IMG/VR virus record: IMGVR_UViG_3300002461_000323
Location: 41,952-105,951 of that record
Reading direction: 5' to 3' (one strand)
DNA length: 64,000 nucleotides
Origin: a virus
Position numbers and translations under genes: made by a program. Positions 1-64,000 of the stretch are shown here, in pieces; position 1 is the stretch's first letter, and every line of letters begins with the position of its first letter. The notes beneath the pieces were generated by a model. That model saw only the letters and a list, made by a program, of their open reading frames with translations. It searched no databases and was not told where the DNA came from.

Positions 1-201
1 CCTGAGCCGAAGAACAAGGACGAGACGAGCACCCCCGGGCAGATCGTGAAGGACGGCCAAGTGCAGTTCGCTGGCTCTGGTGGTGACCCGCGCACGTGGA
101 CAACCATCGTCAACAGCAAGCTCAGCAACCGCCTGAAGGCACTCGCAGCCGAGACCGTGGCCCTCCGAGAAGAAGACGGCACAGCCGGGTCCGAGGTCTG
201 A
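1..201 (+). CDS. 3' end of a partial virion/structural gene
   Basis: Frame 1 is open from the window start to TGA at 199-201, with typical codon usage, and abuts the next ATG. Confidence 0.55.
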   Translation, partial: PEPKNKDETSTPGQIVKDGQVQFAGSGGDPRTWTTIVNSKLSNRLKALAAETVALREEDGTAGSEV

Positions 202-202
202 C

Positions 203-2122
203 ATGGTGGACAACGCGATCTCCCCGTTCTCACGGCCACTCTCGTACGAGGGTCCGGACAACAGCGGCTTCCTCGGGGCTCCCAAGGCCAACCAGTTCGC
301 CCAGCCATGGGGTGAGCCGTTCGAGGACGCCCAGGGCAATCCAATCAACCCGGGTACCCAGGGCGGCCCGAACTTCCGTGCGAGCATCCAGAAGACCAAG
401 GGCAAGTGGGGCAAGCGCCAGACCAAGGAGGTCCAGGATGTCGGGAACATCAGTTGGTACGGCAAGCCGCTGTCCACGAAGCCGGACGCCCGGAAGATGA
501 TCCTGAGCTTCAACGGACCTACCAGCCGGTACTTCCAAGAGGAGTTCTCGTACGGCAGCACTCAGGCACACAGGGAGGTCTACCGTGAGGGTGGTCTGGT
601 GGGAATCGCCCCTGGCCCGGTGCTCGGCGCGGCCGTGCAATCAATTGCAGTCGGCAGCCCGCCCGAACCCACGGACCACCTGAACGTCGTCTGCCTGTAC
701 AACGGTCAAGAGTTGCTCATGCGCAGGCCGCTGAAAGGCCCGTACTACCGTGCGAAGTTCGGTGAGAAGACCGAGCAGCGGCTGTCGGAGTTCAAGAGCC
801 TGACCAACCCCGATGGCTGGGTGACTGTCGGCCAGATCACGATCTCCAACGACTACGACCAGGCGAAGACCCCGTGGTTCTTTAACGAGAGCGGGACTGA
901 GGCCCAGTGCATCCGCATGCGCGAGAAGCAGGGTCTGGACCGCAACGGTGCACCTGTGCCTGAGCGTGCGGGTGACCGGTTCAAGATCACGGTCGGACCA
1001 TCGAACGTCAGCCTCAGCCCCGAAGGCAATGAGCCGTCGTTCGAGTTCAAGGAAGACGGCGAGTCGTTGGCGCTCCCGAACTTCACCAGCCCGATCGACC
1101 AGTTCGGGTTCACTCACAGTTGGTACGAGCACCGAGTGACCTTCAACTCGAAGATGACGGGCAAGCAGGTGGTGGCAGTCGATTACATCGGAGACACCGA
1201 AGTGCTGGTGTACGCGGTGATGGACGTTGACTACCAACTGACCAAGGACTACATGAAGGGCCGGGACAACGAGACCGACGGCGGCATCCAGAAGGGGCCG
1301 TACGACAACCGGGGCTCGTACTCGAACCCGCAGGAACTCGGGGCTGACAAGATCAACTTCTCGGTCGGCGACCACCTGGCGCGGACCTGGTACGGCGGGA
1401 GTGCGAGCCTGACGCTGGAGTTCGAGGTCGAGGGTGTCGAGTACGTGATTCCCCTGGAGTTCACGACCGGCCTGACATCCGATCAGTACGATGGCCGCCC
1501 GTACACACCGCCCAATCGAGACCTGTTCTACCGGGAGTACGTGATCCAGTACCCTCGGTTCTTGGACGTCCGGGGCGGCGGGATGTTCGTCAGCCGCCTG
1601 TACCAGTTCAAGGACTTCGTGGTCCAGGGGCGGAAGTCCGAGGCCGAGAGCGAGACCGTGGACTTGGACTTCGCCGACAACCAGACCAACATCTACCTGC
1701 CGGGGGCTGACAAGTGGACAGCCAGCTTCTACTCCCCGCCGAACCCGCTGAACAACAACGCAGCCAGTTGGAACGAGGTGAAGGCGTACCCGGCCGCTCC
1801 TTGGACCTGGGCGACCAAGACGTTCATCGGCAAGCGGCCGACCGAGAACGACACGGGGATTGTCGGCAAGATTCCGTTCAAGACTTGGTTTGAGCCCACT
1901 CAGACGGTGCTCTACAATAGCTGGTACGGCCTGACCCTGCTCTACCACGACAAGTTCACGACCGACTGCGGGTTCGCACACCGGGAAGACGGCTCGTACA
2001 TCGTTAGCGGAGTGTTCGTTGACCCGGACACCAAGGCGTTGAAAGAGGCCATGCGGAGTCAGCCATTCGACGCCAAGGGCCTCACCAGCGGACAAACCTA
2101 CCACCCCCTGGGTGAAATGTAA
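203..2122 (+). CDS. putative virion structural protein (639 aa)
   Basis: Long ORF with strong codon bias in the tail-gene region; no recognised motif. Confidence 0.6.
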   Translation: MVDNAISPFSRPLSYEGPDNSGFLGAPKANQFAQPWGEPFEDAQGNPINPGTQGGPNFRASIQKTKGKWGKRQTKEVQDVGNISWYGKPLSTKPDARKMILSFNGPTSRYFQEEFSYGSTQAHREVYREGGLVGIAPGPVLGAAVQSIAVGSPPEPTDHLNVVCLYNGQELLMRRPLKGPYYRAKFGEKTEQRLSEFKSLTNPDGWVTVGQITISNDYDQAKTPWFFNESGTEAQCIRMREKQGLDRNGAPVPERAGDRFKITVGPSNVSLSPEGNEPSFEFKEDGESLALPNFTSPIDQFGFTHSWYEHRVTFNSKMTGKQVVAVDYIGDTEVLVYAVMDVDYQLTKDYMKGRDNETDGGIQKGPYDNRGSYSNPQELGADKINFSVGDHLARTWYGGSASLTLEFEVEGVEYVIPLEFTTGLTSDQYDGRPYTPPNRDLFYREYVIQYPRFLDVRGGGMFVSRLYQFKDFVVQGRKSEAESETVDLDFADNQTNIYLPGADKWTASFYSPPNPLNNNAASWNEVKAYPAAPWTWATKTFIGKRPTENDTGIVGKIPFKTWFEPTQTVLYNSWYGLTLLYHDKFTTDCGFAHREDGSYIVSGVFVDPDTKALKEAMRSQPFDAKGLTSGQTYHPLGEM

Positions 2123-2133
2123 GAAAGACGATC

Positions 2134-2904
2134 ATGCCGATTACCAGTTCAGACGTCGCGTTCAAGCGCAGCACCCACACGGTGAGCACGATCCAGGGCC
2201 TCGGCGGTCCGATCGGTACCCAGATTTTCTCGCAGTCGGCGAGTGTCGCGGGGATTGTCACGGGCGTGGCCATCCAGAGCGCGAGCAACAACACCCCGGG
2301 CCTCGGACAACTCTCGTACAACCCGAGCAACCAGTTGCTGGCCTGGCAGCCGCCGACGAAGACCACGTTCTCCGGGATCATCATCACCGGCAGCGGCACG
2401 TACACGATCGGCAACGTCGATGGCTTCATCACCGTGGTTGTGACGTTCGCCAGCCTGCCGTCCGTGTACAAGGTGGAGACGATCACGATCTCGAACGGGA
2501 TCAACAACGTGTTCGACGACATCAACCCCGCACAGGCGTTGATCGGGCAAACCGACTACCGGTGCCTGTACTTCCAGAACAATCACCCTTCGCTGACCGC
2601 CAGCGACATCCGGCTGTTCGTCAGCGGGCCGCCCGCGCTTCCGCACGTGTTCGCCATCGGCCTCGACCCCGCAGGCCCAGGCAACGGCACGAGCACGGGT
2701 GTCGCACAGACGATCGCGGGTAAGACGATCGCCCCCACGGGAGTGGTGTTCACGGCCCCGCTGTTGGCCTCCAGTGGACTGTTCCTTGGCTCACTCGGAC
2801 CCGGGCAGGCGATCGCGTTCTGGGAACGACGAACGATCCCCGCAGACTCCTTCGGGCTGATCCTGCTGGTGACCGCGAGCGTCGGCGTGGCGCTGATCGG
2901 GTGA
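2134..2904 (+). CDS. putative tail/virion structural protein
   Basis: Beta-rich Gly/Thr/Ser protein; the YRCLYFQNN and FWxRR motifs recur in the C-terminal part of 3664..5547. Confidence 0.6.
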   Translation: MPITSSDVAFKRSTHTVSTIQGLGGPIGTQIFSQSASVAGIVTGVAIQSASNNTPGLGQLSYNPSNQLLAWQPPTKTTFSGIIITGSGTYTIGNVDGFITVVVTFASLPSVYKVETITISNGINNVFDDINPAQALIGQTDYRCLYFQNNHPSLTASDIRLFVSGPPALPHVFAIGLDPAGPGNGTSTGVAQTIAGKTIAPTGVVFTAPLLASSGLFLGSLGPGQAIAFWERRTIPADSFGLILLVTASVGVALIG

Positions 2905-2907
2905 CGT

Positions 2908-3408
2908 ATGCCCGGACGTCTTAGCCCGTGGTTGATCAACGGCTGCATCGACACGATTCTCCGGAGCGAGTTCGTAGGCGGCCCAGCGGTGTTCGGCAAC
3001 GACTGGTACCTGAGCCTGTTGGTTGAGAGCCCAGACCCGTACATGGGGCCGTTCGACCAGTTCTTCATCTACCCACGGGCAACCGAAGTCGTGTACACCG
3101 GGTACGCACGCCAGCGGGCCAACCAGTTGAACACCAGTTGGAGGCGCACAGACGGTGACAACGGCACTGCGGCGTCCTCAGGCACCACCGGCGAGACATC
3201 GGTGGGCAACCGCCTGTACTACCCGCTGTGCACGACCTCCACCCAGGTGATCACCCACGTGGGGTTGATGGGCAGCAACATCATCGACCCGGACTTCAAC
3301 TACTGCTACGGGTACTTCACGCTCCAGTTCCCGATCCAACTCCAGAACGCGGCCCCAGGCTTCTACCCGGTGATCGCTCAGGATGCGTTGAAAGTCAAAT
3401 TCGCCTAA
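2908..3408 (+). CDS. small virion protein, divergent member of a 5-gene paralog family
   Basis: The TEVVYTGYARQ and AASSGTTGETS segments match TEVAGGSYARV and ASSGTGGTTS of 18008..18478. Confidence 0.6.
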   Translation: MPGRLSPWLINGCIDTILRSEFVGGPAVFGNDWYLSLLVESPDPYMGPFDQFFIYPRATEVVYTGYARQRANQLNTSWRRTDGDNGTAASSGTTGETSVGNRLYYPLCTTSTQVITHVGLMGSNIIDPDFNYCYGYFTLQFPIQLQNAAPGFYPVIAQDALKVKFA

Positions 3409-3412
3409 GACC

Positions 3413-3661
3413 ATGATCAGCACGAACGACCCGAGCGTACGCGCAGAAGAACAACTACCAGGGTACGCACGGTACCGGAGCCTGGGCGGCCGTCGATGGG
3501 AGGTCTTCGGACAGTGCGTTGGCACGGGACACTGTGCGGGAGACGGCAGCCAGAAGGTGGACACGACGGTCGTACGCACGCCCGAGACCAGGCCCTGTGA
3601 TGCCTGCAAGATCGAGTTCCGTGACCTCCCTCCTGCGGCCTCCAGAACCTCCTGGGACTGA
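3413..3661 (+). CDS. small Cys-containing hypothetical protein
   Basis: Fills the gap exactly between its neighbours; CxxxxxC and CDAC motifs. Confidence 0.5.
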   Translation: MISTNDPSVRAEEQLPGYARYRSLGGRRWEVFGQCVGTGHCAGDGSQKVDTTVVRTPETRPCDACKIEFRDLPPAASRTSWD

Positions 3662-3663
3662 GC

Positions 3664-5547
3664 ATGCCGACCACCCTGTACTTCGCACAGAACACCGCGT
3701 TCCCCAAGGGACCCGGCACGTATCCCACCCTCGCTACCCAGTACGCGAACCTCACACAGACGGGCGCGGTGACGACCGAGGGCTGCATGCTCCCGTACAC
3801 CTGGAGAGCGGTTGCCAACCTCTCGGGTAACAGCCTGAACAACACGACAGCCCAGCGCTTCAGGTTCGGACGGTTCTTCAGCGCACCGTTCGCGCAGGAC
3901 TACACGTGGGTGAACCCGGTGAACAGCGCGGGTGCCATCAAGTTCTTCCTCAGTGACTTCGAAGCCAACCTGAGTGCAAACCATGCAGTGCAGAGTGTGT
4001 GCATCTACGTGTGGAGACCGAGCACGGGTACACGCATAGGCTACCTCTCCCAGATCGCAGACACGCTTGCGGGCGCAAAAGAGCCGACTGCGATCAACGC
4101 GATTCAGAACACGTTGGGCGAGTACTTCACCACCGCAGGCAACATAGCGATACTTGCAGGCGACATTCTGGTGTTCGAGCCGTTCGGCACGTTTACCCAA
4201 GCAGCGGCTACCGCGTACAACATCCGGTTCTACTACGGTGGAGTCACCGCGATCACGACCGAGAACACCGCTGCGGCAACCCCCGCCAGTAGGGTGGACT
4301 TCCCGTATGACCTGCCACTGCTGTACCCACCGAACACGGCTGTCGGCTCGATGGACACGATCGCGTTCTCGGGCACGCTCCCACCGCTGCTGGTAAGCCG
4401 GTTGAACGGTGAGGCCTCGATCATCGACGGCCAAGGTCTGGTGGACGGCTCGCGCTTGCGTGCACGCCTACAGGCCAAGGCCACGTTCTCACCTGCGAGC
4501 CTGAACACACGGGTGCTGCTCAACAGTGGACTGCACTCAATTGCAACGCTCACGAGCGCACTCCAGCAACGGCATGAACTCCAGACAGCGGCTGTGGGCA
4601 CGAGTGAGAGCCTCGGGCAGTTTGAGTCCCGGGCAGTCGGTGATCTGCTCAGCCTGTACTACAGCGGGAGCGGAAGCTCTGGCAATCCCGGACTCTCCCT
4701 GGGCGGTGCTCGCGGAGCCGCGTACGGTGACCAGCAGGTGGTGTTCGACACCGCGATCCCCGGGCTGCAGTTCATCCAGTGCTCGAATATCCGGAGTGGG
4801 CCGATCAACCTGGTGACTGACCCGATTGCCCAGACGATCTCCTGGGTGATCCACCCGCTGCTGATCAAGACCAGCTACTACGGTGGGAACGTGGACACGG
4901 TGTTCGTCGGAGACCTATCCAACGGATTCCTGGTGTTCCGGGTGACCGACAAGAACGCCGTACCCGCTCTGCAATTGATTGCAAACGCGGTCAACCTGGA
5001 GAACACGCTGTTCGCCAACCCGAGCTTGAGCGTGCTCGCATCCGGGGAGACCGTGTACCGGGCGCTGTTCCTGATGAACTACAGCGCTCAGGACATCGAA
5101 CTGCCGGTGCTCAGCCTCGACCACAGTTCGATCGAGACCATCAGCATCGGCACCGAGTACGTGAGTAACCTGAACCTCACCCAGTACCAGCGCAAGATCG
5201 ACGTCCATCGTCGGGGTACGGACGTCACCGGCAGGGGCGACAACCTGTTGATCGCTCCGATCCTGCAGATCAGCCTGAACGTCAGTCCGCTGGGCAATCC
5301 AACGATGTACTCGACGATTGGCCGGGCGCAGGAAACCGACGGTATTTCCACGCAGTTGCCGACCACGCTCGTCGATCAGTTCGATTCCACGCTGCTTCTC
5401 TCGGAGGTACAATTTGGGCCTACGCTCAGTTGGCCGAGGATCAAGGCTGGCAAGGGAGTGAGCTTCTGGGTCCGCAAGGTCCAGCCTCCAGGGGTGGTGC
5501 CACCGGTCACCCAGAAGCTAGGTTTCAAAGTCACCGGCACCTTCTAA
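3664..5547 (+). CDS. putative tail/virion structural protein (627 aa)
   Basis: Beta-rich ORF whose C-terminal domain resembles 2134..2904. Confidence 0.6.
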   Translation: MPTTLYFAQNTAFPKGPGTYPTLATQYANLTQTGAVTTEGCMLPYTWRAVANLSGNSLNNTTAQRFRFGRFFSAPFAQDYTWVNPVNSAGAIKFFLSDFEANLSANHAVQSVCIYVWRPSTGTRIGYLSQIADTLAGAKEPTAINAIQNTLGEYFTTAGNIAILAGDILVFEPFGTFTQAAATAYNIRFYYGGVTAITTENTAAATPASRVDFPYDLPLLYPPNTAVGSMDTIAFSGTLPPLLVSRLNGEASIIDGQGLVDGSRLRARLQAKATFSPASLNTRVLLNSGLHSIATLTSALQQRHELQTAAVGTSESLGQFESRAVGDLLSLYYSGSGSSGNPGLSLGGARGAAYGDQQVVFDTAIPGLQFIQCSNIRSGPINLVTDPIAQTISWVIHPLLIKTSYYGGNVDTVFVGDLSNGFLVFRVTDKNAVPALQLIANAVNLENTLFANPSLSVLASGETVYRALFLMNYSAQDIELPVLSLDHSSIETISIGTEYVSNLNLTQYQRKIDVHRRGTDVTGRGDNLLIAPILQISLNVSPLGNPTMYSTIGRAQETDGISTQLPTTLVDQFDSTLLLSEVQFGPTLSWPRIKAGKGVSFWVRKVQPPGVVPPVTQKLGFKVTGTF

Positions 5548-5556
5548 GGAACGATC

Positions 5557-5988
5557 ATGGCAGGCAGATTCAGCGTGTACGGCGCAAACCAAGTACTGAA
5601 CAAGGTTCTCCGGTCAACCGACTTCTCGGTGCCCGCCAGCTACTGGGTGGCGCTGTTCCGTGCGGCCAACGACACGAGCTTGCGTGCGAACAACCCGAGT
5701 TCGGCGTTGGAGGTCAGCAGCGGCATCGGGTACGTGCGCAAGGAGGTCCGTGGAGCCACGGCCTTGACGTTCAGCCTGAGCACCGCCGCAGCCTCCCAGT
5801 TGTCGGACATCGTCTCCTGGGACCCGGCCACCGGCTCATGGGGAACCGTGACCTACGCGGCGCTGATGGACAGTGCGACCCTTGGCGCAGGCAACGTGAT
5901 CTTGTACGGTGCACTCACGGTTCCCAAGGCTGTTGACAACGGCGACACCTTCCGCATCCCCTCAGGGCTGTTCACGATCGGGCTGTAA
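5557..5988 (+). CDS. small virion protein (paralog family)
   Basis: SD AAGGA; WGTVTYAALMD..GNVILYGALT..K.V..GD motif shared with 16761, 17204 and 18008. Confidence 0.7.
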   Translation: MAGRFSVYGANQVLNKVLRSTDFSVPASYWVALFRAANDTSLRANNPSSALEVSSGIGYVRKEVRGATALTFSLSTAAASQLSDIVSWDPATGSWGTVTYAALMDSATLGAGNVILYGALTVPKAVDNGDTFRIPSGLFTIGL

Positions 5989-8900
5989 ATGGCGCTGTTC
6001 TCCGACCTGCCAAGGATTTGGTCCCGTGAGGAGATAAACACCAGCACGCAGTACATCGTCGAGTGGACTGACGGTGGGCCGTACGTGGTGTTCAGAAACC
6101 CACGCCTGGTTCTTGATCTCGACACCGCGACCTTCGGAGCCCGGGTAGAGTCCAGGGATGTGTTCATCAACGGGGCGATCTCGCAGACGCTCAGAGCCGG
6201 TGCCAACAGCTACGGTGAGGACTTCGGTGACGCCGGGGTGGTCAGTAGCGGGCTGCCCGCTGTGTACTTCGACGCTGGCAGTGGCCGCCTGCCCTCTTAC
6301 GCAGAGTTCACCGAGTGGTTCGGAGTGTTCTCGGAAGACCGTTCGTTCTCCCAGAGCTTCACGTACCTGCGGGGTGCCAACCAAGTGCTGTACACCCGGG
6401 CGAACACCACGGTAGGCGGCTACCCGGGCAACACGTTGGAGAGCACGGGCATCCTGCACGGAAGCGCGATCTTCCAGACCGACCCGCAGTGCATCGCGTT
6501 CTCGCCGACCAACGTCTGGGTGTTCACGCACAAGGACACGGTGAGCCCGGCTGTGAACTCCGAGGTCTACCTGGATGTCTGGAACGGTACGACCGTGACC
6601 TCGACTCAGCGGCTTGATCTGGACGGCCCTATCCTGCACTACCAGATCATCCGTGGGACCACCGGGCAGGTGTACCTGATGTACGTGAAGTACGGGACCG
6701 GCCCCGGATTCGGTACGGGGTACATCCGGGCGATCAACGAGAGTACCCGGGCGCTGTCCGCCATCCTCTGGTCCGGGCCAGTGGGTACCAGCGGCTTCCC
6801 TGACCTCGCGGGCTACCAAGACAACATTTGCTGCAACAAGGTCTACACGTTCGGGACCACGAACTACCTGGTGAACCTCTGGAACAGTGTGATGACTGTT
6901 CACACGTACCAGACGAGCACGCCTAACACGCTGACCCTTCTGTGTACGGGAGAGTTCGCTAACACCACGGCGTACATGGGCAAGAGCGCGGGTGTCGAAT
7001 ACGACCCGGTGTCTGGTGACGCCCACCTCGTGCACTGGCAGATCAAGGACTACTTCGCTACGGGCGGGGAGTTCTCCAACCAGTTGACGCTTGTACGGCA
7101 GTCGCACAATATCAAGCTCAGCACGTTCACGCTCGTCACCGCCAACGCACAGGAGATTCAGGGCTTCGTCGGCATTCCATCGAACCCGAACTTCCAGATT
7201 CTGGACGAGGGCCAAATCCAGTGCTACATCCCGAGCAACGTCGGTGCGGATCGCGATGCGTTCTTGCACTTCTACTGCACTGAGCGCTCTGGGGGGCAGG
7301 CGGTACTGCTCGGCTTCTACGTGCGGCTCAAGAACTGGAACAATCCCGGGCCAATCGATGGCGCGGTGGACGCCACGATCACTGCTGTCGGGGCGACTGT
7401 TCTCGGGGCCGTCGATTACGGGGTGGGCGTGGAGATCATGCCCGAAGTCGGGGTGACTGCTGCGGGTGTGCGCCCACGAGAGTTCCAGATGAACACCCGC
7501 TGGGCACTCCAGGCGAACGCGAACGTCGATGGTGAGGTGCTGATCGACATCCCGGTGGAGGTGGAGGTCAGCGGAGCCACCGGCGATCTCGAAGACTCCG
7601 CGCTTGAGATCAACCCGGATTTAGAGGTCAGCATCGGGAGCGAGATCGTCCGCTTGCGGGATGGCGAGGTCGTGATCGCACTCGATCTGCTGGTGGACAT
7701 CCAGGCCGAGTCCAGCCCTCCGATGGTCGAGGTGTTCCTGAACACCACCTGGCTGTACACGGGCATGGGGTTCATGGCCGAGTTCCAGAACTACATGAAC
7801 GAAGAGCGGGCGACCGTCTTCGGTCTGCCCCCGTACAAGATCATGGGCACGGACGCGATCTCCCGCAAGTTCCTGGAACTGGAAGACATCGCCAGCCGCC
7901 ACAGCCGTCAGATGGCGTTCTACCGGGTGTTCGCTCACGCCAACTCCGTGTTCGAACCCGGCTGGCAGACGATCGAGCAGCGGGTGGGCTACCTGACGAA
8001 CGCCGGTGCCGAGAACATCTTGTTCTTCGCGAACACCGAGTACGGCTCTGGGCTGACCCCGCTGCCCACCGCGTACGAGACCTACCTGTCGTGGAAGAAC
8101 AGCCCGCCCCACTACCAGAACATGACGTACAACTGGGGTGACGACAACGACAAGGTGTATTCGGTGTTCGGCTACGAGTTCGGCCTGAGTATGTCGAACG
8201 TGGACTTCTCCGGATTCTCCGGGCCGCCCGTGGACGACACCTGGGAATTCTTCTACGCGACAAACAACTTTCTGGTTTTGAAGGAGACCCTTATGGAAAC
8301 CTCTGTAGCTCAATACTGGGCGTTCCGAGGGCTGGACGGGCTTTTCCTGCCCCAGTTCTGGAACACCAACTACTACACGCCGATCAAAGTCGAGGCCGAT
8401 TACCCGTACGCACTCGCGATCTCCACTGAGTTGGATGTGCCGTTGAACTCCGTGATCTCGGTCGAGCACGAGCACCCATGGACATCCCAGGTGCTGTCGG
8501 AGATCGTCCACAACTGGGCGCTTGCGAGCGTGAAGGTGCAGGCTGAGGCCTCGTACCTGTACGACCTGCAGCGGCTGCCGGTCTCCAGGGAGATCGAACA
8601 CGCGTACTCGGTGAAGGTCTCCCTGGAGATCGAGTTCCCGTACGCCGACTCGTTGAAGGCCCGGTCAGAGATCGAGATCATTCTCAGCAGCCTGCAATCA
8701 GTTGCACGAGAGCAGAGCATGAGCCTGCCGCTCGGCCCACGTGTGCGTGTGGAACGTGACAGCCCTTACGAACTGGAGCTTCGTCCCCAGGTGGCGGCTG
8801 AGCAGACGATCCTGTACGCGCTGGAGAGCGTGAGCATCGGCAGTGCCCAGCTTGAAGTGCAATTGATTGCACGGGGCATCAGCACCCGGATTCAGGATGG

Positions 8901-9903
8901 CCTGATCAGCGCGGACGCCAGCGGCTCGGGCTTCAAGTTCGACTGCCGGTTGAATTCGCTGGAGAACCTGCAAGGGCTGATCGGCGAGACGATCGTCATC
9001 GACTTCTGCGGTACCGCGTACACGATGATCGTCACCGGACTCTCAGCGTCCGCCGCCGAGGGCTCGGTCGCCCCCTCGTACACGCTGAGTGCGTTCTCGC
9101 CCGTGGTCCTCCTAGACAGCCCGTACGCCGCGCAGATCAGTTACGCCCCTACGGGTCCAACTCTTTTCTCCGACGCCGTACGCGACATCCTGGGCCTGCC
9201 TGTGACCTGGGAGATCGTGGACTGGTTGGTGGACCCTCAGCGCATTCAGGTCTCGAACAGCACGCCCCTGGCAGCCGCTCGTTCGCTCTTGGAATCCGTG
9301 GGTGCGATCCTGATCAGCCTGCCCTCGGGCGTGGTCAAGGCCGTGTACCGGTACGCCAGCGCCTTGGACAACCTGGGGGCTGCAACCCCGGTCGCCAGCC
9401 TGGTGGACGACAACCAAGTGTTCTCGATCAACACCCGCTACGAGTTCAACCTCGGGCTCAACCGCTTCCGGATCAAGGACAGCGACAGCGCGTTCGGAGA
9501 CCAGATCGAGTTCAAGCCGGATGACGACAACGCGTTCTCAGGGATCGCCAGCGTGTACATCAGCCCCGCCCGCTCAAGCTGGAGGCTCCGGAGCACGGCC
9601 GACACCGGTGTGGTCGTCGAAGACCTGGGCGAGATCGTGGACAGCCTGACCGAGACCGTGGAGTTCCGTGCTGGTCAGGCACAGACCACCCGGCCTATAA
9701 TCGGGATCACCAGCCTGTCGTGGCTGAGCACGCCGTTGGGTGGTGTTTCTGCTGATCCGGGGTCTCGAAACCTCACAAGCCTGACGACCGTCAACAGCGG
9801 TTACGGGTTGATCACCGTCACCTACACCTACCGACGCCACGACTTCCGGGTGTCCGCTGCGACAACGATTACGGCCACTCAACTTGTGGTCGAGGAGAAT
9901 TAA
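5989..9903 (+). CDS. large tail/baseplate protein (1304 aa) with an internal CAP/SCP-like domain
   Basis: Long ORF containing NEERA..GLPP, HSRQMA..FAH, GAENI and WKNSPPHYQNM, which match CAP domain motifs. Confidence 0.65.
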   Translation: MALFSDLPRIWSREEINTSTQYIVEWTDGGPYVVFRNPRLVLDLDTATFGARVESRDVFINGAISQTLRAGANSYGEDFGDAGVVSSGLPAVYFDAGSGRLPSYAEFTEWFGVFSEDRSFSQSFTYLRGANQVLYTRANTTVGGYPGNTLESTGILHGSAIFQTDPQCIAFSPTNVWVFTHKDTVSPAVNSEVYLDVWNGTTVTSTQRLDLDGPILHYQIIRGTTGQVYLMYVKYGTGPGFGTGYIRAINESTRALSAILWSGPVGTSGFPDLAGYQDNICCNKVYTFGTTNYLVNLWNSVMTVHTYQTSTPNTLTLLCTGEFANTTAYMGKSAGVEYDPVSGDAHLVHWQIKDYFATGGEFSNQLTLVRQSHNIKLSTFTLVTANAQEIQGFVGIPSNPNFQILDEGQIQCYIPSNVGADRDAFLHFYCTERSGGQAVLLGFYVRLKNWNNPGPIDGAVDATITAVGATVLGAVDYGVGVEIMPEVGVTAAGVRPREFQMNTRWALQANANVDGEVLIDIPVEVEVSGATGDLEDSALEINPDLEVSIGSEIVRLRDGEVVIALDLLVDIQAESSPPMVEVFLNTTWLYTGMGFMAEFQNYMNEERATVFGLPPYKIMGTDAISRKFLELEDIASRHSRQMAFYRVFAHANSVFEPGWQTIEQRVGYLTNAGAENILFFANTEYGSGLTPLPTAYETYLSWKNSPPHYQNMTYNWGDDNDKVYSVFGYEFGLSMSNVDFSGFSGPPVDDTWEFFYATNNFLVLKETLMETSVAQYWAFRGLDGLFLPQFWNTNYYTPIKVEADYPYALAISTELDVPLNSVISVEHEHPWTSQVLSEIVHNWALASVKVQAEASYLYDLQRLPVSREIEHAYSVKVSLEIEFPYADSLKARSEIEIILSSLQSVAREQSMSLPLGPRVRVERDSPYELELRPQVAAEQTILYALESVSIGSAQLEVQLIARGISTRIQDGLISADASGSGFKFDCRLNSLENLQGLIGETIVIDFCGTAYTMIVTGLSASAAEGSVAPSYTLSAFSPVVLLDSPYAAQISYAPTGPTLFSDAVRDILGLPVTWEIVDWLVDPQRIQVSNSTPLAAARSLLESVGAILISLPSGVVKAVYRYASALDNLGAATPVASLVDDNQVFSINTRYEFNLGLNRFRIKDSDSAFGDQIEFKPDDDNAFSGIASVYISPARSSWRLRSTADTGVVVEDLGEIVDSLTETVEFRAGQAQTTRPIIGITSLSWLSTPLGGVSADPGSRNLTSLTTVNSGYGLITVTYTYRRHDFRVSAATTITATQLVVEEN

Positions 9904-10398
9904 ATGCCGACCGTGACCACTAGCTTGAGCGTGAACTTCCAGAGCCCCGAGGCCGGGAGTGATGGTGGCGCGTTCTCCGCCGAGATCGACAGCCGCCCTG
10001 CGCCCGTGGGGTTGAACAAGGGCCGCACCTCGTTCATCCCAGGCGACACCGTGTACCTGCTGCTGTACCCAGGCTCCCAGGTGTCGAACATCCAGGCCTT
10101 CCGGAGTGCGGGCTCGCTCGTACGCGGGAGCACGATCGTGGTCGATGTCGAGGAGCAGGTGTCGTTGGCGAACGCCCGTGAGTTCAGCCTCCGCTACCCG
10201 GTGGCGAATACTCCGGTGTTCACCTGGTATGGGGCCAACCCAGGAGCGCTCACCCGCTCAGGCGACCAGAAGTTCTCGGCTGCGAGCGAGGCGGTTGCGA
10301 TCGGCAAGGTCAACTACCAGGCGATTGCGATCGTCTACATCCTGTCCGGGATCACCCACCCCTCGGCGCTCGTGGTGTTCACCGGAGAGACCCCGTGA
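9904..10398 (+). CDS. putative tail protein
   Basis: Coupled to the upstream stop (TAAATG); beta-rich. Confidence 0.6.
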   Translation: MPTVTTSLSVNFQSPEAGSDGGAFSAEIDSRPAPVGLNKGRTSFIPGDTVYLLLYPGSQVSNIQAFRSAGSLVRGSTIVVDVEEQVSLANAREFSLRYPVANTPVFTWYGANPGALTRSGDQKFSAASEAVAIGKVNYQAIAIVYILSGITHPSALVVFTGETP

Positions 10399-10694
10399 TC
10401 GACATCCTGACCATCCGTGGACCAGGGGATGCCGATGGTGGCGAGGTCTTCGACCCGCTGCTGAGTTCGGTCGAGGCGGCGGTTCAGCGTGGCCGGTACG
10501 AGATCGACCAGAGCGCTCCGATCCAGAACGTGAACCTCGACTGCGTGTACACCCCGACTCTGCAGGTTGGCAGCGTGATCGAAGCGTTGGACATCACCAC
10601 CGGGCTGGCTGTGCGCGGGATCATCAAGTCGTTCACCCATGTGGTAGACGGGGTTGTCGTGTTCACAAGCATTTCATTGGAGGTCCCAGTATGA
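10395..10694 (+). CDS. putative tail protein
   Basis: GTGA overlap with the upstream gene; SD GGAG. Confidence 0.55.
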   Translation: MIDILTIRGPGDADGGEVFDPLLSSVEAAVQRGRYEIDQSAPIQNVNLDCVYTPTLQVGSVIEALDITTGLAVRGIIKSFTHVVDGVVVFTSISLEVPV

Positions 10695-11074
10695 GCGCGA
10701 TTTCGAAGTACCTGCGTCGGCAGATCGATGGGTTTGGCCGGGAGTACGTGAGCTACTACTGCCAGGGGTGCAAGGAGGCACACTCGGTGACCGTCTTCCA
10801 GCCCGAGGGTGTCAAGGGTCCGGTGTGGGCCTGGAACCGGGATGTGCTGCGCCCGACGTTCAGCCCGAGCGTGCTCGTGCGCCGTGGCGGTGCGATCGAC
10901 CCGACGTTCGTCAAGGAAGAGGGTGACCCTCCGAACGTCTGCCACACGTTCATCACCGACGGCCAGGTGCAGTTCCTGGGCGACTGCGACCACGAGTTCG
11001 CGGGCACGACCCAACCGCTGCTGCCCTTCCGGCTATTCGGCGACCAGGTGTCTGATGGGGATGAGCCCGTATGA
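10691..11074 (+). CDS. DUF6527-like Zn-binding protein
   Basis: CxxCxxxH...W.WN....PTFSPSVLV...CHTFITDGQVQFLGDCDH motif; SD GGAGG; ATG at 10691. Confidence 0.65.
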   Translation: MSAISKYLRRQIDGFGREYVSYYCQGCKEAHSVTVFQPEGVKGPVWAWNRDVLRPTFSPSVLVRRGGAIDPTFVKEEGDPPNVCHTFITDGQVQFLGDCDHEFAGTTQPLLPFRLFGDQVSDGDEPV

Positions 11075-11304
11075 GCGCGATCTCAGACCTGCGCAAGCTC
11101 GTCCAGCCCAAGGGCCAGGCGTACGAGATCGGTGAGGTCGTGGTCGTCGAGGCCACGCGGGTGATCGTGCGCGTGGGAAGCCGTGCAATCAATTGCAGCA
11201 CGCTCGTACCCGTGATTGCCGGTGACAGCGTGCGCGTACAAGGCCTGCTGATCGTCAGCAAACAGCAGAACATCGCGAACTCCGTGCCGGTCTTCCGGGT
11301 CTGA
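11071..11304 (+). CDS. small OB-fold-like tail protein (possible spike-associated)
   Basis: GEVVVV..VIVR...GDSVRV pattern; ATGA overlap. Confidence 0.5.
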   Translation: MSAISDLRKLVQPKGQAYEIGEVVVVEATRVIVRVGSRAINCSTLVPVIAGDSVRVQGLLIVSKQQNIANSVPVFRV

Positions 11305-11306
11305 GC

Positions 11307-13982
11307 ATGCCCATCCACTTCATCGACCCGGCAACCGGCAACGACGCGAACAACGGCCTTGGCTGGGCCACCCCGTGGAAGACCACGAATCCGCTGACCG
11401 CTCTCTACCCCGGGTCGGCGGTATCCGACCTCGAACTCCGGTTCGCGAAGACTCCCAAGCTGTACGACAGTTCGTTCTTCCTGCAGTCGCTGGCAGCCAC
11501 CAACTACTTCGGCGGGTACGGCGCGGGCTTGAACCCCACAGCCGTAAACCATTTGAGCGGCAACACGATCCTCGACAACAACACGGCGATCACAACCGCC
11601 TTGAACTTCGTGATGGTTGCCCCGTTTACGTCTACGAACGGCAGCGGTTCCGGCTCGTACATGAAGCAGTTCACAGTCCCGATCGGAGCCACTGGCAGGG
11701 CCGCGTACTTCACGACCGGCACGACCCGCAACCTGGCTACCCTTGGCCTTGAAGCCATTGAAATGTGGTGCTCGCTGGCGACCTCCGGCAACACCGACAC
11801 CACGAACCTGACAGCCGCGCTCCACCTGTGCTCGGACACCGTGGGCGTGACCACGATCGTCAGCTACCCGTTGACCATCGGAGTCTCCCAGTTCCGGAAC
11901 GTGCTGAATGTCCTGGGCACCGGCGCATTGCCGGACGGAGTGAACTCGGTGGCGCTGTACGTGACGAACAACACGGGTGTCGCCCACACGCTGTACATCA
12001 GCCAGATCATGGCGGTCCCGCCTGTGGCCTCGGCCACGTACACGGGCTTCCGGGCCTTCGCCATCCCCAACCACACACCCGGCCAGTGCCTGCAAATCTC
12101 TTCGATCTCGGGTGCGAGCGTGTTCTGCGCGGGAATCGAGACCGGCAACTGGCGATTCATCCTCGGAGCCGCGAATGCCACCTGGGCTGTCTACGCGGCG
12201 ACCCCGGTAACACCCACGGGCATCAAGTTCCCGAACGCTCAGTTCGTAGGCACCGAGGCCTCTCCGATCATCATCCGGGGCGGCTTCAACAAGACCACGG
12301 GCGAGGTCGATGGGCTGACCGCGATCGATGCCGACCAGATCAAGCTGTTCGGACCGTCCGTGCTCCGGGTAGCGGTCGTCATTCAGGACATCGCGGTCGC
12401 GTTCGCCAGGGACGACAAGATCAACACCGGTAACCGTAGCTGCATCATGGGTGGTGGGTTCAACAACCTGCTGCCGCTGTATTACAACGTCTCGGGCTCT
12501 AGCATCGCCAGGTGCTACAGCAGTCCGAACGGGCCGCCCTCACTGGGGGCCGGGGGCTTCAACGGCGCGTACAACCGACATGCCGGGTTCCTGGAGGTCA
12601 GGCAGTCCACGTTCTCAAACGAGTACATTCGAAACGTCTCGGTAATCGGTGGCAACTACTGGGGTCCGCCCATCCGTGGTGGTGGTTTCGTGAACGGCCC
12701 GACACCCGCTGAGACGCCGATAACCCCGATCTTCGCAAACGCCACCTTCTGCTCTGGGTTTGACTTCAGTGCGGTCACGGACGCGCAGAACCTGGTGATC
12801 TACGAGGGCAAGACCGGCCCGAACGTGGTCGGCCTGGAGTTCAAGAACTGCGGGTTCTACGCGTCTGGCACGACCACGACCGGCGTGGCACTCACCAGCC
12901 CGACGTTCACTGACTGCAGCTTCCACGGCGCGTACACCGTGCCCTCGAACGGGCTGTTCGTCCGCCCACGGTTCGAGCCCTACCTGTACCTGCAAGGGAT
13001 CATGATCCAGGGCACGAGTTCGACCGCCCTGCTTGAACTCGTGGACATCCAGACCCCGATCAGCACGTACAACAGCCCTCAGAACTTCATTGAAGGCGGC
13101 TTCTACAGGATCACCATCCGGGACACCGTGTGCAGTCTCCGGTACCCGCGTCTGATCAACATCCAGCCGCTGTACACGTCGAACATCGACTGCGCGGTCA
13201 ACCTCAAGAACACGACGATCACGACCCTGCACAACGCACCGGCCGCATTCGCGTCGTTCGCCGGAAGTTTCCAGGACACCCGGTACCGGCTCGTCTTGGA
13301 TAACGTGGTGGTCGGCGGCCCTTGGACGACCCTGGTGTCAGGTAACCTGCCGACGATCCTGACCAACAACGTGGTGCTCGACAACCCGGTTACCAAGGTC
13401 GCAGACGCGTTCCAGTTCAAGGGCCAGATATTCGGCTCGGGTGAGGTCAGCGCGTACTTCGGCGGGGTCACCACCGGCAACCTCACACCGCTTGGCACGC
13501 CGGTTACCGGTGCGATCAGGAGCAGCGCTGGCACGTTCAAGCGCAGCAACGGCAACCTCGTGATGTTCACCACCGCCTACCAGGTGGAGAAGGACTTCGG
13601 GTTGAAGATCGACGGCCAGTTCAGTTGGCGGATGACCCTCAGCCAGAACGTGGGCTCCGGTATCATCGGGAGCATGCGGGTGGGTATGTTGACTCTCCGT
13701 GCGGGCGCACAGGTGATGATCAGGGCGAAGATTCAGCGGGCGTCCGCTGGTGCGCAGGGACAGCTAAGGCTCCGGCCGCTGGGCACCAAGGACTACCCGA
13801 CGTCCGGGCTGCAGACGCTCGATCACGACGTCGTGACTCCGTTGCTGACGCTCCTGAACACCTGGGAGACGCGGGAAATCCTGTACACGCCTGCCCGCAC
13901 GGCGGTTGTCGAGGTCTTCATGTGCGTGTTCGGCATATCCGGCACGCAGGTCTGGTTTGATCAAGTAGAGGTGCTGCAGTAA
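11307..13982 (+). CDS. tailspike/receptor-binding protein with beta-helix (891 aa)
   Basis: N-terminus FIDPATGNDANNGLGWATPWKT is typical of right-handed beta-helix proteins; the C-terminus looks like a carbohydrate-binding beta-sandwich. Confidence 0.65.
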   Translation: MPIHFIDPATGNDANNGLGWATPWKTTNPLTALYPGSAVSDLELRFAKTPKLYDSSFFLQSLAATNYFGGYGAGLNPTAVNHLSGNTILDNNTAITTALNFVMVAPFTSTNGSGSGSYMKQFTVPIGATGRAAYFTTGTTRNLATLGLEAIEMWCSLATSGNTDTTNLTAALHLCSDTVGVTTIVSYPLTIGVSQFRNVLNVLGTGALPDGVNSVALYVTNNTGVAHTLYISQIMAVPPVASATYTGFRAFAIPNHTPGQCLQISSISGASVFCAGIETGNWRFILGAANATWAVYAATPVTPTGIKFPNAQFVGTEASPIIIRGGFNKTTGEVDGLTAIDADQIKLFGPSVLRVAVVIQDIAVAFARDDKINTGNRSCIMGGGFNNLLPLYYNVSGSSIARCYSSPNGPPSLGAGGFNGAYNRHAGFLEVRQSTFSNEYIRNVSVIGGNYWGPPIRGGGFVNGPTPAETPITPIFANATFCSGFDFSAVTDAQNLVIYEGKTGPNVVGLEFKNCGFYASGTTTTGVALTSPTFTDCSFHGAYTVPSNGLFVRPRFEPYLYLQGIMIQGTSSTALLELVDIQTPISTYNSPQNFIEGGFYRITIRDTVCSLRYPRLINIQPLYTSNIDCAVNLKNTTITTLHNAPAAFASFAGSFQDTRYRLVLDNVVVGGPWTTLVSGNLPTILTNNVVLDNPVTKVADAFQFKGQIFGSGEVSAYFGGVTTGNLTPLGTPVTGAIRSSAGTFKRSNGNLVMFTTAYQVEKDFGLKIDGQFSWRMTLSQNVGSGIIGSMRVGMLTLRAGAQVMIRAKIQRASAGAQGQLRLRPLGTKDYPTSGLQTLDHDVVTPLLTLLNTWETREILYTPARTAVVEVFMCVFGISGTQVWFDQVEVLQ

Positions 13983-16582
13983 TGGCTGACTACCACGTAG
14001 ACCCGGCCACCGGGGTGGACACGAACACCGGGGCATCCTGGGCTCAGGCCTGGAAGACGCCGAACGGCCTGCGCGTGAACTCTGTGGTCATGGTCGCGGG
14101 CGACCGCCTGAAGTTCGCGAAGTCGGTGATGACGACCGGCAACACCGGGGATACCGTGCAGTTCCCGACGTTCACAGGCCAAGGCATCACGTTCTTCGGC
14201 AGTGCCGCCTGGACGTACATTTCTCGGCGCTCGACCACGGCCACGAACTTCCCGAGCCCACGGTACTTCAACGGCACCTGGCAGACATCGCTGACCTGGC
14301 AGTTCTTCACCGCGAACTTCTACCCGTTCGAAGGCAGGTCAACTACCGGGCTGTTCAACCCCCCGAGCCGTCGCCTGGCCTACCAGTTCGCTTCGAACCT
14401 GAACTTCAACGGTCTCCGCACGGTCTGGATGTGGTTCCGGGTGAGCGTGCCGTACACGGGAGCCGGGGACATCGACGTACCCCCTGGCACGTTCTCTATC
14501 CTGCTGTGTTCGGACGGCGCGGGACTGACCCCGTTGCTGACGATCCCGGTGGACGTGTGGATCAAGAACACCGGAGAGTGGGCGTGCGTGCGCTACGAGC
14601 ATCCCGCTGACTTCACGACCCTCGGAGCGGTGAACTCGGTCGCCGTTCACCGGACCGCCCAGACGTTGAACCGGGACAACACGGGGTTCGGCCTCACCTG
14701 GAGCCCGCTGCTGTTCGGGCGCACGGCCATCCAAGACCACTCCCTAGACTACGTGTTCAAGGTGCCAGACGTTCGTCCTAGCCCGGCCATCCAACCGGAC
14801 GCCGTGCTGGTCAACCCGTTCTGCCTGGCTGAGATAATGTACCCGGTGCACGGGATGACCGGATCGAACATCGGGTACACGATCCCCACCCAGTACAGCG
14901 CAAGCAACACGTTGACGCTCGCCGACCGGTACACGGCCTTCCCAGTGCCTCCGTCGGGTCAGTACGGTCTCGGGTACGTGGGGGCCGCCAACTGGCCGTT
15001 CGCAGCCCCGACATCCACCGGCGCTTTCGACCTGAACGGCAGCGCGGGCGGCACCCTCGCTCAGCCGGTGACGCTGGAAGGTGGTTGGAACACCGCGACC
15101 GACGTCGTTGACGGGGCCACCGTGTACACCGGGCGCACACCCCAGGAGTACGGGCACACGGCTGCGCTGTTCGACCTGCAGAACGCTGAGCACGTGGTGA
15201 TCAAGAACATCGGTGCGATCTACGGGTTTGGACGGTTGATCGACCGCGCCAGGACGATCACGCTCGACCGCTGCCACCTGCCGTACTCTCACAGGGGCGG
15301 GGTGAACACGCTGCCGCCGTTGGGCACACCCAGCACTGCAATCAATTGCACGATGAAGAACATGATGGTCCCGAACTACACGTTCGAGTACATCGGGGTG
15401 ATCGGCAACCTCACGCTTCAGAACTTCTTTGCCAACACGTTCGAAGACCGCAGCCCTCTGCAGTACGTGGAGGTCGAGAACCTGGTGATGGACGCCGCGT
15501 ACGTGGGCCGCCGCAACAACACGGACGTCTACACCTGGCACTTCTCTGTCCGTGGTGATGCCGAGCTTGCGAACACCACGATCATCTACCCCCCGAGGAT
15601 CGTCAATCGGTCCAACTTCGGGCGCACGATGACCATCCGCAACCTCTGGACATGGAGTCAGTACGTGTCTCAGGGCTACCGGCTGGTGCCGACACTCCCG
15701 GACAGCCGTTGGGACACGATCGTCTACCGTAACAACGGCAGCTACAACGGCGATTGGGCACCCGGCAGCACGACCCTGCCTGCCTCGTGTGACCGCAGGA
15801 TCGAGTTCAGAGACAACACGAACAGCATCCTCGTGAACGATACGTTGCTGGGCAGCCAGTTCGCGAACACCGAGGCCGCGCAGTTGGTGGGCTCAGTCAA
15901 GACGCTGACAGCCGGGTTCTACTCGTTCTCCCTCGCCCCGAACAATAGCAGCACCGGCACCACCCCAGGCCTGCGGGCTTACTCGTATGCCTACCGGTTT
16001 CAGCTTGGCGGGAGCAATTTCTCCGATCGCTGGGCTCCTCTGGCGTCTACCGAGCCATCGATCCCACAGGATGTGGACTTCGTGTTCGTGGGCTCAAACG
16101 CAGCGGCTATACTGCCCCGCAGTCCTGCCATCTTCTTCAGGTCGGCCCAAGACTACTTCCTGCTCGTCAGCTACTCTTCTGGCTACCCCGGCTCTGCGGT
16201 GGCGACCGCCTACGTTGAGGGCGGGAAGAACTACAAGTTCAAGCTCGGATGCCAGTACCGCAACCTATCGATACAGAACAATGCCAGCGGTGCGCCTCCC
16301 TGGTACAACGTGTTCTCCGACAACTTTTCGTGCACTGAGCCGGTGGAGCACTTCAAGATCGTGATCCGGGGTCCGGGCGTGGTCGCTGGCGTGGACCTGG
16401 TGATCCCGTACTTGGACGGCCCGTACAATGAGTTCTCGAACACCGCCCGCAACGACTGGCGTGATCTGGAGTTCCCGTTCTCGACAATCGCTGAGGGAGA
16501 GGTCACAATCTACCTGTATGCGACGTTGAGCAACAACAGCATCGCCGTGATCATCGACAAGGCAGAAGTGGAGCTTGCATGA
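13982..16582 (+). CDS. tailspike/receptor-binding protein (866 aa), paralog of the previous gene
   Basis: N-terminus YHVDPATGVDTNTGASWAQAWKT; internal PVTLEGGWN..DGAT matches PIIIRGGFN..DGLT of the previous gene. Confidence 0.65.
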   Translation: MADYHVDPATGVDTNTGASWAQAWKTPNGLRVNSVVMVAGDRLKFAKSVMTTGNTGDTVQFPTFTGQGITFFGSAAWTYISRRSTTATNFPSPRYFNGTWQTSLTWQFFTANFYPFEGRSTTGLFNPPSRRLAYQFASNLNFNGLRTVWMWFRVSVPYTGAGDIDVPPGTFSILLCSDGAGLTPLLTIPVDVWIKNTGEWACVRYEHPADFTTLGAVNSVAVHRTAQTLNRDNTGFGLTWSPLLFGRTAIQDHSLDYVFKVPDVRPSPAIQPDAVLVNPFCLAEIMYPVHGMTGSNIGYTIPTQYSASNTLTLADRYTAFPVPPSGQYGLGYVGAANWPFAAPTSTGAFDLNGSAGGTLAQPVTLEGGWNTATDVVDGATVYTGRTPQEYGHTAALFDLQNAEHVVIKNIGAIYGFGRLIDRARTITLDRCHLPYSHRGGVNTLPPLGTPSTAINCTMKNMMVPNYTFEYIGVIGNLTLQNFFANTFEDRSPLQYVEVENLVMDAAYVGRRNNTDVYTWHFSVRGDAELANTTIIYPPRIVNRSNFGRTMTIRNLWTWSQYVSQGYRLVPTLPDSRWDTIVYRNNGSYNGDWAPGSTTLPASCDRRIEFRDNTNSILVNDTLLGSQFANTEAAQLVGSVKTLTAGFYSFSLAPNNSSTGTTPGLRAYSYAYRFQLGGSNFSDRWAPLASTEPSIPQDVDFVFVGSNAAAILPRSPAIFFRSAQDYFLLVSYSSGYPGSAVATAYVEGGKNYKFKLGCQYRNLSIQNNASGAPPWYNVFSDNFSCTEPVEHFKIVIRGPGVVAGVDLVIPYLDGPYNEFSNTARNDWRDLEFPFSTIAEGEVTIYLYATLSNNSIAVIIDKAEVELA

Positions 16583-16773
16583 GCGAGAACAGAATACAGG
16601 CGCGTCCGGGCGCGAGCCTGAAGGTCACCGAGAAGGTGGTGGGGCTGGTCCCCGCACCTGCAGCCGTCGAGGCCCCGCCGAAAGAGCCCGAGGCGAAGAA
16701 GCCGAAGAAGCGGGTGATCGTGGGCTTCGACGCCGAACAGTTCAATAACCGGAGAATCCTATGTCAGCGTTGA
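16579..16773 (+). CDS. hypothetical protein
   Basis: ATGA overlap, SD GGAG. Confidence 0.45.
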   Translation: MSENRIQARPGASLKVTEKVVGLVPAPAAVEAPPKEPEAKKPKKRVIVGFDAEQFNNRRILCQR

Positions 16774-17204
16774 GCAACTACCTTGAGAACAAACTGATCG
16801 ACGCGCTGTTTCGCAGCGTGCCGTTCACTGGGCCGACCACCGTGTACTTCGGGCTGTTCACTGGCAGTCCGACCGATGTCGGTGGCGGCACCGAGGTCAC
16901 GGGCGGATCGTATGCACGAGTGGCCGTGGGCGCGAACTCCGGCAACTTCTCGGCCACCAACGCTCCAGATAGCACGAACAGTCCAAGCTCTGGTCAGTCC
17001 GGCACGTCGTACAACCTGGTGGACATCCAGTTTCCGGCACCTACAGCCAACTGGGGGCTGATCGTCGCCATGGCTGTTTTCGATGCGCCCACGGGCGGTA
17101 ACATGCTGGTGTACGGGGCGGTGACTCCGAACAAGACGATCAACAGCGGCGACCTGCCTCCGAAGTGGGCGATCGGCCAGTGGGCCTTGCAGTTGGACAA
17201 CTGA
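16761..17204 (+). CDS. small virion protein (paralog family)
   Basis: MSALSNYLENKLID...TEVTGGSYARV...FPAPTANWG...LQLD. Confidence 0.75.
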   Translation: MSALSNYLENKLIDALFRSVPFTGPTTVYFGLFTGSPTDVGGGTEVTGGSYARVAVGANSGNFSATNAPDSTNSPSSGQSGTSYNLVDIQFPAPTANWGLIVAMAVFDAPTGGNMLVYGAVTPNKTINSGDLPPKWAIGQWALQLDN

Positions 17205-17644
17205 TGGCCGCGCTAACGAACTTCGCTGAGTTGTCGCTCCTGAACTGGATGTTTCGTGGGGCGGCCATGGCGTTCGCGGGCTCGACCGCAGGGGCAGGCT
17301 CAGGACCAGCCAACTTCTACGCCGGGCTGTTGACGGTCGCGGCCTCGGACAGCAGCGCAGGCACGGAGGTGGTTGGCGGCTCGTACGCCCGGGCAGCGAT
17401 CCCGAGTGTCAACGGAAGCTGGAACGTCAACGGGATCACCGGGATTGTCAGCAATGCCCAGGTCGTGGCGTTCCCGGCCCCGACAGCCAACTGGGGTACG
17501 TGCGTTGGCTTCGGCTTGTACGACAGCCCCACGGGCGGCAATCTGATCGCCTACAGCCTGTTGACCGAGAGCAAGGTCGTGAACTCCGGGGACGCAGCCC
17601 CAGACTTCTCCATCGGAGCACTCTCGTTCCAACTGGACGACTGA
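17204..17644 (+). CDS. small virion protein (paralog family)
   Basis: Start reassigned to ATG 17204 (TGATG); MAALTNF...TEVVGGSYAR...FPAPTANWG...QLDD. Confidence 0.75.
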   Translation: MAALTNFAELSLLNWMFRGAAMAFAGSTAGAGSGPANFYAGLLTVAASDSSAGTEVVGGSYARAAIPSVNGSWNVNGITGIVSNAQVVAFPAPTANWGTCVGFGLYDSPTGGNLIAYSLLTESKVVNSGDAAPDFSIGALSFQLDD

Positions 17645-17709
17645 CCTGCAATTGATTGCACGGTGGACAGCCGGGAGGTAGACTCACGGCTACCGCACAA
17701 GGACCACCG

Positions 17710-17976
17710 ATGAAAGTCAAGAAGGACCCGAACGCAGTTCTGGATTACACCTGGAACTGGAGCGCCTGGCTCGGGGCGGACACCATCTTGGCCGCGTCTT
17801 TCGAGACCACAGGCGGTCTGGTGGTTGATGCTCAGGTGGTCAACGGCCCTCTGGTCACCGCCTGGGTGTCGGGCGGGACCGCCGAAGAAGGCACGGTTAC
17901 CTGCCGGATCACCACAGCCGGACTGCCTGCGCGGATCGACGACCGCACCCTGATTTTCCAGATCGTTCAGCGTTAA
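17710..17976 (+). CDS. phage fibre-tail adaptor-like protein
   Basis: KDPNAVLDYTWNWSAWL..DTI...WVSGG..G..VTCRITT..R.DDRT motif; SD AAGGA. Confidence 0.7.
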   Translation: MKVKKDPNAVLDYTWNWSAWLGADTILAASFETTGGLVVDAQVVNGPLVTAWVSGGTAEEGTVTCRITTAGLPARIDDRTLIFQIVQR

Positions 17977-18007
17977 ACTCTCACCCATCATCCACTAGGA
18001 GCACTCC

Positions 18008-18478
18008 ATGGCCGCCCTCTCGAACTTCCTCGAAAACAAACTGATCGACTGGCTCCTGCGTGCGCAGGCAATCGGCATCACCGGCGCGTCTGCAGCCGCT
18101 GGCACCGGTCCCGTGAACGTCTGGGTCGGGCTGTTCACCGCCAACCCCACGGACGCTGCTGGTGGTACGGAAGTCGCTGGCGGTTCGTACGCTCGCGTTC
18201 AGGTGACGTCTGCTCTCACCGCATGGGCGGGTACCCAGGCTGCTGCCTCGACCGTGGCATCCTCGGGCACTGGTGGCACGACCTCGAACAACAACCCGAT
18301 CACCTTCCCAGCGCCAACCGCAAACTGGGGTGTGATCACCGGCTTCGGCCTGTTCGACGCAGTCACGGGCGGAAACCTGCTGATCTACGGCGCGATCACC
18401 CCGAACAAGACGGTGAACAACGGTGACGCGGCTCCTGCGTTCTCGGCTGCCCAGTTGAGCATCCAACTCGACGACTAA
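18008..18478 (+). CDS. small virion protein (paralog family)
   Basis: SD AGGAG; MAALSNFLENKLID...FPAPTANWG...QLDD. Confidence 0.75.
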   Translation: MAALSNFLENKLIDWLLRAQAIGITGASAAAGTGPVNVWVGLFTANPTDAAGGTEVAGGSYARVQVTSALTAWAGTQAAASTVASSGTGGTTSNNNPITFPAPTANWGVITGFGLFDAVTGGNLLIYGAITPNKTVNNGDAAPAFSAAQLSIQLDD

Positions 18479-18550
18479 CCGGCTTGAGTCCCGTCCAGGC
18501 TTGTCTTGGCGGGCTCAGCCCGTGTTGAACAAGAACTGAACGGGACTCCC

Positions 18551-19366
18551 ATGGCAATCACCACACGCGACCAACTGATCAACGCTCTGGCGAACAACAC
18601 GAGCCGGGTCGTCTGGGACAAGGCCTCGCTCGCCAACGCGGCGGCAGGCTTCGTCTTCAGTCTCTGGCGGGCGACCGGTACCCCTGGTCAAGGTGCGATC
18701 CCGACCACCGCTGCAACGTGCGTCAACGGCCTGCTCGGGTCCATTGGCTTCACCAACCAGACGCTACCGGTCACCAGCTATTACGCCTGGCAGACGGTCA
18801 CTGGCGGTAACGCGACAGCCAACGTCGAAATCCACGACCGGCTTGCTCACATGGGCGGTCTGAGCGGAATTGTCACCACCGCACAGGGCGCACTCAGCCT
18901 GATCACCAACGATCCCGGGGCTGATCGCCGTGGTGACGCCAACTATTCGGGCATTCAGTGGTGGCTGGAGTGGTACACGGATACCGGCGCAACCGCGTCC
19001 AACGCAACCGTGAACGTGACCTACGATGACGCGAGCACTGGTAACCTGGCGGTCATCGCCGTCGGCGGCACTGTGCGTGCTGGCCGGATGCTCCCGCTTA
19101 TCTCGGCAGTCTCTGGCCGGTTCATTCGCTCGGTCAACAGCGTGACCCTGAGCGCGTCCACCGGCACCGCAGGCAACTTCGGCATCACCGCCACCCGTCC
19201 GCGTACGGCTGTCAGCACGTTGCTGGCGAACAAGACCGAGAACTACGATTGGGCTCAGCTTGGCCTGCCTGAGATTCCGAACAACTCCTGCTTGCAGATG
19301 GTCATGCTGTGCTCGACCACGAGCACGGGCACGGTGCGTGGACAGGGCAAGATCGCACACGGGTAA
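18551..19366 (+). CDS. putative virion structural protein
   Basis: Likely start MAITTRDQLINALA; beta-rich. Confidence 0.65.
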   Translation: MAITTRDQLINALANNTSRVVWDKASLANAAAGFVFSLWRATGTPGQGAIPTTAATCVNGLLGSIGFTNQTLPVTSYYAWQTVTGGNATANVEIHDRLAHMGGLSGIVTTAQGALSLITNDPGADRRGDANYSGIQWWLEWYTDTGATASNATVNVTYDDASTGNLAVIAVGGTVRAGRMLPLISAVSGRFIRSVNSVTLSASTGTAGNFGITATRPRTAVSTLLANKTENYDWAQLGLPEIPNNSCLQMVMLCSTTSTGTVRGQGKIAHG

Positions 19367-19369
19367 GGT

Positions 19370-21022
19370 ATGAGCGTAGAGAACGCCAACCGAGACCTAC
19401 CTCGCGGCGTTCGCGGGGGCTCGGTCGCCTGGGACCTGGAGCAGTCCGGGACCTTACTGCAGGACGACTACTTTGCGTCGGTTCCTGCGGGTAACGACAC
19501 GGCCCTCGTAGGCTCTGCCGTTGCCACGGCCACGACCACGGCCAGCCTGACCACCGGCATCCGCCTGGGCAGTGCGGTAGCTGCTGTGGCGGCATCCAGC
19601 GGGGCGCTGACGACCAACATCCGCCTGCAATCAAGTGCATCGGCAACCTCAAGCGCATCCGCAGCCTTGAGCGTGGGCGTGGGGTTCACCGCCGCAGCGA
19701 CCGCGAGTGCGACCGCCACAGGTAACCTGACGACCGCGATCTCCATGCAGGCGGCTGCTCAGGCCGTGGCGTCGGTCAACGCGGTGCTGCGAGTGGGTGT
19801 GGCGTTCACCGGGTCTGCCGTGGCGATCGCGAGCACCACCGCGAACTTGACCGTGGGCGTGGTCTTCAACGGCTCGGCTGTGGCCTCGTCCACGACGACA
19901 GCCAGCCTGACCACCCAGATCAGCTTCGTCGGCAGTGCACAGGCTACGGCGACAACCACCGCTGAACTGACGGTCGCACCAGGCTTCAGTGCAGCCGCAA
20001 CGGCGATTGCAAGCGCTATTGCCACGTTGGGCACGCAGATTCGTCTGCAAGCCAGCGTAGCCGCGACCGTGGTCTCCGGGGCTGTTCTGGCAACCCAAGT
20101 ACGGCTGGTGACCTCGGCCCTCGGCGTTGCCAGCGCTTCCGGATCACTGACGACCCAGGTACGGCTTGCATCTGCTGCGTTGGCAACTGCCACCAGCACT
20201 GCAGGCCTTCTTACTGCCATTCGATTGGTGGGCTCTGGCTCGGCAGCCTCGCTGTCCACTGGCTCGTTGCAGACCGCCATCAGCCTCGTTGGCTCTGCCC
20301 AGGCGCGGGCAACCGTCATCGCGTCGAATCTCCAGGTCGGCGAGAGCATGCTCGCGTCGGTACAGGCGAAGGCGACCGCCTCCGGCAACCTAACAACCAT
20401 CGTGCGTCTGGTGGGTTCAGCCCCGGCGATCTCCAGTGCATCGGGAGTGCTGCGGGTCGGAGCGCTCTTCACCTCCACGGCCACGGCCACTGCAGCCGCT
20501 ACGGCCAACCTCACGGTCGCCACACGCTTCAACGGCACCGCCAGCGCGACCGCCAGTGCCTCCGGCAACCTGACGACCTCTGTCCGGCTGGTGGGAGCGG
20601 CCACGGTCACCGCACTGGCATCCGGCGTAATCGCAGGTGCTGCTGCTGAACTGCAATCGATTGCACAGGCTCGGGCAACCGCCACGGGTGTGCTCACGTC
20701 CCCAGTGGACCTGGCTGGACAGGCGGCAGCAACCTCGGTCGCCAGCGGTAGCCTGCAGACCTCCATCCAGTTGGCCGGTGTCGCGACCGCGACTGCCCGT
20801 GCTCAGGGCAGCCTGCCAGCGCCGTTCGTACCCAACCCTGATCGCATCTGGGTTATTCCGGCTGAAGATCGGACGCTCGAAATCTTGGCCGAGGACCGGA
20901 CTACCGAAGTCCCGTATGAGGACCGTGTGATCGAAATCCCGTACGAACTGCGGGTTCTCGTGGTCCCGTACGAGGTGCGTACGCTGGTCGTTCAGGCGGA
21001 CAAGGGCGGTCTGATCGTCTGA
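19370..21022 (+). CDS. Ala/Thr/Ser-rich repeat fibre protein
   Basis: About 21 repeats of a 20-aa unit, followed by five 9-aa (I/V)xxExR repeats at the C-terminus. Confidence 0.65.
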   Translation: MSVENANRDLPRGVRGGSVAWDLEQSGTLLQDDYFASVPAGNDTALVGSAVATATTTASLTTGIRLGSAVAAVAASSGALTTNIRLQSSASATSSASAALSVGVGFTAAATASATATGNLTTAISMQAAAQAVASVNAVLRVGVAFTGSAVAIASTTANLTVGVVFNGSAVASSTTTASLTTQISFVGSAQATATTTAELTVAPGFSAAATAIASAIATLGTQIRLQASVAATVVSGAVLATQVRLVTSALGVASASGSLTTQVRLASAALATATSTAGLLTAIRLVGSGSAASLSTGSLQTAISLVGSAQARATVIASNLQVGESMLASVQAKATASGNLTTIVRLVGSAPAISSASGVLRVGALFTSTATATAAATANLTVATRFNGTASATASASGNLTTSVRLVGAATVTALASGVIAGAAAELQSIAQARATATGVLTSPVDLAGQAAATSVASGSLQTSIQLAGVATATARAQGSLPAPFVPNPDRIWVIPAEDRTLEILAEDRTTEVPYEDRVIEIPYELRVLVVPYEVRTLVVQADKGGLIV

Positions 21023-21068
21023 TCGCGAGCTAGGTGCGGCGATAATCCCTGATCTTCAAGGAGTGGTC

Positions 21069-21389
21069 ATGCGCAGAAAAGTTGTAGACACGATCGTCCC
21101 CTCGGGCGGCAACATCGTAACCGCCGATCTCAGTTCAGACGCCTACCAACTGCTGGTCGTTCCTGTGGGAACGGTCACGGTCGAGCGATTCAACGCACGT
21201 GACGGGGTGGGCGCTCCGGTCGATCCCCAGCCTGTGAACGATCAGGGTGGCGCGACCCCGATGACCGGCATCGCAGCCGCCGCAACCGTGGCCCAGCGCA
21301 CGGGCGTCGTCCCCTACCCAGGGTGCTCGGGCTTCAAGGTCTCAGCCGTAGGTGGTTCCTGCCGTGTGGTCATCTTCGGAGTCGAGTGA
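21069..21389 (+). CDS. hypothetical protein
   Basis: SD AAGGAG before the ATG. Confidence 0.55.
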   Translation: MRRKVVDTIVPSGGNIVTADLSSDAYQLLVVPVGTVTVERFNARDGVGAPVDPQPVNDQGGATPMTGIAAAATVAQRTGVVPYPGCSGFKVSAVGGSCRVVIFGVE

Positions 21390-21748
21390 TGACCGGAGAG
21401 CACGACCAGCAGCAGCACCCCACCCAACTTACTCCAGCCGAACTACGCATCGTGAGCCTGCGACTTGAAGTACTCCATGGTGATGTTCAGGACATGAGGT
21501 CGGTCTTGAAAGACCTGACATCCGCGATCACCAAGCTGGCCCTCATCGAAGAGCGCCAGACGCAGGCTGGACAGGCTCAGGAGCGTGCGTTCACGGCCTT
21601 GGAGAAGGTTGAGTCCCGCTTGGCAGCCCTGGAAGCCGATCGGAAGTCGAACAACAAGGCGACCGAGTGGGTGGACAAGGTTCAGTGGCTGGCGCTCGGT
21701 GCGCTCGTCATGTACGTCCTCAAGTCAGTTGGAATCATCGGGAGTTGA
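21389..21748 (+). CDS. coiled-coil membrane protein (XhlA/holin-like)
   Basis: Coiled coil plus one C-terminal TM segment; first part of the lysis cassette. Confidence 0.6.
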   Translation: MTGEHDQQQHPTQLTPAELRIVSLRLEVLHGDVQDMRSVLKDLTSAITKLALIEERQTQAGQAQERAFTALEKVESRLAALEADRKSNNKATEWVDKVQWLALGALVMYVLKSVGIIGS

Positions 21749-21750
21749 TC

Positions 21751-22161
21751 ATGGGAAACATTGAACGCTTGGCCGGGACGATCTCGGTCGAACTGCTGAT
21801 CGCTGCGGTGGTCCTCGGGGTACTGTTCGCGTTCTTCGCTGGCATCCTCGTGTGGGCGCAAATCCGCAAGGGCAGCACGTTCGACGTCGGCAACTTCCTG
21901 CGGGATGACCAGGGCAAGGAAAGCTCTGGCCGGGCCTTCGGGTTCATCGCGTTGGCTGTTCACTGCTGGTGGGTGGTGACTCTCGTGTTCCAGAAAGAGG
22001 CGACGATCGACCACTTTCTGTGGTTCGGCATCATCTGGGCGGGCACGCCAGTGATCACGATCCTCGCTCATCGCTGGGGCGGCAACCTCCCGTTCTCTCA
22101 GAACGGCTCGCCTCCGACGCTTCCGCCTCCGGGTGGGTACACCGGACCGGACAACAGGTGA
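21751..22161 (+). CDS. putative holin
   Basis: Three hydrophobic segments; SD GGGAG; upstream of the endolysin. Confidence 0.6.
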   Translation: MGNIERLAGTISVELLIAAVVLGVLFAFFAGILVWAQIRKGSTFDVGNFLRDDQGKESSGRAFGFIALAVHCWWVVTLVFQKEATIDHFLWFGIIWAGTPVITILAHRWGGNLPFSQNGSPPTLPPPGGYTGPDNR

Positions 22162-22327
22162 GCCATGGACACCCGGTACTCGATCAGACGCGCCCAGACC
22201 CGGAATGCGGCCGAGCGCAACCTCGACGAGTACCGGCTTCGGCAGGACGAGACGGTGATCGAGCTTGAGAAGGCGGTGATCGCTAACCTGATGCTCACCG
22301 GCAAAGATTTTCTAACCAAAGGAGTTG

Positions 22328-22942
22328 ATGATGCGAAAGAGCCTGAGAGCGTTGATGGTGGTCGCGGCAGTGGCGATGGCGGGGTCGGTGTTCGCACAGG
22401 CAGCCCCCGCGCCGACCGTCGAGTTCCCCGTGTGCTGGCCAAAAGAGATCGGCGGCTCCGGAACCTCGGTGATGCATGAGAGCCTGCAGACGGCCGACGG
22501 TGCGATCAAGGGTCAGTTCTGGGGGTGGTGGTGCAAGCTACCGGACGGCAAGGTCCAGCCTTGGCTGGCGGTTCACCGAAATGAGTACGCGTACAACCTG
22601 CCGTCCCATGATCCTACGCTCCCGCTGATCGACAAGGTGCGGTTGTACTGGGCTGCGAATGCCAAGCCGTTCGATGCGACGACCCAGCCGTTGGCTGACC
22701 TGGCGATGGCCCGGTTACAGGCGATCAAGCCGGTTGCCAGCCAGTACGTGGTCACGCAATTGATTGCAGGGATTCCGAAGACCCCGACTTACACGGTGGT
22801 CAACAACGCGTTGGTCTGGAACGCAGAACGCGCTGACTCCGGCGCAGCCTGTGATTGTCAGACCCAGAAGGTGGAGATCAAGGGCCTCACGTACTGCCGC
22901 ATCCCCGGCCGCACGGTTGTCGCTCAGTGCAAGGTCCGGTGA
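22328..22942 (+). CDS. secreted Cys-containing hypothetical protein
   Basis: SD AAGGAG; signal peptide MMRKSLRALMVVAAVAMAGSVFA; six Cys. Confidence 0.6.
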   Translation: MMRKSLRALMVVAAVAMAGSVFAQAAPAPTVEFPVCWPKEIGGSGTSVMHESLQTADGAIKGQFWGWWCKLPDGKVQPWLAVHRNEYAYNLPSHDPTLPLIDKVRLYWAANAKPFDATTQPLADLAMARLQAIKPVASQYVVTQLIAGIPKTPTYTVVNNALVWNAERADSGAACDCQTQKVEIKGLTYCRIPGRTVVAQCKVR

Positions 22943-23613
22943 TGCCCGAAGTCCTGTCAGTCAAACAGATCGCGGCGGTTATCGACTGCCCTGAGGCTCG
23001 GGCGTTGATCTGGTACACCCCGATCAACCTCGCTCTCCAGAAGTACGAGATCACCACACGGCTTCGACAGGCCGCGTTCTTGTCTCAGATCGCGCACGAG
23101 AGTGGCAAGCTCCGTTCGGTGGTCGAGAACCTGAACTACTCGGCGGTCGGCCTGGCCGGCACTTGGCCTTCACGGTACGCGGTGGACCCGAAGGCCCGGA
23201 AGAAGCAGCCGAACGAACTGGCGCTCCGTTTGCACCGCAAGCCCGAGCAGATCGCGAACCACACATACGCGAACCGCATGGAGAACGGCCCTCCAGAGTC
23301 CGGCGACGGGTGGAAGTACAGGGGCAGAGGTCCGAAACAATGCACCGGAGCCCGCAATTACCGCCTGTACCAGGAGTTCAGCACCCGCCCGGTGTTGAAG
23401 AACCCAGACCTGTTGCTTGATCCGGAGATCGGCATGGACGTCGCCGGGTGGTTCTGGGACACCAACAACTGCGGACCCATGGCCGACAGGGGCGACATCA
23501 AGGGTGTTACGATCGCGATCAACGGCGGCTTGATCGGCTACGAGGACGGCAACGACTTCGGACTCGACGATCGGGTCGAACTCTACCAAAATGGGTTGAT
23601 GGTGCTCGCATGA
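22942..23613 (+). CDS. endolysin, glycoside hydrolase family 19
   Basis: AAFLSQIAHESG..ENLNYS...GDGWKYRGRG..Q.TG..NY...INGG motifs. Confidence 0.9.
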   Translation: MPEVLSVKQIAAVIDCPEARALIWYTPINLALQKYEITTRLRQAAFLSQIAHESGKLRSVVENLNYSAVGLAGTWPSRYAVDPKARKKQPNELALRLHRKPEQIANHTYANRMENGPPESGDGWKYRGRGPKQCTGARNYRLYQEFSTRPVLKNPDLLLDPEIGMDVAGWFWDTNNCGPMADRGDIKGVTIAINGGLIGYEDGNDFGLDDRVELYQNGLMVLA

Positions 23614-24095
23614 ACTTCAGTGACAACGCCTTCAAGCTCGTGGCCGAACTCGACTTCCGCCAGGGCACGATGCACCGCACGTTCTACGATGAACGCGGGC
23701 GTCTGGGCGTTGGCTACGGGCACGTGCTGAAGACCGGCGAGAGCGTGAAGGTGCCGATGGCCTCGCACATCGCCGCCGCGTTGCTGCTGGCTGACCTCAA
23801 GGACGTCTACGCGTTGATCAAGCCGCGTGTGCAGAACCTGAGCCAGTGCCAGGTGGACGCGGTTGTCGCCTGGGGCTTCTGCGCGATGCAGGGCCGGTGT
23901 GAGTCCGGTGACGGCCAGACGTTCGAAGACAGTCGGCTGCTGGAGTACGCACAGGCAGGAAAGGTCCACCTGACGGCCGCCGAGTTCGACAACTGGGCGT
24001 CGATCAAAGGGCGCCCGAGCATCCCGCTGTCCCGCCGTCGGCAGTTGGAGCAACTGATGTTCCTTGGCAACTACACCCCGAAAGGCCGGTCATGA
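23610..24095 (+). CDS. GH24 lysozyme-like protein, probably catalytically degenerate
   Basis: GYGH, LSQ.Q.DA, AAEF..W and L.RRR..E..MF motifs are present; the catalytic E and T positions are Q and G. Confidence 0.7.
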   Translation: MNFSDNAFKLVAELDFRQGTMHRTFYDERGRLGVGYGHVLKTGESVKVPMASHIAAALLLADLKDVYALIKPRVQNLSQCQVDAVVAWGFCAMQGRCESGDGQTFEDSRLLEYAQAGKVHLTAAEFDNWASIKGRPSIPLSRRRQLEQLMFLGNYTPKGRS

Positions 24096-24694
24096 TTCAA
24101 GCTGCGCTCGGCCTGCTGTTGAGCCCCCGGGTGCTCGGGGCCATCGCGGTCGCCGGTGCCTGCTGGTGGGGCTACAACCACGTACAGGGCGTTGGCTACG
24201 ACCGGGCGGTGGCCGAGTACCAGCCCCAAGTTAAAGCGCTCACAGAGGCTCTTACGAAAGAACGCAAGGAGCGATCAGATGAACAGGCTCTGGCGAAAGC
24301 TCGATCGGAGGCCGCGGATGCTGAGTACCGGGCGCGTGAAAAAGAGTTGGAAGCCCAAGTGGCAAAAGCAGGAGAACTTTATGAGAAATCCCAGTCCGAG
24401 AACTCGGTTCGTTTGGCTGCTGAGCGTGAACGTGCTGATCGTGCTGTTGCTGCTGCTGGCAGGTTGTCAGACGACCTCAGGCGTTTTGCAGCCGGAGGTT
24501 CCGAAGCCGGTGGTGATTCCCTCACCGCCTGCAGTGCGCGTGCCGTTGCCCTCGGGAGCCTACTGGGAGAAACACTCGCAGTCGGTCAACGAGTTCTGCG
24601 ACGTTCAGCAGAGAACGCAGAAGCTGCTGAGTCAAACGCCGACGCCGTGCGAGCGCTGACCACCGCCTGGCCTGTTGTTGACAAACCGAAGTGA
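24092..24694 (+). CDS. Rz: i-spanin (Rz-like)
   Basis: N-terminal TM segment plus a long coiled coil, following the endolysins. Confidence 0.8.
   Translation: MIQAALGLLLSPRVLGAIAVAGACWWGYNHVQGVGYDRAVAEYQPQVKALTEALTKERKERSDEQALAKARSEAADAEYRAREKELEAQVAKAGELYEKSQSENSVRLAAERERADRAVAAAGRLSDDLRRFAAGGSEAGGDSLTACSARAVALGSLLGETLAVGQRVLRRSAENAEAAESNADAVRALTTAWPVVDKPK
24381..24659 (+). CDS. Rz1: o-spanin lipoprotein (Rz1-like), fully embedded in the i-spanin gene
   Basis: SD AGGAG at 24370; hydrophobic stretch and LAGC lipobox; Pro-rich; alternative frame. Confidence 0.8.
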   Translation: MRNPSPRTRFVWLLSVNVLIVLLLLLAGCQTTSGVLQPEVPKPVVIPSPPAVRVPLPSGAYWEKHSQSVNEFCDVQQRTQKLLSQTPTPCER

Positions 24695-24706
24695 CTGTGT
24701 TATAAT
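24678..24706 (+). promoter_or_regulatory. sigma70-type promoter
   Basis: TTGACA-17-TATAAT. Confidence 0.85.
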
Positions 24707-24765
24707 GTAGTACAGGCTGATCCTGGCCTGTAACACAGTTCTTTCAACATGCAATGGAGTGCAAT

Positions 24766-25026
24766 ATGGCAAAGACAAAGTCCAAGTACCTTCCCGAGCC
24801 CCGAGGCAAGGAAATGCGGTGTGGCATCAAAGTCTCATGGCAGTACTACGAGACTGAGGAGCAGGCCCGGTCAGCCGCCAAGGTGGCGGAACACAACGCA
24901 GAAGTGGCCTGGCAACAGGGCTATGACTTCGGGTACCAGACTCCTGGGTCTGTACGTCTGATGGACGATAACCTGCAAGGAGAGTGGGCCAAGTACAGCG
25001 GTCTCTGGGAAGTCTGCTTCCCCTGA
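24766..25026 (+). CDS. early hypothetical protein
   Basis: Follows the promoter and a GGAG SD. Confidence 0.65.
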   Translation: MAKTKSKYLPEPRGKEMRCGIKVSWQYYETEEQARSAAKVAEHNAEVAWQQGYDFGYQTPGSVRLMDDNLQGEWAKYSGLWEVCFP

Positions 25027-25052
25027 ATGCAATCGATTGCAGTCATCCGGTC

Positions 25053-25080
25053 TTGACAAACTGGCTGACTGTGTTAAAAT
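25053..25080 (+). promoter_or_regulatory. sigma70-type promoter
   Basis: TTGACA-16-TAAAAT. Confidence 0.75.
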
Positions 25081-25155
25081 CAGGGTTCCAGTGCGTGAGT
25101 GAGTGCCTCACGGTCAACGCTGGAACCTTCTTGCACTCGGTAACGGAGTACCTCT

Positions 25156-27165
25156 ATGTCATCTGACTTCCATCATTTCGCGGCGCATGTGCACGCCCGC
25201 TTCAAGGCGTTCATCCCAGACAAAATCTACGCGGTCGGCAACGACGGTCAGAAAGTCTGGGAGGCCTACCTCTCGTTCTTCCCCGCAGGCACCGATCCGA
25301 TCTTCCGGGTGAACACCGAACACACCTGCAGTTGCTGCCGGAACTTCGTGAAGAACCTGGGCGCGGCCGTGATGCTCAAGGACGGTGTGATCCACACGGT
25401 CTGGGACAGCGGGCAGACGCTCCCGCACCCGTACAACGTCGTGGCCGAGCGCATGCACCAGTTCGTGCTCTCGCTGCCGTTGAACTCGATCTACCGCACG
25501 AACATGCCCAGCTACGGAAATCAGGTGACCAAGGAGTTGCTGGCCGACGGCAAGGTCCACAACTGGAACCACTTCCATGCGACCTTGCCTGCGCTGCTGG
25601 TGCACAAAGAGCCGGATGCGATCATCGGTGTGGCGCGTGGTGCCATCCAGGTGGCTGAGCGCGGGCTCAACGAACTCACGATCCAGGCCGTGTACACCGT
25701 GCTCGAACTCATGGAGCAGAAGACGCTCTACCGTGGCGAGGAGTTCAAGGACAGCGTGCAGGCCTTCCGTGACCTCAAGCGGGTGTACGACAAGCTCCCG
25801 ATCACCCAGCAGGAGGTCTTCGCCTGGGAGAACTACAACCTCAAGGGTGCGCAGGTCCGCAACAGCGTGATCGGCACGTTGTTGATCGCCCTCTCCGAGG
25901 GTGTGGACACCGAGGATGCGGTCAAAGCCTACGAGGCGAAGGTCGCTCCGGCGAACTACAAGCGTCCGACCGCTCTGATCACCCCGAAGATGGTCGAAGC
26001 GGCGATGGCCGAGATCAAGGAACAGGGCCTGGAGACTGCACTCGAACGCCGTCACGCTCGTCTGGCCGACATCAAGATCAACAACGTGCTGTGGGCTGAC
26101 ACCCACGTGAAGCCGACTGCCAAAGGCGGGTTGATGGACGCGCTGATGGAGCAGACGGTGAAAACTCCGGTGAAAGTCACGAAAGACGCCGAGGATGTGT
26201 CGATCCACGAGTTCATGCAGAACATCTTGCCGAAAGCCAAGTCGATGGAAGTCCTGTTGACCGGCAAGCACTTGGGCAACTTCGTGAGCCTGACCGCGCC
26301 CGTGCACCCAGACTCCGAGCGGCTGTTCAAGTGGGACAACAAGTTCGCCTGGTCATACGACGGCTCGGTCACCGACTCGATCACCGCCAAGGTCAAGGCC
26401 GCTGGCGGAAACGTGGACGCGCTCATGCGGTTCAGCCTCGCGTGGTCGAACTTCGATGACCTGGACTTCCACTTGCGTGGCCCGAGCGGTGCTCACGTGT
26501 ACTTCGGTCGCAAGATCGGGGCGTACGCGCACTTGGATGTTGACATGAATGCCGGGGGTGGCAGCACTCGCACGCCGGTCGAGAACATCGCGCTCTCCCA
26601 GCTTCCTGACGGCCTGTACGCGGTCTCGGTCAACCAGTATCATCGGCGCGAGAGCATCGACGTCGGGTACACCGTTCAGTACGCGTACAACGGCCAGATC
26701 ATCGAGTTGACGTCCGCGAAATCACCTGCGCAGGGCGATTTCGATCAGGTGGTCACGCTCACGGTCAAGAAGGGCGAGGTCGTGGACTTCAAACCCGGCC
26801 CGGGGCTCACTGTTGGGGCATCCGAGCAGGACAAGTGGGGGCTGACGACCGAGAACTTCGCACGCGTGAAGACCGTGATGTACAGCCCCAACCACTGGGA
26901 TGAACAGAACGTGGGCAACCGCCACTGGTTCTTCATCTTGGACGGCTGCAGGAACCCTGACCCGGTTCGCGGCGTCTACAACGAATTCTTGATGCCCGGC
27001 ATGGAGAAGCACCGCAAGGTCTTCGAAGTCCTGGGTGACAAGACCAAGGCCCCGGTCGCTGACGAACAACTCAGCGGTCTCGGGTTTTCGAGCACCAAGC
27101 CGGACAAGTTGACGGTCTTGGTCAAAGGCGACAAGCTGAACAAGCTGGTCAACGTGGTCTTCTGA
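25156..27165 (+). CDS. conserved phage protein (669 aa) with a YfaP/DUF2135-like domain
   Basis: HTCSCC near the N-terminus; SLAW..DDLDFH...LDVD......PVENI motif. Confidence 0.65.
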   Translation: MSSDFHHFAAHVHARFKAFIPDKIYAVGNDGQKVWEAYLSFFPAGTDPIFRVNTEHTCSCCRNFVKNLGAAVMLKDGVIHTVWDSGQTLPHPYNVVAERMHQFVLSLPLNSIYRTNMPSYGNQVTKELLADGKVHNWNHFHATLPALLVHKEPDAIIGVARGAIQVAERGLNELTIQAVYTVLELMEQKTLYRGEEFKDSVQAFRDLKRVYDKLPITQQEVFAWENYNLKGAQVRNSVIGTLLIALSEGVDTEDAVKAYEAKVAPANYKRPTALITPKMVEAAMAEIKEQGLETALERRHARLADIKINNVLWADTHVKPTAKGGLMDALMEQTVKTPVKVTKDAEDVSIHEFMQNILPKAKSMEVLLTGKHLGNFVSLTAPVHPDSERLFKWDNKFAWSYDGSVTDSITAKVKAAGGNVDALMRFSLAWSNFDDLDFHLRGPSGAHVYFGRKIGAYAHLDVDMNAGGGSTRTPVENIALSQLPDGLYAVSVNQYHRRESIDVGYTVQYAYNGQIIELTSAKSPAQGDFDQVVTLTVKKGEVVDFKPGPGLTVGASEQDKWGLTTENFARVKTVMYSPNHWDEQNVGNRHWFFILDGCRNPDPVRGVYNEFLMPGMEKHRKVFEVLGDKTKAPVADEQLSGLGFSSTKPDKLTVLVKGDKLNKLVNVVF

Positions 27166-27198
27166 CCGTCCATTCTCACCATCCATCTGGAGTATCAA

Positions 27199-27600
27199 AT
27201 GAACATCTTCGAACAAGCCTCCCGTCAGTGCCTCCGCTTCAACAGCATCCGTGGCGCGATCATGGTCGAACACCTGTGGCAGGCACCCCTGCAGTCGAAA
27301 GACGGGTTCGATCTCGACACGATCGCCAAGGGCATCGCCAAGGAGATCAAGGAGGCCGACGAGGGCAGCTTCGTGAACACGACCACCAGCCCGGCCAAGG
27401 CCGAGAACGAACTCCGTCTGGAGATCGTGAAGTTCGTGATCGCCGACAAGATCGCCGAGCAGAAGGCACGTGAGCAGGCGGTGCAGATCGCTGCCCGCAA
27501 GAAGAAGCTCAAGGACGCGCTGGCTCAGAAGCAGGACGCTGCGCTCATGGACATGACGCCCGAGCAGATCGCGGCCGAGATCGAGGCCTTGGGCTCCTGA
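27199..27600 (+). CDS. conserved phage coiled-coil hypothetical protein
   Basis: SD GGAG; MNIFEQASR..LRF...RG N-terminus. Confidence 0.65.
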   Translation: MNIFEQASRQCLRFNSIRGAIMVEHLWQAPLQSKDGFDLDTIAKGIAKEIKEADEGSFVNTTTSPAKAENELRLEIVKFVIADKIAEQKAREQAVQIAARKKKLKDALAQKQDAALMDMTPEQIAAEIEALGS

Positions 27601-27605
27601 GCGTC

Positions 27606-27971
27606 ATGGGACGCACAACACTCACGCTGCACCGTCAAGGGCAGTTCAAGGCCGTACTCTCTGGCGACAACCACTGCGGGGTGGCACCCGCTGGACTGTT
27701 CGAGCCGCTGACGCTCAAGTACGACTTCCGGGCCGTCTGCAAGCCGACACTCGATGAACGGGGCTTCCTGTTCGAGCAGTTGAACGTGGACAAGCACTTC
27801 CAGACCATCCGGGCGATCGACGTCTCCTGCGAAGAACTGGTGGTGCGGGTCGCCGGAGAGTTGATCAAGCTGATCAAGGAAGAACACCCCGGGTGCAAGC
27901 TCAAGCGGGTGACGCTGATGATCAGCGCGTCTCCGCACATGGCGGACATGACGTACGACTGGAAGGCCTGA
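27606..27971 (+). CDS. divergent T-fold protein (QueD/PTPS-like)
   Basis: Size plus LDERGFLF, SCEELV and VTLMISAS segments resemble 6-pyruvoyl-tetrahydropterin synthase. Confidence 0.4.
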   Translation: MGRTTLTLHRQGQFKAVLSGDNHCGVAPAGLFEPLTLKYDFRAVCKPTLDERGFLFEQLNVDKHFQTIRAIDVSCEELVVRVAGELIKLIKEEHPGCKLKRVTLMISASPHMADMTYDWKA

Positions 27972-28000
27972 CCTTCTGCAATTGATTGCGCTGCCTGGTC

Positions 28001-28029
28001 TTGACAAACCCGGGCGGCGTGGTTATAAT
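28001..28029 (+). promoter_or_regulatory. sigma70-type promoter
   Basis: TTGACA-17-TATAAT. Confidence 0.85.
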
Positions 28030-28052
28030 TGTCCAACAGCAAAGGAGTGCAT

Positions 28053-28244
28053 ATGGACAAGCAAGACAAGCCGCAAGGCGTTCACCCCGGGATGCGGCCC
28101 TACTTCGAGTGGTTCGCCCCTCCCCATGACGAGCAGGCCGCGATCGAGGCCGACCTCGCATACCAACACATGAAAGACTCCGGCGAACTCCACCGCCGTG
28201 AGTCCGAGCGTGCCCTCCGCATTCAAGTGCAGGGGCAGCCATGA
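28053..28244 (+). CDS. early hypothetical protein
   Basis: SD AAGGAG, ATG at 28053. Confidence 0.6.
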   Translation: MDKQDKPQGVHPGMRPYFEWFAPPHDEQAAIEADLAYQHMKDSGELHRRESERALRIQVQGQP

Positions 28245-28432
28245 TCACCGCTGACCAAGAACTCATGCTGGAAATGCTTGACCTGATCAAGCGCCAGAAA
28301 GAGTGGATCGACGCTGTCCCTCAGGAGACCGTGCTCCCGGCCATGCCTGGGTTCGACGGTGACTGGGCGGCGACGATCATCGGGCAGGCTACCGAGCGTG
28401 CAACCGAAATCAAAGAAGGGCGCTTCAAATGA
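28241..28432 (+). CDS. hypothetical protein
   Basis: ATGA coupled. Confidence 0.55.
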   Translation: MITADQELMLEMLDLIKRQKEWIDAVPQETVLPAMPGFDGDWAATIIGQATERATEIKEGRFK

Positions 28433-28593
28433 CCGACCTGATGATCCTCGGATGGCTCGGCCTGTTCATGGCCTTGACCGCCCTCTACCTATACGGGACG
28501 ATGCCCAAGTACCGCAAGGTCTTCCTGTGCTTCGCTTTCGGCTACGCCACGCTCGTGGCCTTCTTGCTGGTCGAGGCCTACCATGCCCGGTGA
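28429..28593 (+). CDS. small two-TM membrane protein (54 aa, not in the ORF track)
   Basis: ATGA coupled; MTDLMILGWLGLFMALTALYLYG...VFLCFAFGYATLVAFLLVEAYHAR. Confidence 0.55.
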   Translation: MTDLMILGWLGLFMALTALYLYGTMPKYRKVFLCFAFGYATLVAFLLVEAYHAR

Positions 28594-28783
28594 CCTTGGA
28601 TCATTCTTTGACCAGCTTGAAGCCGAGAACCTGAAAAAGGCCAAGGCAGAGATTGCAGCCGAGCAGGCTGACCCGGCATTCCGTGAGCGCGTGCTCAAGC
28701 GCATGGCCGAGCGCGAAGCCGAACCCGACCCCGTGATCGAACCCGAAGAACCAGAAGAGGACGATGATGAGCATAATGAGTGA
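28583..28783 (+). CDS. small acidic hypothetical protein
   Basis: SD GAGG; acidic C-terminus. Confidence 0.55.
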   Translation: MPGDLGSFFDQLEAENLKKAKAEIAAEQADPAFRERVLKRMAEREAEPDPVIEPEEPEEDDDEHNE

Positions 28784-28973
28784 AATCGATCAGACGATCG
28801 AAGAAGTGGCTGAGCGGATTGCCGAGTTCATCCCGCAGTACCCGGAGATCATGACGCTCGACAGCCCCTGGGGGTTGCTGACGCTCCCGGGCGTGGACTT
28901 CGACGACATCGGGCCGTCTCTCGGCCAGGTGACCGCTGGCTTGGAACGTGCTCAGGCGCGTGCCCGTCGATGA
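28776..28973 (+). CDS. hypothetical protein
   Basis: Overlapping chain of small genes. Confidence 0.5.
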   Translation: MSEIDQTIEEVAERIAEFIPQYPEIMTLDSPWGLLTLPGVDFDDIGPSLGQVTAGLERAQARARR

Positions 28974-29293
28974 CCCGCAAGAAGGGCATGCCCGACCCGT
29001 CGCACCTGCTGGTGGCCGAGAAGCGCTGCCGAGAGTGCCTGTACTCGCCGACGAAGATCGTGAGCGGTGAGCGCAAGCAGCAGGTGATCGAGTCCTGCCA
29101 CCGCAGCGGCACGTACTTCGTGTGCCACAAGGGCTCGATGACCGGCAACAACCAACTCTGCTGCCGAGGCTTCTACGACAATGAGGACACGATGTTCCTG
29201 CGGTTGGCGCGTGCGCTCAAGCGCGTGAAGTTCATCCCAGTGCCTAACACCGACTCGGAGAGCCAGATTGAACCCCAAGTACCTGCGAAGTAA
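28970..29293 (+). CDS. Cys-rich (Zn-binding) hypothetical protein
   Basis: CRECLY..FVCHK...CCRGF motif. Confidence 0.6.
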   Translation: MTRKKGMPDPSHLLVAEKRCRECLYSPTKIVSGERKQQVIESCHRSGTYFVCHKGSMTGNNQLCCRGFYDNEDTMFLRLARALKRVKFIPVPNTDSESQIEPQVPAK

Positions 29294-29642
29294 CTGGCCG
29301 AAGCCCGGACTTCCGGTGTGGCCGCATCCACAGACTGGCCCGTTCTGCGTGAACCCTGAGTGTCCGTTCCACGAGAGCATCGTGCCCGACACGTGGTTCG
29401 AAATGAACGTGGTTATCGGAGGCCCTACGGGCTACGGACCACTGACGGCCTCTGCCCCTTACAAGTCAGAGCAGACCAAAGTACACCGTGCGATCGTTCC
29501 GTACGCGGTGCCAGAGAAGACTCCACCGATCTGGCCTCACCTATCCAACCACATAGAATTTGTGGTCCCGCTCTGCAGCGAGTGCCTGGAAGTCCCTCAA
29601 TTCACACAACAAGGCGTTGACTATGTTCTCGACGGCGATTGA
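29268..29642 (+). CDS. putative Zn-finger hypothetical protein
   Basis: CVNPECPFH and CSEC motifs; fills the gap. Confidence 0.45.
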   Translation: MNPKYLRSNWPKPGLPVWPHPQTGPFCVNPECPFHESIVPDTWFEMNVVIGGPTGYGPLTASAPYKSEQTKVHRAIVPYAVPEKTPPIWPHLSNHIEFVVPLCSECLEVPQFTQQGVDYVLDGD

Positions 29643-30813
29643 AGGCCGGATTCCGATGATCCAGGTGAAGACCGATGACACGGTGCACTTGGACGCCGTG
29701 CTCACCGCCTGGAGCCCGAGTGGCAAGATCATGCACATCAACGAGCCGTTGAACAGCATCCAGTTGTCGGCGAACACGCTCTTCTGGACTTCGAATGACA
29801 AGCTGGCGACCCCGGAGTTCTGGACGGCGCTGAAGAACAAGCACCGGACGCTCCTGTTCGTCAACTGCAAGCCCGGGATGATGGCGATGGACTGCGGCTG
29901 GCTGCTGCCCAAGCCCGAGCAACTGGGTGAGTTGGTCGAGGAATACACGGACGATCATCAGGTGTACCGGCTGGTCAAGGGCATGAGCTTGAAGGCCACG
30001 GACGAACTGATGATGCTGGTCAAGGCCCGGAGCAAGCAGGTGAACCGGAAGACCGTGCGGGCTCTCCGTCTGGAAATGGGACAGAGCATCCAAGGCCTGT
30101 ACTCGCTGGACACCGACTACGACTACTACGAGCCGCTACCCGAGCTTGTACAGTGGCTGGCGAAGAACCGGCCGTACCTGCTGAACGAGGATGCTCCGGC
30201 TGTGCTGGTTCCCCGGGGCCTGATGTTTCATGGTGCACCCGGCACCGGTAAGACGCTGGCCGCCCGGTACCTGGCGCGGAGCCTCGACATCCCACTCTAC
30301 CGCCTGGACACGGCGACCACGCTTACCAAGTACATCGGCGAGTCTGAAGGCCGGTTGGCTCAGGCGCTTGCGCAGGTGGACCGCGAGAGCCCGTGCGTGC
30401 TGCTGATCGACGAGGTGGAGAAGGTGTTCTCCGTCGATGGTGAGTCCAGCGTGATCCAGCGCATGCTCACCCAGTTTCTGTGGTGGCTGCAAGAGCACAA
30501 GTCGAGGGTGATCACGGTCATGACCTGCAATCGATTGCAGTTGGTGCCGCCCGAACTCTACCGATCCGGACGCGTGGACAAAGTGTTCGAGATTCCGAAG
30601 ATGCCCCCGAAAGAGGCGGTGCTCTTCGCTCAACGACTGCTGACTGAGACGATGAAGCTCAACGGCAAGAAACCGAAGCTCAAGCAGTTGGACAGTCTTC
30701 AAGCGCTGTCGGACATGCCGCAGACGAACGGCTGGTCAGCGGCTGAGGTGAGTGCGTACGTGCTGGAGCAGATCAAGGCCCACGATTGGCTTGGCCTTGA
30801 CAAACCCGCCTGA
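29623..30813 (+). CDS. AAA+ ATPase
   Basis: Walker A GAPGTGKT, pore loop KYIGESE, Walker B LLIDE, second region of homology PPELYRSGRVD. Confidence 0.9.
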   Translation: MFSTAIEGRIPMIQVKTDDTVHLDAVLTAWSPSGKIMHINEPLNSIQLSANTLFWTSNDKLATPEFWTALKNKHRTLLFVNCKPGMMAMDCGWLLPKPEQLGELVEEYTDDHQVYRLVKGMSLKATDELMMLVKARSKQVNRKTVRALRLEMGQSIQGLYSLDTDYDYYEPLPELVQWLAKNRPYLLNEDAPAVLVPRGLMFHGAPGTGKTLAARYLARSLDIPLYRLDTATTLTKYIGESEGRLAQALAQVDRESPCVLLIDEVEKVFSVDGESSVIQRMLTQFLWWLQEHKSRVITVMTCNRLQLVPPELYRSGRVDKVFEIPKMPPKEAVLFAQRLLTETMKLNGKKPKLKQLDSLQALSDMPQTNGWSAAEVSAYVLEQIKAHDWLGLDKPA

Positions 30814-30825
30814 CTTAGTTAAAAT
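30797..30825 (+). promoter_or_regulatory. sigma70-type promoter
   Basis: TTGACA-17-TAAAAT. Confidence 0.8.
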
Positions 30826-30869
30826 AATGGCTTAGATCGAGCCTCAACGTCCACAACAAGGAGTGTCAC

Positions 30870-31460
30870 ATGGACCTATCAATCCCCGGTATCACCGGAC
30901 CAAAGATGATCACCGGCCAGACCGGGCAGTACTGGGAGTACGCGAAGTCTGCTGAGTGTTCCATCTACCTGAAACTCAACTTCGAGCCCCTTGCGTGGGT
31001 GATCGATGGCAATCAGGGGACGATCGACAGTCTGCGCGTGAACGTGCTGTACTTCGGTCCGCAGTTCGACCTCCCGGCCCCGTACCTGCACCTGGACAGC
31101 CGTCCGTACGTGATCGACGGCGAGAAGGTCGGAGGCAACTTGATCGGCAAGCTCTGGGTGCCCCTCGGCCAGTTCAACAAGGCGATGCCAGCTATGTACG
31201 CGGCGGCCAAGCTCCACGGCATTCCCGAGGTCGTGGCCTCGCTCGCCCCGGTGGTCGCCGCGTGCGGTGCGAAGATCGTGATCGAACTCTCGACGTTGTT
31301 CGAGGTCATGTCCGAAGGCCTGGACAAGGAGCCGGTCGATATCAAGGACTACACGCCGCTCGTGTGCGAGCAGTACAACATGCACTTGCAGAAGGTGCGT
31401 GACGACGTGAAAGAGATCATCAAGGCCAAGGCGCTGAAGTCCGCTGGCCCCACCGAATAA
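30870..31460 (+). CDS. hypothetical protein
   Basis: SD AAGGAG after the promoter. Confidence 0.65.
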   Translation: MDLSIPGITGPKMITGQTGQYWEYAKSAECSIYLKLNFEPLAWVIDGNQGTIDSLRVNVLYFGPQFDLPAPYLHLDSRPYVIDGEKVGGNLIGKLWVPLGQFNKAMPAMYAAAKLHGIPEVVASLAPVVAACGAKIVIELSTLFEVMSEGLDKEPVDIKDYTPLVCEQYNMHLQKVRDDVKEIIKAKALKSAGPTE

Positions 31461-31505
31461 CCGCTGGCAGTCGGACACTGTCATTCTTCCCTCTAGGAGC
31501 TACCT

Positions 31506-32003
31506 ATGCAAATCGAACCCGCTGTCAGCAGCGAGCCGGTGTTCATCGACGGCATCAGCACGACGCTCTCGTACGTGATCATGGCGGTCAAGCGCGGTCC
31601 GCAGTACAACTGTGTGTGCCTGCGCAACAACGGCACCCTGAAGTTCTATCCGAACTACGAGTTCTGGGGCGTCACCCGCAGTCAATTGCACGACCTCGGC
31701 CTGACCGACACCTACCAGCGTGGCCCCTACCAGGGTGTGCACGGTGCGCAGACCGAGCCGATCGCCAAGCTGCTGAAGATTCTGCGTCTCCAGCGCGGTA
31801 CGGTGGTCGTCAACGACGAGCAGATGGTCGGCGTGTTCGGCACCTCGCAGACTGTGCGCAACCGCAGCCGCCTGCTCCACTCGGCCTCCCGTGGGCACGC
31901 TCCCCGTGCGCTGCCGACGATCGAAGAACTGCAGAAGATCGGGTTCACCGCCGAAGGCCCGATGCCCACGTTGGCCCTGGCGTTCGAACCCGCCGATGCC
32001 TGA
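31506..32003 (+). CDS. hypothetical protein
   Basis: SD AGGAG. Confidence 0.6.
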   Translation: MQIEPAVSSEPVFIDGISTTLSYVIMAVKRGPQYNCVCLRNNGTLKFYPNYEFWGVTRSQLHDLGLTDTYQRGPYQGVHGAQTEPIAKLLKILRLQRGTVVVNDEQMVGVFGTSQTVRNRSRLLHSASRGHAPRALPTIEELQKIGFTAEGPMPTLALAFEPADA

Positions 32004-32988
32004 CGGCGTCCTGTTCAGACCGGAGTACGTTGATCTGCTTGACGGCGATCACGTCTCCGCGCTGATGCTCAGCCAGATCGTCTACTGGTGCTCTCCGGGT
32101 AAGAACGGCAAGAGCCGCCTTCGTGCGTTCATGCGCGGAAAGCTCTGCTTGGTCAAGAGCCATCAGGACTGGTGGGATGAGCTTCGGCTCACCCGCCGTC
32201 AAACCAACCGCTGCCTGGACGTTCTCCGGGCAAAGAACTTTGTAGTCACGGAAGTCCACAAATGGCAGGGAAAACCGACGGTCCACCTGACGCTTCAGAA
32301 GAGCGTGCTCGACCTCGCCCTCGCTGGTTTGCACTCTACGGTGCAGACCGTTTGCACCACCGCGTGCATTCCCATTGCACCTACAAGTGCAAACGGTTTG
32401 CACCCAGACGTGCAATGCCTAACAGAGACTACTACAGAGACTACAACAGAGAGTACTAACGCGATCGACTTCGTCGAGTCGCAGGAGGAACCGACCATGG
32501 CTACAGCGCAAGAGATTCTCGAAGGCCTGAACAAGAAGGCAACTGCCCCTGTGAGCGGGACGAACACCATGGCGCTGGTCTTCCAATGGAAGAAGCAGGT
32601 GGGGCTGGTCAACGAAGGCCAGTTTGTGAAGCCGTTGACCCAGAAGGAAGTCGGCCAGTTGAAGCAGGTGTACGGCCTGCTGGGCGAGAAGGCGATCCCG
32701 CTGCTGGAGTTCGTTATCCCGAACTGGCAGAAGTTCGCCCAGGAGGTGCAGATGAGCAAGGGCCTGCAGGTGTTCCTGAATCCGGACACCGGGTTTCTGC
32801 TCAAGCACCTGGAGACCGCAGTGCAATTGAGTGCGCAGAAATCCGCACCGGTTGTGCAGGTCGCGCCGACCGTCATCAAACCAGTGGTGGACGTCCCGGT
32901 CAAAGCCGAGGAGAATCCTGACCTCGCCACAGAGGATGATGTGCAGGCCACCCTGGACGCTCTGAAGGCACTGAAAGGTAAATCATGA
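31996..32988 (+). CDS. phage replication initiator (winged-helix, lambda O/DnaD-like)
   Basis: ALMLSQIVYW..KS..DWWDEL.LT......L..L N-terminal wHTH; TETTTETTTE linker; contains iterons. Confidence 0.75.
   Translation: MPDGVLFRPEYVDLLDGDHVSALMLSQIVYWCSPGKNGKSRLRAFMRGKLCLVKSHQDWWDELRLTRRQTNRCLDVLRAKNFVVTEVHKWQGKPTVHLTLQKSVLDLALAGLHSTVQTVCTTACIPIAPTSANGLHPDVQCLTETTTETTTESTNAIDFVESQEEPTMATAQEILEGLNKKATAPVSGTNTMALVFQWKKQVGLVNEGQFVKPLTQKEVGQLKQVYGLLGEKAIPLLEFVIPNWQKFAQEVQMSKGLQVFLNPDTGFLLKHLETAVQLSAQKSAPVVQVAPTVIKPVVDVPVKAEENPDLATEDDVQATLDALKALKGKS
32329..32457. other. putative replication origin (iterons plus A-rich repeats)
   Basis: Four TTGCAC-N6-GTGCA(A/G/T) palindromes at an exact 23-bp period (32329, 32352, 32375, 32398), followed by three 12-bp ACAGAGA(C/G)TAC(T/A) repeats at 32422-32457. 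Confidence 0.75.
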
Positions 32989-33527
32989 TCACCGAAACGC
33001 CGGTGTCCGTGCTGGACAGCGTGCGACATGCCCGACTGCTGCAGGACATGGAGCACGTGTGCGCGGTCGCGAACGTGCCGAAGACGTTCGTTCATCAGTC
33101 GATGAAGGGCTTCTGCGATAGCCAAGAGATCGACTACATCGTGAACTTCCGGGTTTACCGGGAGAGCTACGCGGGTATGCTGCTGGTCGGCCGCTCGAAC
33201 GTGGACACCCGTTGCATGGCGATGGTCGGTGCGCTGGTTCGCAACTTCATCGACGCCCGGATGGTCCCGCTGAACACGTTGCTCGACAGCATGGACAGCA
33301 GTGTGGTGCCCGACCCGACGGTCATGGTCATCCCCAACCTGTTCGTGCAGACGATCGGCAAAGCCCTGCCCGCCTGGAAAATCCAGAGCGTGTACGACCT
33401 ACTCCTTAGCCGGTTCACCGCCAACCGTCCGACGATCGTCGCGGTGGAGAGCATGACCGGACTCCAGCAGGCTTACGGCCTGTCATTCGCTGAACACCTG
33501 AAGAACCACTACAAGACATCACCATGA
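32985..33527 (+). CDS. degenerate DnaC/IstB-like helicase loader
   Basis: Lies between the initiator and DnaB; DLLLSRFTANRPTIV resembles the DnaC C-terminus, but the Walker motifs are eroded. Confidence 0.5.
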   Translation: MITETPVSVLDSVRHARLLQDMEHVCAVANVPKTFVHQSMKGFCDSQEIDYIVNFRVYRESYAGMLLVGRSNVDTRCMAMVGALVRNFIDARMVPLNTLLDSMDSSVVPDPTVMVIPNLFVQTIGKALPAWKIQSVYDLLLSRFTANRPTIVAVESMTGLQQAYGLSFAEHLKNHYKTSP

Positions 33528-33985
33528 GTTCATTCGATAGACCGTGGCTGGTTGGCAACCAGAACGGTGTCACGCATGGAATGAGCCACACTGGAACCTA
33601 CAAGTCTTGGAGGGCGATGATGCAGAGGTGCGGGCACTGGAAAGGCCGCGATCATGCCCACAAGAGCAACAGCATCACCGTCTGTGAGCGCTGGCAAAAG
33701 TTTGAGAACTTCTTTGAAGACATGGGAGAGCGGCCACAAGGTAAGACCTTGGACCGCTACCCGAATCAGTCTGGCAACTACGAGCCTGGCAACTGCAGGT
33801 GGGCGACCCTACAAGAGCAACAACGGAATATGAAGTCCAACCGTTTACTCACTTTTGATGGCCGCACCCAGTGCTTGAAAGCCTGGGCAGAAGAACTAAA
33901 GATTACGCCAGAGGCAATAAACATGAGACTTCGTAAGTTGGGCTGGTCGATCGAAAAGGCGTTGTCCACGGGGGCAGTAAAATGA
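33524..33985 (+). CDS. HNH homing endonuclease-like protein
   Basis: THGMS.T.TY.SW.AM.QRC..ITVCERW..FENF.EDMGERP..TLDR...GNYEPGNCRWAT; lower GC than neighbours. Confidence 0.85.
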   Translation: MSSFDRPWLVGNQNGVTHGMSHTGTYKSWRAMMQRCGHWKGRDHAHKSNSITVCERWQKFENFFEDMGERPQGKTLDRYPNQSGNYEPGNCRWATLQEQQRNMKSNRLLTFDGRTQCLKAWAEELKITPEAINMRLRKLGWSIEKALSTGAVK

Positions 33986-35250
33986 GCAGCTTCGGAATTG
34001 GCTATAAGTGCATCAAGGCCATGTGCACCCAGGGAACGGCACTCACTTGGTACAAGGCGAAATTCGTCCCGGATATGTTCAGGCCGGGAGAACTCGAAAT
34101 GTTCGAGTGGGTGAACACCCACGTGCAGAAACACCACGCGCTGCCCGCGCTGGAAACGCTGTCTGGCAAGTTCCCGGACATTCAGCAGTTTCCTACGCCG
34201 GAGCCGCCAAGCTACTACGTGGAGCACCTGGAGAACAGGCTCTACTACGAGAAGATCAACGCAGCGAACATCGAGAGTCAGTCGCTGTTGAAGGAGAACC
34301 AAGGGAATATCGCGGGCGCGAAGAAGGCCCTGCAGGATGCTCTCGCGTACATCACGGTCCACGAGTACCGGATGAAGATCGTGAACCTGGCCCAAGAGGG
34401 TCCGGAAATGATCTTGAAGTCGTACCACAACGTGATGCTGGCCGAGAACGTGGGTCAGTTCGGATGGCCGTACATGGACGAGAGCACGGGAGGGCTCATG
34501 CCGGGCGACGTCGTGACGTTCATCGGAAGACCTGCGGCTGGCAAGACCTGGAAAGTCCTGTACTCGGCGCTCCATAACTGGCGGCAGGGCAAGCGGGTGC
34601 TCGTGGTTTCCATGGAAATGGCACCGCTGCCGCTGGTCCAGCGCTTGACCGCGATGTACACGCACTCGAACATCAGCCAGTTGAAGGTCGGCGGATTCTC
34701 GACTCAGTCGTACAAGAAGTTCTCGGCCTCGCTCCTGCAGATGTCCCAGGAGAACGACGGGTTCTTCGTAGTCGATGGCAACCTCGCGGCCTCGCCCGAG
34801 GACGTGTACACGCTGGCCGTGCAGTTGAAGTGCGATCAGGTGTACATCGACGGCGCGTACCTGATGCGGCACAAGAATCCCAAGCTCGACCGGTACACGC
34901 GGGTGGCCGAGAACGCGGAGACGATCAAGCGCGTGACTTCGGAAGCGGGCGTGCCGACGGTCGCCAGTTACCAGTTTGCGCGGACGGCGACCAAGGACAA
35001 GAAGAAGGGAGAACTCGCTGGCCTGGATGACATCGGCTACTCGGACGTCATCGGGCAGGTGAGCACGATCTCCCTCGGCCTCTTCCAAGACGACTCGGTT
35101 GAGACCATGGAAGGCCGGATCATCCGGGTGCTCAAGGGACGGAACGGCGAGATCGGCCAGTTCAAAATCCACTGGAACTTCGCCATAATGGATTTCAGTC
35201 AGGTGATCGAGACACCAGAGACCGAGAAGGGTGAACTCGACTATATTTGA
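33982..35250 (+). CDS. dnaB: replicative DnaB-like helicase
   Basis: Walker A GRPAAGKT, SMEM, VYID, YQFAR and KGRNG motifs. Confidence 0.85.
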   Translation: MSSFGIGYKCIKAMCTQGTALTWYKAKFVPDMFRPGELEMFEWVNTHVQKHHALPALETLSGKFPDIQQFPTPEPPSYYVEHLENRLYYEKINAANIESQSLLKENQGNIAGAKKALQDALAYITVHEYRMKIVNLAQEGPEMILKSYHNVMLAENVGQFGWPYMDESTGGLMPGDVVTFIGRPAAGKTWKVLYSALHNWRQGKRVLVVSMEMAPLPLVQRLTAMYTHSNISQLKVGGFSTQSYKKFSASLLQMSQENDGFFVVDGNLAASPEDVYTLAVQLKCDQVYIDGAYLMRHKNPKLDRYTRVAENAETIKRVTSEAGVPTVASYQFARTATKDKKKGELAGLDDIGYSDVIGQVSTISLGLFQDDSVETMEGRIIRVLKGRNGEIGQFKIHWNFAIMDFSQVIETPETEKGELDYI

Positions 35251-35274
35251 CAAACTATGCGTTTGAGGTATAAT
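35247..35274 (+). promoter_or_regulatory. sigma70-type promoter
   Basis: TTGACA-16-TATAAT. Confidence 0.75.
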
Positions 35275-35300
35275 GTTAGTAACCCCCAAAGGAGTGACCC

Positions 35301-35858
35301 ATGGCAATCAAGATCAATGTCCCCGCAGTTCTCGCCCAGGCAGAGGAACTCGCGTCCAAGCCGGTGAAAGCCGGTTCGTTTCTCAAACAGAAGTTGGCTG
35401 AGAAGGCGGCAGAGCCTGCTGAAGAACAGAAGTTGCCGGTGACCGAGCACAAGGGCGTAGCCAAAGTCCAGGTCTCGAACGAGATCACGGCGATGGTCAA
35501 CGAGCTTGTGCAATTGGACACGCACATGAAGTCCGTGCAGGCGTACGACACGATCAAGCGGATCGACGAGATCAAGAAGCTGCTGAGCGCGGCCGCCAAG
35601 GACATGCCACCCGAAGTCCAGGCGGTGTTCGAAGGCGATGACGGCACGATCGTGTTCTCCGAAGCCCGTGTGGAATCGAAGATCACGGACAAGCCAGGGC
35701 TGATCAAGCTCATGGGCAGTGACGTCTACATGCAGGCGAGTTCGATCACGCTCGGCGAGGCCAAGAAGTACCTGAGCGAACTGGAGTTGCAGAAGGTGAC
35801 GACCACGGGCTTCGGCTCGCGCACCCTCAAGGCGGTGATCGCCAAACCCGGAGCCTGA
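35301..35858 (+). CDS. hypothetical protein
   Basis: SD AAGGAG after the promoter. Confidence 0.65.
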   Translation: MAIKINVPAVLAQAEELASKPVKAGSFLKQKLAEKAAEPAEEQKLPVTEHKGVAKVQVSNEITAMVNELVQLDTHMKSVQAYDTIKRIDEIKKLLSAAAKDMPPEVQAVFEGDDGTIVFSEARVESKITDKPGLIKLMGSDVYMQASSITLGEAKKYLSELELQKVTTTGFGSRTLKAVIAKPGA

Positions 35859-35859
35859 C

Positions 35860-36594
35860 ATGGGCACGCCGATCAGCGCGAACGACCAGGCGAAAGACCT
35901 GGCGCTGCTGGAGAGCCAACTGCAATCAGTTGCAGAGCTTGCGGTGGCCCAGGCCGAGCAGATCAAGGAACTCATGCAGTTCACGACCGACGTCACGAAC
36001 GTGCTGAAGAAGCAACACCAGCGCATGGACGTCCTGCGACAGAGGGTCATGGACCAGACAGCCGCGCTGTACACGCTGACTCAGCATCACGTGATGACCA
36101 CTGACTTGATGCAGCAGGCTAAGTACAAGGTGGAAAGCTACCACCCTCCGAGCTACAGCGACATCCCGTACATGGGTGCGCCGGACCTGCAGCCGGTCAA
36201 GCCGATGAAGCTCGACATCAAGACCCCGGTCATGGACTACCACGAGGAACTGCTGAAGCAGACGATGGTCACTTCTGGGCTGTCGGGCTCGACCGCGAAT
36301 CTGGCGGACATGATTGTCAGCATCGACAAGGCCACAACCGCTGGCAGCGGCATGAACGCCGTGATGTTCACCACCAAGAAGGGCCAAGGCCTGGGCAAGA
36401 TCACGGACTTGAAGTTCAAGGACCAGATTAAAGACCTGACGTTCAGCGGGGACTACGAGGGCAAGATGGACCTTGGCAGCTTCTCGATCAGCCAAGTGCA
36501 GGAGTTCATGGAGGTCAAGACCCTCGGCGATCCGGTCGTCCAGATGGTTCCAGTGTCTTCCAGCACCACAATCAAGCCGACGGGCAGCCTATGA
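35860..36594 (+). CDS. hypothetical protein
   Basis: SD GGAG; N-terminal coiled coil. Confidence 0.6.
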   Translation: MGTPISANDQAKDLALLESQLQSVAELAVAQAEQIKELMQFTTDVTNVLKKQHQRMDVLRQRVMDQTAALYTLTQHHVMTTDLMQQAKYKVESYHPPSYSDIPYMGAPDLQPVKPMKLDIKTPVMDYHEELLKQTMVTSGLSGSTANLADMIVSIDKATTAGSGMNAVMFTTKKGQGLGKITDLKFKDQIKDLTFSGDYEGKMDLGSFSISQVQEFMEVKTLGDPVVQMVPVSSSTTIKPTGSL

Positions 36595-36767
36595 CCGACG
36601 CACACTTCCCCGACCACCCTGGGCGCAAGCCTGTCCTAACACCAGAACAGCAGATCGAGCAGCTTGAGACCAGACTGCAGGCTGCCCTGGTGCGGATCGA
36701 GAAGCTGGAGTTCTCGCACGAGAATCTCTGGACGGCTGTCGGCATTCTGCGGAACAAGGGCGGATGA
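36591..36767 (+). CDS. small coiled-coil protein (58 aa, not in the ORF track)
   Basis: ATGA overlaps at both ends. Confidence 0.55.
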   Translation: MTDAHFPDHPGRKPVLTPEQQIEQLETRLQAALVRIEKLEFSHENLWTAVGILRNKGG

Positions 36768-37759
36768 ACCTCGACCAGGCCAAAGCGTTGATCGTCGCCC
36801 TCGGGGGCAAGGTAGCGAGCACAAGTGGAACCTGGGTACGGGCACCGTGTGTGCTCGCCCCCTACACCCACAAGAGCGGCAAGGACTCGAACCCGAGCTT
36901 CGGGATCGCGTGCGAGCAGGGCAAGCCAGGGCGGTTCCACTGCTTCACCTGTGAGTCAGGCAGCCTGAGCAAGCTGCTGCAGATCGTGGAAATGGGGATC
37001 GTCCAGCAGCCCGGCAAGTTCAAGGGCGACCTGACAAAAGCCCGGGAGATCGTCGAGCAGGAGGAAGTGGACCTGCCGACGCTTCCCGCGTACTCCGAGT
37101 TCGATCAGGGCGAGCACAAGCAGTTTGAAGCCTTCCCCGAGTACTGGCTGGAGACCTACCCGCCGATCGACCACTACGTTCGAGCCCGGCAGTACTGGGA
37201 GTACCGGCAGTTCACGCCCGAGGAGGCGGTGAAGTTCGATGTACGGTACGACAAAGACGGTGACCGGCTGGTGTTCCCGTATCGCGACGTCTTCGGTCGG
37301 CTGGCAGGTGGACGGGGCAGGGGCATCGAGTTCCCTGGGGAGTCGCACTGGTCAGCCCACCACGATTACACGTGGAACAAGGTGAACAACGCGAGCAAGT
37401 GCTGGTACAACGAGCCGGTTCTCGACAGCCCCGGCCCTGTTCTGGTGGTCGAGGGCCAGTTCGATCTGATTCGTACGGTCAGGGTGTTCGAGCGGACGAT
37501 CGCCAACCTCACGGCCAAGCCGGTGCTCGACAAGGTGATCAAGCTCACGCAGATCGAGGGAGCAGTGCTGATGCTCGACGGCGATCAACCTGGGCGGGAT
37601 GCGACGAAGAAGTTCTGCGAGTTGCACGCGGTGATGAAGATACCGACGGCCTGCATTTACCTGCCGTACGACCCTGAGAAGAACGTGAAGAGCGATCCGG
37701 ACAAGCTAGGCGAAGAGTGGATCAAGGAGGCCCTGACCAATATGGGGCTGATCGATTGA
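36764..37759 (+). CDS. DNA primase (Zn finger + TOPRIM)
   Basis: C...H..GKDSNPSF...FHCFTC; RLVFP; GRG; VVEGQFD; LDGDQPG motifs. Confidence 0.85.
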   Translation: MNLDQAKALIVALGGKVASTSGTWVRAPCVLAPYTHKSGKDSNPSFGIACEQGKPGRFHCFTCESGSLSKLLQIVEMGIVQQPGKFKGDLTKAREIVEQEEVDLPTLPAYSEFDQGEHKQFEAFPEYWLETYPPIDHYVRARQYWEYRQFTPEEAVKFDVRYDKDGDRLVFPYRDVFGRLAGGRGRGIEFPGESHWSAHHDYTWNKVNNASKCWYNEPVLDSPGPVLVVEGQFDLIRTVRVFERTIANLTAKPVLDKVIKLTQIEGAVLMLDGDQPGRDATKKFCELHAVMKIPTACIYLPYDPEKNVKSDPDKLGEEWIKEALTNMGLID

Positions 37760-37784
37760 CATACCGATTTTGCATAGTTAAAAT
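37756..37784 (+). promoter_or_regulatory. sigma70-type promoter
   Basis: TTGACA-17-TAAAAT. Confidence 0.75.
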
Positions 37785-37840
37785 ACGTTCCGAGCATAGT
37801 GCTCATATCTAGTCCAGAGACGGACATCAAGGAGCCCATC

Positions 37841-38635
37841 ATGGGTGTGAATTGGATGAAGACCGGCGCAGAAAGCGCTAAAGTGGCAGAGCAGGATGCC
37901 CAGGAGAAGAAAGCCTGGCAGGAAGCGCAGGGCAGCACCTGGCGTTTCTTCTTGAAGGAAGGAGAAGAGGCACGTATCACGTTCGTGGACGGTGATCTGG
38001 TGGACAGCGAAGTTGGCAAAATCCTTGGCCCACCACGCTACTACGAGCACAACCTGCAGATCAACGGCAAGTGGGGCAACACCTTCGTTTGTCCGGAGAA
38101 GACGATGCCGGGCTCGGGCTACCACTGCCCGATCTGTGCAGCGGGTGACCGGGCGTCGTTGGTCGCGCTGTTCACGATCATCGACCACCGCGAGTTCAAG
38201 GGCAAGAACGACAAGGTGTACAAGGACAGCAAGCGACTCGTGGTCGCCAAGCCCAACACCATGGAAATCTTGACCAAGATCGCGCTGAAGCGTGGTGGTC
38301 TGGCAGGCTGCACGTTCGACGTCAGTCGCATGGGCGAGAACAGCGCGGCAATCGGCAGCATATTCGACTTCGTCGAGAAGAACGAGATCAACGAACTCCA
38401 GGCGGCGTTCACCGAGGAGATTGAGGTCAACGGCAAGAAGGCCGTGGTCTCGAAGTTCACCCCGGTGGAGTACGACAAAGAGATCGTGTTCCGTTCGCCC
38501 GAAGAACTGGTGGCCCTCGGCGTCGGCAAACCCGTGATCAGCGGTGCAGGCACTGGCATGGTCAACCCTGGTGGTCAGCCGTCCAAAGGCGGCTCCGTCT
38601 TGGGTGGCAAGAGCAACTACGCGGCCAACCTGTAA
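37841..38635 (+). CDS. single-stranded DNA-binding protein (gp32-like)
   Basis: RFFLK.GEE..ITF, H...C...CPIC Zn site, FDVSRMG; lies in the replication block. Confidence 0.65.
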   Translation: MGVNWMKTGAESAKVAEQDAQEKKAWQEAQGSTWRFFLKEGEEARITFVDGDLVDSEVGKILGPPRYYEHNLQINGKWGNTFVCPEKTMPGSGYHCPICAAGDRASLVALFTIIDHREFKGKNDKVYKDSKRLVVAKPNTMEILTKIALKRGGLAGCTFDVSRMGENSAAIGSIFDFVEKNEINELQAAFTEEIEVNGKKAVVSKFTPVEYDKEIVFRSPEELVALGVGKPVISGAGTGMVNPGGQPSKGGSVLGGKSNYAANL

Positions 38636-38671
38636 CCTAATGGCCCGGGGGCTCACGCTCCCGGGTTCCCA

Positions 38672-40015
38672 ATGAAACTCAACATCAATCCAGTAGCCTT
38701 CGGTGCCAGCGCATGGGTGCCCGCCAACGAGGAGACACTGGACATCCTGACGAAGACCGACAAGTTTGGTGAAGAATACAAGCTCTTCCGCTGGACAGAA
38801 GGCCAGAAGTACCTTGAGGTCGCACGTGGCCTCGTGAGCAGAGCGCAGGCCGAGAACGATCACACGGTCGTCCACCCGCCAGTGCAATCAATTGCAGTCA
38901 AGCCTCCCCGGAACGAAGATCAGGCCTCGTGCATCGAGAAGTCCTACAAGTTCCTGAGTGCAGGCATCGATCACATTGTTGAAGCCCCGACCGGCTTCGG
39001 CAAAACCTACCTCGGATGCGCGGTCGCCGGGTTGCTCGGCCAGCCGACGCTGATCATCGTCACCAAGAACGATCTGGTGGAGGGCTGGCACAAGACGCTG
39101 GTGCACCTGATGGGCATCCCCGCCAACCAGATCGGGCACATCCAGCAAGACAAGTGCGTGTACAAGGGCTGTCGGTTCGTGATCGCGATGATCCACTCGC
39201 TGGTTGAGCGCGAGTATCCGGCCGATATGTACAACTACTTCGGTCTGGTGATCTTCGACGAGGTTCACCGGTTGGGCAGCGAGTATTTCGAGAACGTCTG
39301 CTACAAGCTGCCCGCCCGCCACCGCCTGGGCCTGAGCGCCACCCCTACCCGGGCCGACGGCCGCGACTCGCTTTTCAAGCTCCACATCGGTCCGATCCTT
39401 GTGCGCGGCACCTGGATTCCCATGAGCCCGAAGGTGCTGATGAAGAAGACCGGCTGGAAGGTCCCGATGGTCAACCGCCGTGACCCAGAGACCGGCAAGT
39501 GGGCGCGGGTGCCCATGGAGGTCGTTCCCGGGCGTCTGGGCGCGGTCGTCAAGGCGCTGGCTGCCGACGTCCCACGGAACACCGAGATCGCGGACATGGC
39601 CTACCAGTCGTACCTGGCCGGACGCACGGTCCTGATCCTCTCGGACCTGATAGACGACCACCTGAAGCTGCTTTTCCACTACATTACGCACGCCGGTGTG
39701 TCGGGAGAGCATATTGGGTGGTACACTGGCCGACAGAAGCAGGCTGAGCTTGAAATCGCGAAAAAGGCACGTATTGTGCTGGCAACCTACGCGATGACAG
39801 CCGAGGGCACGGACGTCCCCCACTGGGATACGCTGATCCTCGCCACGCCCAAGGCCAACGTCAAACAGGCGGTCGGTCGAGTGCTTCGGTTCGTGGACGA
39901 GAAGAAGCAGCCGGTGGTCTTCGACCTCGTTGACAATCACAAGATGTTTGAGACCTTCTACTTTTCAAGGCTCAAGCAGTACTATTCCCTCAAAGCAGAG
40001 ATCGTGGAGGTCTGA
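38672..40015 (+). CDS. superfamily 2 DNA helicase
   Basis: APTGFGKT, DEVH, GLSATPTRADG, EGTDVP and QAVGRVLR motifs. Confidence 0.9.
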   Translation: MKLNINPVAFGASAWVPANEETLDILTKTDKFGEEYKLFRWTEGQKYLEVARGLVSRAQAENDHTVVHPPVQSIAVKPPRNEDQASCIEKSYKFLSAGIDHIVEAPTGFGKTYLGCAVAGLLGQPTLIIVTKNDLVEGWHKTLVHLMGIPANQIGHIQQDKCVYKGCRFVIAMIHSLVEREYPADMYNYFGLVIFDEVHRLGSEYFENVCYKLPARHRLGLSATPTRADGRDSLFKLHIGPILVRGTWIPMSPKVLMKKTGWKVPMVNRRDPETGKWARVPMEVVPGRLGAVVKALAADVPRNTEIADMAYQSYLAGRTVLILSDLIDDHLKLLFHYITHAGVSGEHIGWYTGRQKQAELEIAKKARIVLATYAMTAEGTDVPHWDTLILATPKANVKQAVGRVLRFVDEKKQPVVFDLVDNHKMFETFYFSRLKQYYSLKAEIVEV

Positions 40016-40017
40016 TC

Positions 40018-40437
40018 GTGGCTGATGACTCATTCAAGAAGTGGTACACGGAGAACCGTGACCGACTGGCAGAGACCCGGCGCAAGCGGTACGCGGAGGA
40101 CGCGACCTACCGTGAGCAGGTGAAGGCCCGGTCGGCGGATGCCCGTGACCGCAAGCGTGCCGAGACCCCGAAGGTCGGGCTCACTGGCCTGTCGATCGCC
40201 GAGGTCTGCGAGAGCCTGGACATCAGCGAGTGGACGCTCAACAGTTGGCGCAACCGTGGGTACTATCCAGAGCCTCGCAAAGAAGGCCAGAGACCTGTGT
40301 TCACCTACGACCAGCTTACGCTGCTGCAACTCATCCGTGAGTTCTTCCAGACCCACCCGCGCCGCGTGGCCGGGCTCCATCGCGAGGAACTTGGTGTTCT
40401 CGTGGACGTTATTCACCACAATTGGAAAAAGGACTGA
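40018..40437 (+). CDS. MerR-like HTH DNA-binding protein
   Basis: SIAEVCESLDISEWTLNSWRNRG..PEP..R.FT.DQL motif. Confidence 0.7.
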   Translation: MADDSFKKWYTENRDRLAETRRKRYAEDATYREQVKARSADARDRKRAETPKVGLTGLSIAEVCESLDISEWTLNSWRNRGYYPEPRKEGQRPVFTYDQLTLLQLIREFFQTHPRRVAGLHREELGVLVDVIHHNWKKD

Positions 40438-40439
40438 TC

Positions 40440-40832
40440 ATGGCGATCCAGATCAAGAAAGCGCTGAGCCCCGCCGCTCCCTCAGCGTTGATCAAGCAGA
40501 ACAAGTACGCGAAGCACCTGATGAGCCCGGCCCCCACGCATAAGGCCGAGCAGGTGGTTGGCACGATGACCACGCAGAAGACCGCTTCGGGTGTCGTGGT
40601 CTCCGAGGGCGCTGAGCAGGAACTGGTGCACCCCGGGATGATCGTGCAGCCCTCGAACGCCTGCAAGGTCAAAGTCGGTGGCAGCCGGACGATCAACACC
40701 GGAAACTACGAGAGCGTGAAGATCAACGTCGAGATCGAAATGGTGACCGTCAAAGAGGCGATCGAAGAGACGTATGAGTTCTGCACCGAATGGGTGAGCG
40801 AAAAACTGGCGAAAGCCGTCAAAGGGGTTTAA
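40440..40832 (+). CDS. hypothetical protein
   Basis: RTINTGNYESVKI motif; SD AAGGA. Confidence 0.6.
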   Translation: MAIQIKKALSPAAPSALIKQNKYAKHLMSPAPTHKAEQVVGTMTTQKTASGVVVSEGAEQELVHPGMIVQPSNACKVKVGGSRTINTGNYESVKINVEIEMVTVKEAIEETYEFCTEWVSEKLAKAVKGV

Positions 40833-40834
40833 GC

Positions 40835-42028
40835 ATGGGTGTACAGATCAAGGGCGCGGCTGCGGCTCCAGCGCCTGCCAAGCCAGTGCAATCAATTGCG
40901 GAGGCGGCCCCCGTGGTCAAGCCTCAGAAAGCCGAGCCGAGTGAGTTGGCAGAGACGATGAAGACGATAAAGAAGACACTTGGAGAGAAGTCGATCGTCC
41001 GTGGCTCGGAGATTCCGATGCCCAAGCGCTTGCCTACCGGCGTGTTCGAGTTCGACCTTGCAACCGGTGGCGGCTTCCCCGAGAACCGGTACTCGATCGT
41101 CTACGGCCCCGAGTCGTCGGGCAAGACCAACATCGTGTACAAGGCGATCGCCCAGGCTCAGCGCCGTCCGCCGCCCTGCAACAAGGCTGTGTTCGTGGAC
41201 CTTGAGGGTACGTTCAGCGCTGAATGGGCGATGATGTTCGGTGTTGATGTGGACGCGTTGATCGTCGCCAAGCCATCGTACGGTGAGCAGGCGGTGGACA
41301 TGATCGATGCGCTGGTACGGGCGTCCGACGTCGCGTTCCTGGCCGTGGACTCGATCGCCGTGATGATCGCAGCCAGAGAAGTCGCAGGTTCGACAGAGAA
41401 GGCGGACGTCGGCACGAGCGCGTTGCTGATCAAGCGGCTGTCGAACAAGCTGGCGATCGCACTTTCGGAAGAGCAGAAGCGTGACCACAACGTGGCGGTG
41501 GTGCTGCTGAACCAGACCCGGTTCAAGATCGGCGTGATGTTCGGCGACCCCGAGACCATGCCGGGCGGGCAGACCGTGAAGTTCAACGCCAGCTTGATCG
41601 TCCGCATCTACGGCAAGAACGAGACGGTGAAGGAGATCAGCAGCAACATCCCGGCGTTCAAAGAGACGACGATGACGATCAAGAAGGCGAAGATCGGTAT
41701 CGTGCAGGCGGCCACCAAGTACAGCATGTGCATGCTCGAACACGACGGGCTGAGCGTGGGCGATACCGACAGCTTCAACGCGGTCAAGGGCTACCTCCAG
41801 GCCAGCGGCCACCTGAAGAAGGTCGAAGGTTCCAAAGGTGGTTGGGAGTTGTTGGGCAAGGTCTGGCCCACGCTGTCTGTGCTGCAAGACACCTACCGGG
41901 CCGAGAACGAGTTCGCGAACCAACTGCACGAGATCATCGTCAAGAGCCAGAGCTTCACACTCGTCGAGGCTCAGTCGTTGGTCGAGCCCCAGGGCGAGCA
42001 GCCAGTTGAAGGAGCGCCAGTTGGCTGA
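40835..42028 (+). CDS. recA: RecA-like recombinase
   Basis: GPESSGKT, VDSIA, NQTRFKIGVMFGDPETMPGG..KF motifs. Confidence 0.92.
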   Translation: MGVQIKGAAAAPAPAKPVQSIAEAAPVVKPQKAEPSELAETMKTIKKTLGEKSIVRGSEIPMPKRLPTGVFEFDLATGGGFPENRYSIVYGPESSGKTNIVYKAIAQAQRRPPPCNKAVFVDLEGTFSAEWAMMFGVDVDALIVAKPSYGEQAVDMIDALVRASDVAFLAVDSIAVMIAAREVAGSTEKADVGTSALLIKRLSNKLAIALSEEQKRDHNVAVVLLNQTRFKIGVMFGDPETMPGGQTVKFNASLIVRIYGKNETVKEISSNIPAFKETTMTIKKAKIGIVQAATKYSMCMLEHDGLSVGDTDSFNAVKGYLQASGHLKKVEGSKGGWELLGKVWPTLSVLQDTYRAENEFANQLHEIIVKSQSFTLVEAQSLVEPQGEQPVEGAPVG

Positions 42029-42386
42029 CCCAAACCCTTTCCGCGCCGCCCGCCCTAAGGTGGACAACGCGCACGGCAAGCTCTACGAGGCACGGGCTGC
42101 CAAGTCCCTCGGGGCCAGGCTCACGCCGAACTCCGGGGCGATGGCGAGTGCCAAAGGGGATATGAGCACCGCCGAGTTCTTGTTCGAGAGCAAAGTCACT
42201 GTAGACTCCAGCCTCTCGGTCAAACTCGCGTGGCTGGTGAAGATCAGCGAGGAGGCTCAGGCGAAGGCCAAGCGTCCCGGGCTGATCATCGCGTTCGTCC
42301 ACCCAGACGGCCGACCCAAGCCCAACTGCGAGAGCGAGTGGGTGTGTATGCCGATGGCTGTATTTCAAGAACTGACAGAGAAATGA
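42021..42386 (+). CDS. PD-(D/E)XK nuclease, Holliday-junction resolvase-like
   Basis: TTG start after AAGGAG; E.R.AK...TPNSGA...KGD...LFESK motif. Confidence 0.65.
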   Translation: MADPNPFRAARPKVDNAHGKLYEARAAKSLGARLTPNSGAMASAKGDMSTAEFLFESKVTVDSSLSVKLAWLVKISEEAQAKAKRPGLIIAFVHPDGRPKPNCESEWVCMPMAVFQELTEK

Positions 42387-43246
42387 TCAAATTTATCCAA
42401 GATGCAGTCAATCAGAAGCCTGAGAAGAAGGACCTGATCATGCTGCTGACCAAGAACTTGGCCCGGTACTGGCCTGAGCGTTCGCACAAGACCGTCCACT
42501 GCTCGGACGTCACGAAGGAGAGCTTCTGTGGCCGCCAATTTAGACTCCTCGACGTCCTGGATAAGAAGCGCCCTGACCAGTACATCGCAGCCGGTCTCAA
42601 GGCTACGTTCGACGTCGGTAATGCCACCGCAGACCTCGTCTGCAACCGTTGGGCCGGCGATCACGCTCTCGGTCACTGGGAGTGCGACTCTTGCGGCGAC
42701 CAGAAGTACTGGACGAACAAGCCCGGCCAGGGGTGCGCGAAGATGGGCAAGTGCGCGTGGAAGTACAAGGAAGTAGGCTTCCAGCACCAGCCGAGCAAGC
42801 TCCATGGCTCGATCGATCTGATGGTCAACCTCGGCCAGACTAAAGCCACGGCCATCGAGTTGAAGATCATCAAGGCCGACGACTTTGACAAGCTCGCGGC
42901 TCCCATGGGCGAACACCGTGCACGCACGCGCCTGTACATGCGGGTGATCCGTGAGTCCGACAGCCCGTACAAGCAGTTCGTGGACACCCAGCACGCGAAG
43001 GTCCTGTACGTCAGCCGTGGCTTCGGAAAGAAGAGCCTGGACGCGCAGAACCAGATCGTGCCGTTCAAGGAGTTCGACGTCGAGGCCGATGACGAGTCGG
43101 TGCAGCCGTACATCGACCGCGCCCAGGCCGTGCAGACCTCCCGAGAACAGCAGACGATGCTGCACCGGCTCTGCGTAGGCCCCGGCGATCCGCGTGCCAA
43201 GGGCTGCCCGGTAAAGACCGAGTGCTTTTCTGGGGCGTTCGGATGA
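42383..43246 (+). CDS. Cas4-like PD-(D/E)XK exonuclease
   Basis: H.SD...CGRQ, GSIDL..IELK, C-terminal C..CP...C cluster. Confidence 0.7.
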   Translation: MIKFIQDAVNQKPEKKDLIMLLTKNLARYWPERSHKTVHCSDVTKESFCGRQFRLLDVLDKKRPDQYIAAGLKATFDVGNATADLVCNRWAGDHALGHWECDSCGDQKYWTNKPGQGCAKMGKCAWKYKEVGFQHQPSKLHGSIDLMVNLGQTKATAIELKIIKADDFDKLAAPMGEHRARTRLYMRVIRESDSPYKQFVDTQHAKVLYVSRGFGKKSLDAQNQIVPFKEFDVEADDESVQPYIDRAQAVQTSREQQTMLHRLCVGPGDPRAKGCPVKTECFSGAFG

Positions 43247-43728
43247 ACTACACGGTACTCGGCGTCGATCCGAGCACGAAGACCGGTCTGGCGTTCATCG
43301 ATGGCACGGAGGTCTCGACCTCGGTAATCCAGTACGAGAAGATGAAGGGCATGCAACGGATTGCACTCTTGCAGAGTGAGTTCGAAGAGCGGCTTTACAA
43401 GTGGAATCCCGGGGTTGTCGTGGTCGAGGGCTACGGGTTCGCCAACAAGTTCACCCTCTCGCTGATGGTCGAAATCGGGTGCGCTTACAGATTGGTTTTG
43501 CACAAATCAGGGATTCCCTGGTACTATGTGCCCCCTACGGTGCTCAAGAAGTACGCCGTGGGCAATGGAGCAGCGAAGAAGCCGCAGGTCGCGGCTGCTG
43601 TAAAGGACCGTTGGGGCTTCAACTCCCCTTCGGATGATGTGGTTGACGCGTACGTTCTAGCCAAGATCGGCCAAGAACTGAGCGTTTCAGGGGTCTCAAC
43701 AGACCTAAAAGGGGTTGAGCGTGGTTGA
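43243..43728 (+). CDS. RuvC-like Holliday junction resolvase
   Basis: LGVDPS..TG, VVVEG, KK...G.G.A.K and D..DA motifs. Confidence 0.85.
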   Translation: MNYTVLGVDPSTKTGLAFIDGTEVSTSVIQYEKMKGMQRIALLQSEFEERLYKWNPGVVVVEGYGFANKFTLSLMVEIGCAYRLVLHKSGIPWYYVPPTVLKKYAVGNGAAKKPQVAAAVKDRWGFNSPSDDVVDAYVLAKIGQELSVSGVSTDLKGVERG

Positions 43729-43748
43729 GTTTTTTCAAGGAGCATTTT

Positions 43749-44552
43749 ATGGATAACGCCCAGTACCGCAAGAACGTGATGAAGACCTTGAGCATCGGGC
43801 CAGCCAAGCTCGGCCTGCGACAGGTCACCCGCAAGACCCCACGCATGAACGTGTTCAATGCCGTTGTGGGGATTGCAACTGAGACCATGGAGTTGGCAAA
43901 GGGCCTCAGCCCCTACCTCTCCGGTGCCTCGCAGTTGACGGAGCCGATGAAGATCAACGCCTTCGAAGAATCTGGTGACATCGGCTACTACGTGACCGTG
44001 GCCGCCAAGTTCCTGAAGGTCAAGCTCCCCGGCTCCGGCAAGAAGTCCAAGCTCAAAGGCATGACCCGCACTGAAGCGGTCCTGCAGATGAACGGCCTGG
44101 CTGGCGACATGCTCGATCTTGCCAAGAAGTTCATGTACGGCCCGAAGATGGTCAAGACCGGTGAGAAGACCGTGACCAAGAAGTCCGTGGTGCTGGACGC
44201 CATTGGTCTGAAGGTGGTCGAGAGCACGGACGCCGCTGGCAAACCCGTGTACAAGTACCAGAAGGTCACCAGCACCGTGGACGTCATGGGCATCGATCAG
44301 GCGGCTACCGAAGCGCTGTTCGCTGAACGTGAAGCCAAGATCAAGGACCTGCTGGAACAGTTCGCGCCGCTCTATTGGGCGTTCGTGTACGAGACCTTCG
44401 GTGTGCCGCCTGCGAACGTGTTCGTCGGCAACATCGCGAAGCTCAGCCAGCGTTACGGTGAAGGGTATTTCGAACTGTCCGAAGCCGAGCACCGGGACAC
44501 CGATGCCGAGATCGAGGCAATGAGCGGGGCGGCAGCAGCAGTGGCGGCGTGA
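43749..44552 (+). CDS. MazG-like NTP pyrophosphohydrolase (tandem-duplicated fold)
   Basis: GIATE..EL...EESGDIGYY, second half LAKK..YG...NIAKL.QRY..G.F. Confidence 0.7.
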   Translation: MDNAQYRKNVMKTLSIGPAKLGLRQVTRKTPRMNVFNAVVGIATETMELAKGLSPYLSGASQLTEPMKINAFEESGDIGYYVTVAAKFLKVKLPGSGKKSKLKGMTRTEAVLQMNGLAGDMLDLAKKFMYGPKMVKTGEKTVTKKSVVLDAIGLKVVESTDAAGKPVYKYQKVTSTVDVMGIDQAATEALFAEREAKIKDLLEQFAPLYWAFVYETFGVPPANVFVGNIAKLSQRYGEGYFELSEAEHRDTDAEIEAMSGAAAAVAA

Positions 44553-44571
44553 TGCAATTGATTGCGCCATA

Positions 44572-44600
44572 TTGACAAACCAAACGGGCCGGGCTATAAT
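44572..44600 (+). promoter_or_regulatory. sigma70-type promoter
   Basis: TTGACA-17-TATAAT. Confidence 0.85.
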
Positions 44601-44636
44601 TGACAGTCAGGCCCCCTTCAACATCAGGAGTATTTC

Positions 44637-45473
44637 ATGAGCGAAGACCAAGCAGCAGCCGCAACCGACGGCGCACAAACCCAGGTGACGGAGACGGCAG
44701 AAGCCGCGACCCTGCCTCCCACGGCTCTCGCAGCCAGCAAGGCCACGAAGTCCGGCGACCTGATCGCTGACATCGCGCACGAGATCGAGACCATGACCAA
44801 GGTCAAGGCTCTGAATCGCGCCGAGAAACTGGCCGAAGACATCGAAGCCAACTACTTCAAGCTGGGTGGCCTGCTGAAGCTGATCCTCGCACAGCAGTGG
44901 TTCGAGGGCTTCCCCTCGTTCGGCGCGTTCGTGCTGGAGAAGTTCGGTTTCGCCGAGCGCAAGGCCCATTACCTGATCAGCATCTACACCCAGTTGGTGG
45001 ACAAGCAGATTCCCTGGGAAAAGGTGCAGCACCTCGGCTGGACCAAGCTCAAGGACCTCGCGGCGGTGCTCACGCCTGAGAACGTGGACGATTGGGTGGC
45101 GAAGGCCGAGAAGGTCAGCGTGGCCGAACTGCAGGCGATGCTCAAGGGCACTGGCGGCAACGAAGGTGGCGAGCCCAGTTCCGCTGGCACGTCCGACGTC
45201 GTGTCGTGGAAGGTCAAGCTGCACAAGGACCAGCACGAGTCGGTGAACATGGCGCTGGCGAAGGCCAAGGGCGAAATGCAGACCGACCACGACAACGTGG
45301 CGCTGGCCGCAATCTGCACCGGCTACCTTGCCAACAGTTCGGGTGTGGTGGCCTCCGGCCCCGCCGCCGATCCCGTGGAGACCTTCAAGTCCATGGGCTA
45401 CGAGGCAGTGTTGGGCGTGTTCGAACAATCGTTCCCGAACATCGACCTTGAAGTCACGGTGAAAGCCGCGTAA
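44637..45473 (+). CDS. putative DNA-binding protein (DUF3102-like helical/HTH region)
   Basis: LG..L..I......GF.SF..FV...FG...RKA.YL pattern; SD AGGAG. Confidence 0.55.
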   Translation: MSEDQAAAATDGAQTQVTETAEAATLPPTALAASKATKSGDLIADIAHEIETMTKVKALNRAEKLAEDIEANYFKLGGLLKLILAQQWFEGFPSFGAFVLEKFGFAERKAHYLISIYTQLVDKQIPWEKVQHLGWTKLKDLAAVLTPENVDDWVAKAEKVSVAELQAMLKGTGGNEGGEPSSAGTSDVVSWKVKLHKDQHESVNMALAKAKGEMQTDHDNVALAAICTGYLANSSGVVASGPAADPVETFKSMGYEAVLGVFEQSFPNIDLEVTVKAA

Positions 45474-45484
45474 GAATGCCGACC

Positions 45485-45722
45485 TGAGCCTGAGGACGCT
45501 AGAGGTGCCACCAATCGGTCGCCTCAGCCTCCTCGGCCACGACGCATGCCCTAAGTCTGTAGTGGCGTAATCAGGCCTTGTTGAGGTTCCTCGCGGAGCC
45601 CCAACAGGAGAGCGTAGAAAGTTTGGCTAGGGTCGCTCCCGAACGAGTAGCAGGAGGTGCCTGTTACCCCGCCAGACCGACCAGTTGTATCAACGGTCAC
45701 CTATGCTCTCCTGTTGGATCAA
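45485..45722 (+). ncRNA. unidentified structured RNA element A
   Basis: 17-bp stem 45601-45617/45701-45717 with a G-U pair, enclosing several nested hairpins; further stems at 45488-45600. Confidence 0.55.
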
Positions 45723-45814
45723 CCCGATCCTTCAACGCAGGAGTTCTCATGTTCTCGACCCTCGCCCGCTACCTGCGTATGTTGTCCCGTCTTCCCACCA
45801 CTCTGGAGAATCTC

Positions 45815-46045
45815 ATGACCACCCAAGCCGAACTCGTTGAGCAGTTGAATGCCTTGACCGCGACCGTGACCAAAGTCCGCACCGAAACCCAGACCGTGCT
45901 TGCCCGCGTGGCCGAACTCGAAGCCGCTGTGTTGGCCGGTCAGACGGTCACCCCCGAAGTCCAGCAGGCCCTCGACAACCTGGCAGTCGCCGTGGCCGCT
46001 GTTGACGCCGAAGTTCCTGACGCCCCGGCTGCACCCGCAGTCTGA
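45815..46045 (+). CDS. small coiled-coil protein (alternative in-frame start at 45749)
   Basis: GGAG SD before both ATGs; heptad pattern. Confidence 0.65.
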   Translation: MTTQAELVEQLNALTATVTKVRTETQTVLARVAELEAAVLAGQTVTPEVQQALDNLAVAVAAVDAEVPDAPAAPAV

Positions 46046-46053
46046 GCAAGGAA

Positions 46054-46260
46054 GTGACAGTCTCTGCCCACAAGGCAGGACTGTTACCTAGTGGTTCTGC
46101 TGGTCCCGAAAGGGTAATCCGCGTTCAGGCAAGGTAGTGGTGCTCTCCGGGCGCAAGCCGACAACAATACGGGAGAGCGGGTAGGCAGGTCCGTTTCGAG
46201 TCCTTCGCTGAGCCCAAGGTGCACTAAGCGTTGCCCTAGCAGAACCACTAGGTGGCAGTC
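46054..46260 (+). ncRNA. unidentified structured RNA element B
   Basis: 23-25 bp closing stem 46079-46103/46236-46260 with G-U pairs; two GNRA-capped hairpins inside. Confidence 0.65.
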
Positions 46261-46273
46261 ATAAATTCAAGGA

Positions 46274-46720
46274 GTGACAGTGGCAATCACGATCAAGATA
46301 GTTCCGAGCGCAGCCGTGCAATCACTTGCAGCCGCCCAAGAGAAGGCAGCGGCAGCAGTCGCAACCCCGGTGGCAGTCTCTGCCCCGCCAGAGCCCGCCC
46401 CGATTGCCGTGGCCTCTGAGAAGGCGGCAGAAGCAGGAAGCACGTTTCTGGCAGCACTAGCGGGCAAGGCCGAGGCCCCGCTGCCCTGGGAGGCCGATGA
46501 GTCGTACACGATCATGGAGGCGCTGAAAGAGCACTTCGATCGCTCACGCAAGGGTGAGACCCTGTATCTGCGCAACCGTACGACCGGTCAGATGTTCTTG
46601 GTCAAGGGCTACAACTCTGATGACGGCCGAGCCCTGCTGGAGAGCCCGGAAAAGGCTACACTCAAGCCCGTGATCACGAAGCGCGAGGTCCCGCTCTACG
46701 AGCCGTTCTGGAGGTCTTGA
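46274..46720 (+). CDS. hypothetical protein
   Basis: AAGGAG SD; GTG start at 46274 or 46280. Confidence 0.6.
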   Translation: MTVAITIKIVPSAAVQSLAAAQEKAAAAVATPVAVSAPPEPAPIAVASEKAAEAGSTFLAALAGKAEAPLPWEADESYTIMEALKEHFDRSRKGETLYLRNRTTGQMFLVKGYNSDDGRALLESPEKATLKPVITKREVPLYEPFWRS

Positions 46721-46781
46721 CCAACCGCTGTACATGGGTGTGATCCCCGGCGATAATCAGACTTTAGTCAAGGCCCGACAA

Positions 46782-47585
46782 ATGGCAATCACGGTGAAAT
46801 ACTCGGAGACCGCAGAATCTCCAGAGCCACAGATCAAGCGTCAGAAGTCCACCCGGGGCCGTCCTCCGGGCGTGGTCGAGACCGCTCCGCGTAAACCGCG
46901 CACCGCCCAGAGCGCCCGTCTGCGCCAGTTCAAAGAGAACGCGAAGCTCCCAGAGGTGGCGGCTAAGATCGTGGAGAAGGTCGAAGAAACCGCTGGCATG
47001 ACCGACGACCAACTGTTGGAGCGTGCACGGACTGTCCCGGACGCACGTGGCGGGTACAACAAGGGCGTGCAGTCGATAACCGATGAGAAGGCCGAGCGGA
47101 TTGCCCTGGCCTACCGGCTGATGATCCGTGGCCTGACAGTCGATCAGGTGGCAGAGCAGATGGACGTCTCGGTGGCGACTGCCAAGAGCTACCTTGAGGA
47201 CGTACGCAAGGCCCTGCGGCTTGACCCAAAGAACCTGGACGTCGGTTACTACATGGGCGAGAGCTTGAGCTTCTACCAGGAGATCAGGCAGATGGCGCTG
47301 CTGCAGGCCAGCCACGGCAAGAACAGCGTGAACGAGAAGATCAATGCCATGCGCGTTGCGTTGGAAGCCGAAGAGCGCAAGAACCAGTTCCTGCAGAAGA
47401 TCGGCGTGTACAGCCCGACCGTGATCGAGCGGATCGAGCGCTGGATGGTCGCGGGCACCGAGAAGCAGATCGATGAGAGCCCGACCCAGAGCAAGCGCGT
47501 GAACCTCGCGGCTGAGATCGGCCGACTGCTTGCAGGCCAGTCCCGCCCGCTGGAGTCCGGTGGCCCTGAGCCTGTGGGCGGCTGA
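46782..47585 (+). CDS. putative terminase small subunit (HTH)
   Basis: GLTVDQVAEQMDVSVATAKSYL HTH; immediately upstream of TerL. Confidence 0.6.
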   Translation: MAITVKYSETAESPEPQIKRQKSTRGRPPGVVETAPRKPRTAQSARLRQFKENAKLPEVAAKIVEKVEETAGMTDDQLLERARTVPDARGGYNKGVQSITDEKAERIALAYRLMIRGLTVDQVAEQMDVSVATAKSYLEDVRKALRLDPKNLDVGYYMGESLSFYQEIRQMALLQASHGKNSVNEKINAMRVALEAEERKNQFLQKIGVYSPTVIERIERWMVAGTEKQIDESPTQSKRVNLAAEIGRLLAGQSRPLESGGPEPVGG

Positions 47586-47587
47586 TC

Positions 47588-49477
47588 GTGCAATCGATTG
47601 CAGCCGACGGCCTCGAAGGCCTCGACCCGTTGCACGTGCTCGAACTGGCAAAGCACAAGCCGGACGTCCTGCTGCAGTGGCTCTACCAGAACCTTGAGAA
47701 CCCTCCGGAGAAGCTGGACGAGCAGTGGATTCAGGCGATCCATCGTGGCGGTCGCCGGTCAACTGGACTGCACATCGACCAGGAGTTCACGCTGGCGATG
47801 CAACTCAGCCGGTACCCAGTGGACATCGAGACCTTCCTGTTCGGACGCCACTACCTGCAGAAAGAGCGCCGGGAAATCTACCCGGAAGTCCTGCAGGAAC
47901 TGAAGAACATCAACAACCCGAGCGGCCTGCGGATCATCAACCCGTACACCGAGGGCGTGTTCACAGGCGGCATCGGCTCAGCCAAGAGTACGACCGCGCT
48001 GTACACCAACGCCTACCAGTTGTACGTGCTCAGTTGCTTCGAGAGCCCGCACGCGACGTTCGGCCTGGACACGGCATCCGAGATCGTGTTCGCGTTCCTG
48101 GCGGTTGCCGGTAATGCCGCAGACACCGATTACAGCCGGTTCTACCAGATGCTCAAGGAGAGCCCGTACTTCAACCTGGAGTTTCCGTACAACCGCCGTC
48201 TTGAGTCGGAGATGCACTTCCCGCACCGCATACAGGTGGTCCCGCAGATCAACACCATCGGCCAGAACGTGATGGGTGGGCTGATCGACGAGGTGAACTT
48301 CGGTCAGGTGATCCAGAACTCCAAGCGCTCGATCGACGGCGGCACCTACGACCAGACGCTGACCGTCTACAACGGCCTGGCTCGACGCAGGAAATCCCGG
48401 TTCTTGGGGCAGGGCACGATGCCCGGCATCCTCTGTCTGGTGTCGTCCAAGCGGTACCCTGGCGAGTTCACGGACAAGAAGCTGGAGGAGGCACGGACTG
48501 ACCCCAGCATCTACGTGTACGACAAGCGGGTGTGGGACGTGAAGCCCGAGGGCACGTACAGCGGCAAGCGCTTCAAAGTGTTTCCAGGGTCGGTTCAGCG
48601 CAAGCCCGTGGTGATCACGCCCGAGATCGAGATCGAGTTGTCGGTCGAGGAGAAGGCGGCGCTGATCGAGGTGCCCATCGAGTACCGCAAGGAATTCACG
48701 GATGACATGATCGGCTCGCTCCGGGACATCGCGGGCGTGAGCACGATCGCCAGACACCCGTACTTCCAGAACGTGAACGCGGTGAGCGGGTGCTTCGGCC
48801 AGCGCCAGTCGATCCTGAACCTGGAGGCCACGGACTTCGAGACCAGCCAGCTTCAGTTCTTCGCCAAACGCATCCGCCACCCGCAGCTACCCCGTTGGGC
48901 GCACATCGACTTGGGCGTGACCTCCGACAGCGCAGGCATCGCCTGTGGGTATGTCCCGCAGTTTGTGCTCAGCCCGGACGAGATCGGGATGATGCCGCAG
49001 GTTGAATTCGACTTCATTCTGCGGGCAACCCCGCCGCTGAACGGCGAGATCAAGTTCTACAAGATCAGGAAGATGTTGATGGCCCTGCGCGAGGCCGGGA
49101 TGAACATCAAGTGGGTGTCGTTCGACGCCTTCCAGTCTGTTGACAGCATCCAGATTCTGCGGAACGCCGGATTCTCCACCGGCAGGCAGTCGGTTGACCA
49201 GAACGCGGGCTTCTACGGGGTGCTGAAAACCGCGATGTACGCGAACCGCGTGAAGGCCCCGCAGCACACCGTCTGCCAGACAGAGATTTTGCGCTTGGAG
49301 CGGGACACGCGCACTGGTAAGATCGACCACCCACCAGACGGCTCCAAGGATTGTTCTGACGCAATGGCGGGTGTGGTCTACGGTCTGACCATGCGCAGAG
49401 AGATTTGGAGCATGCACAATGTCCCATTCAACCAGATTTATCAATCGGTCAAGGAAGTACAGGTGAAAACAGAATGA
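47588..49477 (+). CDS. terL: terminase large subunit
   Basis: Walker A GGIGSAKS, Walker B GGLIDE, coupling motif VSS, nuclease HIDLG..D, SFD..QS and IDHP..GSKD.SDA. Confidence 0.88.
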   Translation: MQSIAADGLEGLDPLHVLELAKHKPDVLLQWLYQNLENPPEKLDEQWIQAIHRGGRRSTGLHIDQEFTLAMQLSRYPVDIETFLFGRHYLQKERREIYPEVLQELKNINNPSGLRIINPYTEGVFTGGIGSAKSTTALYTNAYQLYVLSCFESPHATFGLDTASEIVFAFLAVAGNAADTDYSRFYQMLKESPYFNLEFPYNRRLESEMHFPHRIQVVPQINTIGQNVMGGLIDEVNFGQVIQNSKRSIDGGTYDQTLTVYNGLARRRKSRFLGQGTMPGILCLVSSKRYPGEFTDKKLEEARTDPSIYVYDKRVWDVKPEGTYSGKRFKVFPGSVQRKPVVITPEIEIELSVEEKAALIEVPIEYRKEFTDDMIGSLRDIAGVSTIARHPYFQNVNAVSGCFGQRQSILNLEATDFETSQLQFFAKRIRHPQLPRWAHIDLGVTSDSAGIACGYVPQFVLSPDEIGMMPQVEFDFILRATPPLNGEIKFYKIRKMLMALREAGMNIKWVSFDAFQSVDSIQILRNAGFSTGRQSVDQNAGFYGVLKTAMYANRVKAPQHTVCQTEILRLERDTRTGKIDHPPDGSKDCSDAMAGVVYGLTMRREIWSMHNVPFNQIYQSVKEVQVKTE

Positions 49478-50679
49478 GCGAAGAGCAATCAATTGCAGCC
49501 ACGGACGAACTCCCGCCAGCGCCGGTCGTCCCCGTTGATCTCGAAGAAGGCAAGGTCTACAACCAGACTCCGCGCTTCATGCACATGCGCCACCTGGAGT
49601 GGAACGTGGTCGAGGCCGCGAAAGCCCGAATCCGCTGGTGCATCAGCAACTTCGATGACGTCTGGGTCAGCTTCTCTGGCGGCAAAGACTCGCTGGTGGT
49701 GCTGAAGTTGGTCGAGCAGGTGTACGAAGAACTCGGGATCACCGAGAAGATCAAGGTCAAGTTCATGGACGAAGAACTCGTCTGCGACGACATCATTGAC
49801 TTCGTGTTCGAGGTCGCTGAGAGCGGCAAGTACGACTTCCACTGGTACGCTCTGCAGATGTACGTGGGCTTCTACGTGATGGGCAAGCACAAGCCCTTCG
49901 TCTCCTGGGACCCTGAGCGCAAGTGGCACCGCCAGCCGCCTGATCGCCCGTACGTGATCTACGATGTGGGCCACCCCACGCGTGACGAGAACGAGAACTC
50001 GATCTCCAAGTTCATGTACAAGGACACCAGCCGTCGCACGGTCGAACTCCTGGGCCTGCGGGCAGACGAGAGCATGAAGCGGTACCTGTCGGTGAAGGCC
50101 GGTGGCATCAGCGCTCCCAACTACCTGAGCAACGGCATGATCCCGCACATCTACGCGGGCAAGCCGATCTACGACTTCACTGAGACCGACATCTTCAAGT
50201 TCTTCAAGGACCACGGCATCAAGTACTGCCCGTTCTACGATGTGCAGGTGTGGTCGAAGTCCCCGCTGCGTGTGGCCTCGACCATGCACGAGCGCGGTCA
50301 GGCGCAGTTCTTCAAGATGAAGGAACTGGCTCCCAAGTACTACGAGCAGCTTCGCCAGTTGTACCCGGAAGTCGAGACCCACTACCGCTACGGCCAGGAA
50401 ATGGCTGTCGGCCAGGAAATGGAACTCTACCCGCACTCCTGGGAAGGCATCCGCCAGTACATCGCCGACAAGATCGATCCCGGCCACAAGGCTGAGGCTC
50501 TGGAGTTCGTCAAGCGCTACGAGATCAAGCGGATCGGCCAACTCCGGGACAACCCGGGCAAGCCGTTGGGCGGCGTGAGCATGCTCAAGGTCTTCCGCCA
50601 GGTCATGAACGGCCGGTTCGTGAAGTCGGCCACGCTGTTGCATGAGATCACTCAAGCGGACATCGACTATGAACAATAA
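49474..50679 (+). CDS. PAPS reductase-family protein (IbrA/DndC-like)
   Basis: PP-loop VSFSGGKDS, F.DEE, GLRADES..R and PIYD....DIF motifs. Confidence 0.85.
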   Translation: MSEEQSIAATDELPPAPVVPVDLEEGKVYNQTPRFMHMRHLEWNVVEAAKARIRWCISNFDDVWVSFSGGKDSLVVLKLVEQVYEELGITEKIKVKFMDEELVCDDIIDFVFEVAESGKYDFHWYALQMYVGFYVMGKHKPFVSWDPERKWHRQPPDRPYVIYDVGHPTRDENENSISKFMYKDTSRRTVELLGLRADESMKRYLSVKAGGISAPNYLSNGMIPHIYAGKPIYDFTETDIFKFFKDHGIKYCPFYDVQVWSKSPLRVASTMHERGQAQFFKMKELAPKYYEQLRQLYPEVETHYRYGQEMAVGQEMELYPHSWEGIRQYIADKIDPGHKAEALEFVKRYEIKRIGQLRDNPGKPLGGVSMLKVFRQVMNGRFVKSATLLHEITQADIDYEQ

Positions 50680-51094
50680 CCTGATCAAGGGCGACTTCCT
50701 CATCCGGTGCCTGAAGGGCTTGGACTTCAAGCCGTCCACCGAGTTGAAGGCCACGCCCGGGGTGACCTGGGACAATGACGAGAACCACGTGTGGTACGTC
50801 GCGTTCTTCGAAGACCGGATGGTCGCCTGCTGTGGCATGTTCGTGAAGAACCGGGTGGCCCGCTTCAAGACGGACGTCGTGCTCCCGGAGTTCCGTGGGC
50901 AGGGCCTGTACCGCATGCTCTTCGACATGCGCCAGGCCTATGCAATCAATTGCAGCGACAGCGTGACCACGTTCTCGAACGAGCAGTCCCGGCATATGTA
51001 CGTGAAGAATGGGTTCACGGCCAAGGGCACGGAGACCGACCGGAAGGTCCTGTACATGGGCAAGACTTTTGACAAACCCGTGAAACAGTGGTAA
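50669..51094 (+). CDS. GNAT acetyltransferase
   Basis: VLPEFRGQGLY acetyl-CoA motif and Y.KNGF. Confidence 0.85.
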   Translation: MNNNLIKGDFLIRCLKGLDFKPSTELKATPGVTWDNDENHVWYVAFFEDRMVACCGMFVKNRVARFKTDVVLPEFRGQGLYRMLFDMRQAYAINCSDSVTTFSNEQSRHMYVKNGFTAKGTETDRKVLYMGKTFDKPVKQW

Positions 51095-51097
51095 AAT
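51069..51097 (+). promoter_or_regulatory. sigma70-type promoter
   Basis: TTGACA-17-TAAAAT. Confidence 0.8.
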
Positions 51098-51121
51098 GGG
51101 GACAGCAAAGGAGTGCTGTTC

Positions 51122-51706
51122 ATGTCCCAATTCACCCAGCAAATGATCAATAAATCGTATAACGGATGGTCCTCAGAAATCAGGACCGTCAGGGGCACAC
51201 TGTTCTACAATCTCGTCCGCAAGGGCGTACTCCCCCGGGCCAAGGCCTGTGAACTCTGCGGCAGCACCCAGGGCCTGACCTTCCACGCGGAGGAGTACGG
51301 GAGCACCTGGTCCGACTACCTTCAGTCCTGCCACGCGCTCTGCTGCTACTGCCACGCGACAGTCCACGTGCGGCATCGGTACCCCAACCGGTGGTCGCGG
51401 TTCGTTCAGCGGGCGATCTCCGGGGAAATGCCGGAGTTTCCGTACACGAGCATGAGCGAGGTCTACGGTGCGTACCGCACGATCAAGGACCTGGACGAGC
51501 CCGTACCCGCCCCTGCCGGAGACCACTGGTTGCTGAAGCTCCCGGTCATGGGTTATGATGGCATTCCGAAAGTCGCTCTGGCCGAGGAACTTCAGGGTCT
51601 CGTGCCGGATTTCAAAATCTACCCCGGGGACCTGCAGACGCTCTCGGGCATGCGGTACGAAGCGACAACCGCCACCCTCACCCCATACGAATGGAGTCTC
51701 CCTTGA
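51122..51706 (+). CDS. Zn-finger/HNH-like protein
   Basis: CELCG...HAEEY...LCCYCH...H.R motifs. Confidence 0.6.
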   Translation: MSQFTQQMINKSYNGWSSEIRTVRGTLFYNLVRKGVLPRAKACELCGSTQGLTFHAEEYGSTWSDYLQSCHALCCYCHATVHVRHRYPNRWSRFVQRAISGEMPEFPYTSMSEVYGAYRTIKDLDEPVPAPAGDHWLLKLPVMGYDGIPKVALAEELQGLVPDFKIYPGDLQTLSGMRYEATTATLTPYEWSLP

Positions 51707-52275
51707 AGCACCCGATCGAGAACTTTCAGTGGTTGGACGTCAACCTGCTGGAGAGCAACGACTACAACCCCAACCACGTGCAAGACACGGAAATGAAGCT
51801 GTTGTCTCTGTCGCTGCTCAAGCAGGGCTGGATTCAGCCGATCTTGGTCTGGAAGAAGCCTGACGGTAGCGGAAAGTACGTGATCATCGACGGCTTCCAC
51901 CGCTACTCGGTCACCCGTACGGACAAGCGCGTGTGGGCGATGACCGACGGTAAGGTCCCGGCTGTGACCATGGACATGACCGAGGCCGAGCGCAAGCTGC
52001 TGACCATCCGGATCAACCGCGCCAAGGGTACGCATGCGGCGTTCAAGATGCACGAGATCGTCACCTCGTGTGTGCGAGACCACGGCATGAGCATCCAGCA
52101 GGTGTGCCAGGAGATTGGTGCAGACGCCGACGAAGTCCAGACCCTGCTGGCCGCTGATGTGTTCGAGAAGAAGCAGGTGGACAAATTCAACTACAGCCGC
52201 TCGTGGGTTCCTCCGCACGCCAAGGTCTGGGGCATGGACCCTCAGCCCGTGGAAGAGCAGACCCAAGCACGCTGA
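51691..52275 (+). CDS. ParB-N (IbrB-like) protein with C-terminal HTH
   Basis: NDYNPN, GWIQPILV, IIDGFHR, TIRINRAKG.H and GMSIQQVCQEIG motifs; possible TTG start at 51703. Confidence 0.85.
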   Translation: MESPLKHPIENFQWLDVNLLESNDYNPNHVQDTEMKLLSLSLLKQGWIQPILVWKKPDGSGKYVIIDGFHRYSVTRTDKRVWAMTDGKVPAVTMDMTEAERKLLTIRINRAKGTHAAFKMHEIVTSCVRDHGMSIQQVCQEIGADADEVQTLLAADVFEKKQVDKFNYSRSWVPPHAKVWGMDPQPVEEQTQAR

Positions 52276-52287
52276 TCCGGAGCACCT

Positions 52288-52812
52288 ATGACCGAGCCGA
52301 CCAAGCCCACCAAGGCGTACAGCGTTCAGTTCCTGAACCCGCAGACGCTCCACCCGTACTACCGGAACAACAAGGCGCACAACAAGCGGCAGATCACCCT
52401 GCTGGCCCGCGTCCTCCGCACCCACGGCTTCGATCAGCCGATCGTCGTGGACAAGGACTTGGTGATCATCAAAGGCCACGGACGCTGGCAGGCTGCGCTC
52501 GAAGCCAAGTACACGATGATCCCGGTGGTCATCCGCGATGATCTGGAAGAGTGGGAAGTCCAGGCCAGCCGGATCGCCGACAACCAGGCGTTCGCGATCT
52601 CCGAGATCGACGGAGAGAAGTCCCGGGCCGAGGTCGATGCGTACGTCAAGGAAGGCGGCGTGGGTGCTGAGTTCTACTTCGACTTCCTGCGCCCCCCGAC
52701 CAAGAAGAGCGAGACCCCAGCCTCGTCCATCCATCAGGTGTCCGCCCACGAGAGCGTGGCTGGCAAGCTGGTGACCTGCCCCAAGTGCAACCACACGCAG
52801 ATGGAACTCTGA
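52288..52812 (+). CDS. ParB/Srx-like N-terminal domain protein
   Basis: GFDQPIVVD..IIKGHGR..AA...RIADN; C-terminal CPKC. Confidence 0.85.
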   Translation: MTEPTKPTKAYSVQFLNPQTLHPYYRNNKAHNKRQITLLARVLRTHGFDQPIVVDKDLVIIKGHGRWQAALEAKYTMIPVVIRDDLEEWEVQASRIADNQAFAISEIDGEKSRAEVDAYVKEGGVGAEFYFDFLRPPTKKSETPASSIHQVSAHESVAGKLVTCPKCNHTQMEL

Positions 52813-52813
52813 C

Positions 52814-53278
52814 ATGAACATCCAGTTGCTCGATCCGAAGACGCTCGTCCACTACGAGCGCAACTCCAAGAAGCACCCGACCGAGCAGGTCGAGGCGATT
52901 GCGATGTCGATCAAGAGCTTCGGCTTCGACCAGCCGATCGTTGTTGATGCGAACCTCGTGATCATCAAAGGCCATGGCCGCTGCTTGGCGGCTATCAGCC
53001 TGGGCATGCCCGAAGTCCCGGTGGTCATCCGCGACGACGTGAGCGACAACGACGCCCGGTTCCTGCGCGAGGTCGATAACCAGATTCAGTCGGCGGAGTG
53101 GGACCGCGAGAACCTGGCCTCCGAGTTGAACGAACTGCGCTTGGCCGGTCGTCTGGAGTTCACGCTGTTCACCGAGGACAAGATTCCGGTGCTCCCGCAG
53201 ATGAACATCACGGTCAAGGCCCAGCCGTTCGACCTCACGACCCAGCACACCTGCAACTCCTGCAGCTACAAGTGGTGA
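52814..53278 (+). CDS. ParB/Srx-like N-terminal domain protein (paralog)
   Basis: GFDQPIVVD..IIKGHGR...DN; C-terminal CNSC. Confidence 0.85.
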   Translation: MNIQLLDPKTLVHYERNSKKHPTEQVEAIAMSIKSFGFDQPIVVDANLVIIKGHGRCLAAISLGMPEVPVVIRDDVSDNDARFLREVDNQIQSAEWDRENLASELNELRLAGRLEFTLFTEDKIPVLPQMNITVKAQPFDLTTQHTCNSCSYKW

Positions 53279-53283
53279 ACCCC

Positions 53284-54009
53284 ATGAGCAAAACAGTTCT
53301 CGTGAGCACGGTCGCTGATCGTCGTGCAATTGATTGCGCGGAAGTCCTGTCGTGCGAGCAGTTCATCAAGCGTGAAGAAGCTGGCGGGACCGTGCTGATC
53401 GAGCCGACGTTCCTGGACTTCCGGGGCGCTGGCAACAGCCAACTCGGCTACCCGTTCATGGCCGTCGGCCACGCGCAGACCCGGTACGACCGGATTGGCG
53501 TGTTCCTCTACTACACGATGGAGAACGCACGCCAGTTCAAAGGCTACGTGCTGGACCTGCGGGCCAAGCTGGAGTCCACGCACAGCCACCTGGAGGTGAT
53601 GACGCTCCCGCTCGTGACCTGTGGCGTGCCGATCTCCGGTACCACGCTGGTGATCAAGGCCAGCAAGGGTCCGTGGGAGCCCGCGCTGAAGACCGAGCCG
53701 GTCATGCCCGACAAATACTTCCCGGGCATGCTCGCGCACGTGCTCCGCAACCGCCCGAACTTCCCGATCAACGTCAGCAGCCGATTCATCGGCGCGGTCC
53801 GGTCCGACCTGAACCTGCTGCCACCGCTGAACGCTTGGTCAGGCCGGTCGCTGATGGTCGAGTACCAGCGCGAGCGCACGACCGAGATCACGAGGATGAC
53901 GCCCGAGCACGTCGGCCAGTTGTTTGGCGTGAAGCCTGCGCCGTACACCGACGACCTGGCGATGATCCTGCCGCACGGCGTGGTCGAGGCATTCTCCAAC
54001 GCAGAGTGA
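53284..54009 (+). CDS. degenerate C5-cytosine methyltransferase-like protein
   Basis: Remnant motifs in canonical order: EPTFLDFRGAG (IV), MENA (VI), CGVP (VIII), RMTPEHVGQLFG (IX), ILPH.VV.A (X). Confidence 0.45.
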   Translation: MSKTVLVSTVADRRAIDCAEVLSCEQFIKREEAGGTVLIEPTFLDFRGAGNSQLGYPFMAVGHAQTRYDRIGVFLYYTMENARQFKGYVLDLRAKLESTHSHLEVMTLPLVTCGVPISGTTLVIKASKGPWEPALKTEPVMPDKYFPGMLAHVLRNRPNFPINVSSRFIGAVRSDLNLLPPLNAWSGRSLMVEYQRERTTEITRMTPEHVGQLFGVKPAPYTDDLAMILPHGVVEAFSNAE

Positions 54010-54027
54010 AGAAAGACGCGAAAGGCG

Positions 54028-54056
54028 TTGACAAACTACCCGGGGTGAGTTAATAT
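54028..54056 (+). promoter_or_regulatory. sigma70-type promoter
   Basis: TTGACA-17-TAATAT. Confidence 0.75.
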
Positions 54057-54117
54057 CTATCTATGGTCAAACGATGTTGTTAGGCCATAAACCTCAACCC
54101 TTGCAATGGAGTGCAAA

Positions 54118-54372
54118 ATGTCAACCTCTGAAATCACCGTCTCTTCGCCCGTCGCCGACGCCGCCCAAGCCCGCCAGACCATGCTCGAAGAAGTCAAGCA
54201 GATCGCCGATCGCCCACGCTACGCCGCACGCGGCTGGCTGGTGCTCAAGCAGGTCAGCGACGAAGAACTCGACTCGTTGATCGGCCGCCGCACCCGCACC
54301 CTGCGTGGCGCTGCCCGCCAAGTTCTGAACAAGCTGGTGAAGCCAGCCGCTCAGATGACCGAACTGGTTTAA
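54118..54372 (+). CDS. early protein, paralog 1 of a 3-member family
   Basis: Monocistronic unit with promoter, SD and terminator. Confidence 0.7.
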   Translation: MSTSEITVSSPVADAAQARQTMLEEVKQIADRPRYAARGWLVLKQVSDEELDSLIGRRTRTLRGAARQVLNKLVKPAAQMTELV

Positions 54373-54388
54373 CCAGACCTCGCTCAAC

Positions 54389-54413
54389 AAAGGACCTTCG
54401 GGTCCTTTTTTTT
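54389..54413 (+). terminator. rho-independent terminator
   Basis: AAAGGACC-TTCG-GGTCCTTT followed by a T tract. Confidence 0.9.
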
Positions 54414-54447
54414 CGTTAAATTGTTCGAAGATTTTGGCGGTAAGTTA

Positions 54448-54475
54448 TTGACAAACCCGACGGGTGAGTTAAAAT
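54448..54475 (+). promoter_or_regulatory. sigma70-type promoter
   Basis: TTGACA-16-TAAAAT. Confidence 0.75.
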
Positions 54476-54508
54476 AGAGACATCAACAACAGCAACGGAG
54501 TGCATCAA

Positions 54509-54871
54509 ATGGACCTCTTCAAAACCTACCGCAGCATCTTCGGCGCAAACCTCGGCAAAGACCAAGCCGAAGCCGAGACCGGTCTCAAGTTCGAAGTCGT
54601 GCAGTTCGAGAACGGTTGGATCATCGAGCCGGTGACCGACGCAGTGGCATTGGAGCAGTCGTCTGAGATCGGTCTGGTGGCCGCTGTCCGCGCCTACGCA
54701 ACCCGCATGACCCGCCGCTACAACTGGGACCAGACCTGGCTGATCACCGACGAAGAACTGCTGAGCGTGATCAAGCTCGACGGCACTCCCGAGCAGGCGA
54801 TCAAGGCGGTTTACGCGAAGTTCGTGCGCGAGGTCAATACCCAGGCTCCGCGCCTGACACTGGTAGCCTGA
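54509..54871 (+). CDS. early protein, paralog 2
   Basis: GGAG SD; C-terminal TDEELLSVI...AIKAVYAKFV. Confidence 0.7.
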   Translation: MDLFKTYRSIFGANLGKDQAEAETGLKFEVVQFENGWIIEPVTDAVALEQSSEIGLVAAVRAYATRMTRRYNWDQTWLITDEELLSVIKLDGTPEQAIKAVYAKFVREVNTQAPRLTLVA

Positions 54872-54913
54872 ACAACTCCGGTGGGCTAGAATGGGCTCTC
54901 CACTGGAGGCCCC

Positions 54914-55153
54914 ATGCACCACTCACTGATGCCGCAGGTACCTGCATTCGAAAGCCAGGCAACTGGCTTTTCTCACGTCCTGAAGGACAAAGTGCAGCTT
55001 GCAGACAAGAGTTGCGCTTGCTGGGAAGGCTACGAGCGGGTGCCCGGCACCACGCCATGCGCTCCCGGCAGTTGCACGAAGACCAAGAAGGGTGATCTGA
55101 TGGTGCACGCGGGCCGCCAGAACTTTCTCTCATCGCTTCTTCACAAGGACTGA
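54914..55153 (+). CDS. small Cys-motif hypothetical protein
   Basis: SD GGAGG; CWEGYERVPG..GSC motif. Confidence 0.5.
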   Translation: MHHSLMPQVPAFESQATGFSHVLKDKVQLADKSCACWEGYERVPGTTPCAPGSCTKTKKGDLMVHAGRQNFLSSLLHKD

Positions 55154-55155
55154 TC

Positions 55156-55383
55156 ATGGACCTCCTGCTCTCGGCCCTGCCGATCCTCGTCGGCCTGTTC
55201 TCGATCCCGACGTTGGCGGTCGTCATCGTCTCCGTGATCTTCGGCTACGTCCTCCGCAAGTACGTGGAGAAGCGGTTCGCCTCCGAAGCCAAGTTCTTGG
55301 ACGAGGTTGCCCAGCGGTACGGCGACCGGGCAGTCCTTGAACTGGTGCACCTCCGAGACCTCAACCGCAGCAAGACAAAATGA
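55156..55383 (+). CDS. small membrane protein
   Basis: SD AAGGA; N-terminal hydrophobic segment. Confidence 0.55.
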   Translation: MDLLLSALPILVGLFSIPTLAVVIVSVIFGYVLRKYVEKRFASEAKFLDEVAQRYGDRAVLELVHLRDLNRSKTK

Positions 55384-56087
55384 GCCACCCCGATGATCCC
55401 CGGGACATGCGTGAGTACCGGGAGCGGACCAGCAAGGGGATGAAAGTATCGGGCATGGGTCCGACAACCACTATCCACGCCTCGTGCCCGTTCTGCGGGG
55501 TGCCGGACATGCAGGTGTACCTGCTGAGCGAGGGCGCTGCAGCGATGGAGCGCGAGTACACGTGTAAGGCCTGCACACGCTCGGTAGCCGGGGTGGTCGT
55601 GACCTCGGAAGACGGCTCGCAGACACGCATCACCTTCTACCAGACGGGTGGCCCGAAGCAGCCGCTGTGGATCACTCCTCAGATTCCACGGGCTCGGAAC
55701 TTTGAGCCTGGAAAGCCGAAAGAGCTTGAGCCGACCCACGCGCACGACCACGACCCGCACGCCCAGCAGTTCAAGCCCCTGCACTACCAGCCTGCATCGG
55801 TGATGGGCAAGCGGTACCGGACCTGCAGCTACTGCGGATCGGCACACCCGCATGACCTGGCTCAGGCGGTCAGGGCCGGTCTGAAGCTGGAACTCGCGGA
55901 CATGAAGTACGGCTGGCCGCACAAGCTGTATCCGGTGTTCGGCAGCCACAACCCCCAGGACATCACCAAGTTCTACACGCTGCACCTGCAGGACGCATCC
56001 GCCGAGGACAAGCTGACGATCGAGCGCGCAGCCGGTCTGCAGTTCACGTTCGACCAAGGGCATGGCGTTAGCTGGAAACCCTGTTAG
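55380..56087 (+). CDS. Zn-finger hypothetical protein
   Basis: CPFC, CKAC and CSYCGSAHP motifs. Confidence 0.6.
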   Translation: MSHPDDPRDMREYRERTSKGMKVSGMGPTTTIHASCPFCGVPDMQVYLLSEGAAAMEREYTCKACTRSVAGVVVTSEDGSQTRITFYQTGGPKQPLWITPQIPRARNFEPGKPKELEPTHAHDHDPHAQQFKPLHYQPASVMGKRYRTCSYCGSAHPHDLAQAVRAGLKLELADMKYGWPHKLYPVFGSHNPQDITKFYTLHLQDASAEDKLTIERAAGLQFTFDQGHGVSWKPC

Positions 56088-56127
56088 AATACAGGTCCCA
56101 ACTGCGCAGTTGCCACTGCTGTTGTTT

Positions 56128-56159
56128 AGCCCCGGCCGAGAGATCGTACGGGGCTTTTT
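56128..56159 (+). terminator. rho-independent terminator
   Basis: AGCCCCG...CGGGGCT stem followed by T residues. Confidence 0.6.
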
Positions 56160-56171
56160 CTCGTTCAGGTG

Positions 56172-56200
56172 TTGACAAACCAGAGCGACTGGGTTAAAAT
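56172..56200 (+). promoter_or_regulatory. sigma70-type promoter
   Basis: TTGACA-17-TAAAAT. Confidence 0.8.
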
Positions 56201-56229
56201 CAACTCATAAACAGCAACGGAGTGCCCAC

Positions 56230-56475
56230 ATGAACCACCTCAACCTCACCGCCCCGACCATCAACCAGTTGGTCGACCACGTCAAATCTCGTGCCCTCGC
56301 CCCTGGCTGGTACAACAAAGGCTGGGATGTGGTGGTCGAGTGCCTGACCGATGACGAGATCGCCGCTCTCATCGGCCCCCGCGTGCTCACCTTCGACGGT
56401 GCCACCCGCGCCGTCTACCAGAAGTACGTCAAACCCCATCAAGCTCAGGCCGAGTCCGTTGACTTCGGAATCTGA
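56230..56475 (+). CDS. early protein, paralog 3
   Basis: GWDVVVECLTDDEIAALIG...ATRAVYQKYV. Confidence 0.7.
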   Translation: MNHLNLTAPTINQLVDHVKSRALAPGWYNKGWDVVVECLTDDEIAALIGPRVLTFDGATRAVYQKYVKPHQAQAESVDFGI

Positions 56476-56493
56476 CTGCAACTGATTGCACAC

Positions 56494-56835
56494 ATGATCC
56501 TCGATCCTGACTACGCCCGAGTGTTCACGCAGGCCCGCATCATCGCCTGGCAGTACGGCTACGCATGCCTTGTCCATGGCTCTCAGACCCGAGACCTCGA
56601 CATCCTGCTCGTCCCCTGGGAGTCCCGGGCTAGGCCCAACCACGACCAGTTGGTTAAGCTGATTGCCGGGTCCAGCGGCCTGGTGTTCCGTGACCGCAAC
56701 GAGAACATATACGACTCGAAGCCTGACTTCTCGGAAATGCCGCATGGTCGTCGGGCGGTCAGTCTGTTCTTTCCTCAAGCCCACGATCGTCGGTGGGTGG
56801 ACGTATCGATAATGCCTTGCAAGGACCCTGAATGA
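56494..56835 (+). CDS. minimal nucleotidyltransferase-like protein
   Basis: HGS..RDLD motif and a distal VDVS. Confidence 0.55.
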   Translation: MILDPDYARVFTQARIIAWQYGYACLVHGSQTRDLDILLVPWESRARPNHDQLVKLIAGSSGLVFRDRNENIYDSKPDFSEMPHGRRAVSLFFPQAHDRRWVDVSIMPCKDPE

Positions 56836-57197
56836 ACATCGGACTCGACTACGACGGCACGATCACCGAAGACCCGGACGCCTGGCTTCTGTTCTGCGAC
56901 AGCATGCGCAGGCGCGGGCACACCGTGTGGATTGTGACCATGCGCTACCCTAGCGAGCGCTACGACATGGACCCGCGTTTTAAGTACGTGGTCGAGGGCA
57001 CGGTGTTCACTCGCCGGGAAGCCAAAGGTCCGTATTGCGAGGCCCAAGGCCTGGACATTCACGTGTGGATTGACGACAACCCGAAGGCCGTGCACTTGAG
57101 CGCCAAGCAAATCTGGGGGCGCGTTAACCCCGAAGGTGATGTGCATGTGCCGGTACACGTACCCAAAGGAGGTGACGGTGTCCCGCCGAAAACCTGA
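56832..57197 (+). CDS. HAD-superfamily phosphatase
   Basis: LDYDGT, IVTMR, K and WIDD motifs. Confidence 0.8.
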   Translation: MNIGLDYDGTITEDPDAWLLFCDSMRRRGHTVWIVTMRYPSERYDMDPRFKYVVEGTVFTRREAKGPYCEAQGLDIHVWIDDNPKAVHLSAKQIWGRVNPEGDVHVPVHVPKGGDGVPPKT

Positions 57198-57549
57198 GGT
57201 GCTGCGGCTGCCCTTCGACACGCTGATCGGACAGGATGATCACGAGCGGATGAAGACGGCTTTCCGCATGTACCTGTGGAGCACTCGTGAAGAGTTTAAG
57301 CGTGCTGACGTCGGCGGGAACCTGAACTTTGACCCGCTTGAGTACCGCATATTCAAGCTGTCATGGGAGGAGAGCAACCGCTGGCGACAGCCGGTGCACC
57401 CAGTTCCGCCCAAACGGGAATACACTGTCCCGCCCTGGATGACCGGCCAGCGGACCATCTACGAACACGAGGTGCCGGAGGACGGAGAGCCCTGGACGTA
57501 CGAAGAACTGGACGAAATGTCCTGGCCCAGAAGTTGGGCATCGAATTAG
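57178..57549 (+). CDS. hypothetical protein
   Basis: AAGGAGG SD before a GTG start. Confidence 0.5.
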   Translation: MSRRKPEVLRLPFDTLIGQDDHERMKTAFRMYLWSTREEFKRADVGGNLNFDPLEYRIFKLSWEESNRWRQPVHPVPPKREYTVPPWMTGQRTIYEHEVPEDGEPWTYEELDEMSWPRSWASN

Positions 57550-57599
57550 CCTTCTCGACCGGCATCGTAGGTCGTGCAATTGAGTACAAGGAGAGTGAG

Positions 57600-57857
57600 A
57601 TGGGAAGATACCGTGACCTCAGAGCCCTGGGGAACGTGCTGCTGGGAATGCTGGCCGTCGCAGCGTTGATCGGGATTGTGGCCCTCGGCCGGGCGCTGAC
57701 TTTCAACCAACTGGGAATGGCCTCGTTCTTCGACCCGAAGTTCGAGCAGGTTCGGCGTGACACGTTCGAGACCCCGAAGGCCTACCGGGGCGGCATGGCG
57801 CCCCTCCGATCGTCAGCCCTTTCAAATTCTGATGCAATCAGTTGCACCAGTTCTTGA
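57600..57857 (+). CDS. membrane protein (possibly truncated)
   Basis: AAGGAG SD; one TM segment. Confidence 0.5.
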   Translation: MGRYRDLRALGNVLLGMLAVAALIGIVALGRALTFNQLGMASFFDPKFEQVRRDTFETPKAYRGGMAPLRSSALSNSDAISCTSS

Positions 57858-57881
57858 CAAACTGCCCGACAGTGCTAAAAT
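57854..57881 (+). promoter_or_regulatory. sigma70-type promoter
   Basis: TTGACA-16-TAAAAT. Confidence 0.75.
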
Positions 57882-57930
57882 AGTGGCATGGCGGGCATCC
57901 TGCTGGCCTACAAGACGCAATGGAGTGCAA

Positions 57931-58131
57931 ATGTCGTTCACACCCCGGTCCCCTATTCCCGCACACCTCCTGAACGCGCCAACCGGCCGTCTGGAGAACG
58001 TAGCTCAAGCGTTCGACCCCAAGGCTTGGGCCGAGGCTCCGACCGACTCCGAGCACTCTTTCCGCCAAGCGATGTTCCGGATCATCCGTCGCAACATCGG
58101 TCCAACCCCTTACAAAACGGAGTACGTATGA
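57931..58131 (+). CDS. early hypothetical protein
   Basis: GGAG SD after the promoter. Confidence 0.6.
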   Translation: MSFTPRSPIPAHLLNAPTGRLENVAQAFDPKAWAEAPTDSEHSFRQAMFRIIRRNIGPTPYKTEYV

Positions 58132-58688
58132 GCCATCCAGACTACCGCGCCCACCCTCAAGTGATCGTCGCCGACCGTGTTGCCGAGGCCGCACATGCGG
58201 GCCAGCAGCGCAAGTACACGTTCGAGCCGTACATCGTGCATCCGCGTGAGGTCATGCAGATCGTGGCGTCGGTCCCGCACACTCCCGAGCAACTGCAGGC
58301 CGCGCTCTTGCACGACGTCATGGAAGACTGCGGCATCCAGAAGAACTACCTGGTGGACGTCTTCGGTCATCGCGTGGCCGACCTCGTGGAAATGCTGACC
58401 GACATCAGCAAGCCTGAGCACGGCAATCGCACCCATCGCAAGGCCATGGACCGCCTGCACATCGCAATGGCTGACCCTGAAGCCAAGACCGTCAAGCTCG
58501 CAGACCTGCTGTCGAACACCACGACTATCGTCAAGCACGACCGTGGGTTCGCCAAGACGTACATGGACGAGAAGTGGAAGCTCCTGGGCGTCTTGAGCGA
58601 GGGTGACCCGGTGCTCTACAATCGCGCGTTGCTGGTCGTCAACGACTACTTCGAGCAGAATTCCATCAACCTCATCGAGCAACCATGA
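58128..58688 (+). CDS. HD-domain (p)ppGpp hydrolase-like protein (small alarmone hydrolase/Mesh1 type)
   Basis: AHAGQQRK..EPYIVHP, AALLHDVMED and VKLAD..SN motifs. Confidence 0.85.
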   Translation: MSHPDYRAHPQVIVADRVAEAAHAGQQRKYTFEPYIVHPREVMQIVASVPHTPEQLQAALLHDVMEDCGIQKNYLVDVFGHRVADLVEMLTDISKPEHGNRTHRKAMDRLHIAMADPEAKTVKLADLLSNTTTIVKHDRGFAKTYMDEKWKLLGVLSEGDPVLYNRALLVVNDYFEQNSINLIEQP

Positions 58689-58912
58689 GCAAACACAAGC
58701 ACCCAGTGCCAGCGACTCCGGTCGCCAGCCTGACCCGCCATCAACTGATCGACCTGTGCGCGGACCTGAAGCTGCCAGCCAGCGCGGTCGCCCCGACCAA
58801 GGCCGCTCTCACCACCCTCGGAAACGCGGGAGTGGCGTTCGTTCAGCGGACCGATCAGGGCAGCTTGGCCCCTCTCAAGGCCGACTACAGCCGTTGGGTG
58901 GCACCCGCATGA
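58685..58912 (+). CDS. hypothetical protein
   Basis: ATGA coupled. Confidence 0.5.
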   Translation: MSKHKHPVPATPVASLTRHQLIDLCADLKLPASAVAPTKAALTTLGNAGVAFVQRTDQGSLAPLKADYSRWVAPA

Positions 58913-59178
58913 TCCGCGTTGCCCTGAAGATCGTGATCAACGAGTGGCAGTCTCGTGGTCACATGGGAGACAAGAACCACTTCACGGTGTTCGTCGAACG
59001 CGAGCCCGGTGGCCCGACGCTGCCGCTGGCCGCAGGGTTCGGCTACACCGACTCCAGCCATTCGAGCCTGCGTGCGGCGTTGGAACACGCAAAGACCGCA
59101 GCCGACATGCTGGACTGCGAGATCGTCCACCGCAAAGGAGCAGTTGATGTCGTCATCGAGCACGGTCAATCAGCCTGA
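58909..59178 (+). CDS. hypothetical protein
   Basis: ATGA coupled. Confidence 0.5.
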   Translation: MIRVALKIVINEWQSRGHMGDKNHFTVFVEREPGGPTLPLAAGFGYTDSSHSSLRAALEHAKTAADMLDCEIVHRKGAVDVVIEHGQSA

Positions 59179-59458
59179 ACCCGGGTACACCCCTTGGTTT
59201 GACGGCGACCACCAGCACCCTGTCCGGGTCGGCAAGTACGAGGTGCGTCACAACCCGGAAATCCCCTGCCACATTCAGCGGGTCAAGCTCGTGGGCAGCT
59301 TCTTCCGCTGGTGGTCTGGCAGCCGTTGGACGATCTACGAGGGCAGTGCCATTCCCTCGATGTTCGGCCAACACGCGTCCCACCAGTGGCGAGGCCTGTC
59401 GAAAAACCCTGAGCCGTTCGATGAACTGCTGGCACGTGGGGACGAAGTCCGTGGGTAG
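59147..59458 (+). CDS. hypothetical protein
   Basis: AAGGAG SD; TPWF....PVRVG.YEV...QWRGL motif. Confidence 0.55.
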   Translation: MSSSSTVNQPEPGYTPWFDGDHQHPVRVGKYEVRHNPEIPCHIQRVKLVGSFFRWWSGSRWTIYEGSAIPSMFGQHASHQWRGLSKNPEPFDELLARGDEVRG

Positions 59459-59493
59459 TTCCGCTGATCAGGAAATCCGGTTACCATCTACGG

Positions 59494-60060
59494 ATGGCCG
59501 TCGCATTCAACCAGTACAAAGACAAGGAGCACCAGTACCTGGCACTCCTGGTAAAGCACTTCGATTGGGAGAAGAACGAGTGCTTTCCGAACACCCATCT
59601 GTTCGCCTGGGAGGCCGACTTGGTGGTCCTGACCGCCAGCAACTACGTGACGGAGGTCGAGGTCAAAGTCAGCCTCAGCGATTGGCGGGCGGACGCGAAG
59701 AAAGACAAGTTCAAGGACAAGAACTTTGCAAAGCACGTCAAGCGGTTCTACTACGCTGTGCCCGAGGCCCTGTATGACCAGCATCTTCACAGCCCTGTCG
59801 AAATTCCTGAGTACGCTGGCGTCCTGGTGTTCCGACCGAGCCTCCAGCGCTTCGCAGAAGTCCTCGAAGCCGACAACCGCCCGGGTGTCAGCGCGATCAA
59901 GGACTCGGACCGGCAGCGGCTACTCCGGAGTCTTTACTTCCGGTACCACCGACAGTTCATCAAAGGGGTACCTGCGGCTCCTGCGCAGCCCAAGAAGTCC
60001 AGCGTCAAGCAACTGCCCACCGCCCATCCCGGCAGCAAGTCCAGCGCCAACTGGGTCTGA
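59494..60060 (+). CDS. MmcB-like PD-(D/E)XK nuclease
   Basis: EADLVV....EVEVKVSLSDW.AD..K...FYYAVP motif. Confidence 0.7.
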   Translation: MAVAFNQYKDKEHQYLALLVKHFDWEKNECFPNTHLFAWEADLVVLTASNYVTEVEVKVSLSDWRADAKKDKFKDKNFAKHVKRFYYAVPEALYDQHLHSPVEIPEYAGVLVFRPSLQRFAEVLEADNRPGVSAIKDSDRQRLLRSLYFRYHRQFIKGVPAAPAQPKKSSVKQLPTAHPGSKSSANWV

Positions 60061-60190
60061 GGATGAAACTCAGCCGCTTCCTACGGCTGTTGGGGAGGGG
60101 CAGTCGCCTGAAGAGGCTGGTGACGCCGCCGAGGGTGCAGCCGCCGACCTTCAAAATGCTGAAGAATCTGCTCAGATCGATCGATAAGTA

Positions 60191-60218
60191 TTGACAAACT
60201 GATCGACAGTGTTATAAT
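60191..60218 (+). promoter_or_regulatory. sigma70-type promoter
   Basis: TTGACA-16-TATAAT. Confidence 0.8.
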
Positions 60219-60248
60219 CAACACATGACAACAGCAAAGGAGTGCAAA

Positions 60249-60419
60249 ATGTCAGCAGTAGTTCAAGTTCAAGAGTTCTTTCAAGACAGTGGTTGGGGCG
60301 ACGAAGTTCAGATCGACATCGAACTGCCGCCCGTGCGCGAGTTCAAGTCCGAGTTCTGCGAGAAGCTGGTGCAATCGATTGCACTCCGCACGCTCGTTGA
60401 AGGTGTGGAGTACCTCTGA
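60249..60419 (+). CDS. early hypothetical protein
   Basis: AAGGAG SD after the promoter. Confidence 0.6.
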   Translation: MSAVVQVQEFFQDSGWGDEVQIDIELPPVREFKSEFCEKLVQSIALRTLVEGVEYL

Positions 60420-60730
60420 TGAGCCTAGCACCACACCTGACCGATTCCAAGCTCAAGACCTGGAAGGTCGCCCAGACCACGTGGGCCAATGCCTGCAAGC
60501 AAATGCTGGAGTTTGCACGCGAGCACAGCGGCTTGGCCGAGTTCGACAGCCAGACGCACAAGCACAAGGCTCTGAAACTCCTGGCCGACAGTTTCGCGAT
60601 CGTCACTGATTTCGCGCAGACGCCTAGCGGGTTCACGGTCACCGTTGAGGCCTACGACAACGCGGTGCTCGTCAAGTCCACGCTCTTCTGGAACAAGAAG
60701 GCGATGTTCACGCTGATGTACGTGCCATGA
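60419..60730 (+). CDS. hypothetical protein
   Basis: TGATG coupled. Confidence 0.55.
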   Translation: MSLAPHLTDSKLKTWKVAQTTWANACKQMLEFAREHSGLAEFDSQTHKHKALKLLADSFAIVTDFAQTPSGFTVTVEAYDNAVLVKSTLFWNKKAMFTLMYVP

Positions 60731-61089
60731 AGTACGTGATGTTCGAACTGCCGGTGCACGTGGATAGCGTTCGGCGCGTCCCCGTGGTCTTCGACGAGTT
60801 TCTGGTGCACGCGGACATGGCGAAGGTTGTGCTCATGCAGGCGTCGATGAACACCGCGAAGATCGTCAGCGCTGGCTTCTACGACCCGCACACCAGGATC
60901 ACGTATGACAAGAGCGAGAGCCTGGGACTGCACAGCCGTCCGGAAGATCGCTCGATCATCCTGTACCCGCAGCTTATGGCGTTCGGCCCGCCGACGGCCC
61001 CGCAGACGAAGAAGTTTGAAGGAGTGGCCCAGCCCTTGACGTCTAAGGCTGTGTCCAAGATCAATAAACCAGCCCCGAAGTGGGTTTGA
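60727..61089 (+). CDS. hypothetical protein
   Basis: MKYVMF...PVVF...H.DMA...VSAGF...SESLGL.SRPED motif. Confidence 0.6.
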   Translation: MKYVMFELPVHVDSVRRVPVVFDEFLVHADMAKVVLMQASMNTAKIVSAGFYDPHTRITYDKSESLGLHSRPEDRSIILYPQLMAFGPPTAPQTKKFEGVAQPLTSKAVSKINKPAPKWV

Positions 61090-61100
61090 AGGAGCAGAAG

Positions 61101-61385
61101 ATGACGGACAAAGAACTCAGAAAAGCGGCAGACCGCTTGAAGAAGCAGGACAAGCTGCGGCACCTGCGGAAGAACCGCGTGAAGCTGGCGAGCTTCTTCA
61201 AGCACGCCGAGACCTGCGACCACTGCAAGGGCCAGTTGACGCGCAAGCGTATGGCCGACGAGGGCACGCCGATCGACGCCCAGGCCGGGGGTCTCGCGGC
61301 CATGCTCGCCAGTATCTTCAACATCAAGGACGACGACAGCTTCCCGACCGTGGAAGAGGCGTCCAGCAAGCCGATGGTGCACTGA
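61101..61385 (+). CDS. hypothetical protein
   Basis: AAGGAG SD; CDHC motif. Confidence 0.55.
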   Translation: MTDKELRKAADRLKKQDKLRHLRKNRVKLASFFKHAETCDHCKGQLTRKRMADEGTPIDAQAGGLAAMLASIFNIKDDDSFPTVEEASSKPMVH

Positions 61386-61654
61386 TGAACAATCCGATGA
61401 AAAACTTGAAGCGCTGGCCCTGGGGCACTCGCTGGCTGCAGGAGATTTTGGTGGTGTTCGGCATGGTCGAAATCCCGCCATCGCCACAGCCGACCCCGCT
61501 CGAACTCGCGATCGCCGAGAAGGTGAAGACGCAGCGCGAACTCCTGACCGCGAAGTCCGAGGAAGAGCAGGCGTCGTTCACGGTGAAGATGCTGGAGGCC
61601 CGGCTCAAGCGGCTGACCGCCGACGTCAAGTCGATGAACGAGGTGGCCGAATGA
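61385..61654 (+). CDS. hypothetical protein
   Basis: TGATG coupled. Confidence 0.5.
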   Translation: MNNPMKNLKRWPWGTRWLQEILVVFGMVEIPPSPQPTPLELAIAEKVKTQRELLTAKSEEEQASFTVKMLEARLKRLTADVKSMNEVAE

Positions 61655-62010
61655 GCGACCCCCTCATTTTCGTGTTGGCGGTGCTTGCGGTCATCTGCCT
61701 GGTTGTCGCAATGTTCTACCACTTGATCCTCATGGCCCAACGCGAGCAGCGTCTGGTAGAGGAGCGCGAGACCGACCGCAATCAATTGCAGAAGTTCGGA
61801 GCGGGCCATGGCAGTGCTCAGGGGTACATGGCGGCCAAGGACACGATCTTCCGCTACCCACGGGCAGGCGACACCCCGGCACCACGAGGCGCGAAGGTGC
61901 TGATCCTGACCGAGGGCGGCGTCTGCGTGGTCGGCCAGTGGAAGGACGAGCGCTGGTGCATTGGCTGGCACCCGCTCCCTGGCCGAGACCGCACAAAGGA
62001 GCAGGCATGA
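61651..62010 (+). CDS. membrane-anchored DUF551-like protein
   Basis: N-terminal TM segment; C-terminal KVLIL...W.PLP. Confidence 0.5.
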   Translation: MSDPLIFVLAVLAVICLVVAMFYHLILMAQREQRLVEERETDRNQLQKFGAGHGSAQGYMAAKDTIFRYPRAGDTPAPRGAKVLILTEGGVCVVGQWKDERWCIGWHPLPGRDRTKEQA

Positions 62011-62210
62011 ACGACGACATAACCAAGAAGGACCTGAGCATGGCGTATCGCCGAGTGCAGGTGGGACTGCCAATCTCGGAAGAGGACGCTGCCGAACTTA
62101 TTCGCCGGTTCGAGAGGATCAAGCGCAGGAACGGGCACATCGCCACGATCTTCATGCTCTCTTTCATCGGCGGGCTACTCTGGTACGCCGTCAAGTGGGT
62201 GGTGTCATGA
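62007..62210 (+). CDS. small membrane protein
   Basis: AAGGAG SD; C-terminal TM segment. Confidence 0.5.
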   Translation: MNDDITKKDLSMAYRRVQVGLPISEEDAAELIRRFERIKRRNGHIATIFMLSFIGGLLWYAVKWVVS

Positions 62211-62647
62211 ACAGCGCTGACAAAGACCTCGTGATCGCGGCCCTCAACCTTGCGATCGAGACCAGCTACAGCGAGACCAACAACGAGAAGTTTCAGGCGG
62301 CGCTGCGTGTGCTCAAAGCTCAAAACACTGAACACAGCCCCGCCTTAGTTGTTCGACGCGAGCCCGACTACTGGTCTGGAGGGCATTTCCACGAAGGCAA
62401 GAAGCCCTTCATCGACCCCTTCGAAGTCTACAAACTGCCGATCGGCACCAAGCTGTTCACCGGCCCGGTAATCCCCACTGGCATTCGGCTGGCCGACATC
62501 GGATTCAGGTTCGACGCAGATAATCAGCAGCACATTCCGCAGTTGATCGTCGAGTTCGAACCTGTGCCTGTGAACTCTCCGAACACCCACAAGGGGTGGG
62601 ACGACCGTGACAACCTGGCCCGAGCCCTGGGCCTCTGGAAGAAGTAA
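62207..62647 (+). CDS. hypothetical protein
   Basis: ATGA coupled. Confidence 0.55.
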   Translation: MNSADKDLVIAALNLAIETSYSETNNEKFQAALRVLKAQNTEHSPALVVRREPDYWSGGHFHEGKKPFIDPFEVYKLPIGTKLFTGPVIPTGIRLADIGFRFDADNQQHIPQLIVEFEPVPVNSPNTHKGWDDRDNLARALGLWKK

Positions 62648-62651
62648 GCAC

Positions 62652-62999
62652 ATGACCGACACCTCAGACATCGAGAAGTTCAAGGCGCTGTTCGTACTCG
62701 CGGGCATCGCGGTCACGAACGTCCACGAACTGCCGAACGGCTACTGGCCCGAGTCGTATGCGGACCTGCGTAAGGCCCACCCCTGGGCGCTGATGATCAC
62801 CGAGTACGGCCCGATCAAGATCGGCTGGCGCAAGCGCGTGCTCAACATCAACTGGGCTGACACCGGCATCCGGACGATCATCACCGAGGACGACACGACC
62901 AAAGACGAGCAGATGGTGCACGCGTGGTCGTACGTCAAGGCCCTCGAATACCTGACCGACCTCCGCAGACTCCACACCGCAAAGAGGGCAGAAGCATGA
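62652..62999 (+). CDS. conserved phage hypothetical protein
   Basis: LPNGYW...PW...T.YG.IKIGWRKRV..I.W...VHAW motif. Confidence 0.6.
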   Translation: MTDTSDIEKFKALFVLAGIAVTNVHELPNGYWPESYADLRKAHPWALMITEYGPIKIGWRKRVLNINWADTGIRTIITEDDTTKDEQMVHAWSYVKALEYLTDLRRLHTAKRAEA

Positions 63000-63202
63000 T
63001 CAAAGCCACAGACTTGGTAATCGGAGGCCGCTACAACTGGCAGAACCAGGAGCAGCGGTTGGTGTATATGGGCCGGGCGATGTACCCGGGCGACCGCCGC
63101 ACCTGGTACCAGTTCGCACTCGTGGACACCCCGGACGTCTGCTGGTCCGAGGTCCTGGAGAGCGATCTGAAGATGTTCGAACAGACCCCGGAGGCCCCAT
63201 GA
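62996..63202 (+). CDS. hypothetical protein
   Basis: GGRYNW.NQ..RLVY.G...W.QF...VW.EV motif. Confidence 0.55.
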   Translation: MIKATDLVIGGRYNWQNQEQRLVYMGRAMYPGDRRTWYQFALVDTPDVCWSEVLESDLKMFEQTPEAP

Positions 63203-63360
63203 GCCTCGTCGCCGACCTCATCCACAGCGGGCTGGAGATCGCGGCGCTCAAGCGTACGGCCAAGCGGCACATGGACAAGCTGATGCAGGCCGGTGCGACC
63301 TTGCTCGACTTGTTTTACGTGCAATCGATTGCAGAGAACCTGGACAAGGCCAAGACATGA
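63199..63360 (+). CDS. small hypothetical protein (53 aa, not in the ORF track)
   Basis: GGAGG SD; ATGA overlaps at both ends. Confidence 0.5.
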   Translation: MSLVADLIHSGLEIAALKRTAKRHMDKLMQAGATLLDLFYVQSIAENLDKAKT

Positions 63361-63755
63361 AACGCATGCGAGTGATCACCGACTACAACGTCGCCAGCAA
63401 CCCGGTGGCCCGAGCGATCGCCCGGAAGAGGGTGACGACCGCGTTGCTCCGGACCAAGCTGCGCGTGTTCATGATGAACAGGTTCGAAGACTGCCGCGAG
63501 GTCGTACACGACGCCAGTTGGGTGCTCGCGTTGATCGCCTGTGCCGCTGAGCTTGACCCGCAGTTTGGACGCGGCCACCCGAAGGTCCGGGTGGTTAGGG
63601 GCGCGATGTCAGCCCTCACCACCCTCAGCAAGACCTACAAGTGGGACCCGGATCAGGCGGTTGCGATTGAGACCGCGCTCGTGATCGCCGAAGAACTGAA
63701 TCCCAAGATCGACAAGAAGTATGTGTTTGACGCCTGGAAGGAGATAAACAAATGA
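63357..63755 (+). CDS. hypothetical protein
   Basis: ATGA coupled. Confidence 0.55.
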   Translation: MKRMRVITDYNVASNPVARAIARKRVTTALLRTKLRVFMMNRFEDCREVVHDASWVLALIACAAELDPQFGRGHPKVRVVRGAMSALTTLSKTYKWDPDQAVAIETALVIAEELNPKIDKKYVFDAWKEINK

Positions 63756-64000
63756 CTACGCAAACTTTGACTGAACGTGTGATCGCTGTGCTCGAACGAG
63801 CAGGCAACGGCTTGAAGTGGTACCGGGACAACATTCCGGCAGCCGACTCCCAGGCTGATGACGAGATGATGGACGAGATCGCGCAGGTGCTTGCCGCTCT
63901 TGCAGACCAGCCTGGAGCGGTGGCCGCCAAGAACAACGATGTTGACCGACTGCTGCGCCAAGTCTTCTTGCTGTGTGAAGCCGTCGAAGACCTTCCTGAG
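63752..64000 (+). CDS. partial hypothetical protein (runs off the window)
   Basis: AAGGAG SD and an open frame to the end. Confidence 0.5.
   Translation, partial: MTTQTLTERVIAVLERAGNGLKWYRDNIPAADSQADDEMMDEIAQVLAALADQPGAVAAKNNDVDRLLRQVFLLCEAVEDLPE

Follow-up and report, generated by a model that had tools for sequence, protein, structure and literature searches.

Why would a phage genome carry dozens of copies of one short palindrome, most of them inside genes, and what might read them? The window analysed here, a stretch of 64,000 nucleotides comprising bases 41952-105951 of a 105,951-bp virus record, contains 20 exact copies of TGCAA-N4-TTGCA, compared to 0.06 expected from dinucleotide shuffles (largest shuffle 1). 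All 20 had been correctly placed by an earlier note on this DNA, which also listed 14 variants; 13 of these have one or two mismatches, while that at 57575 has three and is weak. In the whole record there are 31 exact copies, and 49 at ≤1 mismatch to the core GCAAT-YR-ATTGC, GCAATGGAGTGCA-type look-alikes being Shine-Dalgarno regions that were excluded from this lattice count. The lattice sites of the window (given without strand) and the features associated with them are as follows:

636..649, lattice site TGCAATCAATTGCA, intragenic
4532..4545, variant site TGCACTCAATTGCA
4970..4983, exact site TGCAATTGATTGCA
8693..8706, exact site TGCAATCAGTTGCA
8858..8871, exact site TGCAATTGATTGCA
11184..11197, exact site TGCAATCAATTGCA
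15337..15350, exact site TGCAATCAATTGCA
17647..17660, exact site at a gene junction
19626..19639, variant site TGCAATCAAGTGCA
20652..20665, perfect palindrome TGCAATCGATTGCA
22755..22768, variant site CGCAATTGATTGCA
25028..25041, site lying 11 bp before the -35 (promoter at 25053)
27977..27990, site lying 10 bp before the -35 (promoter at 28001)
30526..30539, perfect palindrome within an AAA ATPase gene
31677..31690, variant site CGCAGTCAATTGCA
32822..32835, variant site TGCAATTGAGTGCG
35921..35934, exact site TGCAATCAGTTGCA
38883..38896, site at the SF2 helicase gene start
40018-40437, gene of a 139-aa MerR-type HTH protein, between the SF2 helicase and a UvsX-like recombinase
40887..40900, variant site TGCAATCAATTGCG
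43352..43365, site TGCAACGGATTGCA within a RuvC-like gene
44553..44566, site lying 5 bp before the -35 (candidate reader promoter), putative autoregulatory operator
44572..44610, plus strand, sigma70-type promoter (TTGACAAAC ... TATAAT) of the candidate reader gene
44637..45473, plus strand, candidate lattice reader gene (278-aa protein)
46317..46330, variant site TGCAATCACTTGCA
47589..47602, site at the large terminase gene start codon
49484..49497, variant site AGCAATCAATTGCA directly 3' of the terminase stop codon
50941..50954, exact site TGCAATCAATTGCA
51691-53278, genes of three small ParB_N proteins (154-194 aa)
53325..53338, variant site TGCAATTGATTGCG
56477..56490, exact site TGCAACTGATTGCA at a gene junction
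57833..57846, site lying 7 bp before the -35 (promoter at 57854)
60370..60383, perfect palindrome
61777..61790, variant site CGCAATCAATTGCA
63320..63333, perfect palindrome

The lattice is real, and it is the DNA that is under selection. The earlier note had proposed selection on the DNA rather than the protein, and this is borne out by synonymous-codon shuffles that preserve every protein and each gene's codon usage: 24 exact in-gene copies are observed compared to 0.79 (maximum 3) in the shuffles, and 33 compared to 4.3 at ≤1 mismatch. These 33 of the 49 copies are intragenic and use all three frames (19:8:6), again as had been claimed. The even spread at about 2 kb is likewise confirmed, with a mean gap of 2156 bp, a largest gap of 4153 bp (4.2 kb compared to 9.4 kb expected at random) and a gap CV of 0.45 compared to 0.98 under random placement, none of 5000 random sets being equally even. 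We found no description of an evenly spaced palindrome lattice in the searchable literature.

The lattice is also present in Stenotrophomonas phages DLP5 and DLP3, Rhodobacter phage RcZahn, Rhizobium phage RHph_Y1_11 and a Vibrio phage, as well as in many uncultured relatives, and the top dyad in all 10 related genomes tested was TGCAA-N4-TTGCA or GCAAT-N2-ATTGC. Gap CVs are 0.56 in DLP5, 0.49 in RHph_Y1_11, 0.63 in RcZahn and 0.69 in a 178-kb relative (each P ≤ 0.01). Over long range most places of the sites turn over while their density stays, with 3 of 10 places kept in DLP5 and none of 7 in RcZahn. The place of the SF2 helicase site is occupied in both DLP5 and the 178-kb relative, and for the site in the RuvC-like gene there is a site 11 bp away from the aligned position in DLP5 and 35 bp away in the 178-kb relative. 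At short range individual sites persist: between DLP5 and DLP3, 28 of 35 site cores are identical where 11% would be expected intact, the flanks being 83% identical. Asymmetric forms (TGCAA..TTTCA, TGCAA..CTGCA) dominate in the relatives, and the site centre there is mostly CA/TG or TA, rarely CG.

Our candidate for a reader of these sites is the 278-aa protein, the gene for which is present in all six complete genomes; none of the MerR-like, ParB_N, PAPS-reductase and DnaD-like genes was found in all six. No Pfam match was found at E up to 5 (30 members), and no sequence profile connects the protein to ParB. Its modelled structure, however, contains a predicted ParB/KorB-type HTH domain at approximately residues 40-172, which matches Spo0J-parS 4umk (Z 9.9, 115 residues, 3.2 Å), ParB 6t1f (Z 8.7), Noc-NBS 6y93 (Z 8.6) and the KorB DNA-binding domain 1r71 (Z 6.8), scores of Z 7-10 lying in a range where chance matches of helical models are possible. 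In an unbiased fold search of 48,161 chains only nine reached Z 5, and the best eight were ParB/Spo0J/KorB domains or Raf1 N-domains. The models thus point to a core with the extended HTH DNA-binding fold of ParB, Spo0J, Noc and KorB. The N-terminal, CTP-binding CTPase domain of ParB is absent, and the tail (approximately residues 186-240) is possibly a ribbon-helix-helix dimerisation domain, at Z 3.2-4.4 only.

In the ParB/Noc family a few residues shift specificity. In the candidate reader a single residue (139) tracks base 5 of the half-site; it lies in the helix GWTKLK, the second after the recognition helix, and the second base-contacting motif of ParB proteins sits in the corresponding helix (PMC3597684). 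Lys accompanies the half-site TGCAA at dozens of loci, Arg accompanies TGCAC in four of four Arg lineages (11 exact TGCAC-type sites over 51 kb in the first; at ≤1 mismatch, 23 over 92 kb, 12 over 40 kb and 6 over 75 kb in the others) and Ala accompanies TGCAG in two lineages, one with 28 exact sites over 108 kb and one with 5 over 56 kb, many of these motif classes being drawn from 20-kb loci. For the 75-kb Arg lineage, TGCAC was predicted from the residue before the sites were inspected. The Arg lineages are scattered on the tree and represent four changes, at least two of them forced by well-supported branches. The covariation is not absolute, as a few TGCAC arms occur in some Lys-bearing phages; Gln or Ser at this residue goes with mixed A/G at base 5, and candidate residue links to bases 1 and 3 show exceptions. 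The proposal that these are sites for a dimeric DNA-binding protein has thereby gained support from a concrete candidate, whose residues covary with the motif.

Four of the 20 sigma70 promoters in the genome have a site centred 12.5-18.5 bp upstream of the -35, compared to 0.21 expected, and about 21 of 47 distinct candidate-reader loci have a lattice site 47-191 bp ahead of the gene, compared to 7-14% expected. Since one site adjoins the candidate reader's own -35, the protein probably controls its own synthesis, with 44553..44566 as the likely autoregulatory operator; judging from the arrangement of sites and promoters, it probably also regulates three other early operons of like layout.

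The earlier claim that no analogy matches a symmetric grid was overstated: ParB-family arrays such as KorB O_B and Noc NBS are symmetric and dispersed, and close analogues therefore exist. The first interpretation is, overall, partly supported. The IncP plasmid RK2 carries approximately 12 O_B sites. KorB/O_B (PMC11790492, PDB 1r71) resembles the present system in that one 13-14 bp palindrome is dispersed over the entire replicon, with some copies adjoining -35 boxes and most lying far from promoters, and KorB shares with the candidate reader the predicted ParB-type extended HTH fold and, apparently, base reading via a helix outside the classical HTH (PMC3597684). The lattice differs in its ~49 copies, even spacing and mostly intragenic location; no KorA- or IncC-like partner was identified here, and sequence similarity between the candidate reader and KorB is undetectable. 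Long-range repression and sliding by KorB require the CTPase domain (PMC11790492), and because the candidate reader lacks this domain it cannot slide as KorB does. Point-bound dimers of the candidate reader would need to act over 2 kb. Noc/NBS (Bacillus subtilis; PDB 6y93, 7ol9) is similar in its 14-bp palindromes scattered chromosome-wide and its ParB fold. Noc, however, is cellular, carries a CTPase domain and targets the membrane through its N-terminus; even spacing is not reported for NBS sites, and it is hard to see what nucleoid occlusion, the known role of Noc, would do for a phage.

The lattice also recalls the stoperators of mycobacteriophage L5 in having tens of copies of one short site at roughly one per 2 kb. 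L5/Cluster A stoperators number in the tens at this density and serve genome-wide silencing by one phage protein, the immunity repressor, but they lack symmetry, point along the direction of transcription and lie mainly between genes, whereas the lattice sites are dyads, occur in both orientations, are two thirds intragenic and are present also in relatives without a known temperate lifestyle. Plasmid prophage N15, with its dispersed centromere sites, and phage P1, with its widely dispersed C1 operators, likewise have sites for a partition or immunity protein spread across a plasmid-prophage genome; N15 has four centromere sites only, the C1 operators are asymmetric and lie at promoters, and to our knowledge neither has been reported as evenly spaced or written into coding sequence. 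DLP5 resembles N15 and P1 in that it reportedly persists as a phagemid (PMC5834331).

It is unlikely, although this is the foremost alternative, that the lattice is read by a different DNA-binding protein of the phage, with the 139-aa MerR-type protein as the main contender (by analogy to RacA and its ram sites). MerR-type dimers bind palindromes, and this protein has a MerR_1 HTH (E 1.5e-6), matches a PHROG 'transcriptional regulator' and is kept in DLP5, the Vibrio phage and the 178-kb relative; however iterative profile searches did not find it in RcZahn or RHph_Y1_11, both of which bear the lattice, and no site is linked to its own promoter. We regard it as improbable that an enzyme acts at the sites instead of a scaffold protein, be it one that nicks or cuts there specifically, one that modifies the DNA, a primase or part of the packaging machinery. 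DNA modification is probable in this clade, since DLP3 DNA is refractory to 15 restriction enzymes (PMC7326821); and as the RcZahn genome is circularly permuted (PMC8601537), covering all potential ends evenly might be of use. A modification-like PAPS-reductase/GNAT/ParB_N gene cluster downstream of the terminase gene offers one candidate, but among the genomes compared the PAPS/GNAT cluster was found in this one only. A 14-bp dyad with unequal halves also suits a dimeric binder more than known nick, primase or modification motifs.

Marginally less probable again is that the ParB_N proteins, alone or with the 278-aa protein, read the lattice and spread as CTP-gated clamps. Their ParB_N matches exceed the Pfam cut-off, DLP5, RcZahn and RHph_Y1_11 each have one ~290-aa ParB_N protein encoded next to the terminase gene, the reported persistence of DLP5 and DLP3 as phagemids has been connected by the authors of those reports to ParB domains (PMC7326821, PMC5834331), and the 1.5-kb reach of KorB clamps (PMC11790492) is about half of the lattice spacing. 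Against this, no ParB_N was found in the lattice-bearing Vibrio phage or 178-kb relative, no further Pfam domain was found in the three small proteins, and no ParA-like partner was found among ~50 proteins scanned.

Binding by a host regulator, with the sites acting as decoys or for host-dependent control, is very improbable. A LacI/PurR-type protein would fit TGCAA-N-CG-N-TTGCA, and TGCAATCGATTGCA resembles LacI-family operators with central CG. The central CG mentioned in the earlier note is not conserved, however, being found in just 12 of 49 sites (11 of them full 14-mer TGCAATCGATTGCA matches) and hardly any in relatives; one motif spans phages of Stenotrophomonas, Vibrio, Rhodobacter and Rhizobium, its variants follow a phage protein, and in an Azospirillum genome containing a relative the lattice-type sites cluster on one contig, within 2-58 kb, with scattered matches only in the remainder of the 6.1 Mb. 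That the palindrome acts as a DNA cruciform or as an RNA hairpin in plus-strand transcripts is scarcely credible: every copy is transcribed, since all genes lie on one strand, and many copies in RcZahn and the 178-kb relative lie 2-3 nt upstream of a Shine-Dalgarno site, but the stem would span only 5 bp, full complementarity between the arms is seen in just 15% of sites in the 178-kb relative, 35% in RcZahn and 52% in RHph_Y1_11, the mismatches in relatives are not wobble pairs, and what is conserved is sequence and not pairing, the low complementarity and dominant asymmetric forms ruling out a DNA hairpin.

We consider it reasonably probable that a dimeric protein made by the phage, most likely the 278-aa candidate, docks on the palindromes with high affinity, in a KorB/Noc-like scaffold. 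The candidate reader would dock as a dimer on double-stranded DNA, and the ~45 non-promoter sites, mostly intragenic, would load it along the entire chromosome. Once loaded, it may act as a scaffold, marking and organising the phage DNA and dampening its transcription.

All 20 exact copies of the palindrome TGCAA-N4-TTGCA that the earlier note had placed in the window lie where it put them, compared to 0.06 expected from dinucleotide shuffles of the window, and 13 of the 14 places it had called close variants also qualify, the remaining one, at 57575, being weak with three mismatches. The phage record as a whole (105,951 bp, 61% G+C, rated complete) carries 31 exact copies, and 49 sites lie within one mismatch of the core GCAAT-YR-ATTGC, 30 of them in the window. 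When synonymous codons were permuted within each gene, which leaves the proteins and the codon usage of each gene unchanged, 24 exact in-gene copies were observed against 0.79 in the shuffles (maximum 3 in 100 shuffles), and 33 against 4.3 with one mismatch allowed. The lattice exceeds what chance and codon usage account for.

The sites lie mostly inside genes and in all three frames, as had been claimed (33/49; frames 19:8:6), while the other 16 lie at gene junctions and in leaders, about three times the non-coding share. They are spaced far more regularly than random sites, with a gap coefficient of variation (CV) of 0.45 compared to 0.98, and none of 5000 random sets was equally even. The mean gap is 2156 bp and the largest 4153 bp, compared to 9440 bp expected, in agreement with the approximately 2 kb and 4.2 kb of the earlier note. 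Every gene of the phage is on the plus strand and both site orientations are present, with 15 TCAA centres and 12 TTGA centres on the coding strand; in a 178-kb uncultured relative the asymmetric form of the site occurs 14 times in one orientation and 14 times in the other. The lattice is independent of transcription direction. The look-alike sequence GCAATGGAGTGCA is the Shine-Dalgarno region of the first genes behind early promoters and was not counted as part of the lattice.

A megablast search of the phage collection with 20 kb found no near relative. Seven sequencing runs contain the phage, all of them metagenomes of activated carbon or drinking water, with no RNA run listed. Judged by the portal protein, the closest named phages are DLP5, DLP3 and Summit of Stenotrophomonas (48–49% identity); Rhodobacter phage RcZahn, Rhizobium phages of the RHph series and an 80-kb Vibrio phage group come next. 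In a motif-free count of all 5-mer dyads with gaps of 0–8 bases, the top dyad in 10/10 related genomes was TGCAA-N4-TTGCA or GCAAT-N2-ATTGC, and the flavour of the motif differs from genome to genome among the five relatives listed here.

Copies of the motif in five relatives, allowing at most one arm mismatch
DLP5: 41 copies
RHph_Y1_11: 29 copies
RcZahn: 26 copies
Vibrio phage PJ32: 17 copies
178-kb uncultured relative: 46 copies

Gaps are again even in DLP5, RHph_Y1_11, RcZahn and the 178-kb relative (CV 0.49–0.69, P ≤ 0.01) and in PJ32 (CV 0.63, P ~0.03). Turnover of position with density kept, which the earlier note had proposed as a check, is what we find over long distances: within alignable genes 3/10 sites are shared with DLP5 and 0/7 with RcZahn. 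Over the short distance between DLP5 and DLP3, 28 of 35 aligned sites have identical cores, compared to 11% predicted to be intact from 300-bp flanks that are 83% identical. This short-range protection combined with long-range turnover indicates that selection maintains the sites one by one and, over longer times, how densely they lie and how they are spaced. A denser lattice of the form GGCAAT-YR-ATTGCC, with approximately one site per 1.5 kb, occurs in another uncultured phage (L086/L087; IMG/VR 3300037419_001192, 102.7 kb).

Several readings of the motif do not involve a phage-encoded binding protein, or would assign it to a known class of operator. A host factor as the reader appears unlikely from the genomes compared. 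The motif is common to phages of alpha- and gamma-proteobacteria, and in the one host-like genome examined, that of Azospirillum, there is no enrichment outside the phage region: lattice-type sites cluster at 2–58 kb of one contig, and the other 6.1 Mb hold scattered matches only. Confinement to 2–58 kb of this 169-kb contig implies that Azospirillum harbours a phage of the clade, be it a prophage or an episome that was co-assembled. The stoperators of Cluster A mycobacteriophages are asymmetric, have one orientation to transcription and are mostly intergenic, whereas the lattice site is a dyad found in both orientations with 33/49 copies intragenic, and the earlier view that the two do not match is upheld. 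A LacI/PurR-type operator would have an invariant central CG, which is present at only 12/49 sites; the relatives have CA/TG or TA, with CG nearly absent. A DNA hairpin, cruciform or RNA hairpin is rejected on the asymmetric variants, as no compensatory pairing was seen in three relatives, where the arms are fully complementary in only 15–52% of sites and the dominant forms (TGCAA..TTTCA or TGCAA..CTGCA) have one pair broken without wobble.

The presence of phage genes was profiled by iterative HMM searches over ten genomes. Window features relevant here are as follows.

40018–40437: MerR-type HTH protein
44637–45473, plus strand: 278-aa protein, the candidate reader of the lattice
46734–47585: 283-aa protein upstream of the large terminase
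49405–54009: PAPS-reductase-like gene, GNAT acetyltransferase, 197-aa protein with a weak endonuclease match, three small ParB_N-only proteins and a 303-aa protein, directly after the large terminase

The MerR-type protein was not found in RcZahn or RHph_Y1_11, and ParB_N proteins were not found in the Vibrio phage or the 178-kb relative, both of which bear the lattice. The PAPS-reductase/GNAT/ParB_N cluster was set aside as the responsible system since no other genome in the comparison has it, PAPS and GNAT genes being absent from all nine relatives. On gene content, these three are excluded as universal partners. The block at 49405–54009 looks like a DNA-modification module from its gene annotations. 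Upstream of the window (G000 3207–17898, loci L005 and L006 of the phage under study) lie a PPDK-like kinase, two tyrosine-phosphatase-like proteins, a ThyX-like protein and a nucleotide kinase, a set conserved over the clade. Together with the resistance of DLP3 DNA to 15 restriction enzymes (PMC7326821), this makes it probable that a hypermodified base is produced in the clade. The DNA polymerase encoded there (L006:482-3670) has 1062 aa compared to ~760–800 aa in DLP5 and RcZahn, and a central stretch of it (residues ~511–608) matches unrelated PHROGs, consistent with an insertion, possibly an intein. The 283-aa protein, whose HTH resembles region 4 of sigma70 (weak match to DUF7342), is probably the small terminase; its place is taken in DLP5, RcZahn and RHph_Y1_11 by a ParB_N protein and a 200-aa protein.

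Among proteins of up to 460 aa with no role already assigned, five families are present in at least 4/5 complete relatives. One of these is the family of the 278-aa candidate reader (PHROG 17202), found in 6/6 complete genomes, with 188 database matches at 50–69% identity and conservation above that of the portal protein. Its gene follows a sigma70-type promoter with a lattice site 5 bp from the -35. Despite the turnover of most other places, the orthologues in DLP5 (gp066, YP_009619961.1), RcZahn and RHph_Y1_11 also have a site, 69–88 bp upstream. In about 21 of 47 distinct uncultured loci a site is found 47–191 bp upstream of the reader gene, compared to 7–14% expected. Across 185,579 species genomes the family has two matches only, in Azospirillum sp. 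RU38E (L140, NZ_FZOI01000013.1) and an Acidobacteriaceae MAG contig (L139). No ParA-type partner was seen among the ~50 proteins scanned, which are part of the gene set; a clade-wide 417-aa ATPase matches AAA/clamp-loader-type PHROGs rather than ParA.

The promoter of the reader gene belongs to a set of 20 near-identical sigma70-type promoters, all on the plus strand, of the form TTGACAAAC followed after ~13 bases by an extended -10 such as gTTATAAT. Eight lie upstream of the window and the others as listed.

24678, 25053, 28001, 30797, 35247, 44572, plus strand: first base of the -35 of a sigma70-type promoter
51069, 54028, 54448, 56172, 57854, 60191, plus strand: first base of the -35 of a sigma70-type promoter
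24751, 28039, 51105, 54103, 54492, 56214, 57917, 60234: leader element GCAA[TAC]GGAGTGC (four more upstream of the window)

At 4/20 promoters the centre of a lattice site lies 12.5–18.5 bp upstream of the -35, compared to 0.21 expected, and none of 5000 random sets reached four; the remaining sites lie between 80 bp and 1.7 kb from the nearest promoter. The leader element occurs behind 12/20 promoters, mostly 36–44 bp after the start of the -35, and doubles as a Shine-Dalgarno site. It has the architecture of a lattice site, with a GCAAT arm, a TGCAC-type arm and a GG centre. It may serve as an operator of low affinity, located at about +8 to +21, or may be no more than a leader cassette that has been copied. 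No sigma70-type promoter of this set lies in genome positions 24053–66629, the whole head, tail and lysis block, which implies late promoters of another type.

No Pfam domain was found in the candidate reader or 30 homologues, with no ParB, KorB or HTH family at E-values up to 5, and searching PDB sequences with a profile produced a single match, which was insignificant, and none to ParB. An AlphaFold2 model built with the 30 homologues has pLDDT > 90 at residues 40–172, residues 1–33 being disordered. The modelled fold starts at the DNA-binding domain, and the N-terminal CTP-binding domain of ParB (PF02195) is absent. Foldseek alone gave no E-value ≤ 0.001, and the link to ParB emerged only on structural re-alignment of its candidates, in which the alignments to 4umk, 6t1f, 6y93 and 1r71 cover 106–115 residues.

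Structural re-alignment of Foldseek candidates with the candidate reader model
Spo0J-parS, 4umk: Z 9.9 (115 residues, 3.2 Å)
Caulobacter ParB, 6t1f: Z 8.7
Noc-NBS, 6y93: Z 8.6
KorB DNA-binding domain with operator, 1r71: Z 6.8
SopB, 3mky: Z 4.8

In a search independent of Foldseek, 9 of 48,161 representative chains reached Z 5; the top eight were the Raf1 N-domain or domains of ParB, Spo0J or KorB, and below them the scores dropped to 5.0 and the proteins were unrelated. Since this range of Z is open to chance helical matches, the argument rests on the family-specific clustering and the full coverage of the domain. The model helices at residues 107–122, 127–130 and 135–141 fit the CBM1/CBM2 layout described in PMC3597684, and the core of the protein is thus predicted to be the extended HTH of ParB, Spo0J, Noc and KorB, with a second DNA-contact helix two helices later. 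Residues 186–240 form a strand-helix-helix (pLDDT 83 when modelled alone) that weakly matches the ribbon-helix-helix proteins MazE9, NikR, AmrZ, Arc, PutA and pCXC100 ParB (Z 3.2–4.4). The ribbon-helix-helix fold is an obligate dimer, and such a dimerisation tail would suit a dyad site, although this is only a lead from the model. Proteins of the ParB superfamily bind palindromes of 13–16 bp as dimers, and the lattice sites are dyads of 14 bp.

A further connection between protein and motif comes from covariation among 80 uncultured loci encoding reader homologues (27–61% identity), many of whose motif classes were derived from 20-kb loci. The half-site varies among them: TGCAA is usual, and there are also TGCAC, TGCAG, TGAAA, TGACA and GGCAA lattices. 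The helix GWTKLK (residues 134–139), the second after the recognition helix, is in the model at the place of the second centromere-binding motif of the ParB family, in which a base-contacting Arg or Lys is found (SopB R219, KorB R240, Spo0J R179; PMC3597684). Residue 139 covaries with base 5 of the half-site. Lys139 occurs with A in dozens of loci and Arg139 with C in 4/4 Arg lineages, one having 11 exact copies of TGCAC-N4-GTGCA in 51 kb and the others, at no more than one mismatch, 23 in 92 kb, 12 in 40 kb and 6 in 75 kb. The 75-kb phage had seemed free of any motif until the TGCAC form predicted from its residue was searched for, so that this prediction was made blind. Ala139 occurs with G in two lineages (28 exact copies of TGCAGAYRTCTGCA in 108 kb; 5 in 56 kb), and Gln139 and Ser139 with mixed A/G. 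A quick maximum-likelihood tree of the homologues places the Arg lineages in scattered positions, requiring four changes, at least two of them forced by well-supported branches. Among sister pairs, residue and motif differ together (L128, Arg with TGCAC, versus L132, Lys with TGCAA; L098, Ala with TGCAG, versus L093, Lys). There are exceptions, in that some Lys phages have a few TGCAC arms. This is a candidate recognition code of one residue to one base. Similar pairings of residue 136 with base 3 and of residues 109–110 with base 1 have exceptions (L131, L112, L090) and are not claimed. The otherwise invariant RKA with which the recognition helix begins is replaced by RTI in the reader of the L086/L087 phage. 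This may be a second switch of specificity, yet one RKA phage also shows one GGCAAT site. The 178-kb relative (G006) encodes three tandem paralogues of the candidate reader (113262–116610, locus L096), and its sites mostly combine one TGCAA arm with one TGAAA arm, in both orientations equally; heterodimers that recognise two different half-sites would explain this asymmetry.

We propose that the 278-aa protein would bind each lattice site as a dimer and govern its own promoter and the three other early promoters with sites adjacent to the -35, while the other sites, mostly intragenic and with gaps of no more than ~4 kb, would load the protein over the whole chromosome. KorB of plasmid RK2 offers the nearest working model: it is a single ParB-fold protein that combines global silencing with partition, and its regulon likewise has sites both beside some -35s and remote from all promoters. 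To act at distal promoters KorB slides as a CTP-gated clamp, for which its N-terminal domain is required (PMC11790492). Unlike KorB, the candidate reader has no ParB_N domain, so CTP-dependent sliding is not expected of it. Dimers bound at points may instead act by bridging, road-blocking or partner recruitment; alternatively a separate subunit may provide the clamp, and separate ParB_N proteins are encoded here, although they are not clade-universal. That long gaps are selected against suggests a function for which the DNA must be covered every few kb. This may be compaction or positioning of replicating phage DNA, distinction between the phage's own DNA and that of the host, or a dampening of transcription over the whole genome in a carrier or phagemid state, such as has been reported for DLP5 and DLP3 (PMC5834331, PMC7326821); we do not rank these options.

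The system had been put forward as undescribed and without a matching analogue. The first part stands, as full-text literature searches for the motif returned unrelated primers only and it goes unmentioned in the papers that report the DLP3, DLP5 and RcZahn genomes (the 'DLP3' of PMC13326640 is an Acinetobacter phage and irrelevant); the second does not, since in kind there is precedent in the site arrays of ParB-family proteins. What is added here is the model-based structural assignment of one clade-wide protein and its covariation with the motif, including one blind prediction, together with the short-range conservation between DLP5 and DLP3 and the non-universality of the ParB_N, MerR-like and PAPS-cluster genes. 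Taken as a whole, the reading of an undescribed chromosome-wide address system in 80–180 kb proteobacterial siphoviruses, in which a CTPase-less ParB-fold protein reads a lattice selected for a maximum gap of a few kb and re-coded by residue 139, is tentative, and we consider it somewhat more likely to fail than to hold.

If the reading holds, the lattice would be the densest and most regular ParB-fold site array of which we are aware. It runs through the genes of an entire viral genome, is kept from Vibrio to Rhizobium phages and is an example of selection on the spacing of sites rather than on their position. The reading would also give a function to PHROG 17202, a widespread and highly conserved family without Pfam annotation. 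The lattices of related phages would then be mutually exclusive, like plasmid incompatibility groups, and the scaffold could serve condensation, positioning, discrimination of self from host or genome-wide transcriptional timing. Cultured members of the clade include DLP5, DLP3, Summit, RcZahn, the RHph phages and Vibrio phages, and as some phages of the clade are considered for therapy, a regulator that may underlie the carrier or phagemid state would be of practical interest.
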